Virus record (IMG/VR): IMGVR_UViG_3300021197_000485
Location: 259 to 64,258 of that record
Direction: 5' to 3' (one strand)
Source of the DNA: a virus
Taxonomy: Duplodnaviria; Caudoviricetes
Length of the DNA: 64,000 bases
The position numbers and the translations under genes were made by a program. The number at the start of each line of letters is the position of its first letter. The first letter of the stretch is position 1. A model generated the notes under the pieces. The model saw nothing but the letters and a program-made list of their open reading frames with translations, did not search any database and was not told where the DNA came from. Positions 1 to 64,000 of the stretch are shown here, piece after piece.

Positions 1-1
1 A

Positions 2-169
2 CCCACAGGTGAGTTGTGTGGTACTGTAAAGGAACTGTTCCCTCCCATGATGCAGAATCACACCTACGGTGAGAAGACTGTTACGGAGATCCGAGGCATG
101 GCTATGGATAGACTCAATAGCCTGCATCAGAAGTACGGAACCGAAGAAGTAAAGGTAGAAATGTTATGA
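2..169 (+). CDS. partial hypothetical protein (5' truncated by window)
   Basis: Frame 2 is open from the window edge to TGA at 167-169, in the same orientation as all downstream genes. Confidence 0.45.
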   Translation, partial: PTGELCGTVKELFPPMMQNHTYGEKTVTEIRGMAMDRLNSLHQKYGTEEVKVEML

Positions 170-252
170 TTATTCCACATATGTTCTTGATTGGTGCTCG
201 ATTGTTTGTTATAATGGAGCCTGTTAGAATGTATCTTTGTTAGGAGACCCTT

Positions 253-603
253 ATGGGTATGGATGTGTATGGTGTTAACGAAGGTACTTACTTTCGTGCT
301 AACTGTTGGGGCTGGCGACCTATCGTTGAGGCTATCTGGGCAGCAGATCAAGGTGAACTACTTAGTGAAGACCTGCTTCAAGCCATGGGATTCAATGACG
401 GTGCTGGTCTACGTAATGAAGTAGCCTGCCATGAACTGGCAGACAAGCTAGAAGACTGGACCAATGAAAATGTAGAAGATACATACTCACCAGATATCTT
501 TAAGAACGAAGACGGCTCTAACTACTACGGTACAAGTAAGGGCAACCTTCTTGAGTTCGTTGGATTCCTTAGAGAATGTGGTGATGGATTTGAAGTGTGG
601 TAA
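253..603 (+). CDS. hypothetical early phage protein
   Basis: AGGAG SD upstream; MGMDVYG...FRANCWGWRP...FVGFLRECGDGFEVW resembles a common phage protein family. Confidence 0.8.
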   Translation: MGMDVYGVNEGTYFRANCWGWRPIVEAIWAADQGELLSEDLLQAMGFNDGAGLRNEVACHELADKLEDWTNENVEDTYSPDIFKNEDGSNYYGTSKGNLLEFVGFLRECGDGFEVW

Positions 604-706
604 AAACTACGTAGACAAGCCTAGACTGTAGTGATGGTGTGTAGTGGCTAGGATGAGGCCATAGAGAGGCCAAGAGTAGAAACATCTCTACTTACTGGAG
701 AACAAA

Positions 707-973
707 ATGCTAAAAGAGTTTTACGAAAACAATCCCAACCCTAACCTGTTGGGTAAAGTAATTAACCCCCCTTTGACAAGGCTTCAAGAAGTGTCTAATG
801 TATATGAACCTATTGAAGCCTATACAGAAAAATGGAAACATGTAGAAGACAGCAAGACAAGAACTTATGTTTCTGCTAATGCCATCCCCGGCACCAGAAA
901 ACGTAACGATCTTCCCCCTCTTTATATACAATGGAAAGAGGACTGGAAGACTCGGCGTGACAAAATACGATAA
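707..973 (+). CDS. hypothetical early protein
   Basis: GGAG SD, 88-aa ORF. Confidence 0.6.
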   Translation: MLKEFYENNPNPNLLGKVINPPLTRLQEVSNVYEPIEAYTEKWKHVEDSKTRTYVSANAIPGTRKRNDLPPLYIQWKEDWKTRRDKIR

Positions 974-1118
974 ATACAGCCAAGCCCTAAAGGCATTGGT
1001 CAAACATGCAAACAAACACAAGTGGTCTAATTCAGAGTTAGATCAATGGATGGATAAAAATAGAGAACCTACTCTACTAATTGCTAGAGTTAACAAACTA
1101 ACTGGAGATAATAAATGA
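867..1118 (+). CDS. hypothetical early protein
   Basis: ORF ends overlapping the next start (ATGA); overlaps the previous ORF, so the start is uncertain. Confidence 0.4.
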   Translation: MFLLMPSPAPENVTIFPLFIYNGKRTGRLGVTKYDKYSQALKALVKHANKHKWSNSELDQWMDKNREPTLLIARVNKLTGDNK

Positions 1119-1423
1119 CTCATTGTGGATACTTCCCAGCCTGTGCTTTCTTCACTTTCTATTTGGAGAATGATAACCTTTGCGTTGATGGTAAAGGTTC
1201 CGTAACTGGTGATGGGTATTGTGAGGACAGTTCATGGGATTCCCCCGGCTGTACTGATTACGAAATGAATTATGATACCCTAGAGATTGAAGGCTACATG
1301 TCTACGAAGGAAGGTAACTTTGAAGACTACGAAAAGCTAAGTCTTTACGGGCAAGAGGCTTACGATTTCCTCTGTGAAAACGGATGGGATGAGGAAGTAA
1401 CATGGGGTGCTGACCTTGATTGA
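1115..1423 (+). CDS. acidic hypothetical early protein
   Basis: GGAG SD, coupled start. Confidence 0.7.
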   Translation: MTHCGYFPACAFFTFYLENDNLCVDGKGSVTGDGYCEDSSWDSPGCTDYEMNYDTLEIEGYMSTKEGNFEDYEKLSLYGQEAYDFLCENGWDEEVTWGADLD

Positions 1424-1757
1424 AGCAGTCTTACTTAAAACTATTGAAGAAACAAAAACTAGAACCGCTAGGTTGTATAGACTCATTGGCGATACCCTTG
1501 CGGTATTGGATCATGAAACGCTAGAAGTGTCTAATGAAACAAGATACTTTATAGCGTCTAGAGTACACGCCAGTGATCATGGAGATTGGGAAACCCTTTT
1601 GTTTCCTGCGGACAAAGATGGAAACATTCTAAACTTCCTAGAAGTTTGGGGTATTAGAGGATGGGAACCTATCTATAAAACAGTACAGGAATTTATCGAC
1701 GAAAGGAATTATAGCTATGCAGAACGACTATGTTATAACGAAAATTCTGTGGACTGA
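1407..1757 (+). CDS. hypothetical early protein
   Basis: 116-aa ORF in a tightly packed operon; WETLLFPADKDGNI segment. Confidence 0.65.
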   Translation: MLTLIEAVLLKTIEETKTRTARLYRLIGDTLAVLDHETLEVSNETRYFIASRVHASDHGDWETLLFPADKDGNILNFLEVWGIRGWEPIYKTVQEFIDERNYSYAERLCYNENSVD

Positions 1758-1965
1758 CGCAGAAACATATGGAGATTCTTCTTGGATGAGACTTGAAGAA
1801 GGTATTGAGCAAGCCAATACTCCACCACCGTTGATGTCTAGCGTAGGCTGGGTATTGTATCAAGATAACGACTACATTGCTATTACTTCTGACCTTGGGC
1901 CTGAAGAGTGTGGTCAAATTACTAAGATTCCAAAGACTATGATTAAGGAAATTGAAACACTATGA
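1717..1965 (+). CDS. conserved hypothetical phage protein
   Basis: ILWTDA...SVGWVL...IPKTMI pattern typical of a widespread small phage family. Confidence 0.7.
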   Translation: MQNDYVITKILWTDAETYGDSSWMRLEEGIEQANTPPPLMSSVGWVLYQDNDYIAITSDLGPEECGQITKIPKTMIKEIETL

Positions 1966-2246
1966 GTGCAATTTATGAGATTACGGACACTGTACGATCT
2001 TACGTATATCAATCCTGTTGGTATATGGAAGTTCAAAATGATACAGGTGCGAACGAAAATGAAATGGACACAGCAGTAGAACCCTTGATTGATAATATTG
2101 CTGATGATGTTTGGTCTGACCTTGAGATTCTAATTGAAGGATGGCTTGACCGGCATGGTGAGCGATACAAGGAAGATCTCCTTGCAAATGTTATGGTAGA
2201 AATTAATGCAAAGGAAAACGATGACTACTACACATTGGAAGACTGA
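1962..2246 (+). CDS. acidic hypothetical protein
   Basis: Coupled ATGA start, AAGGA SD. Confidence 0.7.
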   Translation: MSAIYEITDTVRSYVYQSCWYMEVQNDTGANENEMDTAVEPLIDNIADDVWSDLEILIEGWLDRHGERYKEDLLANVMVEINAKENDDYYTLED

Positions 2247-2529
2247 TGATTGGAAGACTGAGACTGGCCTCGATATGTGGGGTAACGACGAAGGCAACCC
2301 CATGTATGGTATCCCGCCTAGCGATGATCCTTATTGGGAGGATCGACACACCAAAGACTTTGATGAAGAGTCTTATTGGCTACGTCGTGAGGCTGAGTAC
2401 TGGTTCGTAGTAGCCAAGAGTATGTACGTAGCTGCTGGTGGACATAAACTGTGTTCCTTTGGTGCTAAGACTTTGTTTGAATCATACTCTATGTTCTTTG
2501 AGGAGAAAAACTATGGACCTCTTGACTGA
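2221..2529 (+). CDS. hypothetical protein
   Basis: AAGGA SD before ATG 2221. Confidence 0.65.
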   Translation: MTTTHWKTDDWKTETGLDMWGNDEGNPMYGIPPSDDPYWEDRHTKDFDEESYWLRREAEYWFVVAKSMYVAAGGHKLCSFGAKTLFESYSMFFEEKNYGPLD

Positions 2530-2656
2530 ACCTAACTGGAAAAATGTTGCAGAAAATTTCTGGTATGCTGCCTTCCATGGAGATAACGATCTCATGGAGC
2601 ACATGATAGAAAGATACACTGATTGGTTTGATGAGGATGATACAGATGTCGAATAA
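2513..2656 (+). CDS. small acidic hypothetical protein
   Basis: GAGGAG SD before ATG 2513. Confidence 0.6.
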   Translation: MDLLTEPNWKNVAENFWYAAFHGDNDLMEHMIERYTDWFDEDDTDVE

Positions 2657-2891
2657 AGTATTTGAAGTAAGAATCAATGTCACAAGTACAACGTGGGACA
2701 GTGCCTATGCTTATGTCGAAGCCAAGACTGAGGAAGAAGCAAAGGAAATGTTCGAAGAAAATCCCTACAACTTTGAATGGGATGGGTGGGAAACCCATGA
2801 CAGTGAGACTCGTGACTGGGAAGTTGATAGCATAGAGTATGATGAGTTCATGACTAACCGTATGAAGGAGAAGAACAGTGAAGAAGTTTGA
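2646..2891 (+). CDS. small acidic protein (VEAxxEEEA motif)
   Basis: GAGGA SD; KVFEVRINV...VEAKTEEEAKE. Confidence 0.65.
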   Translation: MSNKVFEVRINVTSTTWDSAYAYVEAKTEEEAKEMFEENPYNFEWDGWETHDSETRDWEVDSIEYDEFMTNRMKEKNSEEV

Positions 2892-3162
2892 AGTGTATAT
2901 CAATGTCGAAGATGTATACTCGTTCCGGGTAGAAGCTGAAGACACTGAACAAGTAGATGAAATCATTCAAGCAATGTTTGATGAGTACGGAATGGACTTC
3001 CATTCCTTCTTGGCAGACCGCCGAGCTGATAAGGGTAGGCATGATGTCCTGTCTGATTATCAGATTGATATCCTTGAGATCATTCCTGCTGATCAGGCTG
3101 ACCAAATCATTATGGAAAATAAACTTACCGAACGAATGATGCATGAGGACCTTGATGACTAA
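2878..3162 (+). CDS. small acidic protein, resembles preceding ORF
   Basis: AAGGAG SD, GTG start; KKFEVYINV...VEAED. Confidence 0.65.
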   Translation: MKKFEVYINVEDVYSFRVEAEDTEQVDEIIQAMFDEYGMDFHSFLADRRADKGRHDVLSDYQIDILEIIPADQADQIIMENKLTERMMHEDLDD

Positions 3163-3180
3163 CCCACAATATGGTATACT
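3152..3180 (+). promoter_or_regulatory. candidate host sigma70 promoter
   Basis: TTGATG-17 nt-TATACT with TG extended -10. Confidence 0.35.
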
Positions 3181-3367
3181 ATTATTTGGTGATGGTCATG
3201 AAGATGGTACTTGGATGTCAGAGGGATGGTTTCAAGATGAGTTTAGTGAGTGGCACCCTATCCCTGCCTTGTACAAAACTCTAAGAGAAGCAAAAAGTGA
3301 TGCAACTCTCTTCCAAAAAGATAGCAAGTATAAATATATTCCTACAAAATATAAAGAAATGTCTTGA
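3155..3367 (+). CDS. hypothetical protein
   Basis: GAGGA SD before ATG 3155. Confidence 0.6.
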   Translation: MTNPQYGILLFGDGHEDGTWMSEGWFQDEFSEWHPIPALYKTLREAKSDATLFQKDSKYKYIPTKYKEMS

Positions 3368-3391
3368 CTTACGTCGATAACAATGTATAAT
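3364..3391 (+). promoter_or_regulatory. candidate host sigma70 promoter
   Basis: TTGACT-16 nt-TATAAT in an intergenic gap. Confidence 0.55.
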
Positions 3392-3405
3392 ACATAGGAC
3401 ATAGG

Positions 3406-3600
3406 ATGAAACAGATTCAAATTACAATTAGTAAACGCGCATTAGATGAACTCCTTAAACTTAACCACATACAAGATTACACAGACGATGGATTCGTCTT
3501 TAAAGAAGAAGCTGGGTGGATTCCGGCTGGTGATATCTTGGAGAATATGATTTATTCGGAGGTTTCGTATGAGGAGAAGAAGACAGGACGACAAGACTAA
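3406..3600 (+). CDS. hypothetical protein
   Basis: AGGA SD, downstream of the candidate promoter. Confidence 0.6.
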   Translation: MKQIQITISKRALDELLKLNHIQDYTDDGFVFKEEAGWIPAGDILENMIYSEVSYEEKKTGRQD

Positions 3601-3751
3601 ATCAGACTATACTCGTCCAAAAAAGAAAAGAAAATACCCTACCCGTAAGAAGGTAAAGGATACCCTACGTGATTGGGAATCTACGGATTGGGAAAATTTA
3701 ACTAGTGATAAAATCGAAGGAAACAACGATGCACGAAATGACAGAGAATGA
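3569..3751 (+). CDS. small basic hypothetical protein
   Basis: GGAGG SD before ATG. Confidence 0.55.
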   Translation: MRRRRQDDKTKSDYTRPKKKRKYPTRKKVKDTLRDWESTDWENLTSDKIEGNNDARNDRE

Positions 3752-4706
3752 TTCTGCCGCATATTTCAAGTTCCCTGCATGGCATGGCCTTGGCAATGTC
3801 ATCGAAGATCCCATTGATATCTGGGATGGTATGACACAGGCCGGTCTTGATTGGTCTGTTAGCAAACACAAGGGTATCTCGGTTGGTGGTAATGGATACA
3901 TTTACTCCCCCGACTACCATGCTATAGTACGTGACGATACTAATACTATTCTTGGTATTGTAAGTGAGCAGTACAAAATTCTTCAGAACGAAGAAATCTT
4001 TCGTCTTGCTCAATGCTTTGGCTCTGATGCCAAGGTAGAAAGCGCTGGCTCTATTCAGGATGGTCGTAAGATCTACCTGCTTCTTAGAGGCACCCCGTTT
4101 GATGCTATCCAAGGTGATACTGTCGAGCGATACATGGCCCTACTGTGGGGACACGACGGTACGCTGTCGGCTCACATGTTCCCTACTTCCATCCGTGTTG
4201 TGTGTAAGAACACCATGGACATGGCGATGGGTTCGGCAAGTAGGAAGGTTATTATTAAACACTCTGGAGATATCGAGAGCAAGCTTGAGTTTGCTCGTGA
4301 GGCTATCTCTAGATTCAAAGAGACTGGTAGTTTGTTTGCAGTGAACACTCAGCAACTTGCGGCTGTTCCTACTGACACTGCTACTATTAATAAGTTCTTC
4401 TGGAATATCTTTGAGAGTATGCACGGAGCAATCCCTGTTAATCCAACGACTGAGAAAGAAGAACTACAGAAGGTAAAGGCTGTAACTACAATGTCCAAGT
4501 GGGTAGAAACCCTTGAGGATGAAGCCAAAGACTTTGGCGTTAACCTTTGGATTGCAGCAAATGCCGTGACGAATGACATCCAACACAGCGTTGGTTCCCG
4601 TGGACGCAAGAAGACCCCCGCTTCTGCTGCCTATGGTAACCTTGTTGGTAAGGGTGCTAAGGATTCGTCTAAGGTACTTGCCGCAGCTATTCAAATGGCA
4701 AAGTAA
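3729..4706 (+). CDS. DUF932-family phage/plasmid protein
   Basis: PAWHGLG, AGLDWSV, LGIVSEQYKILQN, ESAGSIQDGRKIY, HDGT, IRVVCKNT, KHSG motifs; AAGGA SD. Confidence 0.9.
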   Translation: MHEMTENDSAAYFKFPAWHGLGNVIEDPIDIWDGMTQAGLDWSVSKHKGISVGGNGYIYSPDYHAIVRDDTNTILGIVSEQYKILQNEEIFRLAQCFGSDAKVESAGSIQDGRKIYLLLRGTPFDAIQGDTVERYMALLWGHDGTLSAHMFPTSIRVVCKNTMDMAMGSASRKVIIKHSGDIESKLEFAREAISRFKETGSLFAVNTQQLAAVPTDTATINKFFWNIFESMHGAIPVNPTTEKEELQKVKAVTTMSKWVETLEDEAKDFGVNLWIAANAVTNDIQHSVGSRGRKKTPASAAYGNLVGKGAKDSSKVLAAAIQMAK

Positions 4707-4721
4707 ACAGCTAATCGAACG

Positions 4722-4760
4722 GGGGGTGGGGATTCAATCGCGAGTAAGCGCCCCACCCCC
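4722..4760 (+). promoter_or_regulatory. GC-rich hairpin (terminator or RNase III processing site)
   Basis: GGGGGTGGGG...CCCCACCCCC inverted repeat between genes; no strong U-tract. Confidence 0.45.
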
Positions 4761-4782
4761 TTAGTAGATCAAGGAGAAACTT

Positions 4783-5073
4783 ATGGAACGTGAACATGAC
4801 CAAGGTTATGGTGGCACTTTCAATGCACACAAACATTGGAAGAAGCTAAGAGAAAAACACAGGAAAGACGACGCTCACCGGGCAAGAGGTGGTAGTAGAA
4901 TTTGGAAGCCTGAAGTATACCGTTCAACTGGTGCTGGCAAAGGCGATGTTGAAAGAGAATCTAACGTACCCAAAGAACTCTATGATTTAAATTTTGATCT
5001 TGCTTTTGGTAATATTACACGGGAAGAGTACGAAACAAAACTTAAGGAACTTACTAGTGAAAACATGGAATAG
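4783..5073 (+). CDS. hypothetical protein upstream of RNAP
   Basis: AAGGAG SD; GAGKGD motif. Confidence 0.75.
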   Translation: MEREHDQGYGGTFNAHKHWKKLREKHRKDDAHRARGGSRIWKPEVYRSTGAGKGDVERESNVPKELYDLNFDLAFGNITREEYETKLKELTSENME

Positions 5074-7501
5074 TTTACCTGAGTCTGTACAATTAACAAA
5101 AATAGAATCCCAATATGATTATGAACGTAAGATGTTAGATTACGGTCGAGAAAGATATTGGCGTGACTATAACAGAGCACCCGACGAGGGTATCCCTGAA
5201 CAGGAGCTAATCGATTCTTCTGTTTTGGAACTCGAGTCTGTCTATCAGGAGTGGATTGATAATGTATGTCAGTCTACCAAGTCTCCTCAATGGTTGTACC
5301 CCCTGTTAGAGATAGGCGCTCGTAAGATGGCTGACATAACTATGCGTGCCGTCATTCGTAGCTGGTTCTCTAGTGGATTCTGGGGATACAGATGGAATGA
5401 AGAGCAACACACCCCTCCTCTGGCTCAATCCGTAGCTACTCAGATCGCACAGGATGCTTGTGACATCATGGGGTTTCAACGAGCTAAAGAAACTAAACGT
5501 GAAGACTGGATGCGACAGTCTAAGTTTATAAAGAACTGGACTACTAAAAGATGTAAGGCATTTGCATTAAAGATGGGTGAGAATATAAACCTGTCCATTA
5601 AACAGAAGCATGACTTTGGTCATCACATGTTGCGTATAGCCGCATGCTCTAACATTATCCTCCTTAATCCTAAGACTATTAAAAAGGGTAAGATGTTTAA
5701 GAAGTATACCTTTGTAGAAATACACGGAGATGTACTTAAAGAACTGCACCAACGCCATCAACTATTAGAAACATCCTCTCTTATCTATCGACCAATGCTT
5801 GCCCCTCCAGAAGAGCATACACTGATTGAATCAGGGGGGTATCAGACTATCACCATACGGAAACCCGTAGTACAGGGCTATCGATCCAACTTCTTTGGTG
5901 AGTACCCCAAATCCCAGAAGTTTTCCGAGCCTTCTCAATTGGTGCTGGATGGTTTAAATAATCAAATGAAAACCGAATGGACTATTAATGAGCCCGTGCT
6001 TGATGTCATGGAAACCATGTTTGAAAACAACAGTGGCCTAGCTAACCTCCCCTATTATTCCTTTGAAGAGTTCATGTTTAATGAGCCCTTCCCTAAAGGT
6101 GGGTCAAAAGAAGAGCAAGCCATTTGGTGCCAGAAACGTGAAGAGGCGTGGGGTGAGTGGTATAAGCAGGAGCAAGGCCGTGGCCGTATGCTGGTCAGGA
6201 TCAAGCTCGCTAAGGATCTTATCCCTCATAAGTTCTTCTATCACGTATACACCCTTGACTTTAGAGGCAGGTCTTACACCACCTGTGAGCTACTGTCACC
6301 GCAATCTTCTGACCTAGATCGAGGCTTGATCATGTTAAAGAATGGGCAGAAGCTGACTGAACGTGGCCGATACTGGCAAAAGATAAACTTAGCTAACCTA
6401 TTCGATCAAGATAAACTACCATTTAATTTAAGAATTGAGTGGGTAGATAACAACTGGGCTATGATTAAACGAATATCAGAAGACCCATATAGTAACAGGG
6501 AGTGGATTGACGATGCCAAGAAAAAGAATAAATCTTTTCAGCGTCTTGCTGCTGTTTTTGATATATGCCGGGATGACGGTTATAGCTACATTGCAACTAA
6601 CCTAGACGGTAAATGCAATGGTAACCAACATCTTAGTGCTATCATGGCTGACCCTATCATTGCTAAACTTACCGGCGTGAGTCCCTCACATACCCCAGAA
6701 GATTTATATCAACATGTTGCAGATGTAACTACAATGTATTGTACTGAACATCAGAATGAAAATGATTGGCATGTAGAGTTTCTTGATCATTGGGAATCAG
6801 AAATCCCTAGAAATGTAACCAAACGTTCTACTATGTGTGATGCGTATGGTCTTACATTTTATGGGATACAGAAATATCTTAAGGTTGAAGGACACTTAGA
6901 TTGGATAGCCAGAGAAAGAGTTGGTGGTGCTATTGTAGAGTTGGCGAGAGCTATACAAGCTAGCCTTAACTCTTCTCTTGTAGAGCCTAACAAAGCCAAG
7001 TCTTATTTAAAGTCAGTTACTTCTAAAGCAAACGAACTTAATAAACACTTAAGCTGGACTACACCCAGCGGATTTAAGGTAGTACATTACTACAACCAAG
7101 TACAAACTCGTCGTTCCTTAGCAAAATTGTTTAACAATAAGGAACTTACTTTCTTTGTGCGCACCTGTGATGTGGATACAAGAGGGGCAATACAAGCTAT
7201 CTCCCCTAACTTTGTACACTCATTAGATGCTGCACATATGTTTATGACTATAAAGGGGATGGCCTTGAAAGGTATTGAAGATTACTGTATGATACACGAC
7301 TCCTTTGGTTGTCACCCCAATCAAGTGGATGATATGCTTCTTTGTATTAAAGAAGAATTCTTAAAGATACATAGTGAAAATCAGTTGGAAAAATTTAAGA
7401 TAGAGATTGAACATCAATTAGGAATCCAACTGCCACCTATCCCTGAGAGGGGAAACTTAGATTTGTCCGGGGTACTAGAGTCCCAATACTTCTTCGCATA
7501 A
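5057..7501 (+). CDS. T7-type single-subunit DNA-directed RNA polymerase
   Basis: DFRGR, motif A LDGKCNGNQH, motif B RNVTKRSTMCDAYG, SPNFVHSLDAAH, motif C IHDSFG, C-terminal YFFA; probable GTG start 5057 after AAGGA. Confidence 0.97.
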   Translation: MKTWNSLPESVQLTKIESQYDYERKMLDYGRERYWRDYNRAPDEGIPEQELIDSSVLELESVYQEWIDNVCQSTKSPQWLYPLLEIGARKMADITMRAVIRSWFSSGFWGYRWNEEQHTPPLAQSVATQIAQDACDIMGFQRAKETKREDWMRQSKFIKNWTTKRCKAFALKMGENINLSIKQKHDFGHHMLRIAACSNIILLNPKTIKKGKMFKKYTFVEIHGDVLKELHQRHQLLETSSLIYRPMLAPPEEHTLIESGGYQTITIRKPVVQGYRSNFFGEYPKSQKFSEPSQLVLDGLNNQMKTEWTINEPVLDVMETMFENNSGLANLPYYSFEEFMFNEPFPKGGSKEEQAIWCQKREEAWGEWYKQEQGRGRMLVRIKLAKDLIPHKFFYHVYTLDFRGRSYTTCELLSPQSSDLDRGLIMLKNGQKLTERGRYWQKINLANLFDQDKLPFNLRIEWVDNNWAMIKRISEDPYSNREWIDDAKKKNKSFQRLAAVFDICRDDGYSYIATNLDGKCNGNQHLSAIMADPIIAKLTGVSPSHTPEDLYQHVADVTTMYCTEHQNENDWHVEFLDHWESEIPRNVTKRSTMCDAYGLTFYGIQKYLKVEGHLDWIARERVGGAIVELARAIQASLNSSLVEPNKAKSYLKSVTSKANELNKHLSWTTPSGFKVVHYYNQVQTRRSLAKLFNNKELTFFVRTCDVDTRGAIQAISPNFVHSLDAAHMFMTIKGMALKGIEDYCMIHDSFGCHPNQVDDMLLCIKEEFLKIHSENQLEKFKIEIEHQLGIQLPPIPERGNLDLSGVLESQYFFA

Positions 7502-7511
7502 GGAGAGTGAC

Positions 7512-7757
7512 ATGACGCATTTAATAGTAGACAATGAAGGTGAAATTGAAATCAGTATTGATATGGCTGTTGGACTAGCCAAACTATCAAAGGAACCTAT
7601 TACATTAGAGCTTTCGTTTCCTAGTGTTGGGTTAATGAAAATTTTCTCGGCTAATTTATTTAACTCTTTCATTACTCGAAAAGTTCCAAGCGATAATAAG
7701 TTAGAATTAATTTTAAATATTCCTGAGGAGGGAAGCGATGACCTTTTCAGACCCTGA
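7512..7757 (+). CDS. hypothetical protein (paralog A)
   Basis: AAGGAG SD; LSFPSVGLMKIF shared with next ORF. Confidence 0.7.
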   Translation: MTHLIVDNEGEIEISIDMAVGLAKLSKEPITLELSFPSVGLMKIFSANLFNSFITRKVPSDNKLELILNIPEEGSDDLFRP

Positions 7758-7774
7758 TTACTTTTACGTAGAGG

Positions 7775-8038
7775 TTGAAGAAGGAGATGGGATCTGTATT
7801 GATATACCAGATTCCTATTATGATGATGAAGATATCGATTGAGAGTGAGGGAGATCTTGAACTAGGTATTAAAACCATGTTAAGGTTAGCAGTATTAGAC
7901 GGTAAGAAAACCGTAATGCTTTGTTTCCCTAGTCAAGGGCTATGTCAAATCTTTTTCGAGAATGTACTCGAAACATTTGAGTTGTTAGATATAAAAGATC
8001 CCGTAAACATTGATGCTATTCTGGTCATGCCAGAATGA
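7775..8038 (+). CDS. hypothetical protein (paralog B)
   Basis: LCFPSQGLCQIF; start uncertain. Confidence 0.65.
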   Translation: MKKEMGSVLIYQIPIMMMKISIESEGDLELGIKTMLRLAVLDGKKTVMLCFPSQGLCQIFFENVLETFELLDIKDPVNIDAILVMPE

Positions 8039-8048
8039 GGAGTTAATT

Positions 8049-8711
8049 ATGAGTAGAGTATTAGTTATAGGTGACCTACACCTACCAGCAGAACGTGAGG
8101 ATTACCTCGAGTTTTGTAAACATCTAAAGAAAAAGTACAAGACAACTGAAACAGTTTTTATTGGTGATGTATTAGATCATCATGCTATTTCTTTTCACCA
8201 GAAGAATCCTGATGCTGACTCCGCAGTTGCAGAGTATCACAGGTCAATGGTGAACATGAAGGCTTGGAAGAAGTCGTTCCCTAATGCTAAGGTATGCATT
8301 GGTAATCATGACGAAAGAATCCAAAGACTGTCAGGCTCCGCTGGTATTCCAGCAATGTACTTAAAGGATTACTCAGAAATATTTGACACACCTAATTGGG
8401 AGTGGGGATATGAGTGGGTAATAGATAACGTTACGTACACCCATGGTACTGGTACTTCTTCAGGAAATACTCCGGCATTCAATGCCGCCAAGGTTAGAGC
8501 ACAGAGCACTGTCAGTGGACACGTTCACTCCGTAGCTTCAATCAATTGGATGCGTGGTCCTAATGGGCAAAAGATTTTTGGTTTTAATGTTCCCTGTGGG
8601 GTTGACATGCACCACAAATTAATGTATTATAGTAAGAACTTTCTAAAGAAGCCAGTCAACGGGGCTGGCGTAGTAATTGATGGACATCCTTACATGGAGA
8701 TTATGGACTAA
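8049..8711 (+). CDS. calcineurin-like metallophosphoesterase
   Basis: GDLH, GDVLD, GNHD, THG, GHVH motifs; GAGGAG SD. Confidence 0.92.
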   Translation: MSRVLVIGDLHLPAEREDYLEFCKHLKKKYKTTETVFIGDVLDHHAISFHQKNPDADSAVAEYHRSMVNMKAWKKSFPNAKVCIGNHDERIQRLSGSAGIPAMYLKDYSEIFDTPNWEWGYEWVIDNVTYTHGTGTSSGNTPAFNAAKVRAQSTVSGHVHSVASINWMRGPNGQKIFGFNVPCGVDMHHKLMYYSKNFLKKPVNGAGVVIDGHPYMEIMD

Positions 8712-8902
8712 TGGATGAACAGAACACACAAGTAGCAGCGGACCCGGATAGTATTTGGATTCCGCTCGAAGAAGTAGAGAAGTTTGTGGCACACATTCGT
8801 AATATGCTTGCCATGACAATTGATAGTATTGACAGCTCAATGGAAGCTGTAAAGAATCATGTTAACACAGAAGGAGATAATAATGATGACAACGAAGATT
8901 AA
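8711..8902 (+). CDS. small hypothetical protein
   Basis: Coupled TAATG start. Confidence 0.6.
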   Translation: MDEQNTQVAADPDSIWIPLEEVEKFVAHIRNMLAMTIDSIDSSMEAVKNHVNTEGDNNDDNED

Positions 8903-9407
8903 CCCTTTCACCACTGACACCCTTGAGGTTAAGTGGGCTCACCTCCACGCACCGGATGACAAGTTCGGAGCAGACTCAGCTAACCACAACATCACTGTTG
9001 TTGTTGACGAAGAGCTTCAGAAGAAGCTGGATCAACTGGTGCAAGAAAATGGCGCCACCAAAATCAACGGCCTTCGTACCGATGATGATGGCTTGGTTAC
9101 CCTTAAGGCAAAGTCAAAGACTTTTGTCAAGAAGGATGTTCGTGTATTCCCTTGTCGGGATGCTGGTGCTAGTCGCACTGAAGCAGTTCCGTTTGGTGGA
9201 GATGCAGTTCGCCTTCGCCTTGCCCCTGCGTTGCTTACGCGGGATGGCTCAATGAGCCTGTACTTGAATGGCGTTCAGATCATTACGAAGAACGCCTTCG
9301 AGGATAGCGGCTTCGAAGCCACCGATGGTTTCGATGGTTCTAACTTCATCCCTCCAACGGAGAAGAATGAAGAATCCGACGAAACCGTAGATGATATGCC
9401 ATTCTGA
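8883..9407 (+). CDS. ssDNA-binding protein (T7 gp2.5-like)
   Basis: WAHLHAPDDKF, LKAKSK, GGDAVRL, SLYLNGVQII, acidic tail ending in DDMPF. Confidence 0.88.
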   Translation: MMTTKINPFTTDTLEVKWAHLHAPDDKFGADSANHNITVVVDEELQKKLDQLVQENGATKINGLRTDDDGLVTLKAKSKTFVKKDVRVFPCRDAGASRTEAVPFGGDAVRLRLAPALLTRDGSMSLYLNGVQIITKNAFEDSGFEATDGFDGSNFIPPTEKNEESDETVDDMPF

Positions 9408-9790
9408 TGCCAGAGTGGCTATTCCCTCTTAGTCCTGTAGCAGCAAGTAGGCCCCGTGTTTCACGGCACGGGGCTTACTTTGCTGGCCCTTATAAATACT
9501 TCAGGGCTGAGTGTACCGAAGTTATTCCTCTAATTCTTGGGGATTCCTTTGAGCCATATGATGAACCTTTAAAGGTTGATGTTGAAATTTATGTTAAGCA
9601 ACCCAAGAAAACTAAATTACTCGTACCAAAAGCAGACATTGATAACTATCTTAAGGCTATCTTCGATGTGCTTAATGGTAAACTGTGGAGAGATGACACC
9701 TTAATTCATGAGGTCTATGCTGTTAAAAGCTGGGATCGCAAGGGTGGACATGGTTACTTTACTGTTGGAGTAGATCCGTTAGGCCAGTAG
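9407..9790 (+). CDS. rusA: RusA-family Holliday junction resolvase
   Basis: PVAASRPR, DIDNYLKAIFDVLNG...WRDD catalytic motif. Confidence 0.9.
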   Translation: MPEWLFPLSPVAASRPRVSRHGAYFAGPYKYFRAECTEVIPLILGDSFEPYDEPLKVDVEIYVKQPKKTKLLVPKADIDNYLKAIFDVLNGKLWRDDTLIHEVYAVKSWDRKGGHGYFTVGVDPLGQ

Positions 9791-9853
9791 CTCAGCGGTC
9801 AGAGCATGCGGCTCATAATCGCTTGGTCCCCGGTTCGAATCCGGGCTGGCCTA
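9781..9853 (+). tRNA. tRNA with CAT anticodon, probably tRNA-Ile2 (lysidine, reads ATA)
   Basis: Cloverleaf with AGGCCAG/CTGGCCT acceptor, CTCATAA loop, GGTTCGAATCC; CTCATAATCGCTTGGTC resembles bacterial Ile2; no encoded CCA. Confidence 0.88.
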
Positions 9854-9854
9854 C

Positions 9855-9916
9855 TATAAGAGTATGCGAACTGCTGCGACGGCGAAAGCCTTAGTGCTGG
9901 GGGACATGCTCTTATA
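9855..9916 (+). ncRNA. candidate structured RNA filling the tRNA spacer
   Basis: TATAAGAGTATG/CATGCTCTTATA closing stem with an internal GGC-GAAA-GCC hairpin. Confidence 0.4.
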
Positions 9917-9988
9917 CTCCGGTAGCTCAGGGGACAGAGCAACGGCCTTCTAAGCCGTGGGTCGTAGGTTCGAATCCTACTCGGAGTG
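9916..9988 (+). tRNA. tRNA-Arg(TCT)
   Basis: ACTCCGG/TCGGAGT acceptor, ACGGC-CTTCTAA-GCCGT anticodon arm, T-arm GTAGG-TTCGAAT-CCTAC. Confidence 0.93.
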
Positions 9989-9992
9989 CTTT

Positions 9993-10076
9993 GCCCTTGT
10001 GGCGGAACTGGCAGACGCGACAGACTTAAAATCTGTTTCCCGTTAGGGAGTATGGGTTCGAGTCCCATCGAGGGTA
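9993..10076 (+). tRNA. tRNA-Leu(TAA)
   Basis: GCCCTTG/CGAGGGT acceptor, ACAGA-CTTAAAA-TCTGT anticodon arm, long variable arm. Confidence 0.93.
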
Positions 10077-10094
10077 TTAAAGAAAGGAATTTAA

Positions 10095-10484
10095 ATGATT
10101 AAGTACTTGACAATCTTAGTGACTTCCCTTATACTATACGGATGTTCAACAACCAAGATGATAAACCCAACGACTGGCACATTGGAGGCAATGGCAACCG
10201 CTACTACAAGCGGCACTTGCTCCCCAATGCTCAGCTGGTTAGGTGGAGTATGCATCCTTGCAGGGATGGCACTTCTAGTTATATCGCGTGGCACGATGGG
10301 TTGGAGGCCACTTATTGGCGGAAGCGTTTTTCTGCTGATTAACTATGCAATTTCTTTATATGCTAGTTGGTTTTTTATACCAGTCGCTATATGTACCGGG
10401 GCATTGAGCCTCGCTTGGGCTGGTAAAGTTATTTGGAAAATTGTCAACGATGACAAAATTAAACTTAAGGAGCTTAAGTTATGA
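10095..10484 (+). CDS. putative lipoprotein / membrane protein
   Basis: Signal peptide with lipobox LYGC followed by about 3 hydrophobic helices. Confidence 0.7.
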   Translation: MIKYLTILVTSLILYGCSTTKMINPTTGTLEAMATATTSGTCSPMLSWLGGVCILAGMALLVISRGTMGWRPLIGGSVFLLINYAISLYASWFFIPVAICTGALSLAWAGKVIWKIVNDDKIKLKELKL

Positions 10485-10624
10485 TGGAATGGATTAACTC
10501 TGCGCTTGGTACTACGTTCTACAGTATTGTAGTATTTGTTGCTGGCGCTATGATTGGAGCACCTCTCTGGTGCTGGATGAAAAGCAAGTGTCCCTTTATG
10601 TCTAAGTGTGAGAAGTGTCACTAA
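10481..10624 (+). CDS. small membrane protein (47 aa)
   Basis: AAGGAG SD; MMEWINSALGTTFYSIVVFVAGAMIGAPLWCWMKSKCPF...; below the ORF-track cutoff. Confidence 0.65.
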   Translation: MMEWINSALGTTFYSIVVFVAGAMIGAPLWCWMKSKCPFMSKCEKCH

Positions 10625-10633
10625 GGAGTTTTA

Positions 10634-12355
10634 ATGTCTAATGTAATTGAACGAGAACAGTGTCCTGTCTGCGCTAGCCGTGGGCAGGACACTTCTCGTG
10701 ACAACTTGGCTGTATATGACGATGGTCATAAGTATTGCTATTCTTGTAATCACTATGTAAATGGAAACATGAAAAGAATGATTGATAATAAACCACAAAC
10801 AACCAGTAATGGTTTACGTTTTCTCTCTGGTAGTATTACTGCCTTAGGTGAACGTAGAATTAATGAGAAGACCGCTAGGTTCTATGACTACCAAGTCCTC
10901 TCATCTAATGGAAAGAGAGTAGAGATTGCTTCTTTCTTTTCCGAAGGACGGATCATTGCCCAGAAACTGCGTGGACCTAATAAGGTTTTCCAGTGGAGGG
11001 GTGAGACATCTAATAGCCCATTGTGGGGACAGCACCTTTGGAAGAGTAAGAAAGGTAAGCGTCTTGTTATTACTGAGGGTGAGATTGACTGCATGAGTGT
11101 GAGTCAGCTCTTGGATAATAAGTGGCCTGTAGTTAGCCTGCCTAACGGTGCGGCTGGGGCTGAGCGTGCTATCCGTGACAACCTTGAGTTTGTCAGTAGC
11201 TACGAAGAAGTTGTCTTGATGTTTGATCAGGATGATGCGGGCAAAGATGCGGCTAAGAAAGTTGCAGAGCTCCTGCCTCCCGGTAAGTGTAAGATTGCTA
11301 GCCTCCCTTACAAAGATGCGAATGAGTGTCTTGTAAAGAATGCAGGTAAGGCTGTTGTGCAGGCCATGTGGGAAGCACAGCAGTATTCTCCCGATGAGAT
11401 CTTGCATGTATCTAAGGTTGCTAACACTGAATCAATGGATAATGTGAGAGTATACCCCTTCCCGTTTGATAACCTGTCTGAGTTTCTTCTTGGTCAGCGT
11501 AGTGGGGAGATTACACTATGGGCCTCAGGTACAGGCAGTGGTAAGTCTACCATACTTCGTGAGATCATCCACCACCACCTTGAAGAAGGTCGTAGTGTTG
11601 GTGCTATCATGCTTGAAGAATCACCGCAGGAAACTGTAGATGATATTGTATCTTTGATCTTGAACAAACCAGTACGTGCTATTAGAGCTAAGAAGATTAT
11701 GAATGATCTTCGTGTTAAGCTTGGTAAGGATCCAATTAGTATTGATGTAATTGATGATCTAACTGATGAGGAGTATGCCCATGCAAGGCAACATCTTGAG
11801 AACTCATCACTGTATGTATACGATCACCTTGGTAACAATGCTTTGCAAAACCTTTGTGCTCGTATTGAATTCATGGCTGTATCATTGCAGGTAGATGTGA
11901 TTGTTATTGATCACATTACTGCGGCAGCTGCTGGTCTTCTGACTAGTGAGAATGATTTCGATGGTGGTTCTTCTGAACGACTCCTGATTGATAACATCAT
12001 GAAGGAACTAAGAGCCCTTGTCTCTCGTACTGGTGTACGGATTGATGTTGTGTCGCAGCTCAAGAAAACCAACAAGGCATACGAAGAGGGTGATCGTATT
12101 ACCCTACAAGATCTGCGTGGCTCTGGTTCTCTAGCCAGTGTACCAAACACTGTCATTGCTCTTGAGCGTGATAGGCAAAACCCTGACTCAAGAGTTTCTA
12201 ATACTACTATTGTTCGTGTTCTAAAGAATAGACTAACGGGTAAATCTGGTATTGCTACCTGCTTGTTCTTTGATCATGGTACAGGTAGAATGAAGGAGCT
12301 TGACTTTGCAATGGATGATGAAGGTCGAATTGTAAACGATTGGGGTGAAGCGTGA
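10634..12355 (+). CDS. DNA primase-helicase (T7 gp4-like)
   Basis: Zn finger CPVC...CYSC, TOPRIM EGEID/FDQD, Walker A GTGSGKST, IDH, LRGSG, LKNR. Confidence 0.97.
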   Translation: MSNVIEREQCPVCASRGQDTSRDNLAVYDDGHKYCYSCNHYVNGNMKRMIDNKPQTTSNGLRFLSGSITALGERRINEKTARFYDYQVLSSNGKRVEIASFFSEGRIIAQKLRGPNKVFQWRGETSNSPLWGQHLWKSKKGKRLVITEGEIDCMSVSQLLDNKWPVVSLPNGAAGAERAIRDNLEFVSSYEEVVLMFDQDDAGKDAAKKVAELLPPGKCKIASLPYKDANECLVKNAGKAVVQAMWEAQQYSPDEILHVSKVANTESMDNVRVYPFPFDNLSEFLLGQRSGEITLWASGTGSGKSTILREIIHHHLEEGRSVGAIMLEESPQETVDDIVSLILNKPVRAIRAKKIMNDLRVKLGKDPISIDVIDDLTDEEYAHARQHLENSSLYVYDHLGNNALQNLCARIEFMAVSLQVDVIVIDHITAAAAGLLTSENDFDGGSSERLLIDNIMKELRALVSRTGVRIDVVSQLKKTNKAYEEGDRITLQDLRGSGSLASVPNTVIALERDRQNPDSRVSNTTIVRVLKNRLTGKSGIATCLFFDHGTGRMKELDFAMDDEGRIVNDWGEA

Positions 12356-12999
12356 TAGTAGTAACCGGTGCAGGTAGGTGTGGGTCTAGTCTTATGATGC
12401 AGACCCTACACCTGCTTGGGGTTCCTATGATTGGGGATCCGGAAAAGGATCAAGGTCGTAATACTTTAATGAGCGAAGATTCTAGTGGAGAACTACGCAA
12501 ACAAATTATTAACATGAACCCTAAGGGTTACTGGGAACTTGCTATCAAAGACATCTATAATATGATAGACTTTGGTTGGCCCGACCATGAGGGTAAGGCT
12601 ATTAAAATAATGGGCGCTGCTTTCACAGAACTTAACACACCTGATATTGAAAAAGTTATTTATTGTAAGAGAAGAGATAGAGATGTGCAAGCAAGGGGGT
12701 TACATAAACTTTCACAGGTTGACTTACAAATTAAAGAGGAGACTAACTCTTCTAATGTGTATGTCAATTGGTTTAAGGGAAAGACAGTTGATGATGTTTA
12801 CTCAAGACAAGAGTTGACATTGAAGCATATTGATTATATAATTAAACACGATAAGATCCCGACCCTTAATGTTGTGTTTGAAGATATTGTAACCAATCCC
12901 ACGGTGGAGATTGAAAGAGTAGTCCAGTTTCTAAACTTAGATGTGGATATTTCTAAGGCTGTAAATAATGTGGATGTACGAAATGAGATTAGCGTTTGA
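12352..12999 (+). CDS. sulfotransferase-family protein
   Basis: N-terminal VTGAGRCGSSLMM (5'-PSB-like loop), NPKGYWE, C-terminal FEDIVTNP..EIERVVQFL. Confidence 0.75.
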   Translation: MIVVTGAGRCGSSLMMQTLHLLGVPMIGDPEKDQGRNTLMSEDSSGELRKQIINMNPKGYWELAIKDIYNMIDFGWPDHEGKAIKIMGAAFTELNTPDIEKVIYCKRRDRDVQARGLHKLSQVDLQIKEETNSSNVYVNWFKGKTVDDVYSRQELTLKHIDYIIKHDKIPTLNVVFEDIVTNPTVEIERVVQFLNLDVDISKAVNNVDVRNEISV

Positions 13000-14680
13000 C
13001 ATTGAATCAGATGGGTTAAACGAAATTATTATTGACAAGAAGGGTAATGCTGTGCCAGAAGGTACGCAGGTATGGTGTCTTGTAGCACAAGATATCGATA
13101 CTGAAAACAGATGGACATTCAGAGGTAACGACATTGACTGTGGTGTAGAGTTACTTCGGAATGCTGAGTTAATTATTGGACATAACATCATCATGTTTGA
13201 CATTCCTTTCTTAGAAAGACTATACGGTCCAATCAAAACAAAGGCTATTGATACTCTTATTGTATCTAAGCTTATGTATCCAGACAGACAAGACCATCCC
13301 CTTGGTGGTAACTCACTAGAATGCTGGGGGAAACACTTGGGTCGAGAGAAGATTGACTTCTCCGATGGCTGGGATCAATTCACAGAAGACATGATGACGT
13401 ATTGTATCAGAGATGTTGAGGTTACAGTTGATATATTTAAAGCTCAAGAAAAGTTTATGAGTGAGTTCCCTAGGTCTGTACAGCTTGAGCATATGGTATC
13501 TCAAATTATTGCACGTCAAATTTCTAATGGTATTGGGTTTGATATTAATGCTGCTGATAAACTAGAACAAGATTTGTTTATGGAGAAGGTTGTAATTGAA
13601 GATGAAATGTCTCAAATATTTCCCCCTATTGTGGAAGAAAGATGGTCTGAGAAAACTGGAAAGCAACTTAAGGATAAGGTTACACACTTTAATCCTTCTT
13701 CACGGCAACAGATTGCCGACAGGCTTACAAAGAAGTATGGATGGAATCCTCCTAAGACAGAAAAGGGAAACCCTAAGGTTGATGCTGCGGTACTTAAGAA
13801 ACTTCCGTATACAGAAGCTAAGTCTTTGGTTAGATACTTTGATATACAGAAACTTTTGGGTATGGTTTCTGATTGGATTAACCGTGCTCGTAATTCTAGG
13901 GACGGCAGAATACATGGTTCAGTTAACCCACAAGGTACTGTAACTGGACGCATGACTGCATCCCAACCAAACCTACAGCAAGTGAGTAGTGACTCTAGAT
14001 CTCGTGAGTTGTTCGTCCCTCGTGAGGGCTGGGTACAAGTGGGGATTGATGCGTCTGGTTTAGAGGCAAGGCTTCTAGCTAACCGTATGGCTCCGTGGGA
14101 TAATGGTGAGTACGGAAGAGCTGTAGTCGATGGAGATATTCATTCAACTAACATGCAAGCTACTGGTATTAAAGAAAGGGCTGTCGTTAAGACATTCTTT
14201 TATGGATTTATCTACGGTGCTGGAGATGCTAAGGTTGGTAAGATCATTGGCAAGAACGCACGGGCAGGTAAAGAATTAAAGGAAAAGTTCTTGACTAGTA
14301 TGCCTGCACTAAAAGAATTAATTGAGAATGTTAAGTTTCAAGTAGCAAAGAAGGGAACTATTACCTTGCTTGACAAGCGTGAGGTTCCTTGCCGTGCTGC
14401 TCACAAGGCACTGAATGTCCAACTACAGGGCGATGGTGCTATCTTAATGAAGTTAGCCCAGTGTTTGTTTAGTGCAGAGTTAAATAAGAAGTTTAGGAAT
14501 AAGTTTGCTTTCATGGCAACAGTCCATGATGAATGGCAAATCGAATGCGATCCTTCTATTGCCAAAGAAGTTGGTGAAATAGGTAAGGCTTGTATAACTG
14601 ATGCGGGTAGTAGACTAGGTTGTCTTGTACCCATGGACGGGGATTATCGAATAGGAAGGAATTGGTCAGAATGCCATTAG
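12983..14680 (+). CDS. family A DNA polymerase (T7 gp5-like)
   Basis: Exo FDIESDG/GHNIIMFD/YCIRD; TGRM...PNLQQV; DASGLE; KTFFYGFIYG; VHDE. Confidence 0.97.
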   Translation: MRLAFDIESDGLNEIIIDKKGNAVPEGTQVWCLVAQDIDTENRWTFRGNDIDCGVELLRNAELIIGHNIIMFDIPFLERLYGPIKTKAIDTLIVSKLMYPDRQDHPLGGNSLECWGKHLGREKIDFSDGWDQFTEDMMTYCIRDVEVTVDIFKAQEKFMSEFPRSVQLEHMVSQIIARQISNGIGFDINAADKLEQDLFMEKVVIEDEMSQIFPPIVEERWSEKTGKQLKDKVTHFNPSSRQQIADRLTKKYGWNPPKTEKGNPKVDAAVLKKLPYTEAKSLVRYFDIQKLLGMVSDWINRARNSRDGRIHGSVNPQGTVTGRMTASQPNLQQVSSDSRSRELFVPREGWVQVGIDASGLEARLLANRMAPWDNGEYGRAVVDGDIHSTNMQATGIKERAVVKTFFYGFIYGAGDAKVGKIIGKNARAGKELKEKFLTSMPALKELIENVKFQVAKKGTITLLDKREVPCRAAHKALNVQLQGDGAILMKLAQCLFSAELNKKFRNKFAFMATVHDEWQIECDPSIAKEVGEIGKACITDAGSRLGCLVPMDGDYRIGRNWSECH

Positions 14681-15009
14681 ATACAGTTACAACATTACGG
14701 ATCTATATTGCAGGTCCCATGCGGGGATACGAGAATAACAACCACGAAGCCTTTGATCTTGCGGAAAAGTTCTTAGCAAGTAAGAGGGTTTGGAATCCCG
14801 TCAACCCAGCACGGGTAGATAGGGAAGCTGGAGTGGACCCTACTGATAACATGACTAAGCTTGAACTAAAGGATGCATTAAAGAGAGATGTAGACCTTGT
14901 CTTTGAGTGTGAGTGTATGTACATGTTACGAGGATGGGAAAAAAGTGAGGGCGCTAGAATGGAACACGCTCTTGCTGTTGCTTTGGGATTAGGTATTCAA
15001 TATCAATGA
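14671..15009 (+). CDS. DUF4406 / nucleoside 2-deoxyribosyltransferase-like protein
   Basis: IYIAGPMRG, NPA, GWEKSEGARMEH. Confidence 0.85.
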   Translation: MPLDTVTTLRIYIAGPMRGYENNNHEAFDLAEKFLASKRVWNPVNPARVDREAGVDPTDNMTKLELKDALKRDVDLVFECECMYMLRGWEKSEGARMEHALAVALGLGIQYQ

Positions 15010-15515
15010 GTACACGATGGGTGTCATTTAAGAAACCATCTCTTAGTTATGCTTTTCAAAAAGCTAATGTAAGTGTTGTCTTCTATGATAATAAATATTT
15101 TATTGGGAAAGTAATTAGCTTTTTTAACTGGACACGGCTTCACCATTGTGGTATAATATTCACTATAGACGGTCAATCGGTCTTATTAATGTGTGAAAAG
15201 AATCGCAAATCAAGATTCGTTGATGCTGATATGTTTCATAAAAAATTCTACTATCCCACACACAAACTAGAACTAGGGGATGCAATGGTTTCTATTGGAC
15301 AACTAACTAACTATCTAAAAATTCCTTATATAGGTGACTCAAGAAGTGTTGGTGTCTGGTATCTACTTACTAGACCCATCTTTAGATGTAAGTCTTTGCA
15401 ACCTAAGACTTGCTCATTGTTAGTGTCTAATTTTCTAAGGTTGTGTGGCTTTGGTGTGCGAGATTGCGTTACGCCTAAACAATTATATAGAGAGGTACAA
15501 AAACTATGCAGTTAA
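15006..15515 (+). CDS. permuted papain-like (NlpC/P60 YiiX-like) protein
   Basis: HCGI precedes Y...TCSLLV (His before Cys). Confidence 0.6.
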   Translation: MSTRWVSFKKPSLSYAFQKANVSVVFYDNKYFIGKVISFFNWTRLHHCGIIFTIDGQSVLLMCEKNRKSRFVDADMFHKKFYYPTHKLELGDAMVSIGQLTNYLKIPYIGDSRSVGVWYLLTRPIFRCKSLQPKTCSLLVSNFLRLCGFGVRDCVTPKQLYREVQKLCS

Positions 15516-16225
15516 TTGTAATTGCAGGACAAGCCGGAGTGGGTAAGACAACTCTTGCTCATTATATAGCACAAAATGCTTTTGAAATTGGGCTTGTACC
15601 GAAGATACTTTCCTTTGCCGGTCCTCTTAAGGAAGAGGCAGCAGCCAAAGGATTTGATAAAGAAACGCACCCCCAAGAATACCGAGAGTATTGTCAACGG
15701 GAAGGCGTATTAAAGAGAGAAGAGGATCCAGACTATTGGATCCATAAGTTTGAAGATCAACTTGAAGCTATTTCAATTCAAGAGACTAAAGATCTTAGAG
15801 CTGGTAAATCTTATTGGGAACGCTGTGTTATCGTAGATGACTGCCGTTTTCTTAATGAGTTAAACACCAGTAGGAAATGGAATGCGAGGTTAATCTTTAT
15901 GTCCTACGGAAACCGACCAATGAATGACCCAGATGGAGAGTGGCGACAGCACCCCTCCGAAGAACTGGCTAGTCGTGTGGATAATGAGGAAGAAGATTAC
16001 CGTGATATGTTTAGCCATAGAATTATAAACAACAAGACAGAGAATGACTTAGAAGACAAGGCTAAATTTATGACTCCTATTTGGTGTGGTGTTCACGTAG
16101 AACCCATCGAAGATACTAAACCCTCTTTAAATAAATACATTGAGGAGTTAATTGATTTACTTATGTTGGAAGATCTAGACGATGAGCCGGAAGAAAACGA
16201 AGAGTACGAAGAAGAAGCCGACTAA
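15506..16225 (+). CDS. deoxynucleoside monophosphate kinase
   Basis: GQAGVGKTT, SFAGPLK, PDYWI, DDCRFLNE, HPSE. Confidence 0.88.
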   Translation: MQLIVIAGQAGVGKTTLAHYIAQNAFEIGLVPKILSFAGPLKEEAAAKGFDKETHPQEYREYCQREGVLKREEDPDYWIHKFEDQLEAISIQETKDLRAGKSYWERCVIVDDCRFLNELNTSRKWNARLIFMSYGNRPMNDPDGEWRQHPSEELASRVDNEEEDYRDMFSHRIINNKTENDLEDKAKFMTPIWCGVHVEPIEDTKPSLNKYIEELIDLLMLEDLDDEPEENEEYEEEAD

Positions 16226-16958
16226 AGCCTACCTTGATGGTGACATCTTAATCTATAAGGCAGCTTTTTGGGCGGACTCAGAGAACCCGGATCTAATTCC
16301 AGACAAGGTTGAGCGTGATATCAAACGATGGTTGCCTGAGGGGGTCGATAAGTATATTATCACCCTTTCATGTAGCCGTAAAGAAAACTTTCGTAGAAGC
16401 ATCTGGCCTAATTATAAATTGTTTCGGGATGATTTATATAGGCCGGAGTATTTAGATGAGGTACGAGAGCATATCATTGAAACTTATGACTGCCTTGCTT
16501 TTGATACTATAGAAGCTGATGATATCATGGGTATCTATGCCTCCTCAAATCGGGGTATTGCTGTAACGATTGATAAAGATCTAAAGGGGGTACGAGGCTG
16601 GCACTTTAATCCAGACAAGGATAAGGAGCCAAGGTATATTTCTCCTGACGAAGCCGAAAGATTTTTCTGTGAGCAATGGTTAACTGGAGATAGTACTGAT
16701 GGTATACCGGGACTGTGGAGAATAGGTCCCAAGAAGGCCCAGAAATTTCTAAAGGAGTGGGAAGAAGAGGGATTAGATTGGCATGAGGAGATCATGAAAA
16801 TCTATACCGAAGAGAAATATCACCCTAAGGATACGTGTGGATTGGATTCTAAAACACTAGCCATAGTAATGGGACAGTGTGTACGGATACTATCTAATGA
16901 GAATTTTAATTTAAAAACTAAAAAACTAACGCTTTGGAACCCTAAAGTTGGGCTATAA
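16182..16958 (+). CDS. 5'-3' exonuclease (T7 gp6-like)
   Basis: DGDILIY, NFR..IWPNYK, EADDIMG, DKDL, GDSTDGIPG..IGPKKA. Confidence 0.93.
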   Translation: MSRKKTKSTKKKPTKAYLDGDILIYKAAFWADSENPDLIPDKVERDIKRWLPEGVDKYIITLSCSRKENFRRSIWPNYKLFRDDLYRPEYLDEVREHIIETYDCLAFDTIEADDIMGIYASSNRGIAVTIDKDLKGVRGWHFNPDKDKEPRYISPDEAERFFCEQWLTGDSTDGIPGLWRIGPKKAQKFLKEWEEEGLDWHEEIMKIYTEEKYHPKDTCGLDSKTLAIVMGQCVRILSNENFNLKTKKLTLWNPKVGL

Positions 16959-16978
16959 AGTATAAAGGAGTAAGGTTA

Positions 16979-18889
16979 ATGGACAACTTTGAGCAGTTCA
17001 TAGTTAAGAGTAGGTATTGTAAGTGGATTCCTGAGCAAAATAGGCGGGAAGATTGGTCGGAAACGGTAAGTCGGTTCATGAATTATATGTTAAATCGATT
17101 TGAATTGAACCATTCCCAAAAGGACTTAAAGGAAATTTGGAATTTAATTGAGAAACGAGAGATATTCCCCTCAATGCGAGCGCTAATGACCGCTGGGTCA
17201 GCTGCTGATGTTGATGATGTATGTCTTTATAACTGCTCTTATGTTGCTGTTGATGAGATTAGATCCTTTAGCGATATCATGTATATCCTTTGTTGCGGTA
17301 CAGGTGTAGGCTTTTCTTGTGAAGAAGAAAATACCAGCAAACTTCCTGATATCCCAGAGGAAATTGTACGTGATACAGAACAAACTATTGTGGTCCCTGA
17401 TTCTAGGGTAGGGTGGGCAGAGTCGTTTAAGCAGCTCCTAACCCTTCTGTATGAGGGAACACACCCAACGTGGGATACTTCAAACATTAGGCCCGCTGGC
17501 ACTAGGCTTAAGACCTTTGGTGGGAGGGCCAGTGGGCCGGAACCACTCGAGCGTTTGTTTAGATATGTAGTCAATACATTCATGGCAGCTCAAGGTCGTA
17601 AGCTTACTTCACTTGAGGTACATGATATTGTCTGCCTTACTGGAGAGATAGTAATTGCTGGTGCTGTTCGTAGATCTGCCTTGATTTCATTAAGTGATCT
17701 TCATGATAGTGACATGGCAACTGCCAAGTCTGGTCCATGGTGGGAAACCTCAGGCCACCGTAGTCTTGCTAATAACTCAGCGGTCTACGACAAGAAGCCA
17801 TCTCTTAGTGAGTTCATGAAAGAATGGTCTACTATGTACGAGTCCCGTAGTGGGGAGCGAGGCATCTGTAATCGTCAATCATTATCATGGCTGGCGGAAC
17901 GCAGCGGTAGAGAGACTGAAGGAATTAGATTTGGTACTAATCCTTGCAGTGAGATTATTCTTAGACCCAAACAATTTTGTAATTTAACAGAGGTTGTTGT
18001 CCGACCGGATGACACACTTGAAACTCTTTCAGAAAAGGTAAGGTATGCAACTATTCTTGGAACTATTCAGTCTGGCTGCACTAGATTTTCTTACCTCGAC
18101 AACGACTGGCTTACGAACTGCGAAGAAGAACGCCTCCTTGGGGTTTCTTTTACTGGTGTTTTTGATAATAAACTTATGGCCGGACAGAACGGGCTACCCA
18201 AACTTCGTCATACTTTAAAGAAGCTAAAGGAAGTTGCTGAGGAAACTAATCTTACGTGGTCAGATGCTCTTGGTATCCCTGCAAGCAAGGCTATTACTTG
18301 CTGCAAGCCAAGTGGAACAACCTCTTGTGTAGCAGGAACTTCTTCTGGTATGCATCCTAGATATAGTGAGTACTATATTCGCAGGGTTCGTGTAGACACA
18401 AAGGATCCTATCTGTCAATTTATGATTGATCATGATATACCCCATGAGATTTGTTCGGCTAGACCAGATGCCACCATGGTGTTTAGTTTCCCTATGAAAT
18501 CTCCTGAGGGTTCTATTACCCAAAAGAATTTAGATCCAATAGAACATCTAGAACTTTGGTTAGAGTATCAAAAGACTTGGTGTGATCACAAGCCGTCTAT
18601 TACTGTATCGTACTCTGACGAAAACTTCCTTAAGGTTGGTCAATGGGTGTGGGAAAATTGGGATTACGTAAGCGGGATTTCATTTCTCCCTTACAGTGAT
18701 CATGTATATGAGCAGGCTCCCTTTGAGCCTGTTGGTCCTAGAGATTATAATTTATTAAAGATTGCTATGCCTGACAAGATCGACTGGTCTAAGCTATCTT
18801 CTTATGAAACCGAGGACACAACAACACAGACACAGACTTTAGCATGTACCGGGGGCTCATGTGAAGTCGTAGATTTAGTGGAGCCTTGA
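16979..18889 (+). CDS. nrdJ: class II (B12-dependent) ribonucleotide reductase
   Basis: PSMRAL, YNC, GTGVGFS, LKTFGGRASGP, TNPCSEI, KPSGT, C-terminal CTGGSC. Confidence 0.95.
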   Translation: MDNFEQFIVKSRYCKWIPEQNRREDWSETVSRFMNYMLNRFELNHSQKDLKEIWNLIEKREIFPSMRALMTAGSAADVDDVCLYNCSYVAVDEIRSFSDIMYILCCGTGVGFSCEEENTSKLPDIPEEIVRDTEQTIVVPDSRVGWAESFKQLLTLLYEGTHPTWDTSNIRPAGTRLKTFGGRASGPEPLERLFRYVVNTFMAAQGRKLTSLEVHDIVCLTGEIVIAGAVRRSALISLSDLHDSDMATAKSGPWWETSGHRSLANNSAVYDKKPSLSEFMKEWSTMYESRSGERGICNRQSLSWLAERSGRETEGIRFGTNPCSEIILRPKQFCNLTEVVVRPDDTLETLSEKVRYATILGTIQSGCTRFSYLDNDWLTNCEEERLLGVSFTGVFDNKLMAGQNGLPKLRHTLKKLKEVAEETNLTWSDALGIPASKAITCCKPSGTTSCVAGTSSGMHPRYSEYYIRRVRVDTKDPICQFMIDHDIPHEICSARPDATMVFSFPMKSPEGSITQKNLDPIEHLELWLEYQKTWCDHKPSITVSYSDENFLKVGQWVWENWDYVSGISFLPYSDHVYEQAPFEPVGPRDYNLLKIAMPDKIDWSKLSSYETEDTTTQTQTLACTGGSCEVVDLVEP

Positions 18890-19123
18890 ATGTCTTTACA
18901 CAATACAGATACAATTTATAGAAAACTTAGAATGAATGCTAGTGTTCTTCCTCCTGAGATCCTTCTTTTAATTAGGAATTTAGATGAACGACTTACTACA
19001 ATGGAGAAGATGTTAAATGAAGAAGAAACTAGAACAGAGGAACTTAGCCCCAATCGACGAAAATCTGATAAGTTATCTGAGGGAGAAGTATCCCCCTCTA
19101 ATTTACAAACTGGATCAGACTAA
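18890..19123 (+). CDS. hypothetical protein
   Basis: ORF directly after nrdJ with GGAG SD. Confidence 0.55.
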   Translation: MSLHNTDTIYRKLRMNASVLPPEILLLIRNLDERLTTMEKMLNEEETRTEELSPNRRKSDKLSEGEVSPSNLQTGSD

Positions 19124-19217
19124 TTTAGAATACATAAATGAATCAATCTTTCGTGCGGGACAAATAGATGTTATTGAAAAGATTGAAGCTATATTTAAAA
19201 ACCAACGAAAGGGTTAA
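19017..19217 (+). CDS. small conserved phage protein
   Basis: LISYLREKYP...FRAGQIDVI pattern typical of T7-like genes before the structural module. Confidence 0.7.
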   Translation: MKKKLEQRNLAPIDENLISYLREKYPPLIYKLDQTNLEYINESIFRAGQIDVIEKIEAIFKNQRKG

Positions 19218-19220
19218 CAT

Positions 19221-19694
19221 ATGGGATGGGTTAGTGATTTATTCGGCGGCGGAGCTAAGGATGCGGGTAGGAAGAGAATGAAGAAACAGAAATCCTACTA
19301 TGAAAATGCATTGTCTCAACAGGGTAACTATTACACGAATTTATTAAATAGAATGCAATCTAACATGCAATCGCTACAGTCTAGTGCTAATCTTCAAGCA
19401 GAAAGTATGCAGGCAGAAGCTAACAAAGCTCTTGCAGAACAACGTAAAGCATACCAAAGACAGGCCAGAGCAGTTGCTAAGCAAAGAAAGACAGCTGCTT
19501 TTGCTTTGGAAAACAGACAGACCAAAAAGGTAATGCAAGCTAAGTCTAAAATGGTTAGAGATTCTGTTTTAAATACCGGTGAGACTATTAGTGGTGGTCG
19601 AGGCAGTGTTATGGGAAGAGCTTATAAGCCTAAGAGAAGATTAGCTTCCAAGGGTAACAAGAGATCTGGCCGTGGGGGCTCAAGGCCCGCTTAA
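19221..19694 (+). CDS. putative small virion/ejection protein
   Basis: MG..LFGGG start, Q/A coiled coil, basic tail; gp6.7/7.3 position. Confidence 0.6.
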   Translation: MGWVSDLFGGGAKDAGRKRMKKQKSYYENALSQQGNYYTNLLNRMQSNMQSLQSSANLQAESMQAEANKALAEQRKAYQRQARAVAKQRKTAAFALENRQTKKVMQAKSKMVRDSVLNTGETISGGRGSVMGRAYKPKRRLASKGNKRSGRGGSRPA

Positions 19695-19713
19695 TTAAGG
19701 AAGGAAATATATT

Positions 19714-20103
19714 ATGGTATTTGGAAGCGGTGGCGGTGGATTTGACATGCCTGATCAACCCGCATATGAGCCAATGACTTTTGAACAGCATTCATTGTTG
19801 TTAGATAAAGAGGCTGAGATTGCAAATCTTCGGGATGAGCAGCAAAGAAATTTTATACTTGAACAAGAAGAAATGCGTTTACAACAAGAAGAAGCAGATC
19901 GATTACGAATCCAACAAGAGCAGACTGCAAATGAAATGGAACTAAGGCAGCAAGAACAAGAAGCAGCCGGAGCATCCTTGGATACAGGTGTCGATATTAT
20001 TGAAGCTGATGTTGATGATGTGGTTGCAAACATGTATGGCGCATTACTTGGAGGTGTTGAAGCTGGCGGTGAGGCTGCCGGTGGTGAACCCGTCCCTGAA
20101 TAA
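19714..20103 (+). CDS. putative small virion protein
   Basis: FGSGGGG..P, E/Q coiled coil, immediately before the portal. Confidence 0.6.
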   Translation: MVFGSGGGGFDMPDQPAYEPMTFEQHSLLLDKEAEIANLRDEQQRNFILEQEEMRLQQEEADRLRIQQEQTANEMELRQQEQEAAGASLDTGVDIIEADVDDVVANMYGALLGGVEAGGEAAGGEPVPE

Positions 20104-20114
20104 GGAATAACTAA

Positions 20115-21707
20115 ATGGATAACATTGCTCAAAGATACAATATCCTAGACTCTCTACGTGAAAACAAGTTAGAGAGAGCAAGATATTGCGCGTCTTTAAC
20201 AGTACCCTCTCTTCTTCCTCCAAGTAATTGGAATGAACAGAGTCAACTTCCTCAGCCCTATAGTTCAGTCCCAGCTCGGGGCGTAACCGCTATGGCTAGT
20301 AGAATGTTATCCGCTCTCCTTCCTTTAAACGACATGCCTTTCTTTAAGTTTGACCTGTCTTCTGGAGTGAATCCCGAAACAGAAATCGTACAATACCTAG
20401 AGAACCTAAGCTTTCAGGTCTACAATAAACTATCTAGTGGTAACATTAGAGAATCTATTTATCAAGCTCTCCAACATTTGATTGTTGTTGGAGATGTTAT
20501 GTTAATTATGGGTGACGATATGAGCTTCCGGCTTATTAGATTAGATCGTTTTGTTTGTAGGCGAGATGTGTACGGTGATCTTGAGGAAGTTATTTATATT
20601 GAGTATGAAACAGATCCTGCCGTGATTGAAAGCAACGAGCTATTAAATACCCTTGGTATTGGTGAGCACGATAAGCATGGCTATAAGTCAATCTATACGT
20701 GTGCTTATAAGGATAAGGGTATTTGGAAAGTTAAGAAAGAAGATCAGGACGGTAATGTTATTGAGACAGGTGAGTACATAGTACCTCCCTTTGTTGTCTT
20801 GCGATGGTCTGGTATCCCCGGTGAAAACTATGGTAGATCCCATTGTGAAGATGTCATTGGTGATATTAAAACTCTTGAAGGGTTTACTGAGGGATTAATC
20901 CATGGCATTACAGCTTCGTCTATCTTTTGGATTGGAGTCGACCCGACTGGTATGGCAGAGATTGATGACATTGCTAAGTCACCTACTGGAAACTTTGTCT
21001 CCGCTAGACCAAATGAAATCCATACTGTCTCCCCTTCCACAACAATGAACCCACAAATTTCTTCGGTTCAAGCAGGGGTTGAGATACTTCGGAATGAAAT
21101 AGGTAAAGCTTTCCTTTTAGATTCAGCAAGTATGCCTCAGGGTGAGCGGGTAACCGCTACTGCTGTACGTATGATTGGACAAGAGCTTGAGAATGTTTTA
21201 GGCGGAGCTTTCTCTGCAATTGCTAGAGATTTAATGAAGCCCGTAGTATCTAGAACTGTCTTTATTATGACAACTAATGGAGATGTTGATGAACGAATTC
21301 GTGATTTGTTTATGACTGAAGAAGGATTACTTAGTGTAGAAATTGTAACGGGTCTTCAGGCACTGAGCCGTGACAGTGATCTTCAGAAGTTAATGCAGAT
21401 GGGTGAGATGGTAAGAAACTTACCTGAGAGTGCTATCGCATCCTTTAGGTGGGATCAGTATGGCAAGGCGTTAATAACATCACTTGGATTTAACTCAGAG
21501 AATTGGATTAAATCTGAAGAGGATGTTAAGAGAGAAGAACAGGAACGAGCCGCACAGATGGCTCAGTTACAAGGCCAGCAACAGCAACAGATGATGGGAC
21601 AGCAGGCAGCCGCACAGGTTGCACAACAGGCTGCTATGCAAGACTTAGAACAAACTGGTGGACAAGGAATCCAGCAGGTAATGCAGCAAATGGGGGTTAA
21701 CCAATGA
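20115..21707 (+). CDS. portal / head-tail connector (T7 gp8-like)
   Basis: LTVPSL, PYSS..ARGV..MASRM, PFFK, GENYGRS, ERVTAT.VR, TGLQALSR. Confidence 0.96.
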   Translation: MDNIAQRYNILDSLRENKLERARYCASLTVPSLLPPSNWNEQSQLPQPYSSVPARGVTAMASRMLSALLPLNDMPFFKFDLSSGVNPETEIVQYLENLSFQVYNKLSSGNIRESIYQALQHLIVVGDVMLIMGDDMSFRLIRLDRFVCRRDVYGDLEEVIYIEYETDPAVIESNELLNTLGIGEHDKHGYKSIYTCAYKDKGIWKVKKEDQDGNVIETGEYIVPPFVVLRWSGIPGENYGRSHCEDVIGDIKTLEGFTEGLIHGITASSIFWIGVDPTGMAEIDDIAKSPTGNFVSARPNEIHTVSPSTTMNPQISSVQAGVEILRNEIGKAFLLDSASMPQGERVTATAVRMIGQELENVLGGAFSAIARDLMKPVVSRTVFIMTTNGDVDERIRDLFMTEEGLLSVEIVTGLQALSRDSDLQKLMQMGEMVRNLPESAIASFRWDQYGKALITSLGFNSENWIKSEEDVKREEQERAAQMAQLQGQQQQQMMGQQAAAQVAQQAAMQDLEQTGGQGIQQVMQQMGVNQ

Positions 21708-22117
21708 GTGCTGAACAACAACCAAATGCTTTTGTTAAAAGATCACAAGGTGCAGTGGCAGCAGTAGCTTCCTCAAATGCTTCGTTGTCTTTAACAAGCG
21801 CTACAAATAGTTTACGCAGTGCTACTATTACAGATAATATTAATGGAAAGAAATTACATGTTTGTATTGATGTTGTGACTGCGTTCAGCACAGCAGCTGA
21901 TACCCCAGTTTATTTAGAAGGATCTATTGATGGCTCAAGTTGGGCTGTCGTAGGAACTCTTTCAACAGACTTTGTACCTTCAACTGTTGGACCTAGATTT
22001 TTTACAATTGATCTTACTGACGTTAGCTCAGTACCATACTTTGTAATTCACTTCAATTCAAGTGGAAAGGGAATTGGTACTTCAGGTTCGTGTACATTCC
22101 ATCACTACTTCACTTAA
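21704..22117 (+). CDS. putative virion decoration protein (paralog 1)
   Basis: S/T-rich beta protein; LEGSIDG, DLT..SVPYF.IHFN. Confidence 0.65.
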   Translation: MSAEQQPNAFVKRSQGAVAAVASSNASLSLTSATNSLRSATITDNINGKKLHVCIDVVTAFSTAADTPVYLEGSIDGSSWAVVGTLSTDFVPSTVGPRFFTIDLTDVSSVPYFVIHFNSSGKGIGTSGSCTFHHYFT

Positions 22118-22132
22118 CTAAGGAGGCATTAA

Positions 22133-22555
22133 ATGGCCGTTATTCAAATTTCAGATACTGCTTGGACTAGTAGTACTGTCAATAGTCAAACAATATATAC
22201 ATCGGCCACGTCTCAGGCTGCATCAGCTGTAGGTGCATCGAATAGCTTAGTGTCTGGAAACATTACAAGCAATCTGGCAGGTAAGAAGATTCTTATTTCG
22301 CATACTATTGCTACCGGATACGCTGATGTAGTAGCAACTTTAGTTCTTGAAGGTTCTTTTGATGGAACTAATTTCGGAGCTCTTGTTACTTTAGATGCAG
22401 ATACTCAACCCAACAACGCAGCTACTGAAACTTATGTAGCTGACCTGACAAACTATACTTCGATTCCTTACTTTAGGATTCATTTTAATGCTAGCGGTCT
22501 AAACTTAGGCACGGGTAGCGCAACTTCTGTTTTTAAATATGCTTTCACTGCTTAA
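22133..22555 (+). CDS. putative virion decoration protein (paralog 2)
   Basis: LEGSFDG, DLT..SIPYFRIHFN. Confidence 0.65.
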   Translation: MAVIQISDTAWTSSTVNSQTIYTSATSQAASAVGASNSLVSGNITSNLAGKKILISHTIATGYADVVATLVLEGSFDGTNFGALVTLDADTQPNNAATETYVADLTNYTSIPYFRIHFNASGLNLGTGSATSVFKYAFTA

Positions 22556-22566
22556 GGGGGTGATCT

Positions 22567-22830
22567 TTGTACGATAAATATATTAAGGCTGCGGCTGTTA
22601 CTCCGCATGATTCCAACACTATCTCTGGATTTACTGGGAGTGGGTGGGATGCTATGTACGTAGGAGTAAGTGGCAATGTTACTATGCAACTTGAAGGTGA
22701 CAGTGCTGCCGTTTTGTTTAAGAATATGGTTCAAGGAACTGTGTACCCTATTGCTCCTCAAATAGTTAAGGCAACTGGGACCGCAGCAACTGATATTGTA
22801 GTTCTTGAATCGGGTGGGACTTATTCGTAA
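22567..22830 (+). CDS. head spike-base-like protein (resembles RcGTA Rcc01079 family)
   Basis: AAAVTPHD...AMYVG.SG.V...F.N...G.VYPI...VKATGT.ATDIV pattern; TTG start. Confidence 0.65.
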   Translation: MYDKYIKAAAVTPHDSNTISGFTGSGWDAMYVGVSGNVTMQLEGDSAAVLFKNMVQGTVYPIAPQIVKATGTAATDIVVLESGGTYS

Positions 22831-23789
22831 TGCCTAGTAAATACACCAAAGCAGTTGCTGTTACGCCTAGTGATGGTTCTGATTTAACTACCCCAGCTGA
22901 CGCTATTTTTGTAGGTGATGGATGTTATACAGATAGTACTACCTCCCTCCACACCTCTCTTACAACCGATGCAGGTGAACCAGAGGGTTGGTGGAGAGCT
23001 GATAACGTTTCATCTGGGTTTATGGTTGGTCAAGGAAGTAAAAACACACGAGCAACTAGAGCTTCTCAAGGTGGTGTTTCTGGACCGGGAGTAGATGCTA
23101 CCGGTATTAATGGAAAACCTATGATGACTTTTTCAACTAACAAGTATTTATCCATAGCAGACTCAGCTGAGTTTCGATTAAGCGATGATGATTTTAGTTT
23201 AGTTATTGTATTTAAATTGGATGCAGTAAATACTGAACAATTTATTTGGTGTAAGGATAACTTAAACAGTGACTGGGGTTTATATGTTAATTCAAGTGGT
23301 ATCTTAAACTTTAAAACCTCTGACTCCCCTGATTTAGTTACGGATAGTGCTATCTCTGCGGATACTTGGTATATCTGTGAGATAACTAAGGATGGTGATG
23401 ATGGTTTTATGTATCTTAATGGCGTCTTAACAGATACCGCAACCAATGGGTTTGATACATTTGATGCAGACTTAACAGATGTTATGTATGTTGGGTGTAG
23501 GCAAGGTTCTTCGTCATTAAGTAGGTTTGTTGCTGGAGATATACCTGAGTTTATGATGTGGACCGGAGGTAGTAAGCTATCTTCTGGTGATAGAACTAGG
23601 CTTATGGGTTATCTAAATGACAGATACTTTAACACAACCCGATTTGTAGATGTATCTACTATTGCTTCAGGTAATACAAGTAATGTCGATACTGATCGTT
23701 TGGAGAGGGGTGTAGTTCATCCCTTAAAAGTTTCACGGATACGTAGTACCGGTACAAATGGCTCAAGTATAGTAGCTTTATACGAGTAG
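22830..23789 (+). CDS. spike-base-like protein with inserted LamG/concanavalin-like domain
   Basis: N- and C-termini match the preceding ORF; the middle has WWRAD, INGKP, TWY, MYLNG, GDIPE. Confidence 0.7.
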   Translation: MPSKYTKAVAVTPSDGSDLTTPADAIFVGDGCYTDSTTSLHTSLTTDAGEPEGWWRADNVSSGFMVGQGSKNTRATRASQGGVSGPGVDATGINGKPMMTFSTNKYLSIADSAEFRLSDDDFSLVIVFKLDAVNTEQFIWCKDNLNSDWGLYVNSSGILNFKTSDSPDLVTDSAISADTWYICEITKDGDDGFMYLNGVLTDTATNGFDTFDADLTDVMYVGCRQGSSSLSRFVAGDIPEFMMWTGGSKLSSGDRTRLMGYLNDRYFNTTRFVDVSTIASGNTSNVDTDRLERGVVHPLKVSRIRSTGTNGSSIVALYE

Positions 23790-23799
23790 GAGTATTGAT

Positions 23800-24006
23800 A
23801 TGGATGTTAATGGGTGGGACCAGTATAAGAAATTAGTTATACATGAGTTAGAACGTAATAATAATAGACTTGAAAAACTTGATCAAAGGTTAGCCAGTAT
23901 TGAACACCGGTTAGCTGTACTACATACGAAGATGTATGTGGCTGCCTTTGCGGCAAGTTTAATTCTAACTGCGGGGGTAAACTTTATCTTCGCGGCACTT
24001 AAGTAA
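23800..24006 (+). CDS. small coiled-coil + C-terminal TM protein (holin/XhlA-like)
   Basis: Heptad repeat followed by a hydrophobic helix; AGGAG SD. Confidence 0.55.
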   Translation: MDVNGWDQYKKLVIHELERNNNRLEKLDQRLASIEHRLAVLHTKMYVAAFAASLILTAGVNFIFAALK

Positions 24007-24046
24007 TCAGACTCTCGACGGGGGAATAATCTGATAGGAGATTTTA

Positions 24047-25000
24047 ATGACTGAACAGAACAACGAGTATGTGACTCCTCATTCCGAGGATACGCCTGAT
24101 GTATTACAGGAACAAATTACGGAACAGGAACAATCACTGACGAGCGATCCTAATGAGATCGCGCATATGAAGGAAAGACAGGCGTTTGAAACCTATGTTC
24201 AAACTAGTGGAGAAGGTATTCCTGAAAATTTTAAGGATGCCTCAGCTTGGTTTGATAGTTTAAAGGAAGCACAAAAGCAGTATACCCAGTCTAGGCAAGA
24301 GGTTGCTGACCTTAAGTCTCAGTACATGGAAAACGGTGCGGTTAATCCTAGCTATCAAGAATCTCCAGCACCTACTCCTGAAGTAGATACTCCAGAGCCT
24401 ATGTTAACTGACGAATTAAGAATACCCAACACTCCAAATCCTGAGACTGAGACCCCTACTGTAAAGGGTGTTCCAGAAGAAGAATATATGAAGTGGGGTA
24501 CTGAGCTAGCTACCACTGGAACCCTGTCAGATGAAACCAGACAAAATATTAAGTCTATGACTGGTTTTACTGAGGGTATGATTGATGATTATGAGATGGC
24601 TCAACATGCAAGACTTAAGAATAGATTCGACGAAGCCTCACAGGTTGTCGGTGGCCGAGAAAACATGGACAAGATGTTCAAGTGGGCTACTGCTAACTTA
24701 AATCAGGCTGAACGCGATGCAATTAATACTGGATTGTCTTCTCCTCAGTATGATATTACTCTTCGAGGTTTAGCTGCTAAGTATAATGAAGCGGTAACTG
24801 CTCCTAAGGCCAATGAGCCTACCACTTCACCTAGAAACTTAGCCGCAGTACCTGCCAGTGAAACTGGGTATATAGGTTATAAAACTCAAAGAGAATTTAA
24901 GGCTGACAGAAACAATCCTAAGTATAGGTTGGATAAGAATTTCCGTAATGCAGTTGAAGAGCGAATGGCTCGAACTGATTGGAATACCTTACCAGCTTAA
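24047..25000 (+). CDS. capsid scaffolding protein (T7 gp9-like)
   Basis: PENFKD, VGG.E..D.MFKWA..NL, NPKY..D..FR..VE; position before the MCP. Confidence 0.9.
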   Translation: MTEQNNEYVTPHSEDTPDVLQEQITEQEQSLTSDPNEIAHMKERQAFETYVQTSGEGIPENFKDASAWFDSLKEAQKQYTQSRQEVADLKSQYMENGAVNPSYQESPAPTPEVDTPEPMLTDELRIPNTPNPETETPTVKGVPEEEYMKWGTELATTGTLSDETRQNIKSMTGFTEGMIDDYEMAQHARLKNRFDEASQVVGGRENMDKMFKWATANLNQAERDAINTGLSSPQYDITLRGLAAKYNEAVTAPKANEPTTSPRNLAAVPASETGYIGYKTQREFKADRNNPKYRLDKNFRNAVEERMARTDWNTLPA

Positions 25001-25187
25001 GAAGGGAAGACGGACCCACATTTGGAACTGTGTGAACAGGATGTGATCCCTCCTAGTGAATTCTAGGACAATGGATGCACCGACCAATACAAATCCGCCT
25101 CAGAGAAGGACTCCTTTGGAATAATCCTAGCTGTTGAATCATAATCCGTGATAATAGTTTTATTTTATTTCAACAAAGGAGACTTAA

Positions 25188-26459
25188 ATGTCTAACTTAA
25201 CACAGGGGCAATTAGCCTATCGTGAAAATGTAGCTTCTCCCACCTCGGGCTTACCTTTTAGCTCTGGAGATTCTGCGGGAACTGGACAGGCTGGTAAGCT
25301 TTGGCTTCCAATTTGGTCAGGCGAAGTTATTAATGCGTATGATGAATTTAATATGTTTGAAAAGGTCGTTACATCCAGAGTTATTCCAAGCGGAACGACG
25401 ATGGAATTCCCAATTACTGGTACTGTTAACCTGAACCCTTCGTGGGATGCAGGTGAAGAGTTAATCGGTGGTTCGGATGCTCATACCTCGACGTTCGCAG
25501 TCACCTTGGACAAGCGTCCAATGGCTGCTCACTTCGAGCTTGACAACGTTGACCTTATGCTGACCCAGTGGGAGTATCGTAACGAACTGGCAAGACAGTC
25601 TGCTCTGACTTTGGCTAACACCAGAGACAAGCAGCTCTACTCTTACCTTGTTCGTGCGGGTGTCACTAGTCAGATCACTAACGATCCTCGTCCTAGTTTA
25701 AACTTGGACAGTGCGTTATATGGTGATGATGGCAGTGGTTCAAAGAAGCTTTCTTCATGGGGTACTGCTGGTGCTGCTGCGGCTGACCGAGCAACTGGTG
25801 CTCTTTCAGCTCTTGAAAACATTGAGAAGTATATTGTCTTCCTTCAGGAAAACAGTATCCCTTACAGCCAGTTATTTATGGCCGTGAGTCCTCAGTGCTT
25901 CATGGACATCCGTGCGTTGGGTGTTGCAAGAGCTTCGGGAGACCTTAACTCCGGTGGCCGTCAGCTCTACTTCGGTGGTAACACTGATGGTGGCTTTGGT
26001 ACTGGTTTGGGTAATCACCTGACCGATGCTTATGGTCAGATGCATGACTCGCTTGAGTACATGGGTTGCACCATCATCAAGACGAACCACGGTTCGGACC
26101 AGCTCAGAGACACCTCTGGTGGTACGACCCTTGGTGAAGCCAAGTACAACCTTGACTTCTTAATGGGTATGACAGACTCAGGTACGGAAACTACTGGTGT
26201 TCGTGCTGTTATGTTTACCCCTGATGCAGTTGCCTCCCTTAGACTTCAGGGTCTTAAGGTTGACACTGTTGATGACGTGCGTCGAAACACGACCTTCACG
26301 GTCGCTTCGATGATGCAGGGTACGGGCGTTCTTCGTCCCGAGTGTGCTGCAATTATCCACGCGGGTAATGCAGCTCACGCTGACAACGACACAAGGGCAG
26401 AGCTTCGAGGAGCTTCTAAGCTTGATGTTGATGCTGACGGTTACGCTCAGCAGTCCTGA
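25188..26459 (+). CDS. major capsid protein (T7 gp10-like)
   Basis: LWLPIWSGEVINAY, G..MEFPITG, R.ELARQ...LANTRD, G.GVLRPECA. Confidence 0.95.
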   Translation: MSNLTQGQLAYRENVASPTSGLPFSSGDSAGTGQAGKLWLPIWSGEVINAYDEFNMFEKVVTSRVIPSGTTMEFPITGTVNLNPSWDAGEELIGGSDAHTSTFAVTLDKRPMAAHFELDNVDLMLTQWEYRNELARQSALTLANTRDKQLYSYLVRAGVTSQITNDPRPSLNLDSALYGDDGSGSKKLSSWGTAGAAAADRATGALSALENIEKYIVFLQENSIPYSQLFMAVSPQCFMDIRALGVARASGDLNSGGRQLYFGGNTDGGFGTGLGNHLTDAYGQMHDSLEYMGCTIIKTNHGSDQLRDTSGGTTLGEAKYNLDFLMGMTDSGTETTGVRAVMFTPDAVASLRLQGLKVDTVDDVRRNTTFTVASMMQGTGVLRPECAAIIHAGNAAHADNDTRAELRGASKLDVDADGYAQQS

Positions 26460-26500
26460 TTGAACTAGTGTAACAGTTCGTTACGCTATTTATGCACAAA

Positions 26501-26537
26501 TCCCCCGCTGCCCCAAGTGGGTGGCGGGGGACTTTTT
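26501..26537 (+). terminator. intrinsic terminator after MCP (T-phi analogue)
   Basis: TCCCCCGCTGCCC/GGGTGGCGGGGGA stem followed by TTTTT. Confidence 0.85.
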
Positions 26538-26553
26538 ATATAGGGAGATTCTT

Positions 26554-27213
26554 GTGGGCGTTATATCTAGACTTGATGCTGTAAATCATATGTTATTAAT
26601 GGCAGGAGAATCCCTTGTTTCTGATTTAGAAAATAACAGTGGATTAGATACGGAAGTATCTGAGTTTATTTTAGATCAGTTTGTTGATGATTTTCAACTA
26701 AGAGGAATTGCTAATAATAATTTTTGTAAGAAAGTAACATTGACTACTGAGGGTAAGATCCTATTACCCGCTAATACTATTTCAGCAGAACTTATCTCAC
26801 ATCATACAAATGATGATGAGGGGTGGAAGATAGTTGGTTTAGTAAAAGGAAATCCAGATAAGTATCTGTTCAACGTAACAGATCAGACTGATATTTGGAA
26901 ACCAGATATAGATTACTATGTTGATATCATCCATACTATTCAATGGAATGATATGGATACTCCCGTACAACGAGGTATTCTTTCGGCGGCTGCTAGACAA
27001 TACCAAATGGTTACGCAAGGAGACGGGGATGCAGACATTTATCTCCAAGGCTTAGAAAATATGTACGTCACGGGAGCAAAGGCATCTATTCTAGATGATA
27101 AGAATAGGAATGTATTTGACTCGGGTACTGGAAAACTTAAGGCTATCTTAAACAGAAGACTTGGTACTAATGATCCGGCAAGGTTTCGGTTCTGGCGTAC
27201 TACAGGAGGATAA
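26554..27213 (+). CDS. tail tubular protein A / adaptor (T7 gp11-like)
   Basis: SRLDAVNHMLLMAGES.V, AARQYQ; GTG start after GGAG. Confidence 0.9.
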   Translation: MGVISRLDAVNHMLLMAGESLVSDLENNSGLDTEVSEFILDQFVDDFQLRGIANNNFCKKVTLTTEGKILLPANTISAELISHHTNDDEGWKIVGLVKGNPDKYLFNVTDQTDIWKPDIDYYVDIIHTIQWNDMDTPVQRGILSAAARQYQMVTQGDGDADIYLQGLENMYVTGAKASILDDKNRNVFDSGTGKLKAILNRRLGTNDPARFRFWRTTGG

Positions 27214-27216
27214 TTA

Positions 27217-29925
27217 ATGGTCAATCAACAGCCTTCACGAAATAAACGAACATCATATTTTCCAGTAAAACTTCCTATTAACACCCTTAGTGCTGGTGTT
27301 GGTAGGCAAGCTCCTACAAAGAGATTGCCTACCGAAGCAGAAGAGTTGACAAATATGTTTTGTTCCACCGAAAGGTCAATTGATAAACGTTCTGGTTTTC
27401 ACCCATTAAAGGATACATCTTTCTCTGCTTTAGGTATTACCAATATTTCTGATAAGGATTTATGGTACTATTGGTTTGAAGTTAGTGAAGATGTAAATTA
27501 TTTAATTGTTGTAGATTACAAAGCAACGGATCTTGAATCAGATCTTATGTGGGTCTTTAGTGTGGACCGTAATGATTTTAGTATACAAGCAGTTGAAACA
27601 GGGTTTGATATAGATAGAGACTGCCGAGCTTATATCACATACGGAAGTAACGTACCAGAAAATAAAGCTAAGGATGTTCTTAGGGCTGTTAGTATTGGTT
27701 CTACTGTTGTTGTATTAAATACATTAGTTCGTGCAGGATTTACTTCTGATGGTGTTGAACGAACTATAGACAGTGAGGATGGAGAAGAACAGACTGGATA
27801 CTTCTTACACAATCTTGATGGGTCTTTATCAAATGTTATAGACAATAAAGGCAAGCCAGAAACATATGAAACCACAGTTAAGGTAGATCCCGCTGGAGTA
27901 GCACAGTATTGGAATAATACTACAAACTTTACATGGGGTGAAGAAGCTATTTATGAAGACAAAATTTACAAAGTTAAATCAGATCTGGGTTCTGCTGCAT
28001 TACCCGGACCTTTTGTTGAAAGTACAGTTGGAAATCCATCATCTAGCAGCAAATGGGAAGAGGTAACTGACAGAGTTCCTGAATTTATACCGGTTGAAGA
28101 GTACATCTACCCGGATCCAGATAAATTATATTTAGGACAAGCAGTCGCAAAGTTTAGTGATTTAAGATTTCCTCCAAATGGTAATGGTACATTTGTTGAA
28201 GGAAGTTTAGGCGATACATTCTTGCATAACGGTGCCGAAGAAATGCTATCCTATCTATATCCTTTGGCTGGTCCTACAACCGATGGTTATCGAGGGCGAG
28301 GTAAGATCTATTATCTGTCTCAAGCATACTTAGCAAATGCTCCGGGTTGGTATCGTGTCGTTAACGAGGTAACTAAACCTTACCTGTCTAAAATCAGAAC
28401 TCCAGATAAGATGTCACTGTTAGATAGTAGACGAATGCCAATGCAGATTTTTATCTCTACTATTCCTTCTGATAATCTACCTAATGGGGGTTGGCGGATA
28501 CGAGAAATTGGGTGGGATCCTAGGACTGCTGGGACTTATATCAATAACCCCGGACCATCCGCATTTAGTGATGATGAAGGAGAGGCTGTTCAAAAAGAAT
28601 TAAAGGCAATTGCTTTCTATCGAGATAGGTTATTTCTTTCTACGGATGATAATTTATTTTCAAGTAAACTAGGGGATTTTGATAACTTCTTTATTACTGA
28701 TCCAGCAACAATTGAGTTTAGAGATCCTATTGACCTTAAGGTTTCTTCTAATAAGTATACACCTATTACTTGGTTAATTCCTTATAGAGATTTCCTTTTC
28801 CTCGCTACATCGGGAGAGACTCAGTACGAATTAATGGGTTCAGAGAATCAAATCTCTCCATTGTCAGCTGAGATTGCACCTACAGCTTTCTACCCAATGA
28901 CATCTGCAATACAACCTATGTTATTAAACAATAACTTATTCTTCTATGCTCATAATAGATTGTATATTTATTTTGGAAGTAGTACTGATTCGCCTCAACA
29001 AGCTTATGAGGTATCTCGATCCGCTCCTAACTATTTACCTAGAGAGTTCTGGACAGTAACCTCCTCCTCTGCACATAATACATTATTTGTTGTAGAAGAA
29101 TCTAGTGGAAACCCAACTAATAATATCTTTTGTTTTAGAAATGTTATATCACAAGATCAGATTCTTCAAAACGCTTTCTTTAAATTTGAAACATCGACTG
29201 GAAACATACAATCACTAAACGCAATGGGAGACTATTTGTTTGCGGTGACACAGGAAGAAGTTGAGGGAACACCACAACTTACTTTACAAAAGATGTATTT
29301 ATATCCAGATGATCTAGATAGACCTAGACTAGACAAACATATGATAGTGTCTGCCGAAACATCCTTTAATTCTTCTACGAATAAAACTAATTTTACAATT
29401 ACAGGTGGTTTAAACTCTTGGGATACAGGCGTTGTACGATCTGGAAATTCTATTGGTAGTATAATTAATTTAAGTTATGTAACTATTGACGGAACCGATG
29501 TGATATATGAAGCAAGTGGTGATTGGACTGGTGCAAATTCATTATGGGTTGGTTCTAAATATGAAGCAACAGCAGAGTTATCAACTTTGTTTGTTAGAGA
29601 TGAGTCTAATAATGTAATACCCGGATCCTTTAACTTAAGATATGCAGTATTCAGGCACTTTAATACTGGTCTGTATGATGTCGAGGTTTCTAGAAAACAA
29701 AGAGAGTCAGTTACGTATACATTTAATCCAAATATTTTAGGATCAGTTAGCTCTACTTTCGGAGCAGATATTCTAGATGAAAACGGTACGTTTAAGTTTA
29801 GTATACTTGGATTTACCGATGATATTACAATCAAAATCAAATCAGATTACCCCCATGCTATGAATATAACTAACATGGAATTTACCGGTAAGTTTAAGAG
29901 GCTTCCGCACTTCTTAACTTCTTAG
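27217..29925 (+). CDS. tail tubular protein B / nozzle (T7 gp12-like)
   Basis: INTL.AGV.RQ, KRSG, W..RTAG...NPGP, FYRDRL, DPID. Confidence 0.92.
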   Translation: MVNQQPSRNKRTSYFPVKLPINTLSAGVGRQAPTKRLPTEAEELTNMFCSTERSIDKRSGFHPLKDTSFSALGITNISDKDLWYYWFEVSEDVNYLIVVDYKATDLESDLMWVFSVDRNDFSIQAVETGFDIDRDCRAYITYGSNVPENKAKDVLRAVSIGSTVVVLNTLVRAGFTSDGVERTIDSEDGEEQTGYFLHNLDGSLSNVIDNKGKPETYETTVKVDPAGVAQYWNNTTNFTWGEEAIYEDKIYKVKSDLGSAALPGPFVESTVGNPSSSSKWEEVTDRVPEFIPVEEYIYPDPDKLYLGQAVAKFSDLRFPPNGNGTFVEGSLGDTFLHNGAEEMLSYLYPLAGPTTDGYRGRGKIYYLSQAYLANAPGWYRVVNEVTKPYLSKIRTPDKMSLLDSRRMPMQIFISTIPSDNLPNGGWRIREIGWDPRTAGTYINNPGPSAFSDDEGEAVQKELKAIAFYRDRLFLSTDDNLFSSKLGDFDNFFITDPATIEFRDPIDLKVSSNKYTPITWLIPYRDFLFLATSGETQYELMGSENQISPLSAEIAPTAFYPMTSAIQPMLLNNNLFFYAHNRLYIYFGSSTDSPQQAYEVSRSAPNYLPREFWTVTSSSAHNTLFVVEESSGNPTNNIFCFRNVISQDQILQNAFFKFETSTGNIQSLNAMGDYLFAVTQEEVEGTPQLTLQKMYLYPDDLDRPRLDKHMIVSAETSFNSSTNKTNFTITGGLNSWDTGVVRSGNSIGSIINLSYVTIDGTDVIYEASGDWTGANSLWVGSKYEATAELSTLFVRDESNNVIPGSFNLRYAVFRHFNTGLYDVEVSRKQRESVTYTFNPNILGSVSSTFGADILDENGTFKFSILGFTDDITIKIKSDYPHAMNITNMEFTGKFKRLPHFLTS

Positions 29926-29938
29926 AGGAGAAACACTC

Positions 29939-32900
29939 GTGGCGTATAACAACACTTCAAACAAGTCTACTTTTGTTAAAAAGACAGGCGCTGATGTAAT
30001 TAATAATAATTATGTAGTTGATTACAGTAGTCTTATTAACCCAGATGATAGACTTAGTATGTCAATAGATGATCAAGATGAAATCGTAGTCGTAAGAAAG
30101 TTTGACGAAAGTACTATTGTAGATGCAGACTTTACCTCTGCTATTACGGCAAGCGAAGCTTGGTCCGCTTATACTCTGCCAAGAGATAGTGACAGTGGAA
30201 GCCCTATGTATACTATAGATTCTGCTAATAAAACAATTACATTCTCAACTACAGCGAGTGATTGGGACTGGACTACAAGTCAAAGTGGGCGTGGTGCGGT
30301 AATTACTTTACCAAGTATAGCGTCAGGAGATACCATTTATGTTTTGCGGAAGACATATAGTTTAACAAAGCTGGTTGAGTTTACGAGTGGCTCAAGAATT
30401 AATTCAGATAACTTAAACTTTATTGTAGATCAGTTGTTGTTCTCTGTACAAGAGGCTATAGATTCTGTGTACAACCTACACGAATGGAACCCGGTTTTAG
30501 ATACGTTAAGTGGTGTCCCCAGTTTAGATAGTTCGGGGTTGTTAAGAACTAGCCAACTCAATATCAGCGCAGAAGACGGAATTCAAGGTACAGGAAAAGC
30601 AACCGATAAGATTCGATTAAACCTAGCGGACGATTCTATGGTAATTTCAGGGGAACAGGTTAAGGTTAACACGAGTGATGTCCTAACCTCTACTTCTACT
30701 ACCCAACCTTTATCTGCAAACCAAGGTAAAACATTAGATGAGAAGATAACTTCCATAGGTGGTGCTTTAGTTTACAAGGGAACCTTTGATATTTCTAGTG
30801 GCGCAGGTACTTCAGCCCCAAGCAGTCCATCAACTGGACATACTTATGATGTGGTGGGTACTGGTACGCATACAATGTCAAACTTAAACAGTCTTAGCTT
30901 AACAGCTGGAGACATCATTAGATACTCTGGATCTACTTGGGTAGAAGTTACTCAAGCAGCAACAATTAGGGCTGATGGAACTATTGCTTTAAGTGGTGAT
31001 TGGGATGCAGGATCTGCTCGAACAATTCAAGCTGAAACCGTAGCTGCAACTGACTCAAGTCGCGCTCTTGCTACTACTGCACATGTTAAGAGTTTAGATG
31101 TTGCCGACTTCAACGATGTAACGGACTATGGTGCTGGGACAAATGGACATATATTAAAGAGAATATCTGGAGCTTGGGTAAGTGTAGATCCTGATGACGG
31201 AACTAATGGTATTTCTATACATAATCTTAAGGATGTACAAGATAGCGCAGCAAGTACCGGACAATTCTTAAAGTGGACTGGGTCAACATGGGAGGCTTCT
31301 GCTGCTGGTGTCACAAACCTTGCAAATGTTTCGGCTGGTACTAATGATGGAACAACTGACGATGCTTCCTCAGTAACAACTGCATTAAATAATGCTGGTA
31401 TTGCTGGAGGATCTGCATCTACATCTTCTATTCTTGGATCCACTGATTTCCAAGGAAGACACTATGGTGTTAATAGTAGTATTGAGACTTTTACTAAGTC
31501 AGATTTTCAGTGGAGACACGGTAAATTTAACTGGACTAAGAGTAATTCCGCCAGCGATACAATGCTCAAATGCCCTAGTGAAACTAGTGTAGTTACTTAT
31601 GTAGATACTACAGCCGGATCAACCGGAGATTTATTTATTACAGTTAACTCTTCTACAAACATTCTAGCAGAAGATTTAATCCAAATTTACACTACGTCGG
31701 CAGCTGATAGCTCTAATCCTGATGTAACTAAAACAAGAACTGATGGGTCAATCAATCAATTTGAGTTACATTTTGTGGACAGAGTAGATGGAAATGTGTT
31801 GTGGTTAAAAGAACCTTTGTTACATAGTTATGCTACTGGTACAGACAATAGTCGAGTAGCTAAGAAGGGATCGTCTACAAATGCTCAGCAACAGCCTCAC
31901 GATATTATTATCGAAGACCTTGTATTTGACGATACTCTACATCATTGGTCTACAATTGCTCATAGTAGTATAGCTTTTAATCAAGCCACCTTTGGCAATA
32001 GTGACATTAGTGTTACATGGCCCGTAAATCATGGTTTAACAGACGGAGCCAAAGCAACCTTTGTTGATCTTATGATTGATCATGATAACACCAGCTCTAG
32101 TTGGTCAGCTACTCCTGAATGGGACTGGTTAAACAACAAGACTATGGCTATTGACATTGATCCAGCCACTGCTACTCTAACAGCAAATGATGGTGATGCA
32201 GCTCATGGATTAACTGCGGGGCAGAAGGTTAATATTATAAGTACTGATGGTACAAGTATAGATTACTTTGTCTCTGATACCTCAGATGGTGGGGTGGCGC
32301 ACTTAAGTGCGGTAACAGCGGGTGCAACGTTAAAGGCTACTGGTTCTATTACGGCTACTCTAACAGGAGGAGCAACAGGTATTGCTGTTGGTTTCAATGT
32401 CGGTAGTGGGGTAACCCAGAATGCTTTTCTTGTTCTTCTAAAGGCAGCAATTGAACACGCTAATGGTCATAATGGCAAGATTACGGTTAGTGCTGTACCT
32501 ACAGAAGCAGACGGAAACCAAGCTATTACGTTAACGCAGGCTGTGGAAGGAGACGGGAACACTAGTATTACAGATACCTTAGCAACCGTTACAAAAACAA
32601 ACTTTACTGGAGGAAGTACAACAGAGTTTGAAGCTAACTTTAGTGGAGGAGGAGCCGGAACTTGGGCTTCGGGTGTGAGTGGGACAGCAACTAATACTGG
32701 AAATATTCTTGGTATTATTGGAAGTAGTATTGGTGTACATATTGAGAATGGATATAGGATTTTGTTTAAGCGTTGTAGATTTAAGGGCTTTGCTCAGGGA
32801 CAGGTTAAGTTAACTGGGTGTAAGGATGTAACTTTTGAGGACTGTGAGTTCGACAGCCTTAAGTGGACAGGAACTGCGGGCAATGCAGTGGTCCTAAAGC

Positions 32901-34840
32901 AGTGTCGAGATATTGCATTTAAGGGATGTACTTTTAGGAATGTAAGTCATGGCATTGCTTATGACGGGACCGGATCCTATACTTCCCTAATGGGTCTTGT
33001 AGTCGAGAACTGTAAGTTTATTGGGGTAACATCAGGTATTCGAGATATCAATAATGGTATCTTGTGGGATGCTAAGGTGTATAACTCCGAGTTTAAATGT
33101 GTTTCCTTTAACTCTTATAGAAACTATCCTATAGCTGACACAGAAATCTATGCAACTCCTACCGCAGTAAAATTAGTTGGTATGAAAATTGACATTGATC
33201 ATTGTAATTGTGATGGTACTACTTACTGGGATAGTGTTGCGTATAGCCAAGCACCTAATCAAAGCCAAACCGCTAATTATGGAACAGGCTCTGGATGGTC
33301 TACCCGATGGAGATCTTACAGTACCCAAGATTATGAATCCAGAGATTTAACTGGTGTATTGCAACCATCTGCGGCTTACGGTATTAAGATTGTTACTACA
33401 GGTGGTTTTGATTTAGGTTTTATAAACTCAGATACAGCATGGACAACTTATACATCTGCGGTAAAGAAAGCTAATACCTGCCGAGCCGTTAATATATCAA
33501 ATTGTAATGTTAATGCATGGCTTTGTGGTATTCATATTAGTGCTGAAGTTGGTTTAGGTTCTGCAAGTAGAAATTATACTAACGGTGTTCATGTTTTAAA
33601 TAATGTAATTGAGAGTTTGTGTAATTGTGTTACCGTGTATGGCGGTCAAACAAATAATGCTGGGATTAGAAACTTTAAACTTAACGATAACTCAATTATT
33701 TTAGCTAAGACTGGTTTGGTTTCTAGATTCCCCGGTATTAGAAAGCTACAAGGTTTGTGTGGTTCGTCTGCACAAGGCTTGGTTGTTAACTGTACTACTG
33801 CCGTAGAGTATGCAGAAGGACCTGCGGTTCCTCAGTTTGCTCATGCAGTCAGATTTTGGTGTGATATTAAACAGGGGTATTTCCCAGCTGTAGATGATGA
33901 CGCAAGAACAGTTCAAAACCAAGATTTAGAATTCTTTAGAAACTCCTTTAAAATGTACGGTCCTTCTACCCAAAATACTTTAAGTAAAGAAAATTCTGAA
34001 AGCTGGGATGGGGCTGGACTTGAGCAAGACTTAATATATAACTCTACCACCACATCTTCTTTCCGTTGTAGAAGTGCAGCAGAAGAAATAACTTCTAGTA
34101 GAGAAATGGAAATACCTCAAACAGGACATAATATTATCTGGGGAAGACATACTGGCGGAGAATCTTGGAACCAATTGTTTACTGAATCTCCCAGTCGTAT
34201 AATTCCCACGGTTAAAGTTACAAGAATACAAAATACAAATAATCTTATAATTAAAGATAATACTTTCCTTAATTATTTCCAAGGGGCGATATACCATAAC
34301 CATATTTTACAACAGTACGGTTCAAGAATTGCTGGGCAGGCTACTGGGTGGGGAAGTAACGCGAGGATTTGGTATGCATCGTCATATAATCCAAACTCTG
34401 GTATGTACCCTTCTATAGGACATTCTATGATTTTAAATAACATTGTCTTAAACAGATGCACTACACATGATGATGAGGACCAAGCCGATGGCAGCGAAGT
34501 TCAGTACACACAATGTGAACCTGTTGTAAGTTGGGGAGAAACGGATTTGAATCAAGGTGTTTACTATAGATTATCTTCTATCCTTTTTGGGAAGGGTGGA
34601 CGAACGGAAACGGCTCATGAACTAGGTTTGGCTACAGTTACTACTGGGTGGAATTTACAACTGGCCGTGCAAAGCAGCACCCAGACGCCCGACCCAGAAA
34701 ATCTAAACGCAAAGAATCAATTTACAGGTAACCTATGCTATGGAAATAACTACAACCTTAGTGAAACTATGGAGAGTAGGGTAGTTAACCAATCAAATGT
34801 ATCTATTGCAAGTGGTAGTAATATTCAGATGTCAACGTAA
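29939..34840 (+). CDS. tail fiber/tailspike with T7 gp17-like N-terminus and beta-helix
   Basis: LRKT...VEFTSGSRI..DNLN...QLLFSVQE anchor; parallel beta-helix repeats (F.RC.F, F.DCEF, ISNCNV). Confidence 0.85.
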   Translation: MAYNNTSNKSTFVKKTGADVINNNYVVDYSSLINPDDRLSMSIDDQDEIVVVRKFDESTIVDADFTSAITASEAWSAYTLPRDSDSGSPMYTIDSANKTITFSTTASDWDWTTSQSGRGAVITLPSIASGDTIYVLRKTYSLTKLVEFTSGSRINSDNLNFIVDQLLFSVQEAIDSVYNLHEWNPVLDTLSGVPSLDSSGLLRTSQLNISAEDGIQGTGKATDKIRLNLADDSMVISGEQVKVNTSDVLTSTSTTQPLSANQGKTLDEKITSIGGALVYKGTFDISSGAGTSAPSSPSTGHTYDVVGTGTHTMSNLNSLSLTAGDIIRYSGSTWVEVTQAATIRADGTIALSGDWDAGSARTIQAETVAATDSSRALATTAHVKSLDVADFNDVTDYGAGTNGHILKRISGAWVSVDPDDGTNGISIHNLKDVQDSAASTGQFLKWTGSTWEASAAGVTNLANVSAGTNDGTTDDASSVTTALNNAGIAGGSASTSSILGSTDFQGRHYGVNSSIETFTKSDFQWRHGKFNWTKSNSASDTMLKCPSETSVVTYVDTTAGSTGDLFITVNSSTNILAEDLIQIYTTSAADSSNPDVTKTRTDGSINQFELHFVDRVDGNVLWLKEPLLHSYATGTDNSRVAKKGSSTNAQQQPHDIIIEDLVFDDTLHHWSTIAHSSIAFNQATFGNSDISVTWPVNHGLTDGAKATFVDLMIDHDNTSSSWSATPEWDWLNNKTMAIDIDPATATLTANDGDAAHGLTAGQKVNIISTDGTSIDYFVSDTSDGGVAHLSAVTAGATLKATGSITATLTGGATGIAVGFNVGSGVTQNAFLVLLKAAIEHANGHNGKITVSAVPTEADGNQAITLTQAVEGDGNTSITDTLATVTKTNFTGGSTTEFEANFSGGGAGTWASGVSGTATNTGNILGIIGSSIGVHIENGYRILFKRCRFKGFAQGQVKLTGCKDVTFEDCEFDSLKWTGTAGNAVVLKQCRDIAFKGCTFRNVSHGIAYDGTGSYTSLMGLVVENCKFIGVTSGIRDINNGILWDAKVYNSEFKCVSFNSYRNYPIADTEIYATPTAVKLVGMKIDIDHCNCDGTTYWDSVAYSQAPNQSQTANYGTGSGWSTRWRSYSTQDYESRDLTGVLQPSAAYGIKIVTTGGFDLGFINSDTAWTTYTSAVKKANTCRAVNISNCNVNAWLCGIHISAEVGLGSASRNYTNGVHVLNNVIESLCNCVTVYGGQTNNAGIRNFKLNDNSIILAKTGLVSRFPGIRKLQGLCGSSAQGLVVNCTTAVEYAEGPAVPQFAHAVRFWCDIKQGYFPAVDDDARTVQNQDLEFFRNSFKMYGPSTQNTLSKENSESWDGAGLEQDLIYNSTTTSSFRCRSAAEEITSSREMEIPQTGHNIIWGRHTGGESWNQLFTESPSRIIPTVKVTRIQNTNNLIIKDNTFLNYFQGAIYHNHILQQYGSRIAGQATGWGSNARIWYASSYNPNSGMYPSIGHSMILNNIVLNRCTTHDDEDQADGSEVQYTQCEPVVSWGETDLNQGVYYRLSSILFGKGGRTETAHELGLATVTTGWNLQLAVQSSTQTPDPENLNAKNQFTGNLCYGNNYNLSETMESRVVNQSNVSIASGSNIQMST

Positions 34841-34851
34841 TAGGATAATTT

Positions 34852-35067
34852 ATGAATAAAAATAAACTAAATAAGTTAAATGATTTTCTACTAGATTCAT
34901 TATTAATGGATTTAAATGACCCGCAGAAATGTACTCCGGGTTTGTATCAAGTTATTCGGGGATACCTGAATGATAACATTGAGTTATTAGATAGCATTCC
35001 TAAGGAAGCATTAGACTCTTTAGAAGCTAAGTTATCTGATAACGTCCCTTTTAAATTTGGAGGATAA
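34852..35067 (+). CDS. terminase small subunit (T7 gp18-like)
   Basis: CTPGLYQVIRGYLNDN pattern, PF near C-terminus, position. Confidence 0.75.
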   Translation: MNKNKLNKLNDFLLDSLLMDLNDPQKCTPGLYQVIRGYLNDNIELLDSIPKEALDSLEAKLSDNVPFKFGG

Positions 35068-35071
35068 GAAC

Positions 35072-35188
35072 ATGAAGAAGGCAAAGAAGACTAATCGTAA
35101 GGCTGCAAAGATGAACTCAAAGTCAAAGAATCCTAAGAAGAATGCTAAGCCTAAGGCAGGTATGAAGAAGACAATGGGTGGGTATTAA
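35072..35188 (+). CDS. tiny Lys-rich protein (38 aa)
   Basis: GGAGG SD; MKKAKKTNRKAAK...MKKTMGGY. Confidence 0.6.
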   Translation: MKKAKKTNRKAAKMNSKSKNPKKNAKPKAGMKKTMGGY

Positions 35189-35325
35189 TGGCTAAGAAAA
35201 AGAAAGCCTTTAAGAAACATACAATGTATTCTAAAGCGGGTAAAAGCAAAACGGCTAATACATATGCTGAACACCTAGCTCTTAAGAAAAAAGGATGGGG
35301 ACATAAGAAACCAGCAAAGAAGTAG
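35188..35325 (+). CDS. tiny Lys-rich protein (45 aa)
   Basis: TAATG coupling; FKKHTMY...HLALKKKGWGH. Confidence 0.65.
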   Translation: MAKKKKAFKKHTMYSKAGKSKTANTYAEHLALKKKGWGHKKPAKK

Positions 35326-35334
35326 GGGGTTAAA

Positions 35335-35625
35335 ATGGCTAAGAGAAAGAGTTCATCTAAAGGAAAGAAGAGTAAGAGTAAAGGCGCTATGAAGGGGTGT
35401 AATATTGGGAATGGGTGTAAGAGTAAAAAGGGTGGTCTGACTGCTAAGGGCAGAAGAATGATTAACCGGAAGACTGGATCTAAACTCAAAGCCCCTCAAC
35501 CGGGTGGTGGCGCTCGCAAGAAAAGTTACTGTGCTCGTTCTCTTGGGCAGATGAAGAAATTTCCTAAGGCAGCTAAGAACCCTAACAGTCGTTTACGAAA
35601 AGCTCGTAGAAGATGGAAGTGTTAA
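35335..35625 (+). CDS. basic conserved phage protein (DUF6321-like)
   Basis: GGLTAKGR, LKAP, RKKSYCARS, PNSR..ARRRWKC. Confidence 0.75.
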   Translation: MAKRKSSSKGKKSKSKGAMKGCNIGNGCKSKKGGLTAKGRRMINRKTGSKLKAPQPGGGARKKSYCARSLGQMKKFPKAAKNPNSRLRKARRRWKC

Positions 35626-35627
35626 TC

Positions 35628-35783
35628 ATGGCTAAAAAGAAAAAAGCAAAACGAGATGCATGTTACCATAAGGTAAAGAGTAGGTATACTAAATGGCCTT
35701 CTGCTTATGCTTCCGGTGCGTTAGTTAAATGCCGTAAGGTTGGAGCTAAAAACTGGGGTAATAAATCAAGGAAGAAAAAGTAA
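35628..35783 (+). CDS. tiny basic protein (51 aa)
   Basis: DACYHKVKSRY.KWPSAYASGALVKCRK. Confidence 0.7.
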   Translation: MAKKKKAKRDACYHKVKSRYTKWPSAYASGALVKCRKVGAKNWGNKSRKKK

Positions 35784-36007
35784 TGGCTAAAAAGAAAGAA
35801 GGATTAAAAAAGTGGTTTAGCCGTAACGATGGTAAGGGCTGGATTGATTGTAAGACAGGTAAGCCTTGTGGCCGAAAGTCAGCTAAGGGTAAAAGTAAGA
35901 GACCGTACCCAGCATGCCGTCCTACAAAAGCTCAATGTAACTCTTCAGCCAAACAAAAAAAGGGACCAAAGCGTATTAGCTGGAAAAAGAAAAAGGGGAA
36001 AAAGTAA
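35783..36007 (+). CDS. basic conserved phage protein
   Basis: GLKKWF, W.DCKTGKPCGR, YPACRP; TAATG coupling. Confidence 0.75.
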   Translation: MAKKKEGLKKWFSRNDGKGWIDCKTGKPCGRKSAKGKSKRPYPACRPTKAQCNSSAKQKKGPKRISWKKKKGKK

Positions 36008-36126
36008 TGGCATATAAAAAGTTTAAATGTGCGTGCGGAACTACTCAGAGTAGAACTAATAAACATGCCGTTAAGTTTGTTAATAAACCCACTAAAATGG
36101 TACACATGAAGAGAGGGAAAAAGTAA
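36007..36126 (+). CDS. tiny basic protein (39 aa)
   Basis: TAATG coupling; MAYKKFKCACG. Confidence 0.55.
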   Translation: MAYKKFKCACGTTQSRTNKHAVKFVNKPTKMVHMKRGKK

Positions 36127-36129
36127 ATA

Positions 36130-37824
36130 ATGAATATTCCTCAAGAAATGGTAGATGATTTTCGTAATCATTTATGGGCGTGTTTTAAGTATCTAGGTTT
36201 AGGAGATCCAACAGCCGCACAGTATGCAATGGCTGATGCTCTTCAGAATGGCCCAGTTGACATGCAGCTCCAAGCAGGGAGAGGGTTTGGTAAGTCGGTT
36301 ATTACAGCCTGCTTAGCTTCATGGTTCCTGTTACAAGATGCAAATACTACTATCATGGTAGTTTCTGCAACAGGTAACAAGGCAACTGAATTTATCTCCA
36401 TGACCCGTAAGATTTTAGACTTAGTCCCCTACTGTGAACATCTTCGACCGGGAGATCATACTACAGATAATGCATTTGCATTTAATGTTGAGGCTAGGAC
36501 TAAGATTGGGCAGGACAAATCTTGTTATGCTCGTGGTATTACTTCACAGATTACTGGTTCGCACGCAGACTATGTAATTGGGGATGATATTGAGATTGAA
36601 GGAAACTGTGAAACTGCTAATGCTAGAAATAAATTAATGAACAAGGTTGCAGAGTTTGAGCAGATTAGAAATGTAGGTGGTAGAGTTATATTTTTAGGTA
36701 CACCACAAATTAAAGACTCTATTTATAATCAGTTAAAGTCGGGCTATAAAGTAACAAAGTTTCCTGCGGTTATACCGGATAAAACTAACCCAACAGAATG
36801 TGAAGATGTTAATGAGTGGGTGTTAGGTTTGTCAGGAGATACCGGTGAACCCACACAACCAGAAAGATTTCCCATGGAAGTTCTTATGGAACGTATGGCT
36901 AAGATCGGTCCTAAGTTATTTGCACTCCACTATAAACTTGATACCTCATTAGCGGACTTTGAGAAGTTCCCATTACGTCTTGCTGATTTAATTGTTATTG
37001 ATGTAAATCCAGAAGTGTGTCCTGAGAAAATTGTATGGTCTTCTTCAAAACCTATGAGGGGAGTACCTTTGTTTGGTTTATCGGGAGATTTAATCTACGA
37101 ACCTATGTGGGTATCAGATAATTATATCCCTTATGTACAGAGAGTAATGTACGTCGATCCCTCGGGAAGAGGTGAGGATGAAACTGCTGTCTGTGTTGCC
37201 TCGTTTGCCAATGGGTATGTATTTATTCATGAAGTAATTGGATATTCGGGTGGGTATGAAAAGGGAATACTAAAGAAAATAGCTAGACTAGCCTACGATT
37301 ATCAAGTAAATGTAATAAGGGTTGAAAGTAACTTCGGGGATGCAATGTTTTGTCAGCTATTAGCCCCTGTTGTGTATGATATATGTGGTCAAGTAGCGAT
37401 TGAAGACTATAGGGTCAGTGGTCGCAAGGAAGCTAGAATAATTTCTGCTCTAGAACCTGTTATGTCTAGCCATAGACTGGTCTTTGACCGAAAGGCTATT
37501 TGTCAAGAAGAAACACAAAAGCAAATTACTAGAATATTCGACAAAAGAGGTGCTTTACCCAAGGATGATAGGGTAGATGTACTCTCGGCAGCGGTTTCCC
37601 ACTGGGAAGACATGCTTTCGGCAGATGTAGACTCTATTATCCAACACAATCGAGAGCAAGAACGAGTAGATTTAGTAAAAACTTGGATGGATGATGACCG
37701 AAGGATGGGCTTGTGGGGCAATAGGCTGTCTGGAGCATGCATTCTCACATCTAAGGAGCCTCCTCCTGACCCTAATAAACAACGATGGGGAGCAGGAAGG
37801 CGACAGAACAGGAAGTGGTCCTAG
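36130..37824 (+). CDS. terminase large subunit (T7 gp19-like)
   Basis: AGRGFGKS, GITSQITGSHAD..IGDDIE, LGTP, DPSGRGEDE, ESNFGD, DDRVD. Confidence 0.96.
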   Translation: MNIPQEMVDDFRNHLWACFKYLGLGDPTAAQYAMADALQNGPVDMQLQAGRGFGKSVITACLASWFLLQDANTTIMVVSATGNKATEFISMTRKILDLVPYCEHLRPGDHTTDNAFAFNVEARTKIGQDKSCYARGITSQITGSHADYVIGDDIEIEGNCETANARNKLMNKVAEFEQIRNVGGRVIFLGTPQIKDSIYNQLKSGYKVTKFPAVIPDKTNPTECEDVNEWVLGLSGDTGEPTQPERFPMEVLMERMAKIGPKLFALHYKLDTSLADFEKFPLRLADLIVIDVNPEVCPEKIVWSSSKPMRGVPLFGLSGDLIYEPMWVSDNYIPYVQRVMYVDPSGRGEDETAVCVASFANGYVFIHEVIGYSGGYEKGILKKIARLAYDYQVNVIRVESNFGDAMFCQLLAPVVYDICGQVAIEDYRVSGRKEARIISALEPVMSSHRLVFDRKAICQEETQKQITRIFDKRGALPKDDRVDVLSAAVSHWEDMLSADVDSIIQHNREQERVDLVKTWMDDDRRMGLWGNRLSGACILTSKEPPPDPNKQRWGAGRRQNRKWS

Positions 37825-37922
37825 GAAGCACTAGGATGGCGTCTAAGGGCGTTTTATTTTTACTACAGTAGGGTACTTTGGTTACCTATTAACGGCTCAT
37901 AAGAGCTATAAGGAGGCTTGTA

Positions 37923-38741
37923 ATGCCAGCATTATGGATAGGACTAGCCAGCGGAGCTATGGGAATTTTTTCCGGTATGCAACAAGCTGAAGCTGGGGCT
38001 GAAAGCGCTGCATGGCAACAGTGGGAGCTCCAGCACGCAGCTGCTAATAGGAGAGCCGAGTGGGAGCATACTGAGTTTGTACGAGAAGGGAAAATTAGAG
38101 CCCAGAATCGAATGGTTGCTAAGGAAAATGCCTTAAAGTGGTTAAAGAATAGAAATGTAGCTGATGCGGCTAATAAGAATAGGGCTGAAGAAGAGTTCTT
38201 TATTAGGTATAATTATGATAGGGAGTTATCTAACATCTCTAATCAAGTACGTCAAACTAACTCCGCTATTCTTGAGAATTTTAACAAGCGTAATATTAAT
38301 ATGCGAAGTGCAACCTCCAAACGATTAGTAAATATGGCGTTAGAGAACGCTAATGATTTAATTATTGATGCTAGATATAACAAAGAACTTAAGATGGAGT
38401 CTGCTGCCAGAAAACAAGCAGCAGCTTTAGCTAGTCGAGACTTTGGGTATAAAAACCACACTACATTTATTCCGGGGTTATACCTAGAGAATCCTATCAT
38501 GTCTCCAGAACAAGCTTATGACTCTACTTACTCCACGGGAATGACTTCAGCTCTTATGGGCGGGGTTTCTTCTGGACTTCAGGGCGCGTTACTCGGTGCT
38601 CAAATTGGTTCTATGAATGCAGGGGCTGGAGAAATAGCCGGGCAAATTGAAGGAGATCCTTGGGGATTAAATGCAATAGCTTCGGAATCTACATGGGCAG
38701 CTAATGTAAATACAGCAATGGGGGCAACCTATGGACAGTAA
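37923..38741 (+). CDS. internal virion protein (gp14-like)
   Basis: Hydrophobic G/A-rich ends around a coiled-coil core. Confidence 0.65.
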   Translation: MPALWIGLASGAMGIFSGMQQAEAGAESAAWQQWELQHAAANRRAEWEHTEFVREGKIRAQNRMVAKENALKWLKNRNVADAANKNRAEEEFFIRYNYDRELSNISNQVRQTNSAILENFNKRNINMRSATSKRLVNMALENANDLIIDARYNKELKMESAARKQAAALASRDFGYKNHTTFIPGLYLENPIMSPEQAYDSTYSTGMTSALMGGVSSGLQGALLGAQIGSMNAGAGEIAGQIEGDPWGLNAIASESTWAANVNTAMGATYGQ

Positions 38742-39759
38742 TAGTATTGAAGTATTAAAAAACCTTGCTGGTGTACAAGAAGAATTGCCAACTATGGATG
38801 AACGGGATGTTATAGGTGACTTAGAGATTTTACGATTAGATGATTGGGACAAGAATACCTCATCTAACTTAAAGCCAGATAGACGATTAGCGGTATTTCA
38901 AAATGAGATTGAGTCTAACTTTCGTCACACCCCTAAGTCTACTCCTCGTTTTTGGGAGATGAAAGAAAAGCTTTATGCAAATGCTGGAATGAATGGTAAA
39001 GAAACAATTACAAAAACCATTCAACGAAAGTTGGATATGCTTCCAACAATTGATGAGAAGTTAAACTACGCGGCTGATAACGCAAGAACTTGGCCGACTT
39101 ATGTCAGTCAACAGCAGCTCTTACCTACATTAATTAAACAGCAAGAAAAGAAGTCTAAGCTTTTGTTTGACTCTCGTTTAAACTCTACCCTTAGTTTTCA
39201 AAACATGATTAATAAATTATCGGAAGATCAGGTTTATTTAGATCCTGAAATTTCATTAGAGAGTCATGGCGAAGATTTAGTAGAAACATTTCTTTATGGG
39301 TATGATGCGTCTGTTAGTTCTAATGGTAGGTTTCAAATTCCACTAGAAGGAGCTAACACAGATGTCTGGGCATTGCCTCCGTCTGACTCTTCTGTCATGG
39401 AAAGGTTAATAGCAGTTAGTGATCTTCAACCACTTACTCACAAATTAAAACCCCTTCTTCAAGCAAGTCGAGACAAGGCTCAAGAAGAAGCAAACCTAGT
39501 TAGTTTATCTAAGTTTAACCGATTAACAGAACTCCCAAAAGAATTTCAAATTCCCACCTTGGTTGATGGAGCGTTACTTTCAGACGATCCTGAATTTTCC
39601 ACACAAGAAGCTGTTGGTAGAATTATGAAAAAGAATATCAATGCCGGAAAGTATAATTCACCTCAGGCTTATGCTAGAGATTACTTTAAAATCATGACCG
39701 AGATTACAGGGTATGTTGAATCAAAGGGAAACACTCAAGAAGGAGACTATCGTGGCTGA
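38731..39759 (+). CDS. putative internal virion protein
   Basis: 342-aa ORF in the ejection-protein cluster. Confidence 0.55.
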   Translation: MDSNSIEVLKNLAGVQEELPTMDERDVIGDLEILRLDDWDKNTSSNLKPDRRLAVFQNEIESNFRHTPKSTPRFWEMKEKLYANAGMNGKETITKTIQRKLDMLPTIDEKLNYAADNARTWPTYVSQQQLLPTLIKQQEKKSKLLFDSRLNSTLSFQNMINKLSEDQVYLDPEISLESHGEDLVETFLYGYDASVSSNGRFQIPLEGANTDVWALPPSDSSVMERLIAVSDLQPLTHKLKPLLQASRDKAQEEANLVSLSKFNRLTELPKEFQIPTLVDGALLSDDPEFSTQEAVGRIMKKNINAGKYNSPQAYARDYFKIMTEITGYVESKGNTQEGDYRG

Positions 39760-40114
39760 TGGAATGATAACTGGACCCGTTGGAAATACACCGGAGGGAT
39801 TGCCGGGATATGCGTATGGTGGAGGAGCAGACTATGGTCAAATGCGTATTGTAAATTTCAATACAAGAGCTATCCAAAACTACTACAAGGGTCTTAGTTC
39901 TTTTTGGGGAAATACAAACAAGAGTTTTAATAGCATGTTAGGTACATATCACGCATGGGAAAAATGGAAGTTTGGGGAGGAGCAGGAAATTTTAAAGTAC
40001 ACAATGAATTTAATGAATTCTAACCCAGTGCTTGCAAATGAGATGCTTACAAAAACAGAACGGGACAATATAAAAAACCTCTTTGCTAATAGAATGAAAG
40101 GGCTTGGGATATGA
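39752..40114 (+). CDS. putative virion protein
   Basis: AAGGAG SD before GTG 39752. Confidence 0.55.
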   Translation: MADGMITGPVGNTPEGLPGYAYGGGADYGQMRIVNFNTRAIQNYYKGLSSFWGNTNKSFNSMLGTYHAWEKWKFGEEQEILKYTMNLMNSNPVLANEMLTKTERDNIKNLFANRMKGLGI

Positions 40115-43100
40115 CTATTAGAATGGATTCTTCAGACTACTTTAAAAACCTAATAGATTCATTAGGAAATCCATACTCTCAATCATCTGAAAATATGGAT
40201 CATCCCTTGAGTCCGCCTCAATCAGAAATGTTTACAAGATCTCCAGAGATTAGATCTGATGCTATTGTTAGTATCTCTAATAAGGTAAATACTCCTTTAC
40301 TTTCGCAGTATATGGACTTAGCAAACAAGGGAGACGTTGCTAGACCTGCACCATTTGATTGGGGCTCGGGAACTCCAGAATATGTTTCTGAGGTTTTAGC
40401 AGAGTCTATGCCTTCAAACAGTCTTCCGTATTTTAATGAGGGTGCTAAGGCTCAACGAAGGTCAACGGTTAATGTAGATGGGACAATGCTATCTCCAGAT
40501 GGTGCAGCATTACCTGATATACCTATTAATCAAATGAAAAACATTGATGAACTACAGGCAGACCCAGTTTTTAATTGGACCAACAGAGCCACAGATCCTA
40601 CTCCTGACTATTTACTTAACGAAGAAGAACTTAAAGCTGTAGATATTATTCAACAGTTAGCTTCTCATTCTAGATCAAAGGAATTAAGAACATTTTGGGA
40701 TGAGTTAGAGTTAGAACGACTAGATCAACTTTCTTCCTTTCCCGAAGCTGGTGAATCTAGTATGATTACTCAAGCTAGAAGAGATCCTGCTATGTTCGGT
40801 TTAGAAATGAAAAAGAAAATTAAATCGTTTACCTACCGTATTCTAGCAAGTATGGATTATCAACAACCACAGTGGTTTAATACAAATTTATTAGACCCCG
40901 GAGCAGTTGAGCAAGGGTCTATGAATGTGTATAGAGATACACCTAGTTTTAATGCACTTATTACCTTAACGGGTTTTAATCTTTCGTATGAAGATTCTAA
41001 AGACCCTAAGTTAGTTATGGAAGCAGTAGATGATTTTGTTGAGGATGTTTTTCAAGAAACAGGGCATAGGCAAAACATTATAAGAGGCTTAGCTTTAGGT
41101 CGACCTATTCATGACATGGAAGGAAACTATGACTTTATGTCTTTAGTTCCTGAGAATCCTCTAAAGGAATTAAAGGTGTATGATCCAGAAACTAAAACAT
41201 TTAATTTAATGGAAGTTTCTGAGGCTTTAGCTGATCCAAAGTTCCAAGCAAGAGTTGAACAATATCAGCAGGATATAAAGGAAAGAGATAGAATTCATAC
41301 ACATCTATCAAGGCGTCATGAGTTTGGACCACCACGTTATGATGTAACAGAAACATGGGGACAATCTCTTCAACGGGTTTTAAAACGTCGTTACGAGAAG
41401 AGTGGCATTGGTGCTCAAGCAAATGTTCCTTGGGGAGGAGAAACTCAAGTATTAACTAGATTAGCAACTGGCGAAGAGCATAGTAAGAGTTTAGATCGTA
41501 GAGGAGAGGCGATAAATTATTCTAAGGCTGCTGAATTTATAGGTGAATCTAGGGGACCCGAGCGAAACCCAATACCACGTTTTCCTGATATTATAAGAGA
41601 CTATCCTAATACCTTTATGGAAGATGGTTTAATAGATTATTCATATGCTCCAATGAGTGCAGCTTATCAACCACCCATTATGGATAAGTGGGGATGGTGG
41701 ATACAACCTCCTAGTGATAGAGCCAATGCCGCCGCCTTAGCTTTAATGTTTCCAATTCGTGAGAAGTTAGAGCATAAAGTAAAAAGAGAAGAATTAAGAA
41801 TGAACGATTTAACAACTTATTTAGCAAGAGATATTAATGCTGAAATAGCAGAAACCCCAAACATTAGTAATGCTGAAATGATTCAACTTCACACAGAAAA
41901 AGCTTCGCATATAGATTTTGTAATATCTGATTACATTAAGAAGGCAGAAGAAGGTGCCGATGTTTTTTATGTAGCCAAACCTTTTATTGATGCGGGGATA
42001 CTTGATAACTCTGTTACAAAAGAAAACTACATCCCAGCTTTAAAAGCATTCCAAGAAAAACTTAAGCAGGTAATTGAAGAAAATTCTGTGATTTACAGCG
42101 AGCTTACTAGCCCTCTTAAGACTTACGATGGATTGATGTTAGCGGCTATGAATGAAGGATTAGGAACATCTTTTGTAACTCCTAATCAAGTTAATGAATT
42201 AGTATTTGCCGCAGTATTGGATAAGGATAAGTTCAGTCGAGGCGAACGTTTAAATATTTTACGCACTTGGAACATGGCTCATACAACATTTGTTAAACAA
42301 CTGGAAGACCAGAATGCAGATGTGGGGCTTTCAATGGTAAGCCCTGAATCGTGGAACAATGGTTTATCTCTAACTAAAAGCGGAGCTATTTGGGGTGCGG
42401 GAGGAATATCTTCTAATGAGTCATTTAGAAAAAAGTATTATGAAAATGATCAACAAGCAATCCTGTTACATAACATATATCAAAAGACATTTACTGATAA
42501 CTACCTAGCCGAACATAGAGCTCTTTTACCTAATGTAGATGATAAGGATATAGCTATACCGCAGTTAGATTTCACAAAACCAATTGACTACAGTACTCTC
42601 AGTCCTGTAGCCTTACAGTCTACTACGTCTACTTGGGTTAGAATGCTTATAGAAAATCCAATGGTAGAGGGAGTTCCAAACGAAATTGTAAACTGGACTA
42701 ACTATGTAGATACGGGTCTTGCTTTTGGAAATGATCCTAGCTCATTTCAAGGTGAGGGGGGTGATGCAAGGCGAGATCATTTTAATAAAGCAGTATTAAT
42801 GGTAACATACTTTGCTAATAATTTAAGAGAAAATACAAACGTTCGTACAATTGCTTCTGATTTTGGGTTTACTAAACAAGAATTAATTGCCGCTGATTTA
42901 GTTCACACACTTGCAAGGGCTAACGATCCAAGGCTTAATGTTAATGAAATAGACATAACTTTAGATTTTGGTAGAACCACAGATAAAGTTACTTCTATTC
43001 AAGACCAAACTCGACAGCTTTATAAAGTACTTGCTCGTGTTTATGCTGGGGATCCAACATATGATAGAGAGATCGGGAATTATTTTGATGGTGTTCCAAC

Positions 43101-44427
43101 AGCACTAACTAATATTCCATGGGGTTGGCAAGATAATATTGATCAGATATTAGAGGTCGACACAGATGGAGATAGTGTCTATAGTAGTTTGGCAGGAAAA
43201 TTTAGAGATGTTAATATTCGAATGTATGATGATGAAGAATCGGCTAAACAAGGGATTGCACATTTAGTAGGAACTTCCCCGGCTAAATTAACAAATGAAT
43301 CATCTCCACTGTGGTATTTTATTGACAAGGAAAAATGGGATGACGAATTCAGTGATAGCGTAGATGGAATGAACTTAGCAGCCATGTCTATTATAAAGTT
43401 ATATGGTTTAGACTCTCGTTTAAGAGAACGAATGGGAATGGCTTTATATGCTTCCGCAACAGAAATGCAAACACAAACTATGCATGGTCTTGTAGGAATA
43501 GCTAAGGCTACTACTATTGAAACCGAAGATGTTCAAATTGTAGGAGTTGATCAGGATACAAACCAACCCTTAGTTACAAGTCGTCAACTTCCGTTACCTG
43601 TAGTAAAAAGAGGTATGGATAATGTCCATGCTGGTATGAGTACTCCAGAAGCAATTGGATATGAATGGAATGCAGACACCCCTGAAAATGGTATGTTAGG
43701 ATGGATAACGTTATTAGATCCAAACGAAAAAAGTGGTAGTTGGTTTATGAAGGGCTTAAGAGAAAACTTTAGTTCTGATATGGCTGAGTATCAAGGAGTT
43801 ATTAGTGAAATGCCGGGAGAAACTTATGACGAACGTAAGTTAAATTTCGAAGCTCTTAGAGAGAGAGCTATTAGAGAAATGTACATGAGCTATTGTTCTC
43901 CAGAAGTTATGAAAGCATATCATAATATACCAGACTCTACTACTAAGACAGGATCACATGTTCCTTATAAAACCGATATTCATTTAGATGTTTTACGAAG
44001 AATGATGTTAGATGATGCATGGCCCTCTAGGCCATATGGAGAGGGTAGTCCCAATAAACATTTCCAAAAGGGGCTGTATGTAGATAACGACGGTAGCCAA
44101 GGAACGTTTGGTGGGGAGCTTGTTGACGGAACAACAGATACATGGATATATCGAAAAAACGTAAAGATTCAACCCTTAACCGGTACAGAAATTATGGCTC
44201 AAAGCGGCGCAGGAGAAGCTGGCATGGGGCATGTTAAAGTAATTAACACTGCAACTCTTGAGCAAGGCGCAGACGTTTTTGATATGCCTGTTGAAATTAC
44301 TGTACCATGGATTTTATTTGGTGAGCAAAGCACAGAAGAATTTAAAAGTGAAGTTGAAAAACAAAAAACTAAGGAAAAACTTAATACTACCGTTATGGGT
44401 TCTGAATCATTTTATATGTATCAATAA
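40111..44427 (+). CDS. large putative internal virion protein (gp15 position)
   Basis: 1438 aa, no recognisable catalytic motif; function inferred from position. Confidence 0.55.
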   Translation: MTIRMDSSDYFKNLIDSLGNPYSQSSENMDHPLSPPQSEMFTRSPEIRSDAIVSISNKVNTPLLSQYMDLANKGDVARPAPFDWGSGTPEYVSEVLAESMPSNSLPYFNEGAKAQRRSTVNVDGTMLSPDGAALPDIPINQMKNIDELQADPVFNWTNRATDPTPDYLLNEEELKAVDIIQQLASHSRSKELRTFWDELELERLDQLSSFPEAGESSMITQARRDPAMFGLEMKKKIKSFTYRILASMDYQQPQWFNTNLLDPGAVEQGSMNVYRDTPSFNALITLTGFNLSYEDSKDPKLVMEAVDDFVEDVFQETGHRQNIIRGLALGRPIHDMEGNYDFMSLVPENPLKELKVYDPETKTFNLMEVSEALADPKFQARVEQYQQDIKERDRIHTHLSRRHEFGPPRYDVTETWGQSLQRVLKRRYEKSGIGAQANVPWGGETQVLTRLATGEEHSKSLDRRGEAINYSKAAEFIGESRGPERNPIPRFPDIIRDYPNTFMEDGLIDYSYAPMSAAYQPPIMDKWGWWIQPPSDRANAAALALMFPIREKLEHKVKREELRMNDLTTYLARDINAEIAETPNISNAEMIQLHTEKASHIDFVISDYIKKAEEGADVFYVAKPFIDAGILDNSVTKENYIPALKAFQEKLKQVIEENSVIYSELTSPLKTYDGLMLAAMNEGLGTSFVTPNQVNELVFAAVLDKDKFSRGERLNILRTWNMAHTTFVKQLEDQNADVGLSMVSPESWNNGLSLTKSGAIWGAGGISSNESFRKKYYENDQQAILLHNIYQKTFTDNYLAEHRALLPNVDDKDIAIPQLDFTKPIDYSTLSPVALQSTTSTWVRMLIENPMVEGVPNEIVNWTNYVDTGLAFGNDPSSFQGEGGDARRDHFNKAVLMVTYFANNLRENTNVRTIASDFGFTKQELIAADLVHTLARANDPRLNVNEIDITLDFGRTTDKVTSIQDQTRQLYKVLARVYAGDPTYDREIGNYFDGVPTALTNIPWGWQDNIDQILEVDTDGDSVYSSLAGKFRDVNIRMYDDEESAKQGIAHLVGTSPAKLTNESSPLWYFIDKEKWDDEFSDSVDGMNLAAMSIIKLYGLDSRLRERMGMALYASATEMQTQTMHGLVGIAKATTIETEDVQIVGVDQDTNQPLVTSRQLPLPVVKRGMDNVHAGMSTPEAIGYEWNADTPENGMLGWITLLDPNEKSGSWFMKGLRENFSSDMAEYQGVISEMPGETYDERKLNFEALRERAIREMYMSYCSPEVMKAYHNIPDSTTKTGSHVPYKTDIHLDVLRRMMLDDAWPSRPYGEGSPNKHFQKGLYVDNDGSQGTFGGELVDGTTDTWIYRKNVKIQPLTGTEIMAQSGAGEAGMGHVKVINTATLEQGADVFDMPVEITVPWILFGEQSTEEFKSEVEKQKTKEKLNTTVMGSESFYMYQ

Positions 44428-44471
44428 TAAATTTATTATAAGTTTAAACACATAAACTAAGGAGATGCTTA

Positions 44472-47400
44472 ATGCCTGACCGCACATGGCACACAAACCC
44501 AGTACCACTACGTAGCTCACCCGCTATGTATTTAAATATGTCTAATAAGGAAGTCGCTGCCGGTAAAGAATTAATTGAGAGTACACCTTGGTATACTCCA
44601 CAGTTTCAAGATACTTGGCAAGCAGGTGCAGTAGAAACTATTAATGTTGCTTCGCAAATGGTTCCTAATAGTGCAGATATGTCAAATTCTATCGAGGCAA
44701 TGGGTGAAGCTTTGCATTCTGATAATGCATGGGAGTATTTAAACCGAGATCAAATGAACGAAGCTACTATGTTTGTAGATCCGTATGCACCGGGAGAATG
44801 GGTCAGGGGACTCTACAGTGCGTGGGATGCTACAGCAGAACAGATGCAACAAGACTACCATAGGGGGTACTTAAGTCGTAACATGCCTCATGAGGTATGG
44901 GCTGGCAAGGCTATGGTAGGCGGTCGAGATTTAGAAGCAATGAAAGGAACGATATTAGACTTTGATGACGATGCGGAAAATTTCCTTAAGGATCGAATGA
45001 CTTCGTCTAAATGGAATACTAAATTTTGGGAAGATGGTAGACTACCTATATATAACTTACTGCTAGAGACTCCAGAAGATCTCTTAACTATTGAACCTCC
45101 AGAGGGCTGGGATGCAATAGATGCAATGAAGTTCTTTAAGGAAAAGGATCCAGATGCATTTAAGCGATATAGCTTAGCTTTAGGCGGAGAGCAGGCTCTT
45201 ATTGATATTACCAAGGATAGTAGGAATCAGTATGAGTTCTTTTATAGATTAGGTGAAAGCCTTACCTTGAGTACTGTTGGAAAGAGTTTAGCTGTAGCTC
45301 AAAGAAACTGGTCCTCAATGGATCACATAGGACATTTTGTTGGAACATTAGGTGTTCACGGTATTTTAAACGATCCCGATATGATGGCAAGTATGGCTCT
45401 TTCTATAGCCTTAGCTATTCCTACGGGTACGGGTAGTTTAGCAATGGGGGCAATAGCTTTGGGTGCGAAGGCAGCTACCATAGCTAATAGAGGAGTGCGT
45501 CTTGCTAAGTATGCAAACCCGGTTATTATGGGATTAGGTAAAAGTGTAAACTTTACAAGAAAGCTCCAACACTGGCTTCCAGAAAATATAGGTCCCCATT
45601 TAATGAAGAACATTCTCTTTAACGGTAAGAGATTTACAGCATATAAAAACCTTAGTGGAATGAAGAAGGTAGGTGTTGTAACTATGGGTAATGTTATCGA
45701 GGGTGCGGTAACAGGATCTTTAGCGGAAGTAGCTAACCAGTACCAAAAAACAAGTCGAGGTGTGACTGATGAATGGAACTGGGGTGTTGTTGGAATGGGA
45801 ACACTTCATGAAATGGGATTAAGTATAGTCGTTAACCCTATTATGGGGAGAGCATTTAGAGGTCTGGGGTGGGCCGCTTCATTGGGAGGTACAGCTGCTG
45901 TACGAAGCATGAGACCTTTAGGTCTTGGCAAGTATGTAGATGGGTTGTTAGAGGGAGTAAAGAGTTCTTTAGATCCAAATGCTACAGCAAGAAATGTAGC
46001 TGTAGTCCAAAGCATGATGACACTACGCGAAGGTTTATCAGGGTTAGGGTTAGAAGAAGTTTCTAGTCAGGTTGGAACTATCATGAATGTGCTTGCTGCT
46101 AATACTGACTTAGATGAAGTAGGTATAGCTAAGGTTCTTGGGGATTCTGTAACTCCCTTTATTAATTCTACAGGAGCACACACAAACCCAGAATTGACAT
46201 TTATTGAAGCCATCGTTAAAAACGAAGCTTTTGCAAATGTAGACAATGCATTTAAGGCTTCCCTTGAAGGTAAGATAAAGTTAGCTGCACACATTAAAAC
46301 GCAAGCCGAAAACAGAAATCAAACTATAGATGAGTTTTTAGCTGACAATGAAAACAAACCAGAAGTGTTGTTGGGTATTGATCTCCTACCAGAGTTTAAT
46401 GCTTTAAGAGAACAAGCAGGTGGAACTCCCAAATGGAACGCTATGAATAGAGATGAGAAGATGGTAGAGATTGGCAAGTTTCTTTTTGAGGCGGCTGAAA
46501 GAGAAAACGAGATTACCCAAACTATTACTAAGGAAGTAAAAGAAGGTGCAGAGGACGCTGGAGTTCCTACTAATACTTTCGGAGGAGCGACTCCCGGCGA
46601 AGTTATTGCTCTGGGAAAGAACGCCGCAGAAAAAAAACTAGCCGACGAACGCAAAAAAGCTAAGGCTGCCCAAGATCAAAACAAAACAAAACCAAAGACA
46701 GACAAGGCACGAAAAGCACGGGCAAAGAGAACTAATGATATTAATAAGAACATAGAAAAGTTAGAAAACTTTTTAGGTTCTCTTGAGGAAATGGAAAACT
46801 TAAACAAATCGGGTGCATTGCCTACGCACTTAGTAGAGCAGCTGAATAGTTTAATAAAACAGGAAGCACGAGTTAGAAGAAAATTAGATGAAATTTTCAC
46901 TCATAAAGACTTTATTAGAAGAGAAGGCTGGAAGACACTGGCTGGTGTATTTGAAGATGTCTTTAAACTTACTGGAATAACCGAAGAAAAAATACCACTA
47001 AGCCAGTTAGCAACTCCAGAATCAATTGCTGCTCTTGATTCAATAATTGAAAACTTTAGAGATAAACCACAAGATTTTATATCGTTTAGAAACAAGTTAG
47101 AAAAGTTTGAGGCTGGTAATTTAGATGTTAATGCTTTACAGGAAAGATTAGACAAAGTAAACTCAGAATTAGGAATAGAAGAAAATAAACAAGACGCATT
47201 ACAAGAAGTGTTCGACCAGCAAAAAGACATTATGGCAATGTTAGAATCGCCTGCTATGAAAGCAATAATGATTGAGAATCAAGCTGAAGCACAGGGAATG
47301 ATTGTAGGTCGAGATGCTATGGATGAAAATCGTAGGATCATTGCAAGCACAGATGCGGCAGATCTTCATCCAACATTTGAAGAGTGGAAAAGCAGTGTAA

Positions 47401-50400
47401 AGAAAAGATACGACCCAGATAATAACCTTACAATGGAAGAGGTTTTGAAAGAAGCCGAGATTCAAACTGAAGAAGAATGGGCGGCACACACAGAACAGCA
47501 GATTGAAGAATTTATAGAAGGACCAGTACGGCATATAGTTAGAAGAGGTTTAGAGCAGGGGTGGAGACCTGTTGCTAGTAATGCATTTAATGCAGGGAAA
47601 AAGGGTGTTTGGTTTAAGGTGGACGATCTCGATATATTCGAACCCTTGATGGTTAATGTAGATGGAATTTTCTTCGATGCTAATTTTAATATAGACGAGA
47701 TAGCAATGATGCGTACACTTCCTTCGCTGCAAACTGCCCCAAACAAAAGACGAAAAATTAATAAAATTATACTAAAGGAAAAGTTAATAGTTGGAACAAT
47801 TGAAACTCCTGATTCTCTAGTATCGTTGGGAAAAGCAAATACTGCCGAAGGAACGATTGAACTGAATGAAGACCGGCTGCTTGTATCAGAAGAGCTAGTG
47901 GGAAAGACTAAGGCTCGGGAAATGGAAGCACTTGCGAACACTTTTGGGCATGAAGTAGGTCACTTTCAATTTAATAAATTAAGTAAAAAACAATTAAGTG
48001 AATTTAAAAAATTAACCGCAGGTTGGTTTAGTCCGTCTGCACAAAACGAGTTAAATGCTGGAGTAATTAAAACAGAAGAACAAATAGACAATGAAAACTT
48101 TGCTGAGATATGGGCTGAGATTCTTGATAAACCAAAGTTTACTTCAATCTTTACAACTCATCCACTACCGGGGGGTGCGAAAAACGAAGCAGACATTAGA
48201 GCTTTTATAAAAAAAGAATTCCAAGACAAGGCAGAAGCGAATGGTCCTAATAGATTTAGGGACAGGCCCCCTACTCGTCGCGGTAGTGTACTTATTCCTA
48301 CCCCCGAAGATTTTACTGAATTAGGGAAAGTAATTGGAAAACTTAAGGATAGAATTGAAGTAATTAAGAAGCACATTAACGCACCTAAACATCCGGGCGG
48401 TACCGATAATGAAGATCTTAGGGAAGAATCTGTCAATAAGGCTGAGCTTGAATCGTTGGAATTTAGATTATTAGATTTGTATAGTTCCCGAGATGAGATA
48501 TGGAAGAAGAGCGGGCTAGCAGATGAGATAAAAGAAGAATCCGCAAAATTAGAGAAGGATAGGATTCAATACGAACTTGATCGCAATGAACACTTTAGAG
48601 GAACCCTTGCTGACCGTAACATGTGGTTTGCTCAGCTTGAGTCTGTACGTAACTTATTAACAACTAAGAAGAATCTTAAAGCAATGTTGTCTGTAAGAGA
48701 ACAAGCTTTTGAAGCTGTTGTACAAGAATCCATTGATAATCAAGTCCCACTTATAAAGGGAGATTTAGTTAACTTCTTACCGATGGATAGTCGGGTTGCA
48801 AAGAAATGGCAAGCAAGTATTGAAAAAAATGCAGAGTATGCGAATCAGCAAATGACTGTACAGGCAGCTAGAGATGTTAGTAAGAAGGCATTTGCAGCTG
48901 CAAGAAAAACTGTAAATAGACTTAATGTTGGGGATTTTGATACAAGTAATATGGTGTATCCCCCTACCCCAAGAATGTTTAATACTTCTCCTTTACTAAA
49001 TGAAACAGCAGATGAGGATTTATTATTAGTTCCTATTAATGAAGACTATTTGACAAGCCCAAGAATGGAAGATGTTGAAGCTATTCAGAATACTGAAGAG
49101 GAACTTAAGGCATTTATTTCATTAGCAAGGCAGTTAGAAAATGTAAGTGACTCAACTCATATAGATCAGTTTAGTACAATCCATGCCGCTAGGATTTATT
49201 CTGCTATGTTTGAAGGAACCAACGACTACTTCTTTAGGGTTGGGATGGCTCCTCATGTAGTATTTAGAGAGGCTATTAACTCGCCTGATATAGTATCGTC
49301 TCTCGAAAGCACCTTTAATACTCAGTTTGAGTCATTAACAGAAGCGCAATTACGCACTGAAGCTACAAACCTTCGATACAAGATTGATAAGGTTAAGAGA
49401 ATAGCAGAGGAGCGAGCAGATGCAATTCGAGCTAAGACTGAAGGATGGGTTAAGGAACCTTGGACTCAACACTTAGATCGCCTGTTAACGAACCTTACTA
49501 CAGAAGGTAAGAAAGAATCCCTGCATGATCATTACAGAGTATTGAATTTATTAGAAGCTATGGAGAGTCTTCAGAAAACAGCTATGGAAGATTTGTTCAG
49601 GGTTAATAAGGGATATGCACTTGAGCTTAATGATACTACAGGAAAACCTTCAAAGACTACAAGCGAGTTTTCAGTATTTAAAAGTGCTGTTATGAAATCT
49701 GCTTTGGATAGATATAACGATGCTAGGATGAAAGGTGAGTTTGATGCTCTAGGTATTGATAGGTTTCAAAAGAATTTAAACTTAACTGAAGATGATTTCC
49801 TATATCAAGAGCATGCAATAGGAAAGGTAGATGATTTTGATTATGCCGAAAGTATTGTTACGGAAGTAATAAATAATAGGTTAAGTTCTTTACGAGAAGA
49901 CTTTACTTTGCAATCTTTTGGGGACGGAACATTAGACTATAGAGATGCCAAGACTCTTGGGGAAGAGATTGTAGATCTTGTCTTTAGAGATAAACCTTAC
50001 CCCGGAAGAAACTCTTTAGAGTCTGTGGATGGCGGAGCTTTAGATAGTACTGAATTATATCGGGGAGAGCAGGAGTCCACAAGTACACGAAGACCTCACT
50101 GGGGTGAAGGAACAGCTTACGCTCCTATGCCGTTTTGGACTTTTGCTGGTATGGTTGGAGAATATAAATTTAGAAGTAGAGCATCTCATGTTTTAAATAC
50201 TCCTTTAACTGAAGAAGGACTTAAGGCAGCCGCAGAGTGGCGGAAGACTTTAAAGGAACATGCGAACCCCGATGTAGCTGGAGCGGGTTTACCTCTTACC
50301 GTAAGACCTAGAGCCGTAGGTGCAACCCTATCTTCGCAAGTTATGTCAAGACCGGTATTAAAAGATTTCTTACTTGAGCTCTTTTTAGATATGCCTAATA

Positions 50401-53400
50401 TTGCACACAGTTTTATCAGTGACCAAGAAACTGTATCCAGTGAAACTAAAATGTTTAAGTATGATGAGAATTTTGTTTCTGCATTTCCTAGGGTTGATCA
50501 AACTCCCACAGGATCCACTCAACATATGATTGGGTCTGGAGAAGATCTTATTGTACCTTTCGGGCAGATGGGAAATACTTTCGCCCTTGAACTCATGAAT
50601 CCAGAATTAGAGGGACTTGGTCAGCTAATTATAGATAAAAATCAAGAGGCAGTTGAAAAGGGTAAGGCAGCTTGGATGGCACAAAATCCAGACAAGGAGT
50701 TTACTTTACTTGATTTATTTGATCCAGTAACTACTACAGATCAACAGTTTAGTGGACGGTACGTTGGAAAGATGTTAGCATTGGCAGCAGACCCTCAAGG
50801 CAGAGCAGCAGTTAAAAATATATTTAAGGAACTAAAAAACAATCCTGAAGCTTGGGGAGTTAAGAGTGAAGAGGATCTTTATATTGTCTCAGGACTTTTA
50901 ATGGCTAGTGAATTCTCTAAAGCAGAAAATCAAAACAAAGCTGATATACAAACTTTAGGAAAGTTAGGTTCAGTATTTGAAAGCGTAAAGGATTTAAAAA
51001 CATTAGATGACTGGAATGCTGCATATGCTGCAATGGAAGAAGGTTCTATTGGACGAAAGAGATTAGATGCTTTACGCGAATACTTTAAGGTTCCTACGAT
51101 GCGCCGAGACTACGAAGGTGGTGAAGTAGCTTTCCTAAAAGACTTTGATTCGGAGCGGGGAAATGAAATAGAAGTATTACGGGACTTAGCAGATGCGTAT
51201 GACTTAGAACGTTTTACTCAGTCGGAGATTGAAGCACTGGCAAGATTAACCTATAATAAAGAGTTACGACAGAACGAGGCTCTTATTGACTACGCTCTTA
51301 TGATGTCGGGTAGGGAAAAGGATCTTGCTCTTCAGTATTTGAGATTAGATTCATCTTCAAGTTTTGAAGCAAATTTTTGGAAAGAGATGGTTGTTCCAGC
51401 AGTACGAGGACCCGGTGTCGTAATCCCAAAGACTAATCCTATCTTTAGCTTAGACACTCATCGTCAAGCTTTAGACAACGTTATTCTGGACTGGACTGTA
51501 AAAACCTATGGGCAAGAAAACGTTACAGATACAAACATTGCGAAGGTTAGAAAGAAGTATGATAAGGTTATTAGCGAAGCAAAGTTATTCTTACAAGCTC
51601 GTAAGGATGATGGTCTACCTACACTTGAACCCGGTACAACAGATTTTGAAACGTACCAGTTAATTTTACATGGTCAGGTAGATGCAAAGGGTAATGAAAT
51701 TAAGGGATCTGCTGGATTGTCTTATAGGGATATTGGTTTCTTTAGAGCCTTAAACATGTACAACTCTACTGCTTATAAGCTAGATATGCCTCACATGGAA
51801 GAGGTCTCAGAATTACTTGGGTTCAAGGAGTTTAATGCCAAGGATTGGCTTGGTTTAGAAAATCATTTACTGTATCAATTATTCTTACCTACTCAAAAAT
51901 CACATCGAACATCTCCAGTCTTTGGTGGAATGGGTATGAATTCCATGGGTATTGTACTGGAAAGAGTAGCTAGTAATAAGCAAGGCTTTAAGGATTTTAT
52001 GACTGAGGCTATGGCTAATATTACAGAACCTAGTACTCTTGATTATGCGTTTAAGGCTGGGGAATATATTACTCAACATAACTCCGATGCATTTGGTATG
52101 TTTGATATAGTTGATAATCCCTATGTAAAGATGAGTAAAATAGAAGCGGACGCAAAGGTTGACGAAATTATGACCTTGCATGAGATGTTGTATTACGCTC
52201 AGGAAGATAAACTTCCAAAGGACATCTATCCAAACTACACAGTAGAAGATGATCCTAACGCAATGCTTGCGGCAACTCTAACTCAGTGGAAAGATAACTC
52301 TATTGAAATGCAAGAACTCCTGCCAGAAATCATAGACTTTGAAAGAAAGTTATATGATCAAGGCGATGCAGGAAAAGCAATTCTAAAGCTTAAGAAGAAA
52401 GCTAATGTTATCTATAACCCCACCGTGGCACGGGATCTGCAAGTACCTGAACGACATTTCTTTAGCCGAGAAGGGAAAAAGGGAGAGCTGTACGCTGACA
52501 CAGTGCAGTCCCCTGCGGGCATTCAAACTTCAAGCCCAGCAGGACCACTCGCTATGATGCCCTTAACTAAACGCTACTCTATTATGGATAAGGGGAATAT
52601 CCCATTCCAAAGAATTGCATTACAGCGTCAGATTGACAGGAGACGTAATTGGCTTAATGTTCGTTTAGATCAACAACTGGTAGAAGAAACTCCCTTACTC
52701 AAGGGTACGGAATTTGGGTATGTCTCCCCATATAACAAGGGAGATCTACCCCAGATGCTAGATGTACCAGAAGACCTGCTTGCAGTAATTCCAGATAATG
52801 AGGTAGGACGCGAAGCTTCTAGAATCTACACGAAGGTTTCTACGTGGGTTAAAAATAGAGGAATAGATGAAGCGGTCCTACAAGATCCTCACATGTGGCC
52901 TTATCTATTAAATGTCATAAAGGTAGAAACTCTACAGTCAGAATTAATTACACAGATGTCTTACCAATCTAGGAGATCTGGGGATACATCACGACAAAGA
53001 AAAACTGTGGATCATTGGAGACAGCAATGGCTTACTTCCTTGTTTGAACTTTCTAATGTCTCATATGATATTCAAAACTCTAAAAGACGAGGCGCATCAT
53101 TAGAAGAGGCTGCATTAAGGATTGGTATAAAGGATCCAGATGTATTAGGTAAAAGTTATTATGATATCTTTACACGAAACCGTAAACGTAGTAAGGAAGC
53201 TAGTGAAAAGAATAGAGAAGGTTATCTATTAATAGATACCCTACTACAGCAATCTTTAGAAGCGGGAGTTGTTCCGGGTGCTGAGGGGATGACTATCCGT
53301 AATAAGTTTACGGGAGCCAACGAAGGCTTTGTCATTAACCCTACCCAATTAGTTGCAAACTCTAAGCAAGCTCATGACTTTATGAAGTTTATGGTAAAGA

Positions 53401-56400
53401 TGTTATGGAACGATGGGATTTATCAAGTCATTAAAAACGATCCTATGTATAGTCAATTTAAAAATGATAAGGGACTTACGTCTGATGATATGTCAGTGTT
53501 CCCCGAAGACATGAAAAAGGATTTATATGCTAAGGCTGGAGAATATGTAAAGAACATGAAGGGGTTTACTTTTGAAGCTAGAGTTACTGAAAAGGGTATT
53601 GATATCCTTGATCTTAACCCCCAACAAAACATTAATATGGAATTTAACAAGAATACATTTAAGGCTGTACAAAGAAATGCTTTAGCAGAAGCTGGATTTG
53701 GCTTAATGGTTATGGCTCCTAGTGAGCTTATAGGACAGAATGTAGAGCTGGTTATAACGCCCGAACGTGCAATGTTACTGTTGTCTTATCTTGAAAACTT
53801 TAGACTTGTAGAAAGAGTAGAGCAGTCAGCTCACACTCGTGTTCCTACGGGAACAAAGTTAGGAGAAGACGGTACTAGAATCCGTTCAAGAAGTGATGAA
53901 CAAATAGCACGAGATGCTTTAGCTCCTAATGAAACAGAAGTCCGTGAGGCTGCTATGATTGAAACAGATGCAGTTAAAAGAATTGTAAGTATGTTGGCAG
54001 ACAAGACTCCGCTATACACTGTTAATACGGGCGTGCGAAAAACAACTGTAATGGGAACAATGGAGTTTCTTAACAATGACTTGTATCGAAGACCGGGAAA
54101 TCTTTCAGAAGATGGTTCATCAAAGCATGGGTTTGTTGAGGATTATCTCGAAGCTTATATCTCTCCAATACAAAAACTACTGCATAACGTAGATAAAAAT
54201 CAAACAAATATTTTTGATCCATTACTTGTAAGCGAGTTAACCGATCTTATAGATAGCACGCGCAAGGGTACGAATAGTTTACATACTTCTACTTTAATCC
54301 AACTCTCTTTATTGTTACGAGAAACTAAAGTTACTGAGGATGTAGCTCAAGCATTTCTTGATCCTGATACTTACAACGAAACTGATATTACCACAGGATG
54401 GCAAAGAGCCAAAGACTTGGTGCAGCGCGTGTCTGCAATACGAGAAGCAGGGGGCAGAGGTCATTTCTTTAATACACAAAGAGGTAGGGATCTTACAAGA
54501 ATTTACCAAGAAGGACTTGCTAACCTTCCGGGTGTGACAAACGAAACAAGTCTAACAGAGATTAAACGGCATTTAGAACAATACGCAGCTAGTGTATTAC
54601 ATCAAGACTCTCCCCATAAGGGGCGAGGGGAAGCTCCTACTAGGTTAAAGGGGTTTACCAAAGAAGAGATTAACGGAGTCTTTGAATATGCTATGGGAGA
54701 AGCATATACCTTTGAAGCCTTGAATGATGTAATGGGTATTGAAGGTGATATTGCTAACACTGTTTCAGAAGAAGCGGTTGACTTTTCTATTAATGATCAA
54801 TTAGGATTTAATTTTGATACTGCCGGTAAACAAATTAAAAACATTGTTAAGACCCATAAGGATACAATAGACTGGGCAAAGGGTACTAGAAATAACCATG
54901 TGTTATCTATGTTACATACAATCGAAGAAGCTGTACAAAATGATAAAATTAACTTAAGTCCTAAGGAAGCTCAAATAATGCGGGCTATTATTGTTCGTCA
55001 GTACGAAAGAAATAAATCTTTATTGGATGATATCTCTTTAACATTTGAGGAAAGATTCCCATCTCAAGCAATTATTAATGGCCGGTCTGCATCAATTATT
55101 ATGAACACTGAAGAAATGAAGGGTACTCCATTAACCGCAGTTAAAATTTTTGCTCATGAGTTAGCTCATATTGGAGCTACTCGTTTCCTTTCGACTAAGG
55201 ATGGACTAACATGGCTTGCACTATACAGAAGTAAAGCAGGTAAAGCTTACTTAAGAAAGACTGTGCAAGCATGGCATGGCGGTAGATTTAATCAAGATGC
55301 TAAAAAAGAATTTAAAAGATATTTAACAAACCCCGATGAGTTTATAGCGGGGCTTGTTAGCTACAAATTATTTAATGGGGCTCTGCCAGAAATTCCTAAC
55401 TTAACTATTCCTGAAGCTAAGGTTTGGAACACAGCAACGAATAATGTTCAGAAGATTATACATTGGTTTGCAGGACATTGGAATAGAATTAATACTGTGT
55501 TTGTACATTTCCGTAAGGGAAATCCTGAATTATCTAAACAGATTGATACACTTACTCTACATACGATGGGGTATGATCCTATGGATGGACCACTTGTTCG
55601 ATTAGATAATGATTCTACACAGGAAAGATTTGGGTTTAATAGTATTAATAGACGTTTTGAAAAGATGAGTGATAGCTGGGAGATGTCTACCGCAGACCTT
55701 TCTAATACTCTAACAGAGTTTGAAACTTTAAATGCTATGGAATCATTAGATCAGAAGCAGCAAATACGATTAGCTGAAACGGCAAATATATTATTTGAGG
55801 GTGAGGGGCGTAAGCCTTATGGTGTAACTGGTATTACTCGCACAAGAAAACTACAAGAAGAAAGAAATCTTAAAGAGTTTATGCATGACAAGGATGTCTT
55901 TAGTGTTGACTTGTATAAGTTACTTAATACTGCTAATCCAAATGGCATTCATGCTAACCCTGCTCAAAGAGCAACGGTTGTTGAAATGGCTATTGATAAG
56001 ATGGAAGAACAATATGGAGAAGCTTTTAGAGGACATGCTGGTAGTTTCCTTAGTAAACAAGTTAACTCATTACATAATATGCTGGGTTCGGAAAACAAGG
56101 GAACCGCTTTAAGTCTGGGAGAAGATTTCTTAACGGGTCCTGCTGCCAGTAGATTAACATATAACGGATGGCATCCTCTTATGGTTTCCATGTCGGCAAT
56201 GGTAGATGATCGGGTCGCAATGATGATGGGGCAGTATGCAAACATTAATGGCCTTCCATCAGTGACTAAGGCTCTTGGTGAAATCAGAGGCATCTCTACA
56301 ATTCTTAAGGAACATCGTAGAAGAATGACTAGTATCTTTGGAAACTTAGCATTTGAATTAAGCGGAAAAACCGCAGGATTATTAAGAACTCCAGAGAGAG

Positions 56401-59400
56401 AATACTTGTCACACTTAGATGCACAGATTATGTTAAAGATAGATAACCCTACTCATGAATTTGATTTTGATGTAGATGATAATAAGATGTTTGAAAAGCT
56501 TAAGCCAGACCAACAAGAATCTATTAAGGACAGTATGGATAAATCTGTCACAGCTTTATCATCATATCTAAAGCAGTTAGTTAAGGACGGAGTGTCTGAT
56601 GGGTCATTTGGTGAGGGGTTTACCGCTGTTGTTCCTTACCGCCTCAATAATACTATTAGAGTAGAAGACACTAGAGTTAATTTTAAAAGAGAACTTGGTA
56701 ATGAAATTAAATTACAGATTGTGAATGAACTTAATAATAGCGACACATCTATTGAACGTATCGATCCCCTTGTATTCTTTGGTACAAAATCATTACCTCG
56801 AATTCATAATAAGGATACTTTACGTACTGACTTAATGAAAATGAGAGAAGCAAACCCTCCTTTATATAACTGGGTTATGCAGAAGTTTACTGCCAAGAGA
56901 GAAAAACAAAAGGGGGGATCAGTAAAGATTTCTTCGGAAAGTTTACGACTAACGTTAGAAGAAGAGCTGAGTATTCCTAAGATAGGAGAAACCGGAAAAC
57001 GGGATGCTAATACTATGGATGAAAATGCTATAGCTATGGTACAGTCTCAATGGTCGCAAATTCTTAAAGATATTTCAAGAGGTAAGATTAAGTGGAGTGA
57101 GTTAGCTAAGGTAGGCGTAGATGTAAATGCGCTTAAGGTTGTATACGAAAACACCATTGAAAGTAAGGATCCAGAGGTAAGGAATTACATGGAGTCTTTA
57201 CGGGTTGAAGGTATAAAGGCTTATGTTCCTCAGTTTATTTATTACCGATCACGCGGAGATATTAATTCTAAGTTTGTTACCCTTGATGAAAACTCAACCC
57301 CCATTGATATGCATATTCACAATCTTGCAAATCGTGCTGCTGTTGGTATGTATTTCCCTAACGATATCTGGAGCATTCCACAGGTTAGTTCTGTACTGGA
57401 AAACAATATCCTAAAGGATTTATTTATTTGGAATCCTACTGAAATTACAGAGGAATTCCGTAAGGGTCTTGGAGACGAAATTCACGAAAGAAAGATGATG
57501 AGGGAAAACTTTAACCTTCACGGAACATTTGGAGACTTTGTTAATTTAGTTTCAGATGTTATTCATGAGCCTCCCTCAGGAGCTTTACGGAGACCGGATG
57601 GGACAGAAATGTCTCAGAAGGAAATGAAAGAACTTTCTCGGTCAGCTCAGGTCTTACACTCTAAGTGGGAAATGACAAAGGGAATCGCAAGACGTACTGA
57701 AAGCCCGAGTCCTTTCATGAATGCAATTGCCGACTACGCTCCCGCTATTACTCGAATTGTATTTGGTAATAACTTATCCTTAGCCTCAGCTATTGTTGAA
57801 GGGGGTATTAATGTATTGAGCGAAGGTCTTGGTAGAGGAAACTTAAGTGGATCTATCAGAGGATTGCTTGCACCTATTTTAAATATTCCTATAGTCAATA
57901 AGGAATTACGAAGACGAGTGGGAGCAGACATTGCATATCATGTAGAATCTTTAACGCAAAGCTTTATTCCAGATTTTGAAAAACCTGCTAATTCAGAAGC
58001 AGACAGTGCGTTGTTAAAGGCAATGAACTGGTCGGGTAGACAATCACTGCGCCCCGCTCAGTGGACTATGACTAGCATTGCTTCTCAAAGAGCAGTAAGT
58101 ACTCGTTTGTTTATTACGGATAATTTAGATAACCTTACAACGTTAGTGAGAAACATTGAAGAGACTCCGTTAGATATGACAAACCCAAAAGATTTTAAGG
58201 CAAGGATGAGAGAGGCTGGCTTTAATATGACAGCAGTCTTAGAACAAGATCTTAATCTTGTGCGGTATATGTTAAATGCAGGGCTGCTTAGCTCCGGACG
58301 TTTCCCGCAAATGAAACGAATGATACGAGATTTCTTAAAACGAAACCCCGGAGAACGTTATTATGTTATCAATGAAATGCATAGTAGAGTTCTTTTAGAC
58401 GATCCTAATCAAGCTGACTATAGAACTAATACTGATATTATTGTGGGACTTAGGGAAGTAGAGAAATCGTTTATTCACGAAGTGATTCTTGAGCCTAAGG
58501 CATTTGATATCTTTACTGGTAACCCCGGTTCAACAGGAGAAGGGGCAAGTATCAGCCCCCTTGATTCGTTATTTGAAATCTTTAGGCGGCACCCCATTCT
58601 TTTTGTATCTCAACATGTATTCCGAGGAATGAATGAGAAGCACCCCTTGAAGTGGGGATTTGGATTAACCAGCCTTCTTGTTTTAGATATTGTATATATG
58701 TTAGCCCTACGTATGTCTCAGGGAGAAAACCCCGAGGATTTACTGGATGACTTAGATAATAACAAATTTAAAAATATAGTTATGTATATGTCTCGTCTCC
58801 CTATCCTTGGTCGTTGGGGTTCTGAAATTGCAGGCATGGTTGGAGGAGTCCTCACTGGCTTTGGCGCACAGCCCGCTGGTAGGTTTATTGGAGCAGCAGC
58901 TTTAATTACTGCGATTAATCAACTTTACAAGGCAGGCAAGGGACTAGCTACAGGTAGTGAATACGCAATACAAGATATGATTAATGCCTTTAGAATCATA
59001 CCAGTCCTTGGAGACTCAGTGATCCGTACAGGCTTGTACACGGGACTTAATATGCTAGGCGACCCCTATGACATTCCTAGGCGCAAACGTCGCTCAGGAG
59101 GCGGAGGAGGCGGCTACGGACAAAGCGGGGGCTCTGTAGGAAACTACGGAATTAATACATTTGATTCTCCCCTGACCTATGAAGGATACTTAGGCGGACT
59201 TGCAGCAGAGCTTACGCAGTACGCTCCATTACCTCAACGTATGCAGCAGCAGATTTCTAATTTAGCTCCACCTTGGACGGGAGGACAGAATGCTTGGAAT
59301 GCCACAAGAAACCAAGAACGAGACTCGTATATGGATATGGTGGAGAATCAAGAACGCACAGAGTTGCAGGATCAGTACGATAGAGATGCAGGGGTTGATC

Positions 59401-59510
59401 GCAGCATAGATGTTGAACGTGAAACAGAAGGCCCCGGTACTATTGAAGATAAGATTAGAGCACAAAAGGGAAGCAGTGGAGATCTGGCGGATACCCTAGG
59501 AATCGACTAG
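44472..59510 (+). CDS. giant polyvalent virion protein with putative RNA polymerase domain and two zincin motifs
   Basis: 5012 aa, AAGGAG SD; DQQFSG (aa 2090), REYFKVPTMRRDYEG (aa 2202), LDMPHM (aa 2437), HNSDAFG (D2539); HEVGH (aa 1160), HELAH (aa 3562); hydrophobic segments near both ends as in gp16-type ejection proteins. Confidence 0.75.
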   Translation: MPDRTWHTNPVPLRSSPAMYLNMSNKEVAAGKELIESTPWYTPQFQDTWQAGAVETINVASQMVPNSADMSNSIEAMGEALHSDNAWEYLNRDQMNEATMFVDPYAPGEWVRGLYSAWDATAEQMQQDYHRGYLSRNMPHEVWAGKAMVGGRDLEAMKGTILDFDDDAENFLKDRMTSSKWNTKFWEDGRLPIYNLLLETPEDLLTIEPPEGWDAIDAMKFFKEKDPDAFKRYSLALGGEQALIDITKDSRNQYEFFYRLGESLTLSTVGKSLAVAQRNWSSMDHIGHFVGTLGVHGILNDPDMMASMALSIALAIPTGTGSLAMGAIALGAKAATIANRGVRLAKYANPVIMGLGKSVNFTRKLQHWLPENIGPHLMKNILFNGKRFTAYKNLSGMKKVGVVTMGNVIEGAVTGSLAEVANQYQKTSRGVTDEWNWGVVGMGTLHEMGLSIVVNPIMGRAFRGLGWAASLGGTAAVRSMRPLGLGKYVDGLLEGVKSSLDPNATARNVAVVQSMMTLREGLSGLGLEEVSSQVGTIMNVLAANTDLDEVGIAKVLGDSVTPFINSTGAHTNPELTFIEAIVKNEAFANVDNAFKASLEGKIKLAAHIKTQAENRNQTIDEFLADNENKPEVLLGIDLLPEFNALREQAGGTPKWNAMNRDEKMVEIGKFLFEAAERENEITQTITKEVKEGAEDAGVPTNTFGGATPGEVIALGKNAAEKKLADERKKAKAAQDQNKTKPKTDKARKARAKRTNDINKNIEKLENFLGSLEEMENLNKSGALPTHLVEQLNSLIKQEARVRRKLDEIFTHKDFIRREGWKTLAGVFEDVFKLTGITEEKIPLSQLATPESIAALDSIIENFRDKPQDFISFRNKLEKFEAGNLDVNALQERLDKVNSELGIEENKQDALQEVFDQQKDIMAMLESPAMKAIMIENQAEAQGMIVGRDAMDENRRIIASTDAADLHPTFEEWKSSVKKRYDPDNNLTMEEVLKEAEIQTEEEWAAHTEQQIEEFIEGPVRHIVRRGLEQGWRPVASNAFNAGKKGVWFKVDDLDIFEPLMVNVDGIFFDANFNIDEIAMMRTLPSLQTAPNKRRKINKIILKEKLIVGTIETPDSLVSLGKANTAEGTIELNEDRLLVSEELVGKTKAREMEALANTFGHEVGHFQFNKLSKKQLSEFKKLTAGWFSPSAQNELNAGVIKTEEQIDNENFAEIWAEILDKPKFTSIFTTHPLPGGAKNEADIRAFIKKEFQDKAEANGPNRFRDRPPTRRGSVLIPTPEDFTELGKVIGKLKDRIEVIKKHINAPKHPGGTDNEDLREESVNKAELESLEFRLLDLYSSRDEIWKKSGLADEIKEESAKLEKDRIQYELDRNEHFRGTLADRNMWFAQLESVRNLLTTKKNLKAMLSVREQAFEAVVQESIDNQVPLIKGDLVNFLPMDSRVAKKWQASIEKNAEYANQQMTVQAARDVSKKAFAAARKTVNRLNVGDFDTSNMVYPPTPRMFNTSPLLNETADEDLLLVPINEDYLTSPRMEDVEAIQNTEEELKAFISLARQLENVSDSTHIDQFSTIHAARIYSAMFEGTNDYFFRVGMAPHVVFREAINSPDIVSSLESTFNTQFESLTEAQLRTEATNLRYKIDKVKRIAEERADAIRAKTEGWVKEPWTQHLDRLLTNLTTEGKKESLHDHYRVLNLLEAMESLQKTAMEDLFRVNKGYALELNDTTGKPSKTTSEFSVFKSAVMKSALDRYNDARMKGEFDALGIDRFQKNLNLTEDDFLYQEHAIGKVDDFDYAESIVTEVINNRLSSLREDFTLQSFGDGTLDYRDAKTLGEEIVDLVFRDKPYPGRNSLESVDGGALDSTELYRGEQESTSTRRPHWGEGTAYAPMPFWTFAGMVGEYKFRSRASHVLNTPLTEEGLKAAAEWRKTLKEHANPDVAGAGLPLTVRPRAVGATLSSQVMSRPVLKDFLLELFLDMPNIAHSFISDQETVSSETKMFKYDENFVSAFPRVDQTPTGSTQHMIGSGEDLIVPFGQMGNTFALELMNPELEGLGQLIIDKNQEAVEKGKAAWMAQNPDKEFTLLDLFDPVTTTDQQFSGRYVGKMLALAADPQGRAAVKNIFKELKNNPEAWGVKSEEDLYIVSGLLMASEFSKAENQNKADIQTLGKLGSVFESVKDLKTLDDWNAAYAAMEEGSIGRKRLDALREYFKVPTMRRDYEGGEVAFLKDFDSERGNEIEVLRDLADAYDLERFTQSEIEALARLTYNKELRQNEALIDYALMMSGREKDLALQYLRLDSSSSFEANFWKEMVVPAVRGPGVVIPKTNPIFSLDTHRQALDNVILDWTVKTYGQENVTDTNIAKVRKKYDKVISEAKLFLQARKDDGLPTLEPGTTDFETYQLILHGQVDAKGNEIKGSAGLSYRDIGFFRALNMYNSTAYKLDMPHMEEVSELLGFKEFNAKDWLGLENHLLYQLFLPTQKSHRTSPVFGGMGMNSMGIVLERVASNKQGFKDFMTEAMANITEPSTLDYAFKAGEYITQHNSDAFGMFDIVDNPYVKMSKIEADAKVDEIMTLHEMLYYAQEDKLPKDIYPNYTVEDDPNAMLAATLTQWKDNSIEMQELLPEIIDFERKLYDQGDAGKAILKLKKKANVIYNPTVARDLQVPERHFFSREGKKGELYADTVQSPAGIQTSSPAGPLAMMPLTKRYSIMDKGNIPFQRIALQRQIDRRRNWLNVRLDQQLVEETPLLKGTEFGYVSPYNKGDLPQMLDVPEDLLAVIPDNEVGREASRIYTKVSTWVKNRGIDEAVLQDPHMWPYLLNVIKVETLQSELITQMSYQSRRSGDTSRQRKTVDHWRQQWLTSLFELSNVSYDIQNSKRRGASLEEAALRIGIKDPDVLGKSYYDIFTRNRKRSKEASEKNREGYLLIDTLLQQSLEAGVVPGAEGMTIRNKFTGANEGFVINPTQLVANSKQAHDFMKFMVKMLWNDGIYQVIKNDPMYSQFKNDKGLTSDDMSVFPEDMKKDLYAKAGEYVKNMKGFTFEARVTEKGIDILDLNPQQNINMEFNKNTFKAVQRNALAEAGFGLMVMAPSELIGQNVELVITPERAMLLLSYLENFRLVERVEQSAHTRVPTGTKLGEDGTRIRSRSDEQIARDALAPNETEVREAAMIETDAVKRIVSMLADKTPLYTVNTGVRKTTVMGTMEFLNNDLYRRPGNLSEDGSSKHGFVEDYLEAYISPIQKLLHNVDKNQTNIFDPLLVSELTDLIDSTRKGTNSLHTSTLIQLSLLLRETKVTEDVAQAFLDPDTYNETDITTGWQRAKDLVQRVSAIREAGGRGHFFNTQRGRDLTRIYQEGLANLPGVTNETSLTEIKRHLEQYAASVLHQDSPHKGRGEAPTRLKGFTKEEINGVFEYAMGEAYTFEALNDVMGIEGDIANTVSEEAVDFSINDQLGFNFDTAGKQIKNIVKTHKDTIDWAKGTRNNHVLSMLHTIEEAVQNDKINLSPKEAQIMRAIIVRQYERNKSLLDDISLTFEERFPSQAIINGRSASIIMNTEEMKGTPLTAVKIFAHELAHIGATRFLSTKDGLTWLALYRSKAGKAYLRKTVQAWHGGRFNQDAKKEFKRYLTNPDEFIAGLVSYKLFNGALPEIPNLTIPEAKVWNTATNNVQKIIHWFAGHWNRINTVFVHFRKGNPELSKQIDTLTLHTMGYDPMDGPLVRLDNDSTQERFGFNSINRRFEKMSDSWEMSTADLSNTLTEFETLNAMESLDQKQQIRLAETANILFEGEGRKPYGVTGITRTRKLQEERNLKEFMHDKDVFSVDLYKLLNTANPNGIHANPAQRATVVEMAIDKMEEQYGEAFRGHAGSFLSKQVNSLHNMLGSENKGTALSLGEDFLTGPAASRLTYNGWHPLMVSMSAMVDDRVAMMMGQYANINGLPSVTKALGEIRGISTILKEHRRRMTSIFGNLAFELSGKTAGLLRTPEREYLSHLDAQIMLKIDNPTHEFDFDVDDNKMFEKLKPDQQESIKDSMDKSVTALSSYLKQLVKDGVSDGSFGEGFTAVVPYRLNNTIRVEDTRVNFKRELGNEIKLQIVNELNNSDTSIERIDPLVFFGTKSLPRIHNKDTLRTDLMKMREANPPLYNWVMQKFTAKREKQKGGSVKISSESLRLTLEEELSIPKIGETGKRDANTMDENAIAMVQSQWSQILKDISRGKIKWSELAKVGVDVNALKVVYENTIESKDPEVRNYMESLRVEGIKAYVPQFIYYRSRGDINSKFVTLDENSTPIDMHIHNLANRAAVGMYFPNDIWSIPQVSSVLENNILKDLFIWNPTEITEEFRKGLGDEIHERKMMRENFNLHGTFGDFVNLVSDVIHEPPSGALRRPDGTEMSQKEMKELSRSAQVLHSKWEMTKGIARRTESPSPFMNAIADYAPAITRIVFGNNLSLASAIVEGGINVLSEGLGRGNLSGSIRGLLAPILNIPIVNKELRRRVGADIAYHVESLTQSFIPDFEKPANSEADSALLKAMNWSGRQSLRPAQWTMTSIASQRAVSTRLFITDNLDNLTTLVRNIEETPLDMTNPKDFKARMREAGFNMTAVLEQDLNLVRYMLNAGLLSSGRFPQMKRMIRDFLKRNPGERYYVINEMHSRVLLDDPNQADYRTNTDIIVGLREVEKSFIHEVILEPKAFDIFTGNPGSTGEGASISPLDSLFEIFRRHPILFVSQHVFRGMNEKHPLKWGFGLTSLLVLDIVYMLALRMSQGENPEDLLDDLDNNKFKNIVMYMSRLPILGRWGSEIAGMVGGVLTGFGAQPAGRFIGAAALITAINQLYKAGKGLATGSEYAIQDMINAFRIIPVLGDSVIRTGLYTGLNMLGDPYDIPRRKRRSGGGGGGYGQSGGSVGNYGINTFDSPLTYEGYLGGLAAELTQYAPLPQRMQQQISNLAPPWTGGQNAWNATRNQERDSYMDMVENQERTELQDQYDRDAGVDRSIDVERETEGPGTIEDKIRAQKGSSGDLADTLGID

Positions 59511-59623
59511 GGGGTCACGAATTTGTCTGGGTGGAGGGGTAGGATGCCGTTACCAGCATCCCCCCCTTACCCCTATGCCGATGGGGGGTCTACCATCGGC
59601 TACCAACTACACGGAGGTGTAGC

Positions 59624-59878
59624 ATGTCTAATGCTAACATCAACCCGGCAGACGCTCCTTCTGAGTTCAAGTGCGGTCATTGTCCCAAAACAATGACACA
59701 GCGTGAGGTCAGAGCGATGTGTACTGACGAATCCGATGAGCCCGCTTATCTTATCTGTTCTAGTTGCATCGAGCAATTGAATCAGGAGAATGAGCTGGTG
59801 ATCGAAAGCGAAACTCCCTTGGTCATTCATGGTCAAGGAGCGTACGCTGTTAAGATCATGCCATCGGATATCAGCTGA
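59624..59878 (+). CDS. small Zn-finger protein
   Basis: GGAGGT SD; CGHC...CSSC. Confidence 0.65.
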   Translation: MSNANINPADAPSEFKCGHCPKTMTQREVRAMCTDESDEPAYLICSSCIEQLNQENELVIESETPLVIHGQGAYAVKIMPSDIS

Positions 59879-60178
59879 CTGCTGACAATCTCAACGATGC
59901 TCTCTCAAAGTGAGAGGGTATCTATTGGGATTCTCATCCCAGCTGGGCATTGAGCCCAGCGTGAGAACCTTGTGTGATCAAGGAAGAGTGATCACAAGGA
60001 AGGGTGCAGACGCCACCGTAGGCGTTTCACTAGCATCCCTCCGCAACATAGGGAGCTTTACCGCTCACGATTCACCGCTGTGAAGCTGGTGGCTATCTTA
60101 CTCCCAATGGGAGTCTACCTTGTATCCTAACATCGTGTTAGGATAAACCTTCTAGTTCTACAGACTTAGGATAACTTT

Positions 60179-62104
60179 ATGCACCCTAAAGTGTACAAAG
60201 AAATCAAAGCTCTGGCGGACAACCTCATGCCTCACCAAAGGAATATGTCACCCATCGCTGCGGCGATTGACGTGGTCCTTGAAGGATGGCTGGAGTTGCA
60301 GCTCCATAATGGTCGGGATCTTCCCGGTCTTATTGAGCGATTCCGCGGAGCCATCATTCTCTTGGCTAACTTCATCTCTGTTACAGAGCGTGGAGGAAAG
60401 CCTGTTGACATCAAGGATGTTCATGAGCAGTTGTTCGCAACTCTCTACAACCATCCCATGATCACGCAGGTATCCAAGAAGGATCCCTTCTCTCGTGAGC
60501 CTGTCTCTAACTCAGGTCTGTCCAAGATGACGATGCTTCGGCTTCCCATCCTGTCCAACTTGATTGGCGATAGGCGAGTAGAAACGTGTGAGATGATGTC
60601 ATCCTCCCCACTCTTCTTTAACGGAAGAGCTACGGAGAGGATGCTGGAGTATCGTAACTCTCTGCCTGAAAAGGTTCTGCGAGGTACGAATGCTGCCCTC
60701 TTCCCACAAGAACAGTTCTTCCCCAATTCATTGGTGGAGAGCTTCTACTCGTATGGCGAGTCTGCGGTTTACATGGATCACCACACCACTGACCGTGGTG
60801 CGGGCAGAACCTTTCCTCGTAACGGTAACTGTACTCTGACAGGGCCAAGGATCAACTTGGCTGTGATGGGGTACGAACCATACGAGGTTACGGATTCCAT
60901 GAGACCTCGACTCGTGCGACATCTCAAGCAGGCCTACGGCATCACGCCCAAGGACTGTGAGAGAATCGCCGTTGACTGGAAGGACTACCTCCGAAATGAT
61001 GGAGATCCTGATGTTGTACGCATTGCGTGTGACGTTGATGATCTTCTGTCAGGTCGTACTAACAAGATGTCAACCATCTTGGAGTGCGATATGCCGTCTT
61101 GCGGCATCATGGATGGTGCAGCTCTTGCTCGACATGCCCGGTTTAACGTTCTGTTTAACATGGCGGACTCAGAGTGGAGACACTGTCGGCATATCATGTC
61201 TGACTTTCTCGGAGATCCCACCAGTCTGGGTGGTGGTATTCGGTTCCTTGTGGATCGAAACTACGCCACTCATGGGAAAGATCTGGACTCCTTCCTCGCA
61301 CGTAGTGTGTGTTCGGAGGAGGAAGGAATGCTTAAGAGCGGCATGTCACCGGTTAACTACGGTGCCATGGAAAAGACTCTTGCGTGTGCATTCCTTGATC
61401 TGGAAGCTGATGGAGAGGAGTTGATTGGGAGTGATCCCAAACCTTCTTCACTCCTGATGGCTCAACTTGACCGCCGTGGTCTTAGCTTGTCTTCGCAAGG
61501 GGACAAGGAAGAAGCGGTTAAGTGGGTGACTCAGAATGTTGCACGTCCTTTCTTGGGCGTGTATCGTCAGCAGTTTCCTTGGGCTCCCAGTAACCACGCT
61601 CACATGATGCGTTGGTATGCTTCAGAGTTTGCCTCTGCTATGGCAAACGATGGCTACCCCAGCGTGTCGCTTGTGGAGTGGGCTGGCGCTCATGTCGTTG
61701 TGCCTCATTACTATGAGGGCAAGAAACGAACGCTGACCATTCGCATCCCCAAGCCGGGAGGGTTCGGTCCAAAAGCCGGATCCGCCACGGTTCAGGTTAC
61801 TCCGTACACAGAAGATCCGGAAGGATACGGCTGTGCTACGAAGTTCCTGTTCTTTGCAGACGGAACTAAGATGGCTGATTGCCAGCTTAGTCTGCACAAG
61901 AAGGGTTTCCAGAGCGAGCAGAAGTTCGACTGCGTTCTGGTAGGGGCTAACGCCCTTGGTGAGGTTAACTCTTCCATGCTGGATGCTCACCGCATTCTTC
62001 ATGGAGAGGATGTCCTGTCCAAGTTGACAGGGCAGAGAACTCAGGGTACTACCCTGAACTTCTCAGACGATGTTGTATGCATTCGCTGCGGCGAAGACAT
62101 CTGA
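60179..62104 (+). CDS. divergent single-subunit RNA polymerase-like protein
   Basis: DRGAGR, ECDMPSCGI (motif A), KSGMSPVNYG (motif B), WAGAHVVVPHY, FLFFADG, KFDC (motif C), colinear with T7 RNAP. Confidence 0.7.
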   Translation: MHPKVYKEIKALADNLMPHQRNMSPIAAAIDVVLEGWLELQLHNGRDLPGLIERFRGAIILLANFISVTERGGKPVDIKDVHEQLFATLYNHPMITQVSKKDPFSREPVSNSGLSKMTMLRLPILSNLIGDRRVETCEMMSSSPLFFNGRATERMLEYRNSLPEKVLRGTNAALFPQEQFFPNSLVESFYSYGESAVYMDHHTTDRGAGRTFPRNGNCTLTGPRINLAVMGYEPYEVTDSMRPRLVRHLKQAYGITPKDCERIAVDWKDYLRNDGDPDVVRIACDVDDLLSGRTNKMSTILECDMPSCGIMDGAALARHARFNVLFNMADSEWRHCRHIMSDFLGDPTSLGGGIRFLVDRNYATHGKDLDSFLARSVCSEEEGMLKSGMSPVNYGAMEKTLACAFLDLEADGEELIGSDPKPSSLLMAQLDRRGLSLSSQGDKEEAVKWVTQNVARPFLGVYRQQFPWAPSNHAHMMRWYASEFASAMANDGYPSVSLVEWAGAHVVVPHYYEGKKRTLTIRIPKPGGFGPKAGSATVQVTPYTEDPEGYGCATKFLFFADGTKMADCQLSLHKKGFQSEQKFDCVLVGANALGEVNSSMLDAHRILHGEDVLSKLTGQRTQGTTLNFSDDVVCIRCGEDI

Positions 62105-62201
62105 CCTCTCGTCTAACCGCCGACCTTGGGATGGGCTAGAGCCATCCCAAGGCTTTCTGTGGGAAGATATGTTGTCTTCCCTTAACCCAAAGGAGTCTGC
62201 T

Positions 62202-62858
62202 ATGACAGACCCAATCTCATTGTTTGGATCCGAAACCGATGGATCCTTGGACGCACAGCCCGCAACGAGTGTGCAGCACACAGGTGACCAGTCCCCTATG
62301 GCTTTTCACCTGATGCCTGAACACACCAACTACGGGATTTCGCTCATCTGTATTACGGCCCATGGTGTTGACATCATCCGTAATGGACGAGTGACAACTG
62401 CTGCAAACTCTCGCACTGTCAGCATTCGACCGCTGAGTGTCGAGATGATCCCCAAGGGTTCCGTTAAGTTCAACGGTTCCCGAGCTCAGGCGATCCACTT
62501 CTTGAATCAGCATATGATCAAGGAGGAAGATTTGGAGAAGGAAGGTATCATGCCTCCTCTGCAAATCATGGCTCTCCTGCAAATGGCGAACCTGCCATTG
62601 GGTACTCGTCCCTCAAGTCTGTGGACATTCCAGCAAGGAATCCCCACATTCGAGGTACAGAACAGTACGGGACATCGGAGACTGACCTACCTGCTGACTT
62701 GGCAGGCATTCCCTGAATGCCAATTCCAGTTCAGCTCCGGTTGGCATCCCGGCTCCACTCCTGACGGTCTTCTGAAGAAGAACTGGTGGAAGGACTTTCG
62801 CAATACTCATGGAGGCACCTCTGTGATTGCGAACGCTCCAACCGTTTCGGTCCTCTGA
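62202..62858 (+). CDS. hypothetical protein
   Basis: AAGGAG SD before ATG 62202. Confidence 0.7.
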   Translation: MTDPISLFGSETDGSLDAQPATSVQHTGDQSPMAFHLMPEHTNYGISLICITAHGVDIIRNGRVTTAANSRTVSIRPLSVEMIPKGSVKFNGSRAQAIHFLNQHMIKEEDLEKEGIMPPLQIMALLQMANLPLGTRPSSLWTFQQGIPTFEVQNSTGHRRLTYLLTWQAFPECQFQFSSGWHPGSTPDGLLKKNWWKDFRNTHGGTSVIANAPTVSVL

Positions 62859-63029
62859 TGTAAAGACCGCCCAAGCCCGGAGGTGGAGAGCTTTGTGCTC
62901 TCCCCTCCCTCAGCCACACTCGAAGGACTGTGTCTGAGGGAGGCCCATACTGGGTTTCTATATGACGATATGATTTGCTCTATTGAAGAGTGGAGACCAT
63001 ACCACCGCTTCGCGGCCTAGGACCTACTC

Positions 63030-63160
63030 ATTACCTATAGTACTACCCCTAGTATCTACCACTACTACTACCCCCTATATCTAGTATGTACCTATAGTTG
63101 GGGTTATAGATATAGTCTACCTATAGTCTTTACCCTAGGTTGTATATATATTTTATAATA
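63030..63160. repeat. low-complexity CTA/TAG-rich repeat tract
   Basis: TACCTATAGT three times, CTACTACTA runs, TATATATA; noncoding. Confidence 0.65.
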
Positions 63161-63349
63161 GGTAGTGGTACAGACTTAGTTCTGTCCTATGTCCTAAGGA
63201 GCCCTCCGGGCCTTTAGCCGACCTTCGGTCGGCATGGTGACCCGCAGGTCGTGCGGGTCGTTCACGTTGGGTGGTTCGCTGGATCTCGTTGTTCGAGATA
63301 GCCGCTACAGGACTGATGAATTTCCAACAAAGTGAAAGGAATGAGGACT

Positions 63350-63553
63350 ATGAGTCTTCTCGAAAAGAACAAAGAGCGTCTTCGTGCCGTTGGTATCGAG
63401 GTTTCAGACAAGAAGCCGAAGTCCGACCGCACGATGAGTGAGTACACGGACGCAGAACTCACCTCCATCGCGTTGAATCCCTCGGGTCCGACGCCGGAAA
63501 CACAGGAACGAGCCCTGACTTTGCTCGAGGAGAGGCACGGAACCCCCGCGTAA
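63350..63553 (+). CDS. small hypothetical protein
   Basis: AAGGA SD; followed by a GTAA-loop hairpin and T-run. Confidence 0.6.
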   Translation: MSLLEKNKERLRAVGIEVSDKKPKSDRTMSEYTDAELTSIALNPSGPTPETQERALTLLEERHGTPA

Positions 63554-64000
63554 GCGAGGGTCTGCTCTTTTCCAAACGTAGGAGTTACGCATAGGACACC
63601 CGTCGATAACGGTGCAGCATAAATCCTACAGACATCCCTCGCCAGAGGAACCCGCACAAGCCAGACCTGAGCGGTGAAGGATGGACGTTATCTGTATTGA
63701 TAACACTAGGTGCTCTAACAGAGACTTGTGTAGACGACCGCCGCAGGCGGGCGCAAGGGCATGGCTACCCTGTACCCAGAAGGGTAAACAGTCACGCAGA
63801 TGGGATGCAACTGCGATATCAACATCCCCAATATTCGGGTGCTGGAGTGTGATGATGACCGCCATTGACCAGCATACTATGAAGAGGCGGGTCCGGCTGC
63901 CGGGGGTAGTCGTGAGGTTAATAGGAAACAAATTGCCGACCCCGCGTCCTGAGCAGAGGCTGTGATAATCCTCTTAATGACGACAAAACTACTCCAATCT

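Follow-up and report, generated by a model that had tools for sequence, protein, structure and literature searches.

The window analysed here, a stretch of 64,000 nucleotides covering positions 259 to 64,258 of IMG/VR record IMGVR_UViG_3300021197_000485, is nearly the whole of a genome of 64,258 bp, on a single contig, that belongs to a deep-branching marine T7-like podophage. The T7-like chassis proposed in the first-pass annotation is borne out: 27 of the 29 ORFs of at least 150 aa in the window lie on the plus strand, and 15 of the 20 larger ORFs scanned match PHROG families in T7 order. As in the Autographiviridae type, the phage has its own T7-type RNA polymerase (RNAP), one coding strand and the gene order RNAP, replication, portal/capsid/tail tubes A and B, fibre and terminase; the portal is 31–32% identical to Autographiviridae portals. 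It differs from this type in its length of 64 kb and in carrying, 3' of the terminase gene, four large extra genes and a module of 4–5 kb. The chassis and the large extra genes are arranged as follows:

4994–7501, plus strand: RNAP1, T7-type single-subunit RNA polymerase (PF00940, phrog_414, catalytic residues)
8010–18889, plus strand: T7-like DNA metabolism block (PHROG) with metallophosphoesterase, gp2.5-like SSB, primase-helicase, DNA polymerase, dNMP kinase, exonuclease and ribonucleotide reductase
9781–10077, plus strand: three tRNAs inside the DNA metabolism block (tRNA calls)
20115–37824, plus strand: T7-like virion block (PHROG) with portal, scaffold, major capsid, tail tube A and B, 1633-aa fibre and large terminase
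37923–44427, plus strand: three ORFs (272, 342 and 1438 aa), candidate internal virion proteins by position and rising size
44472–59510, plus strand: 5012-aa giant ORF, candidate ejected internal virion protein (IVP-D-like by position)

Within the virion block, Pfam Phage_T7_tail is matched below its cut-off, and an Rfam scan of the window finds the three tRNAs and nothing else. The genome ends have neither a terminal repeat nor an end overlap, and joining them creates no tRNA across the junction. The contig starts with a sequence resembling a tRNA 3' end, of which a second copy was not found.

A canonical T7 RNAP had been reported at 5057–7501, and this assignment holds, with the ORF extending to 4994; starts are available at TTG 4994 (835 aa) and at the in-frame GTG 5057 (814 aa). 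RNAP1 matches PF00940 with an E-value of 2.3e-73 (248 bits, cut-off 22), phrog_414 with 6.6e-154 over its residues 36–835, and a T7-like RNAP profile in hhalign with 8e-210, spanning T7 residues 7–883. In an alignment with T7 and six other phage RNAPs, every T7 catalytic residue is kept (D421, R425, D537, R627, K631, Y639, G640, H784, D787, H811 and D812 in T7 numbering). RNAP1 is a full member of the T7/Autographiviridae RNAPs, with 26–29% identity to its best cultured relatives, and by analogy with T7 it would transcribe the replication and virion genes.

Downstream of the giant gene, the genome continues into a compositionally distinct module of 4–5 kb (GC3 of 0.56 versus 0.30–0.40 elsewhere), which contains the gene for a 641-aa protein:

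59527–59574, plus strand: G/C-rich hairpin just 3' of the giant stop codon, with invariant columns in 4/4 sequences of alignment A4
59624–59878, plus strand: 84-aa CxxC...CxxC (zinc-ribbon-like) ORF, kept in the related locus L003 and replaced in L002
59870–60178, plus strand: structured leader of about 300 nt (hairpin chain) 5' of the 641-aa gene, conserved at the DNA level
60179–62104, plus strand: 641-aa ORF (P0002), putative divergent, N-terminally truncated single-subunit RNAP homologue (profile-profile alignment, motifs)
62124–62152, plus strand: terminator-like hairpin with an 11-bp stem, 20 nt past the 641-aa stop codon
62265–62858, plus strand: conserved family-less ORF (tblastx), in the frame of the listed 262-aa ORF (62070–62858)
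63023–63165, plus strand: TACCTATAGT repeat cluster with three exact copies and then an AT-rich stretch, which may be tandem phage promoters or an origin

The leader is conserved in six of six frames in tblastx and shows compensatory change in 15 of 89 predicted pairs; it belongs to no Rfam family and has no sigma-70-like site, and a sigma-70 scan of 59.3–64 kb gave 2 sites against 4.0 expected. Conservation at the DNA level also spans 62133–62239. The ORF that follows probably starts 3' of the 62124–62152 hairpin, is 55% identical to its L003 counterpart over 174 aa in the same frame (tblastx) and has no Pfam or PHROG family. Within the window, exact copies of the repeat are found in the 63023–63165 cluster only, and k-mer and pairwise searches of intergenic DNA detected no genome-wide repeated promoter consensus for either polymerase. 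Among the 20 sequencing runs listed as containing this sequence, none was of RNA.

From sequence comparison we read the 641-aa ORF as a new N-terminally truncated lineage of single-subunit RNAPs. When 1.84 billion representatives were searched exhaustively with a profile, five family clusters were found at E ≤ 0.001; three of these are distant, and they are homologous to the close set along their whole length (hhalign 3.7e-24, 505 columns). When the eight-sequence family alignment, A2, was compared in hhalign with the T7-like RNAP profile, itself made of eight sequences, positions 195–617 of A2 aligned with T7 residues 412–846 at an E-value of 1.8e-5 (probability 77.9, 383 columns), and realignment of A2 gave 1.5e-5 (383–384 columns). 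All 40 column-shuffled versions of A2 remained at E ≥ 0.033 with scores of at most 28.3, compared with 53.9 for the real alignment; the reversed alignment reached an E-value of 0.18, and none of 20 decoy ORFs taken from the window fell below P 0.084 against RNAP profiles. The colinear set of RNAP motifs claimed earlier for this ORF likewise exceeds chance, with z = 4.2 compared with 8.3 for RNAP1 and 5.6 for N4 gp15+16. Against the vRNAP profile, three weak colinear matches in motif register were obtained (E 0.02, 0.05 and 0.19), and the distant member P0012 matches phrog_414 'RNA polymerase' at E 0.0015. For a low-confidence ESM Atlas model of the 641-aa protein (pLDDT 0.49), all five listed neighbour rows, one for each Pfam-family set drawn from the 30 nearest models, are PF00940 clusters (TM 0.43–0.47).

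The relationship emerges from the family profile. The 641-aa protein alone has no Pfam, PHROG family or PDB (phmmer) match and gives P 0.64 against the RNAP profiles, and its five close relatives alone give 0.28. None of the five members scanned (P0002, P0007, P0011–13) matches PF00940, and among the four scanned against PHROG (P0002, P0011–13) P0012 alone matches phrog_414. The close-family alignment, A1, showed no signal in hhalign against N4 gp16 or RNAP1. No match at E ≤ 10 was found by tblastn among 50,697 phage records, and no relative by a scan with A1 of 185,579 bacterial and archaeal genomes in GTDB; relatives in IMG/VR, which the first-pass annotation had proposed to look for, were not found by scans with P0002, P0011, P0012, P0013 and the alignment A5. 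A PDB profile search with A2 listed 29 matches with no RNAP chain among them. Twenty-seven of these are TAL-effector-type repeat chains, a repeat artefact arising from a 26-residue stretch (profile positions 249–275) summed over repeats that each have E > 1000, and the other two are chains of the 92-residue protein P57 (E 0.08–0.1), judged spurious.

A DxxxR element, motif A (D-x3-[SC]G-[IYF]), a partly conserved motif B (K/R-x7-YG), HxxDG and motif C ([HF]D) follow one another in the 641-aa family in the order seen in T7 RNAP, at similar spacings (94/90/167/23 residues in the family, 112/102/148/25 in T7). The alignment pairs R210, D304, K386, Y394, D561 and D584 with T7 R425, D537, K631, Y639, D787 and D812, respectively, and G309 with G542; counting G309, six of the 18 invariant A2 columns fall on T7 hallmark residues. 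Motif A is thus represented by D304, motif B by K386/Y394/G395 and motif C by D584. R210, D304, Y394, D561 and D584 are invariant across the eight sequences, which are otherwise 17–60% identical, and these include both metal-binding aspartates, D304 and D584; G395 is present in 7/8. Since both catalytic aspartates, the motif-B Tyr-Gly and the DxxGR arginine are kept, the 641-aa protein most likely still makes RNA. Other active-site positions differ from T7. At K631, five of the eight sequences have K or R, and the close clade reads K/K/Q/R/S; R627 has no conserved counterpart in A2, with a basic residue in 2/8; and Phe replaces both H784 and H811 in the clade of the window. Catalysis may therefore be altered or lost.

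The 641-aa protein would correspond to about T7 residues 264–880 (thumb, palm and fingers) of a second, extremely diverged polymerase. It lacks the approximately 260 N-terminal residues that form the promoter-binding domain of T7 RNAP and falls below Pfam and PHROG thresholds, and it is detected by profile-profile comparison only. A close parallel is N4 RNAP II (gp15 and gp16), which is also a second, non-virion polymerase of a podophage and a minimal T7-family enzyme that lacks the N-terminal domain and adds up to a similar size (269 + 404 = 673 aa). N4 RNAP II is reported to require cofactors and single-stranded DNA (PMC4496689). In contrast to the single 641-aa ORF, N4 RNAP II is split over two genes, and in the same test both subunits are readily recognized as T7-like (3e-8 and 1.4e-14); the 641-aa family shows no direct similarity to either gp15 or gp16. 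Its divergence from T7 is instead comparable to that of the N4 vRNAP (gp50 mini-vRNAP), whose profile matches the T7-like profile at 2e-6 in the same set-up, although the 641-aa protein is small, free-standing and encoded in a non-structural module.

Judged by its position and size, the 5012-aa protein most likely has the role of T7 gp16 (IVP-D), an internal virion protein that is ejected. Homologues of gp14–16 are absent between tail tube B and the fibre, and four family-less ORFs of rising size lie 3' of the terminase gene. The 272-, 342- and 1438-aa ORFs have no PHROG or Pfam family and no similarity to T7 gp13–16 or N4 gp50–52. Like T7 gp16, the giant protein is very large (about four times the 1318 aa of gp16), has hydrophobic segments (residues 312–330 and 4728–4749, near both ends) and is encoded at the end of a run of large late genes; unlike gp16 it shows no demonstrated sequence similarity to IVP-D, and its gene region follows the terminase gene instead of lying between tail tube B and the fibre. 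By sequence or profile the giant ORF has no Pfam, PHROG or PDB match, hhalign revealed no similarity to T7 gp13–16, the N4 gp50 termini, gp51 or gp52, shorter homologues were sought and not found, and residues 2013–5012 have no match among phage records.

The first-pass annotation had located RNAP motifs A, B and C in this protein and envisaged three single-subunit RNAPs acting in a cascade, from an N4-like vRNAP inside the injected giant through the mini-RNAP to the T7-type enzyme. Its claim of several RNAPs on a T7-type chassis is supported for two, RNAP1 and the 641-aa protein, and not for the third, for which low-power tests gave no signal; we regard the three-RNAP cascade as very unlikely. 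The size and position of the giant do fit an ejected protein, and according to Hardies et al. 2016 (PMC4819975), IVP-D homologues host cargo domains, the N4 vRNAP among them. The best BLASTP segment between the giant and N4 gp50 (E 0.33) falls on the motif-C Asp1948 of N4, the strings D2866 / K2972-K2976-Y2984 / D3249 can be read with N4-like spacing (118 and 265 residues versus 119 and 273 in N4), and the hairpins of the 59870–60178 leader recall N4 hairpin promoters. However, these strings lack the conserved vRNAP neighbours DGxTNG, KNPLT..YGS and NPQ, 'motif C' lies where conservation of the protein is lowest (0.31 identity), and a DxDxD motif is not conserved either. The colinear-motif score is at chance (z = 1.8) and falls to 0.6, at different sites, in the homologue P0009, and the profiles return nothing: from a three-sequence alignment of low power, the whole giant and nine overlapping tiles all gave P ≥ 0.28 in hhalign against T7-like and N4-like vRNAP profiles. 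Nor did a three-sequence profile and motif-chain search find any of the conserved mini-vRNAP blocks, defined from nine vRNAPs as TxxGR..NPQ, DGxTNG, RxxxKNP..YG and [FH]D[GA]. With three close sequences in the giant family (Neff 1.4), a domain diverged to the extent of the 641-aa protein would probably escape detection, just as A1 alone fails to reveal the RNAP relationship of the 641-aa family; the ejected protein may contain a cryptic polymerase in addition to the two RNAPs. As matters stand, its sole likeness to N4 gp50 is that of a huge late gene of a podophage.

For the 641-aa ORF itself, the motifs might be fortuitous, or the 59.5–64 kb segment might be an assembly chimera or host DNA. 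The lack of a direct database match for the single protein, the sharp shift in GC and GC3, the tRNA 3'-end-like sequence at the contig start and the absent terminal repeat could all be taken in this sense, but the reading is largely refuted and we consider it extremely improbable. The profile-profile E-values of 1.5–1.8e-5 come with clean shuffled, reversed and decoy controls, six hallmark residues are in exact register, the tRNA-like end has no second copy, and no relative was found in the 185,579 bacterial and archaeal genomes. A chimeric join, which the first-pass annotation had named as one of two findings that would overturn its proposal, is ruled out, because independent contigs and diverged relatives keep the 59.5-kb junction. 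Contigs from two studies bridge 58.1–63.8 kb, each of the four related loci (L002–L005) carries the C-terminus of the giant, the leader and a 641-aa homologue, and the two genes stay adjacent even where identity has dropped to 43%. A contig of 64,164 bp, most likely one and the same, is recorded both for a 643-aa homologue (P0021) and for a 5081-aa giant homologue; other relatives lie on contigs of 65,045 bp and, for P0014, 63,486 bp. A more serious alternative, although still unlikely, is that the 641-aa protein derives from an RNAP and no longer acts as a general transcriptase, serving as a primer-maker for a repeat origin at 63.0–63.2 kb or as a DNA-entry or DNA-binding factor, or persisting as an inactive relic. 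In favour of this, a complete RNAP1 is already encoded by the phage, the basic residues of the O-helix (T7 R627 and K631) are not conserved and both histidines are replaced in the clade of the window. The gene also adjoins the TACCTATAGT cluster and AT-rich stretch, an arrangement that resembles the T7 primary origin, in which two promoters are followed by an AT-rich region. Against this, retention of both catalytic aspartates, Y394-G395 and R210 across such divergent sequences argues for catalysis, and the gene has been kept beside the giant gene over the divergence noted above.

The best reading of this nearly complete genome is a deep-branching marine T7-like podophage that probably encodes two members of the single-subunit RNAP superfamily and not three. 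Since the 641-aa gene sits in a distinct module, 3' of the giant and with a hairpin-rich leader, three TACCTATAGT repeats and an AT-rich stretch, it would serve a specialised task, either the transcription of a separate gene class or transcription-primed replication at the repeat cluster; like N4 RNAP II, the enzyme would do so without the T7 N-terminal promoter-binding domain. Rather more tentatively, and with somewhat less than even confidence, we hypothesize that the 641-aa protein is the founding member of a third deep branch among phage single-subunit RNAPs, as remote from T7 RNAP as the N4 vRNAP and active without a promoter-binding domain, and that a group of 63–65 kb marine T7-like phages runs a two-polymerase programme in which this mini-RNAP reads the hairpin leader or the repeats with their AT-rich stretch. 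If so, it could, for instance, start infection or prime replication.

Single-subunit RNAPs are mainstays of biotechnology and serve as a textbook example of how polymerases evolve. To our knowledge, few deep lineages have been recognized, namely the T7-like and mitochondrial enzymes, N4 RNAP II and the N4 vRNAP, and in the limited collection of literature searched, no T7-like phage with a second polymerase of the same superfamily was described. With its catalytic core kept, the promoter-binding domain lost and the NTP-binding helix rebuilt, the 641-aa enzyme would be a new minimal scaffold and might recognize promoters or templates in a new way; a second polymerase, if real, would alter our view of transcriptional timing in T7-like phages. 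The 5012-aa protein, among the largest phage proteins without an assignment, also merits structural study. Of its two HExxH motifs, the one at residue 1160 was dropped as not conserved, and the second, at residues 3562–3566, is conserved.

The protein encoded by the 641-aa ORF at 60179-62104 (+), here called the mini-RNAP, is very probably a member of the single-subunit RNA polymerase (RNAP) superfamily, as judged from its motifs, a profile alignment with clean controls and several weaker signs that agree with it. As a single query, it gave no match in Pfam, PHROGs, PDB sequences or 50,697 phage records. Four relatives with 43-58% identity were found in a word-indexed search of 5.8 billion proteins and three further relatives, at E about 1e-6, when 1.84 billion cluster representatives were searched exhaustively by HMM; profile-profile comparison (3.7e-24 over 505 columns) identifies the three distant relatives as full-length homologues. 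Only 18 columns are invariant in the eight-sequence alignment of the family, in which five motifs can be set beside those of T7 RNAP, whose sequence was taken from its GenBank record:

Motifs of the 641-aa family and of T7 RNAP
D-x3-R-x-[YF] (R210; one extra residue in the window's clade); T7 DWRGRVY
D304-x3-[SC]-G-[IYF]; T7 D537 GSCSGI
K/R-x7-Y394-G; T7 K631 RSVMTLAYG
[HF]-x2-D561-G-[ST]; T7 H784 SQDGS
[HF]-D584; T7 H811-D812

The motifs are spaced by 94/90/167/23 residues in the family, as compared with 112/102/148/25 in T7 RNAP. For hhalign, a T7-like profile was built from eight sequences, namely T7, RNAP1 (the T7-type RNAP of this phage) and six Autographiviridae RNAPs. Positions 195-617 of the family alignment fall on T7 412-846 over 383 columns (probability 77.9, E 1.8e-5; E 1.5e-5 after realignment by L-INS-i), with R210, D304, K386, Y394, D561 and D584 on T7 R425, D537, K631, Y639, D787 and D812, and the colinear RNAP motifs that the first-pass annotation had noticed in this ORF are thus borne out. 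All 40 column-shuffled alignments gave E of at least 0.033 (best score 28.3 versus 53.9 for the real one), the reversed alignment gave E 0.18, and the 20 other ORFs of at least 200 aa in the window, used as decoys, all gave P of at least 0.084. For scale, a nine-sequence profile of the N4-like vRNAPs, whose homology is accepted, scores 2e-6 against the same T7-like profile, and N4 gp15 and gp16 score 3e-8 and 1.4e-14, respectively. Three colinear weak hits in motif register (E 0.02, 0.05 and 0.19) were obtained against the vRNAP profile, and the distant relative P0012 matches phrog_414 with E 0.0015. The ESM Atlas model of the exact protein is poor (pLDDT 0.49); the neighbours listed for it, one per Pfam-family set among the 30 nearest models, are all PF00940 clusters (five of five; TM 0.43-0.47, about 400 residues).

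Global hhalign places the protein on T7 264-880, indicating that it is without the N-terminal promoter-binding domain, a trait shared with N4 RNAP II as described in passages of one report (PMC4496689). On sequence grounds, we lean slightly towards an active transcriptase, a reading less secure than superfamily membership because several T7 positions are poorly kept: that of R627 is basic in only two of the eight sequences, that of K631 reads K/K/Q/R/S in the close clade, and Phe replaces both H784 and H811 in the window's clade. One 26-residue stretch of the same protein, at residues about 245-270 (60911-60988), is similar enough to a single TAL-effector-type repeat to attract summed PDB hits; these were rejected as a repeat-summation artefact.

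The mini-RNAP gene belongs to a module that differs in composition from the rest of the genome. GC content steps from about 0.39-0.41 to 0.50-0.55 (module about 0.52) near 58.8 kb, within the final 230 codons of the upstream 5012-aa ORF (the giant), and stays high to the end, and GC3 is 0.56 for the 641-aa gene and 0.56-0.65 across the module versus 0.30-0.40 elsewhere. The join at 59.5-64 kb is real. All four related metagenome loci (one 99% identical in DNA; two 58% and one 43% identical in protein) carry the giant C-terminus, the intergenic region and a 641-aa homologue in the same order, and contigs from runs of two studies bridge the region (58,074-63,796; 58,536-63,369; 46,000-63,737), which rules out the chimeric join considered earlier. 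The records of the relative P0021 (643 aa) and of a 5081-aa giant homologue both give a contig of 64,164 bp, most likely the same one, and another contig, of 63,486 bp, has a member of a distant-homologue cluster 2 kb from its end. Since the join is kept across relatives despite the GC shift, the module is stable but compositionally foreign in this phage group. The signals around the mini-RNAP gene are as follows:

59527-59574: G/C-rich hairpin directly 3' of the giant stop codon, invariant in all four aligned relatives
59624-59878: zinc-ribbon-like 84-aa ORF, with two pairs of CxxC; conserved in the related locus L003
59870-60178: leader of about 300 nt, 5' of the 641-aa gene, conserved at the DNA level down to the relative with 43% protein identity
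3' of the 641-aa gene: 11-bp hairpin
After this hairpin and before the repeat cluster: conserved ORF
63023-63165: three exact TACCTATAGT copies, start-to-start 57 and 29 nt, then an AT-rich stretch

The hairpin after the giant gene is likely a terminator or a late-operon boundary signal. The stretch that separates the giant gene from the leader holds a small variable island, since unrelated sequence replaces the 84-aa ORF in the 99%-identical contig L002. The leader folds as a series of hairpins, one element of which is an invariant 35-nt imperfect palindrome, and 15 of the 89 predicted pairs carry compensatory changes; neither an Rfam family match nor a sigma-70-like site was found in it. It could act as a structured RNA or, at the DNA level, as a group of hairpin signals. 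Exact copies of the repeat occur nowhere else in the window, and the cluster resembles a tandem array of phage promoters or a replication origin. The primary origin of T7 comprises two phage promoters and, after them, an AT-rich region. Our preferred guess is that the second polymerase would read the leader or repeat signals, either for a separate class of genes or to prime replication; a genome-wide search for a promoter consensus of RNAP1 or the mini-RNAP found none.

Two observations concern the distribution of the module. Depth in two runs of viral metagenomes is about twice as high for the contig that covers 58.1-63.8 kb (13-14) as for its neighbours (5-8), and the module may be common to several co-occurring genotypes or be terminally redundant. 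A 28,298-base contig of another genome (run X2, record 3) matches for 24 nt after the giant stop (59531) and resumes at 63629, a jump that gives a thin hint, one side of the match being short, that a co-occurring relative may lack the 4.1-kb mini-RNAP cassette.

The host genome of this module is that of a deep-branching T7-like podophage, since it shares only 26-32% identity with cultured Autographiviridae in portal and RNAP. The source assembly is a single contig of 64,258 bp, of which the window covers bases 259-64258, and the phage-bearing runs are seawater or marine viral metagenomes from 11 studies. The plus strand holds 27 of the 29 window ORFs of at least 150 aa, both minus-strand ORFs being nested in larger plus-strand genes, and PHROG families were assigned to 15 of the 20 larger ORFs scanned. 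The replication part reads metallophosphoesterase, gp2.5-like SSB, primase-helicase, DNA polymerase, dNMP kinase, exonuclease and ribonucleotide reductase, followed by portal, scaffold, major capsid, tail tube A and B and large terminase. Tail tube B and terminase are separated by the gene for a 1633-aa fibre that weakly matches, below the cut-off, the N-terminal domain of the T7 tail fibre, and 9781-10077 holds three tRNA genes. Ahead of the window, contig bases 1-23 resemble a tRNA gene 3' end (T-arm and acceptor); neither a second copy in the contig nor a tRNA across the joined ends was found, and this start may represent an attP-like core or a break in the assembly.

RNAP1 (4994-7501, +) starts with TTG at 4994, the start proposed before, 5057, being an in-frame GTG. 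Its description as a canonical T7 RNAP holds, with matches to Pfam RNA_pol (2.3e-73) and phrog_414 (6.6e-154, residues 36-835), coverage of T7 RNAP residues 7-883, and D421, R425, D537, R627, K631, Y639, G640, H784, D787, H811 and D812 in place when it is aligned with T7 RNAP and six further phage enzymes. The T7-type transcription job is presumably done by this enzyme. Within the partial coverage of a full-text literature search, no T7-like phage with a second polymerase of the single-subunit superfamily and no account of the 641-aa family was found. Single-subunit RNAPs are a known kind; what we rate as new is a deep branch of them, encoded in a T7-like genome that carries an extra module.

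The 5012-aa ORF at 44472-59510 (+) is genuine and has two long relatives, of 5081 aa and a 3715-aa piece. The first-pass annotation had placed RNAP motifs A/B/C in it, and no signal for them was obtained: a polymerase was absent from Pfam and PHROG scans of pieces and from PDB searches by sequence and profile, BLASTP against N4 gp50 gave a best E of 0.33, and hhalign of the family, whole and as nine overlapping 1200-residue tiles, gave P of at least 0.28 throughout against both polymerase profiles. In a scored search for four colinear motifs with permitted spacing, the giant reached z 1.8 and its homologue P0009 0.6, at unrelated sites, the controls reaching 8.3 (RNAP1), 5.6 (N4 gp15+16) and 4.2 (641-aa ORF). 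A weak BLASTP segment falls on the N4 motif-C Asp, and D2866, K2972-K2976-Y2984 and D3249 have N4-like spacing; as RNAP motifs these strings were rejected, the conserved neighbours of the vRNAP blocks being missing and the stretch around the 'motif C' at 3249 being the least conserved in the protein. Such matches are to be expected by chance in 5012 residues. The five close 641-aa homologues alone are equally blind (P 0.28), so that the three-sequence giant family has little power against a very diverged domain. A cascade of three polymerases, as proposed earlier, is unsupported and in our judgement highly improbable.

Four ORFs after the terminase are unassigned (272, 342, 1438 and 5012 aa), homologues of gp14-16 are absent between tail tube B and fibre, and hydrophobic segments are found towards either end of the giant. 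According to passages of one report (PMC4819975), cargo domains are known from homologues of internal virion protein D. By analogy with this precedent, and from gene order, size and hydrophobic segments, the giant is most likely internal virion protein D-like, although comparison with T7 gp13-16 and N4 gp50-52 revealed no similarity. All three giant homologues share just one short motif of catalytic type, an HExxH at residues 3562-3566 (55155-55169), kept in the context [IV]FAHE[LI][AV]H[IV]GAT, which may mark a zincin-type (peptidase) domain in this predicted injected protein.
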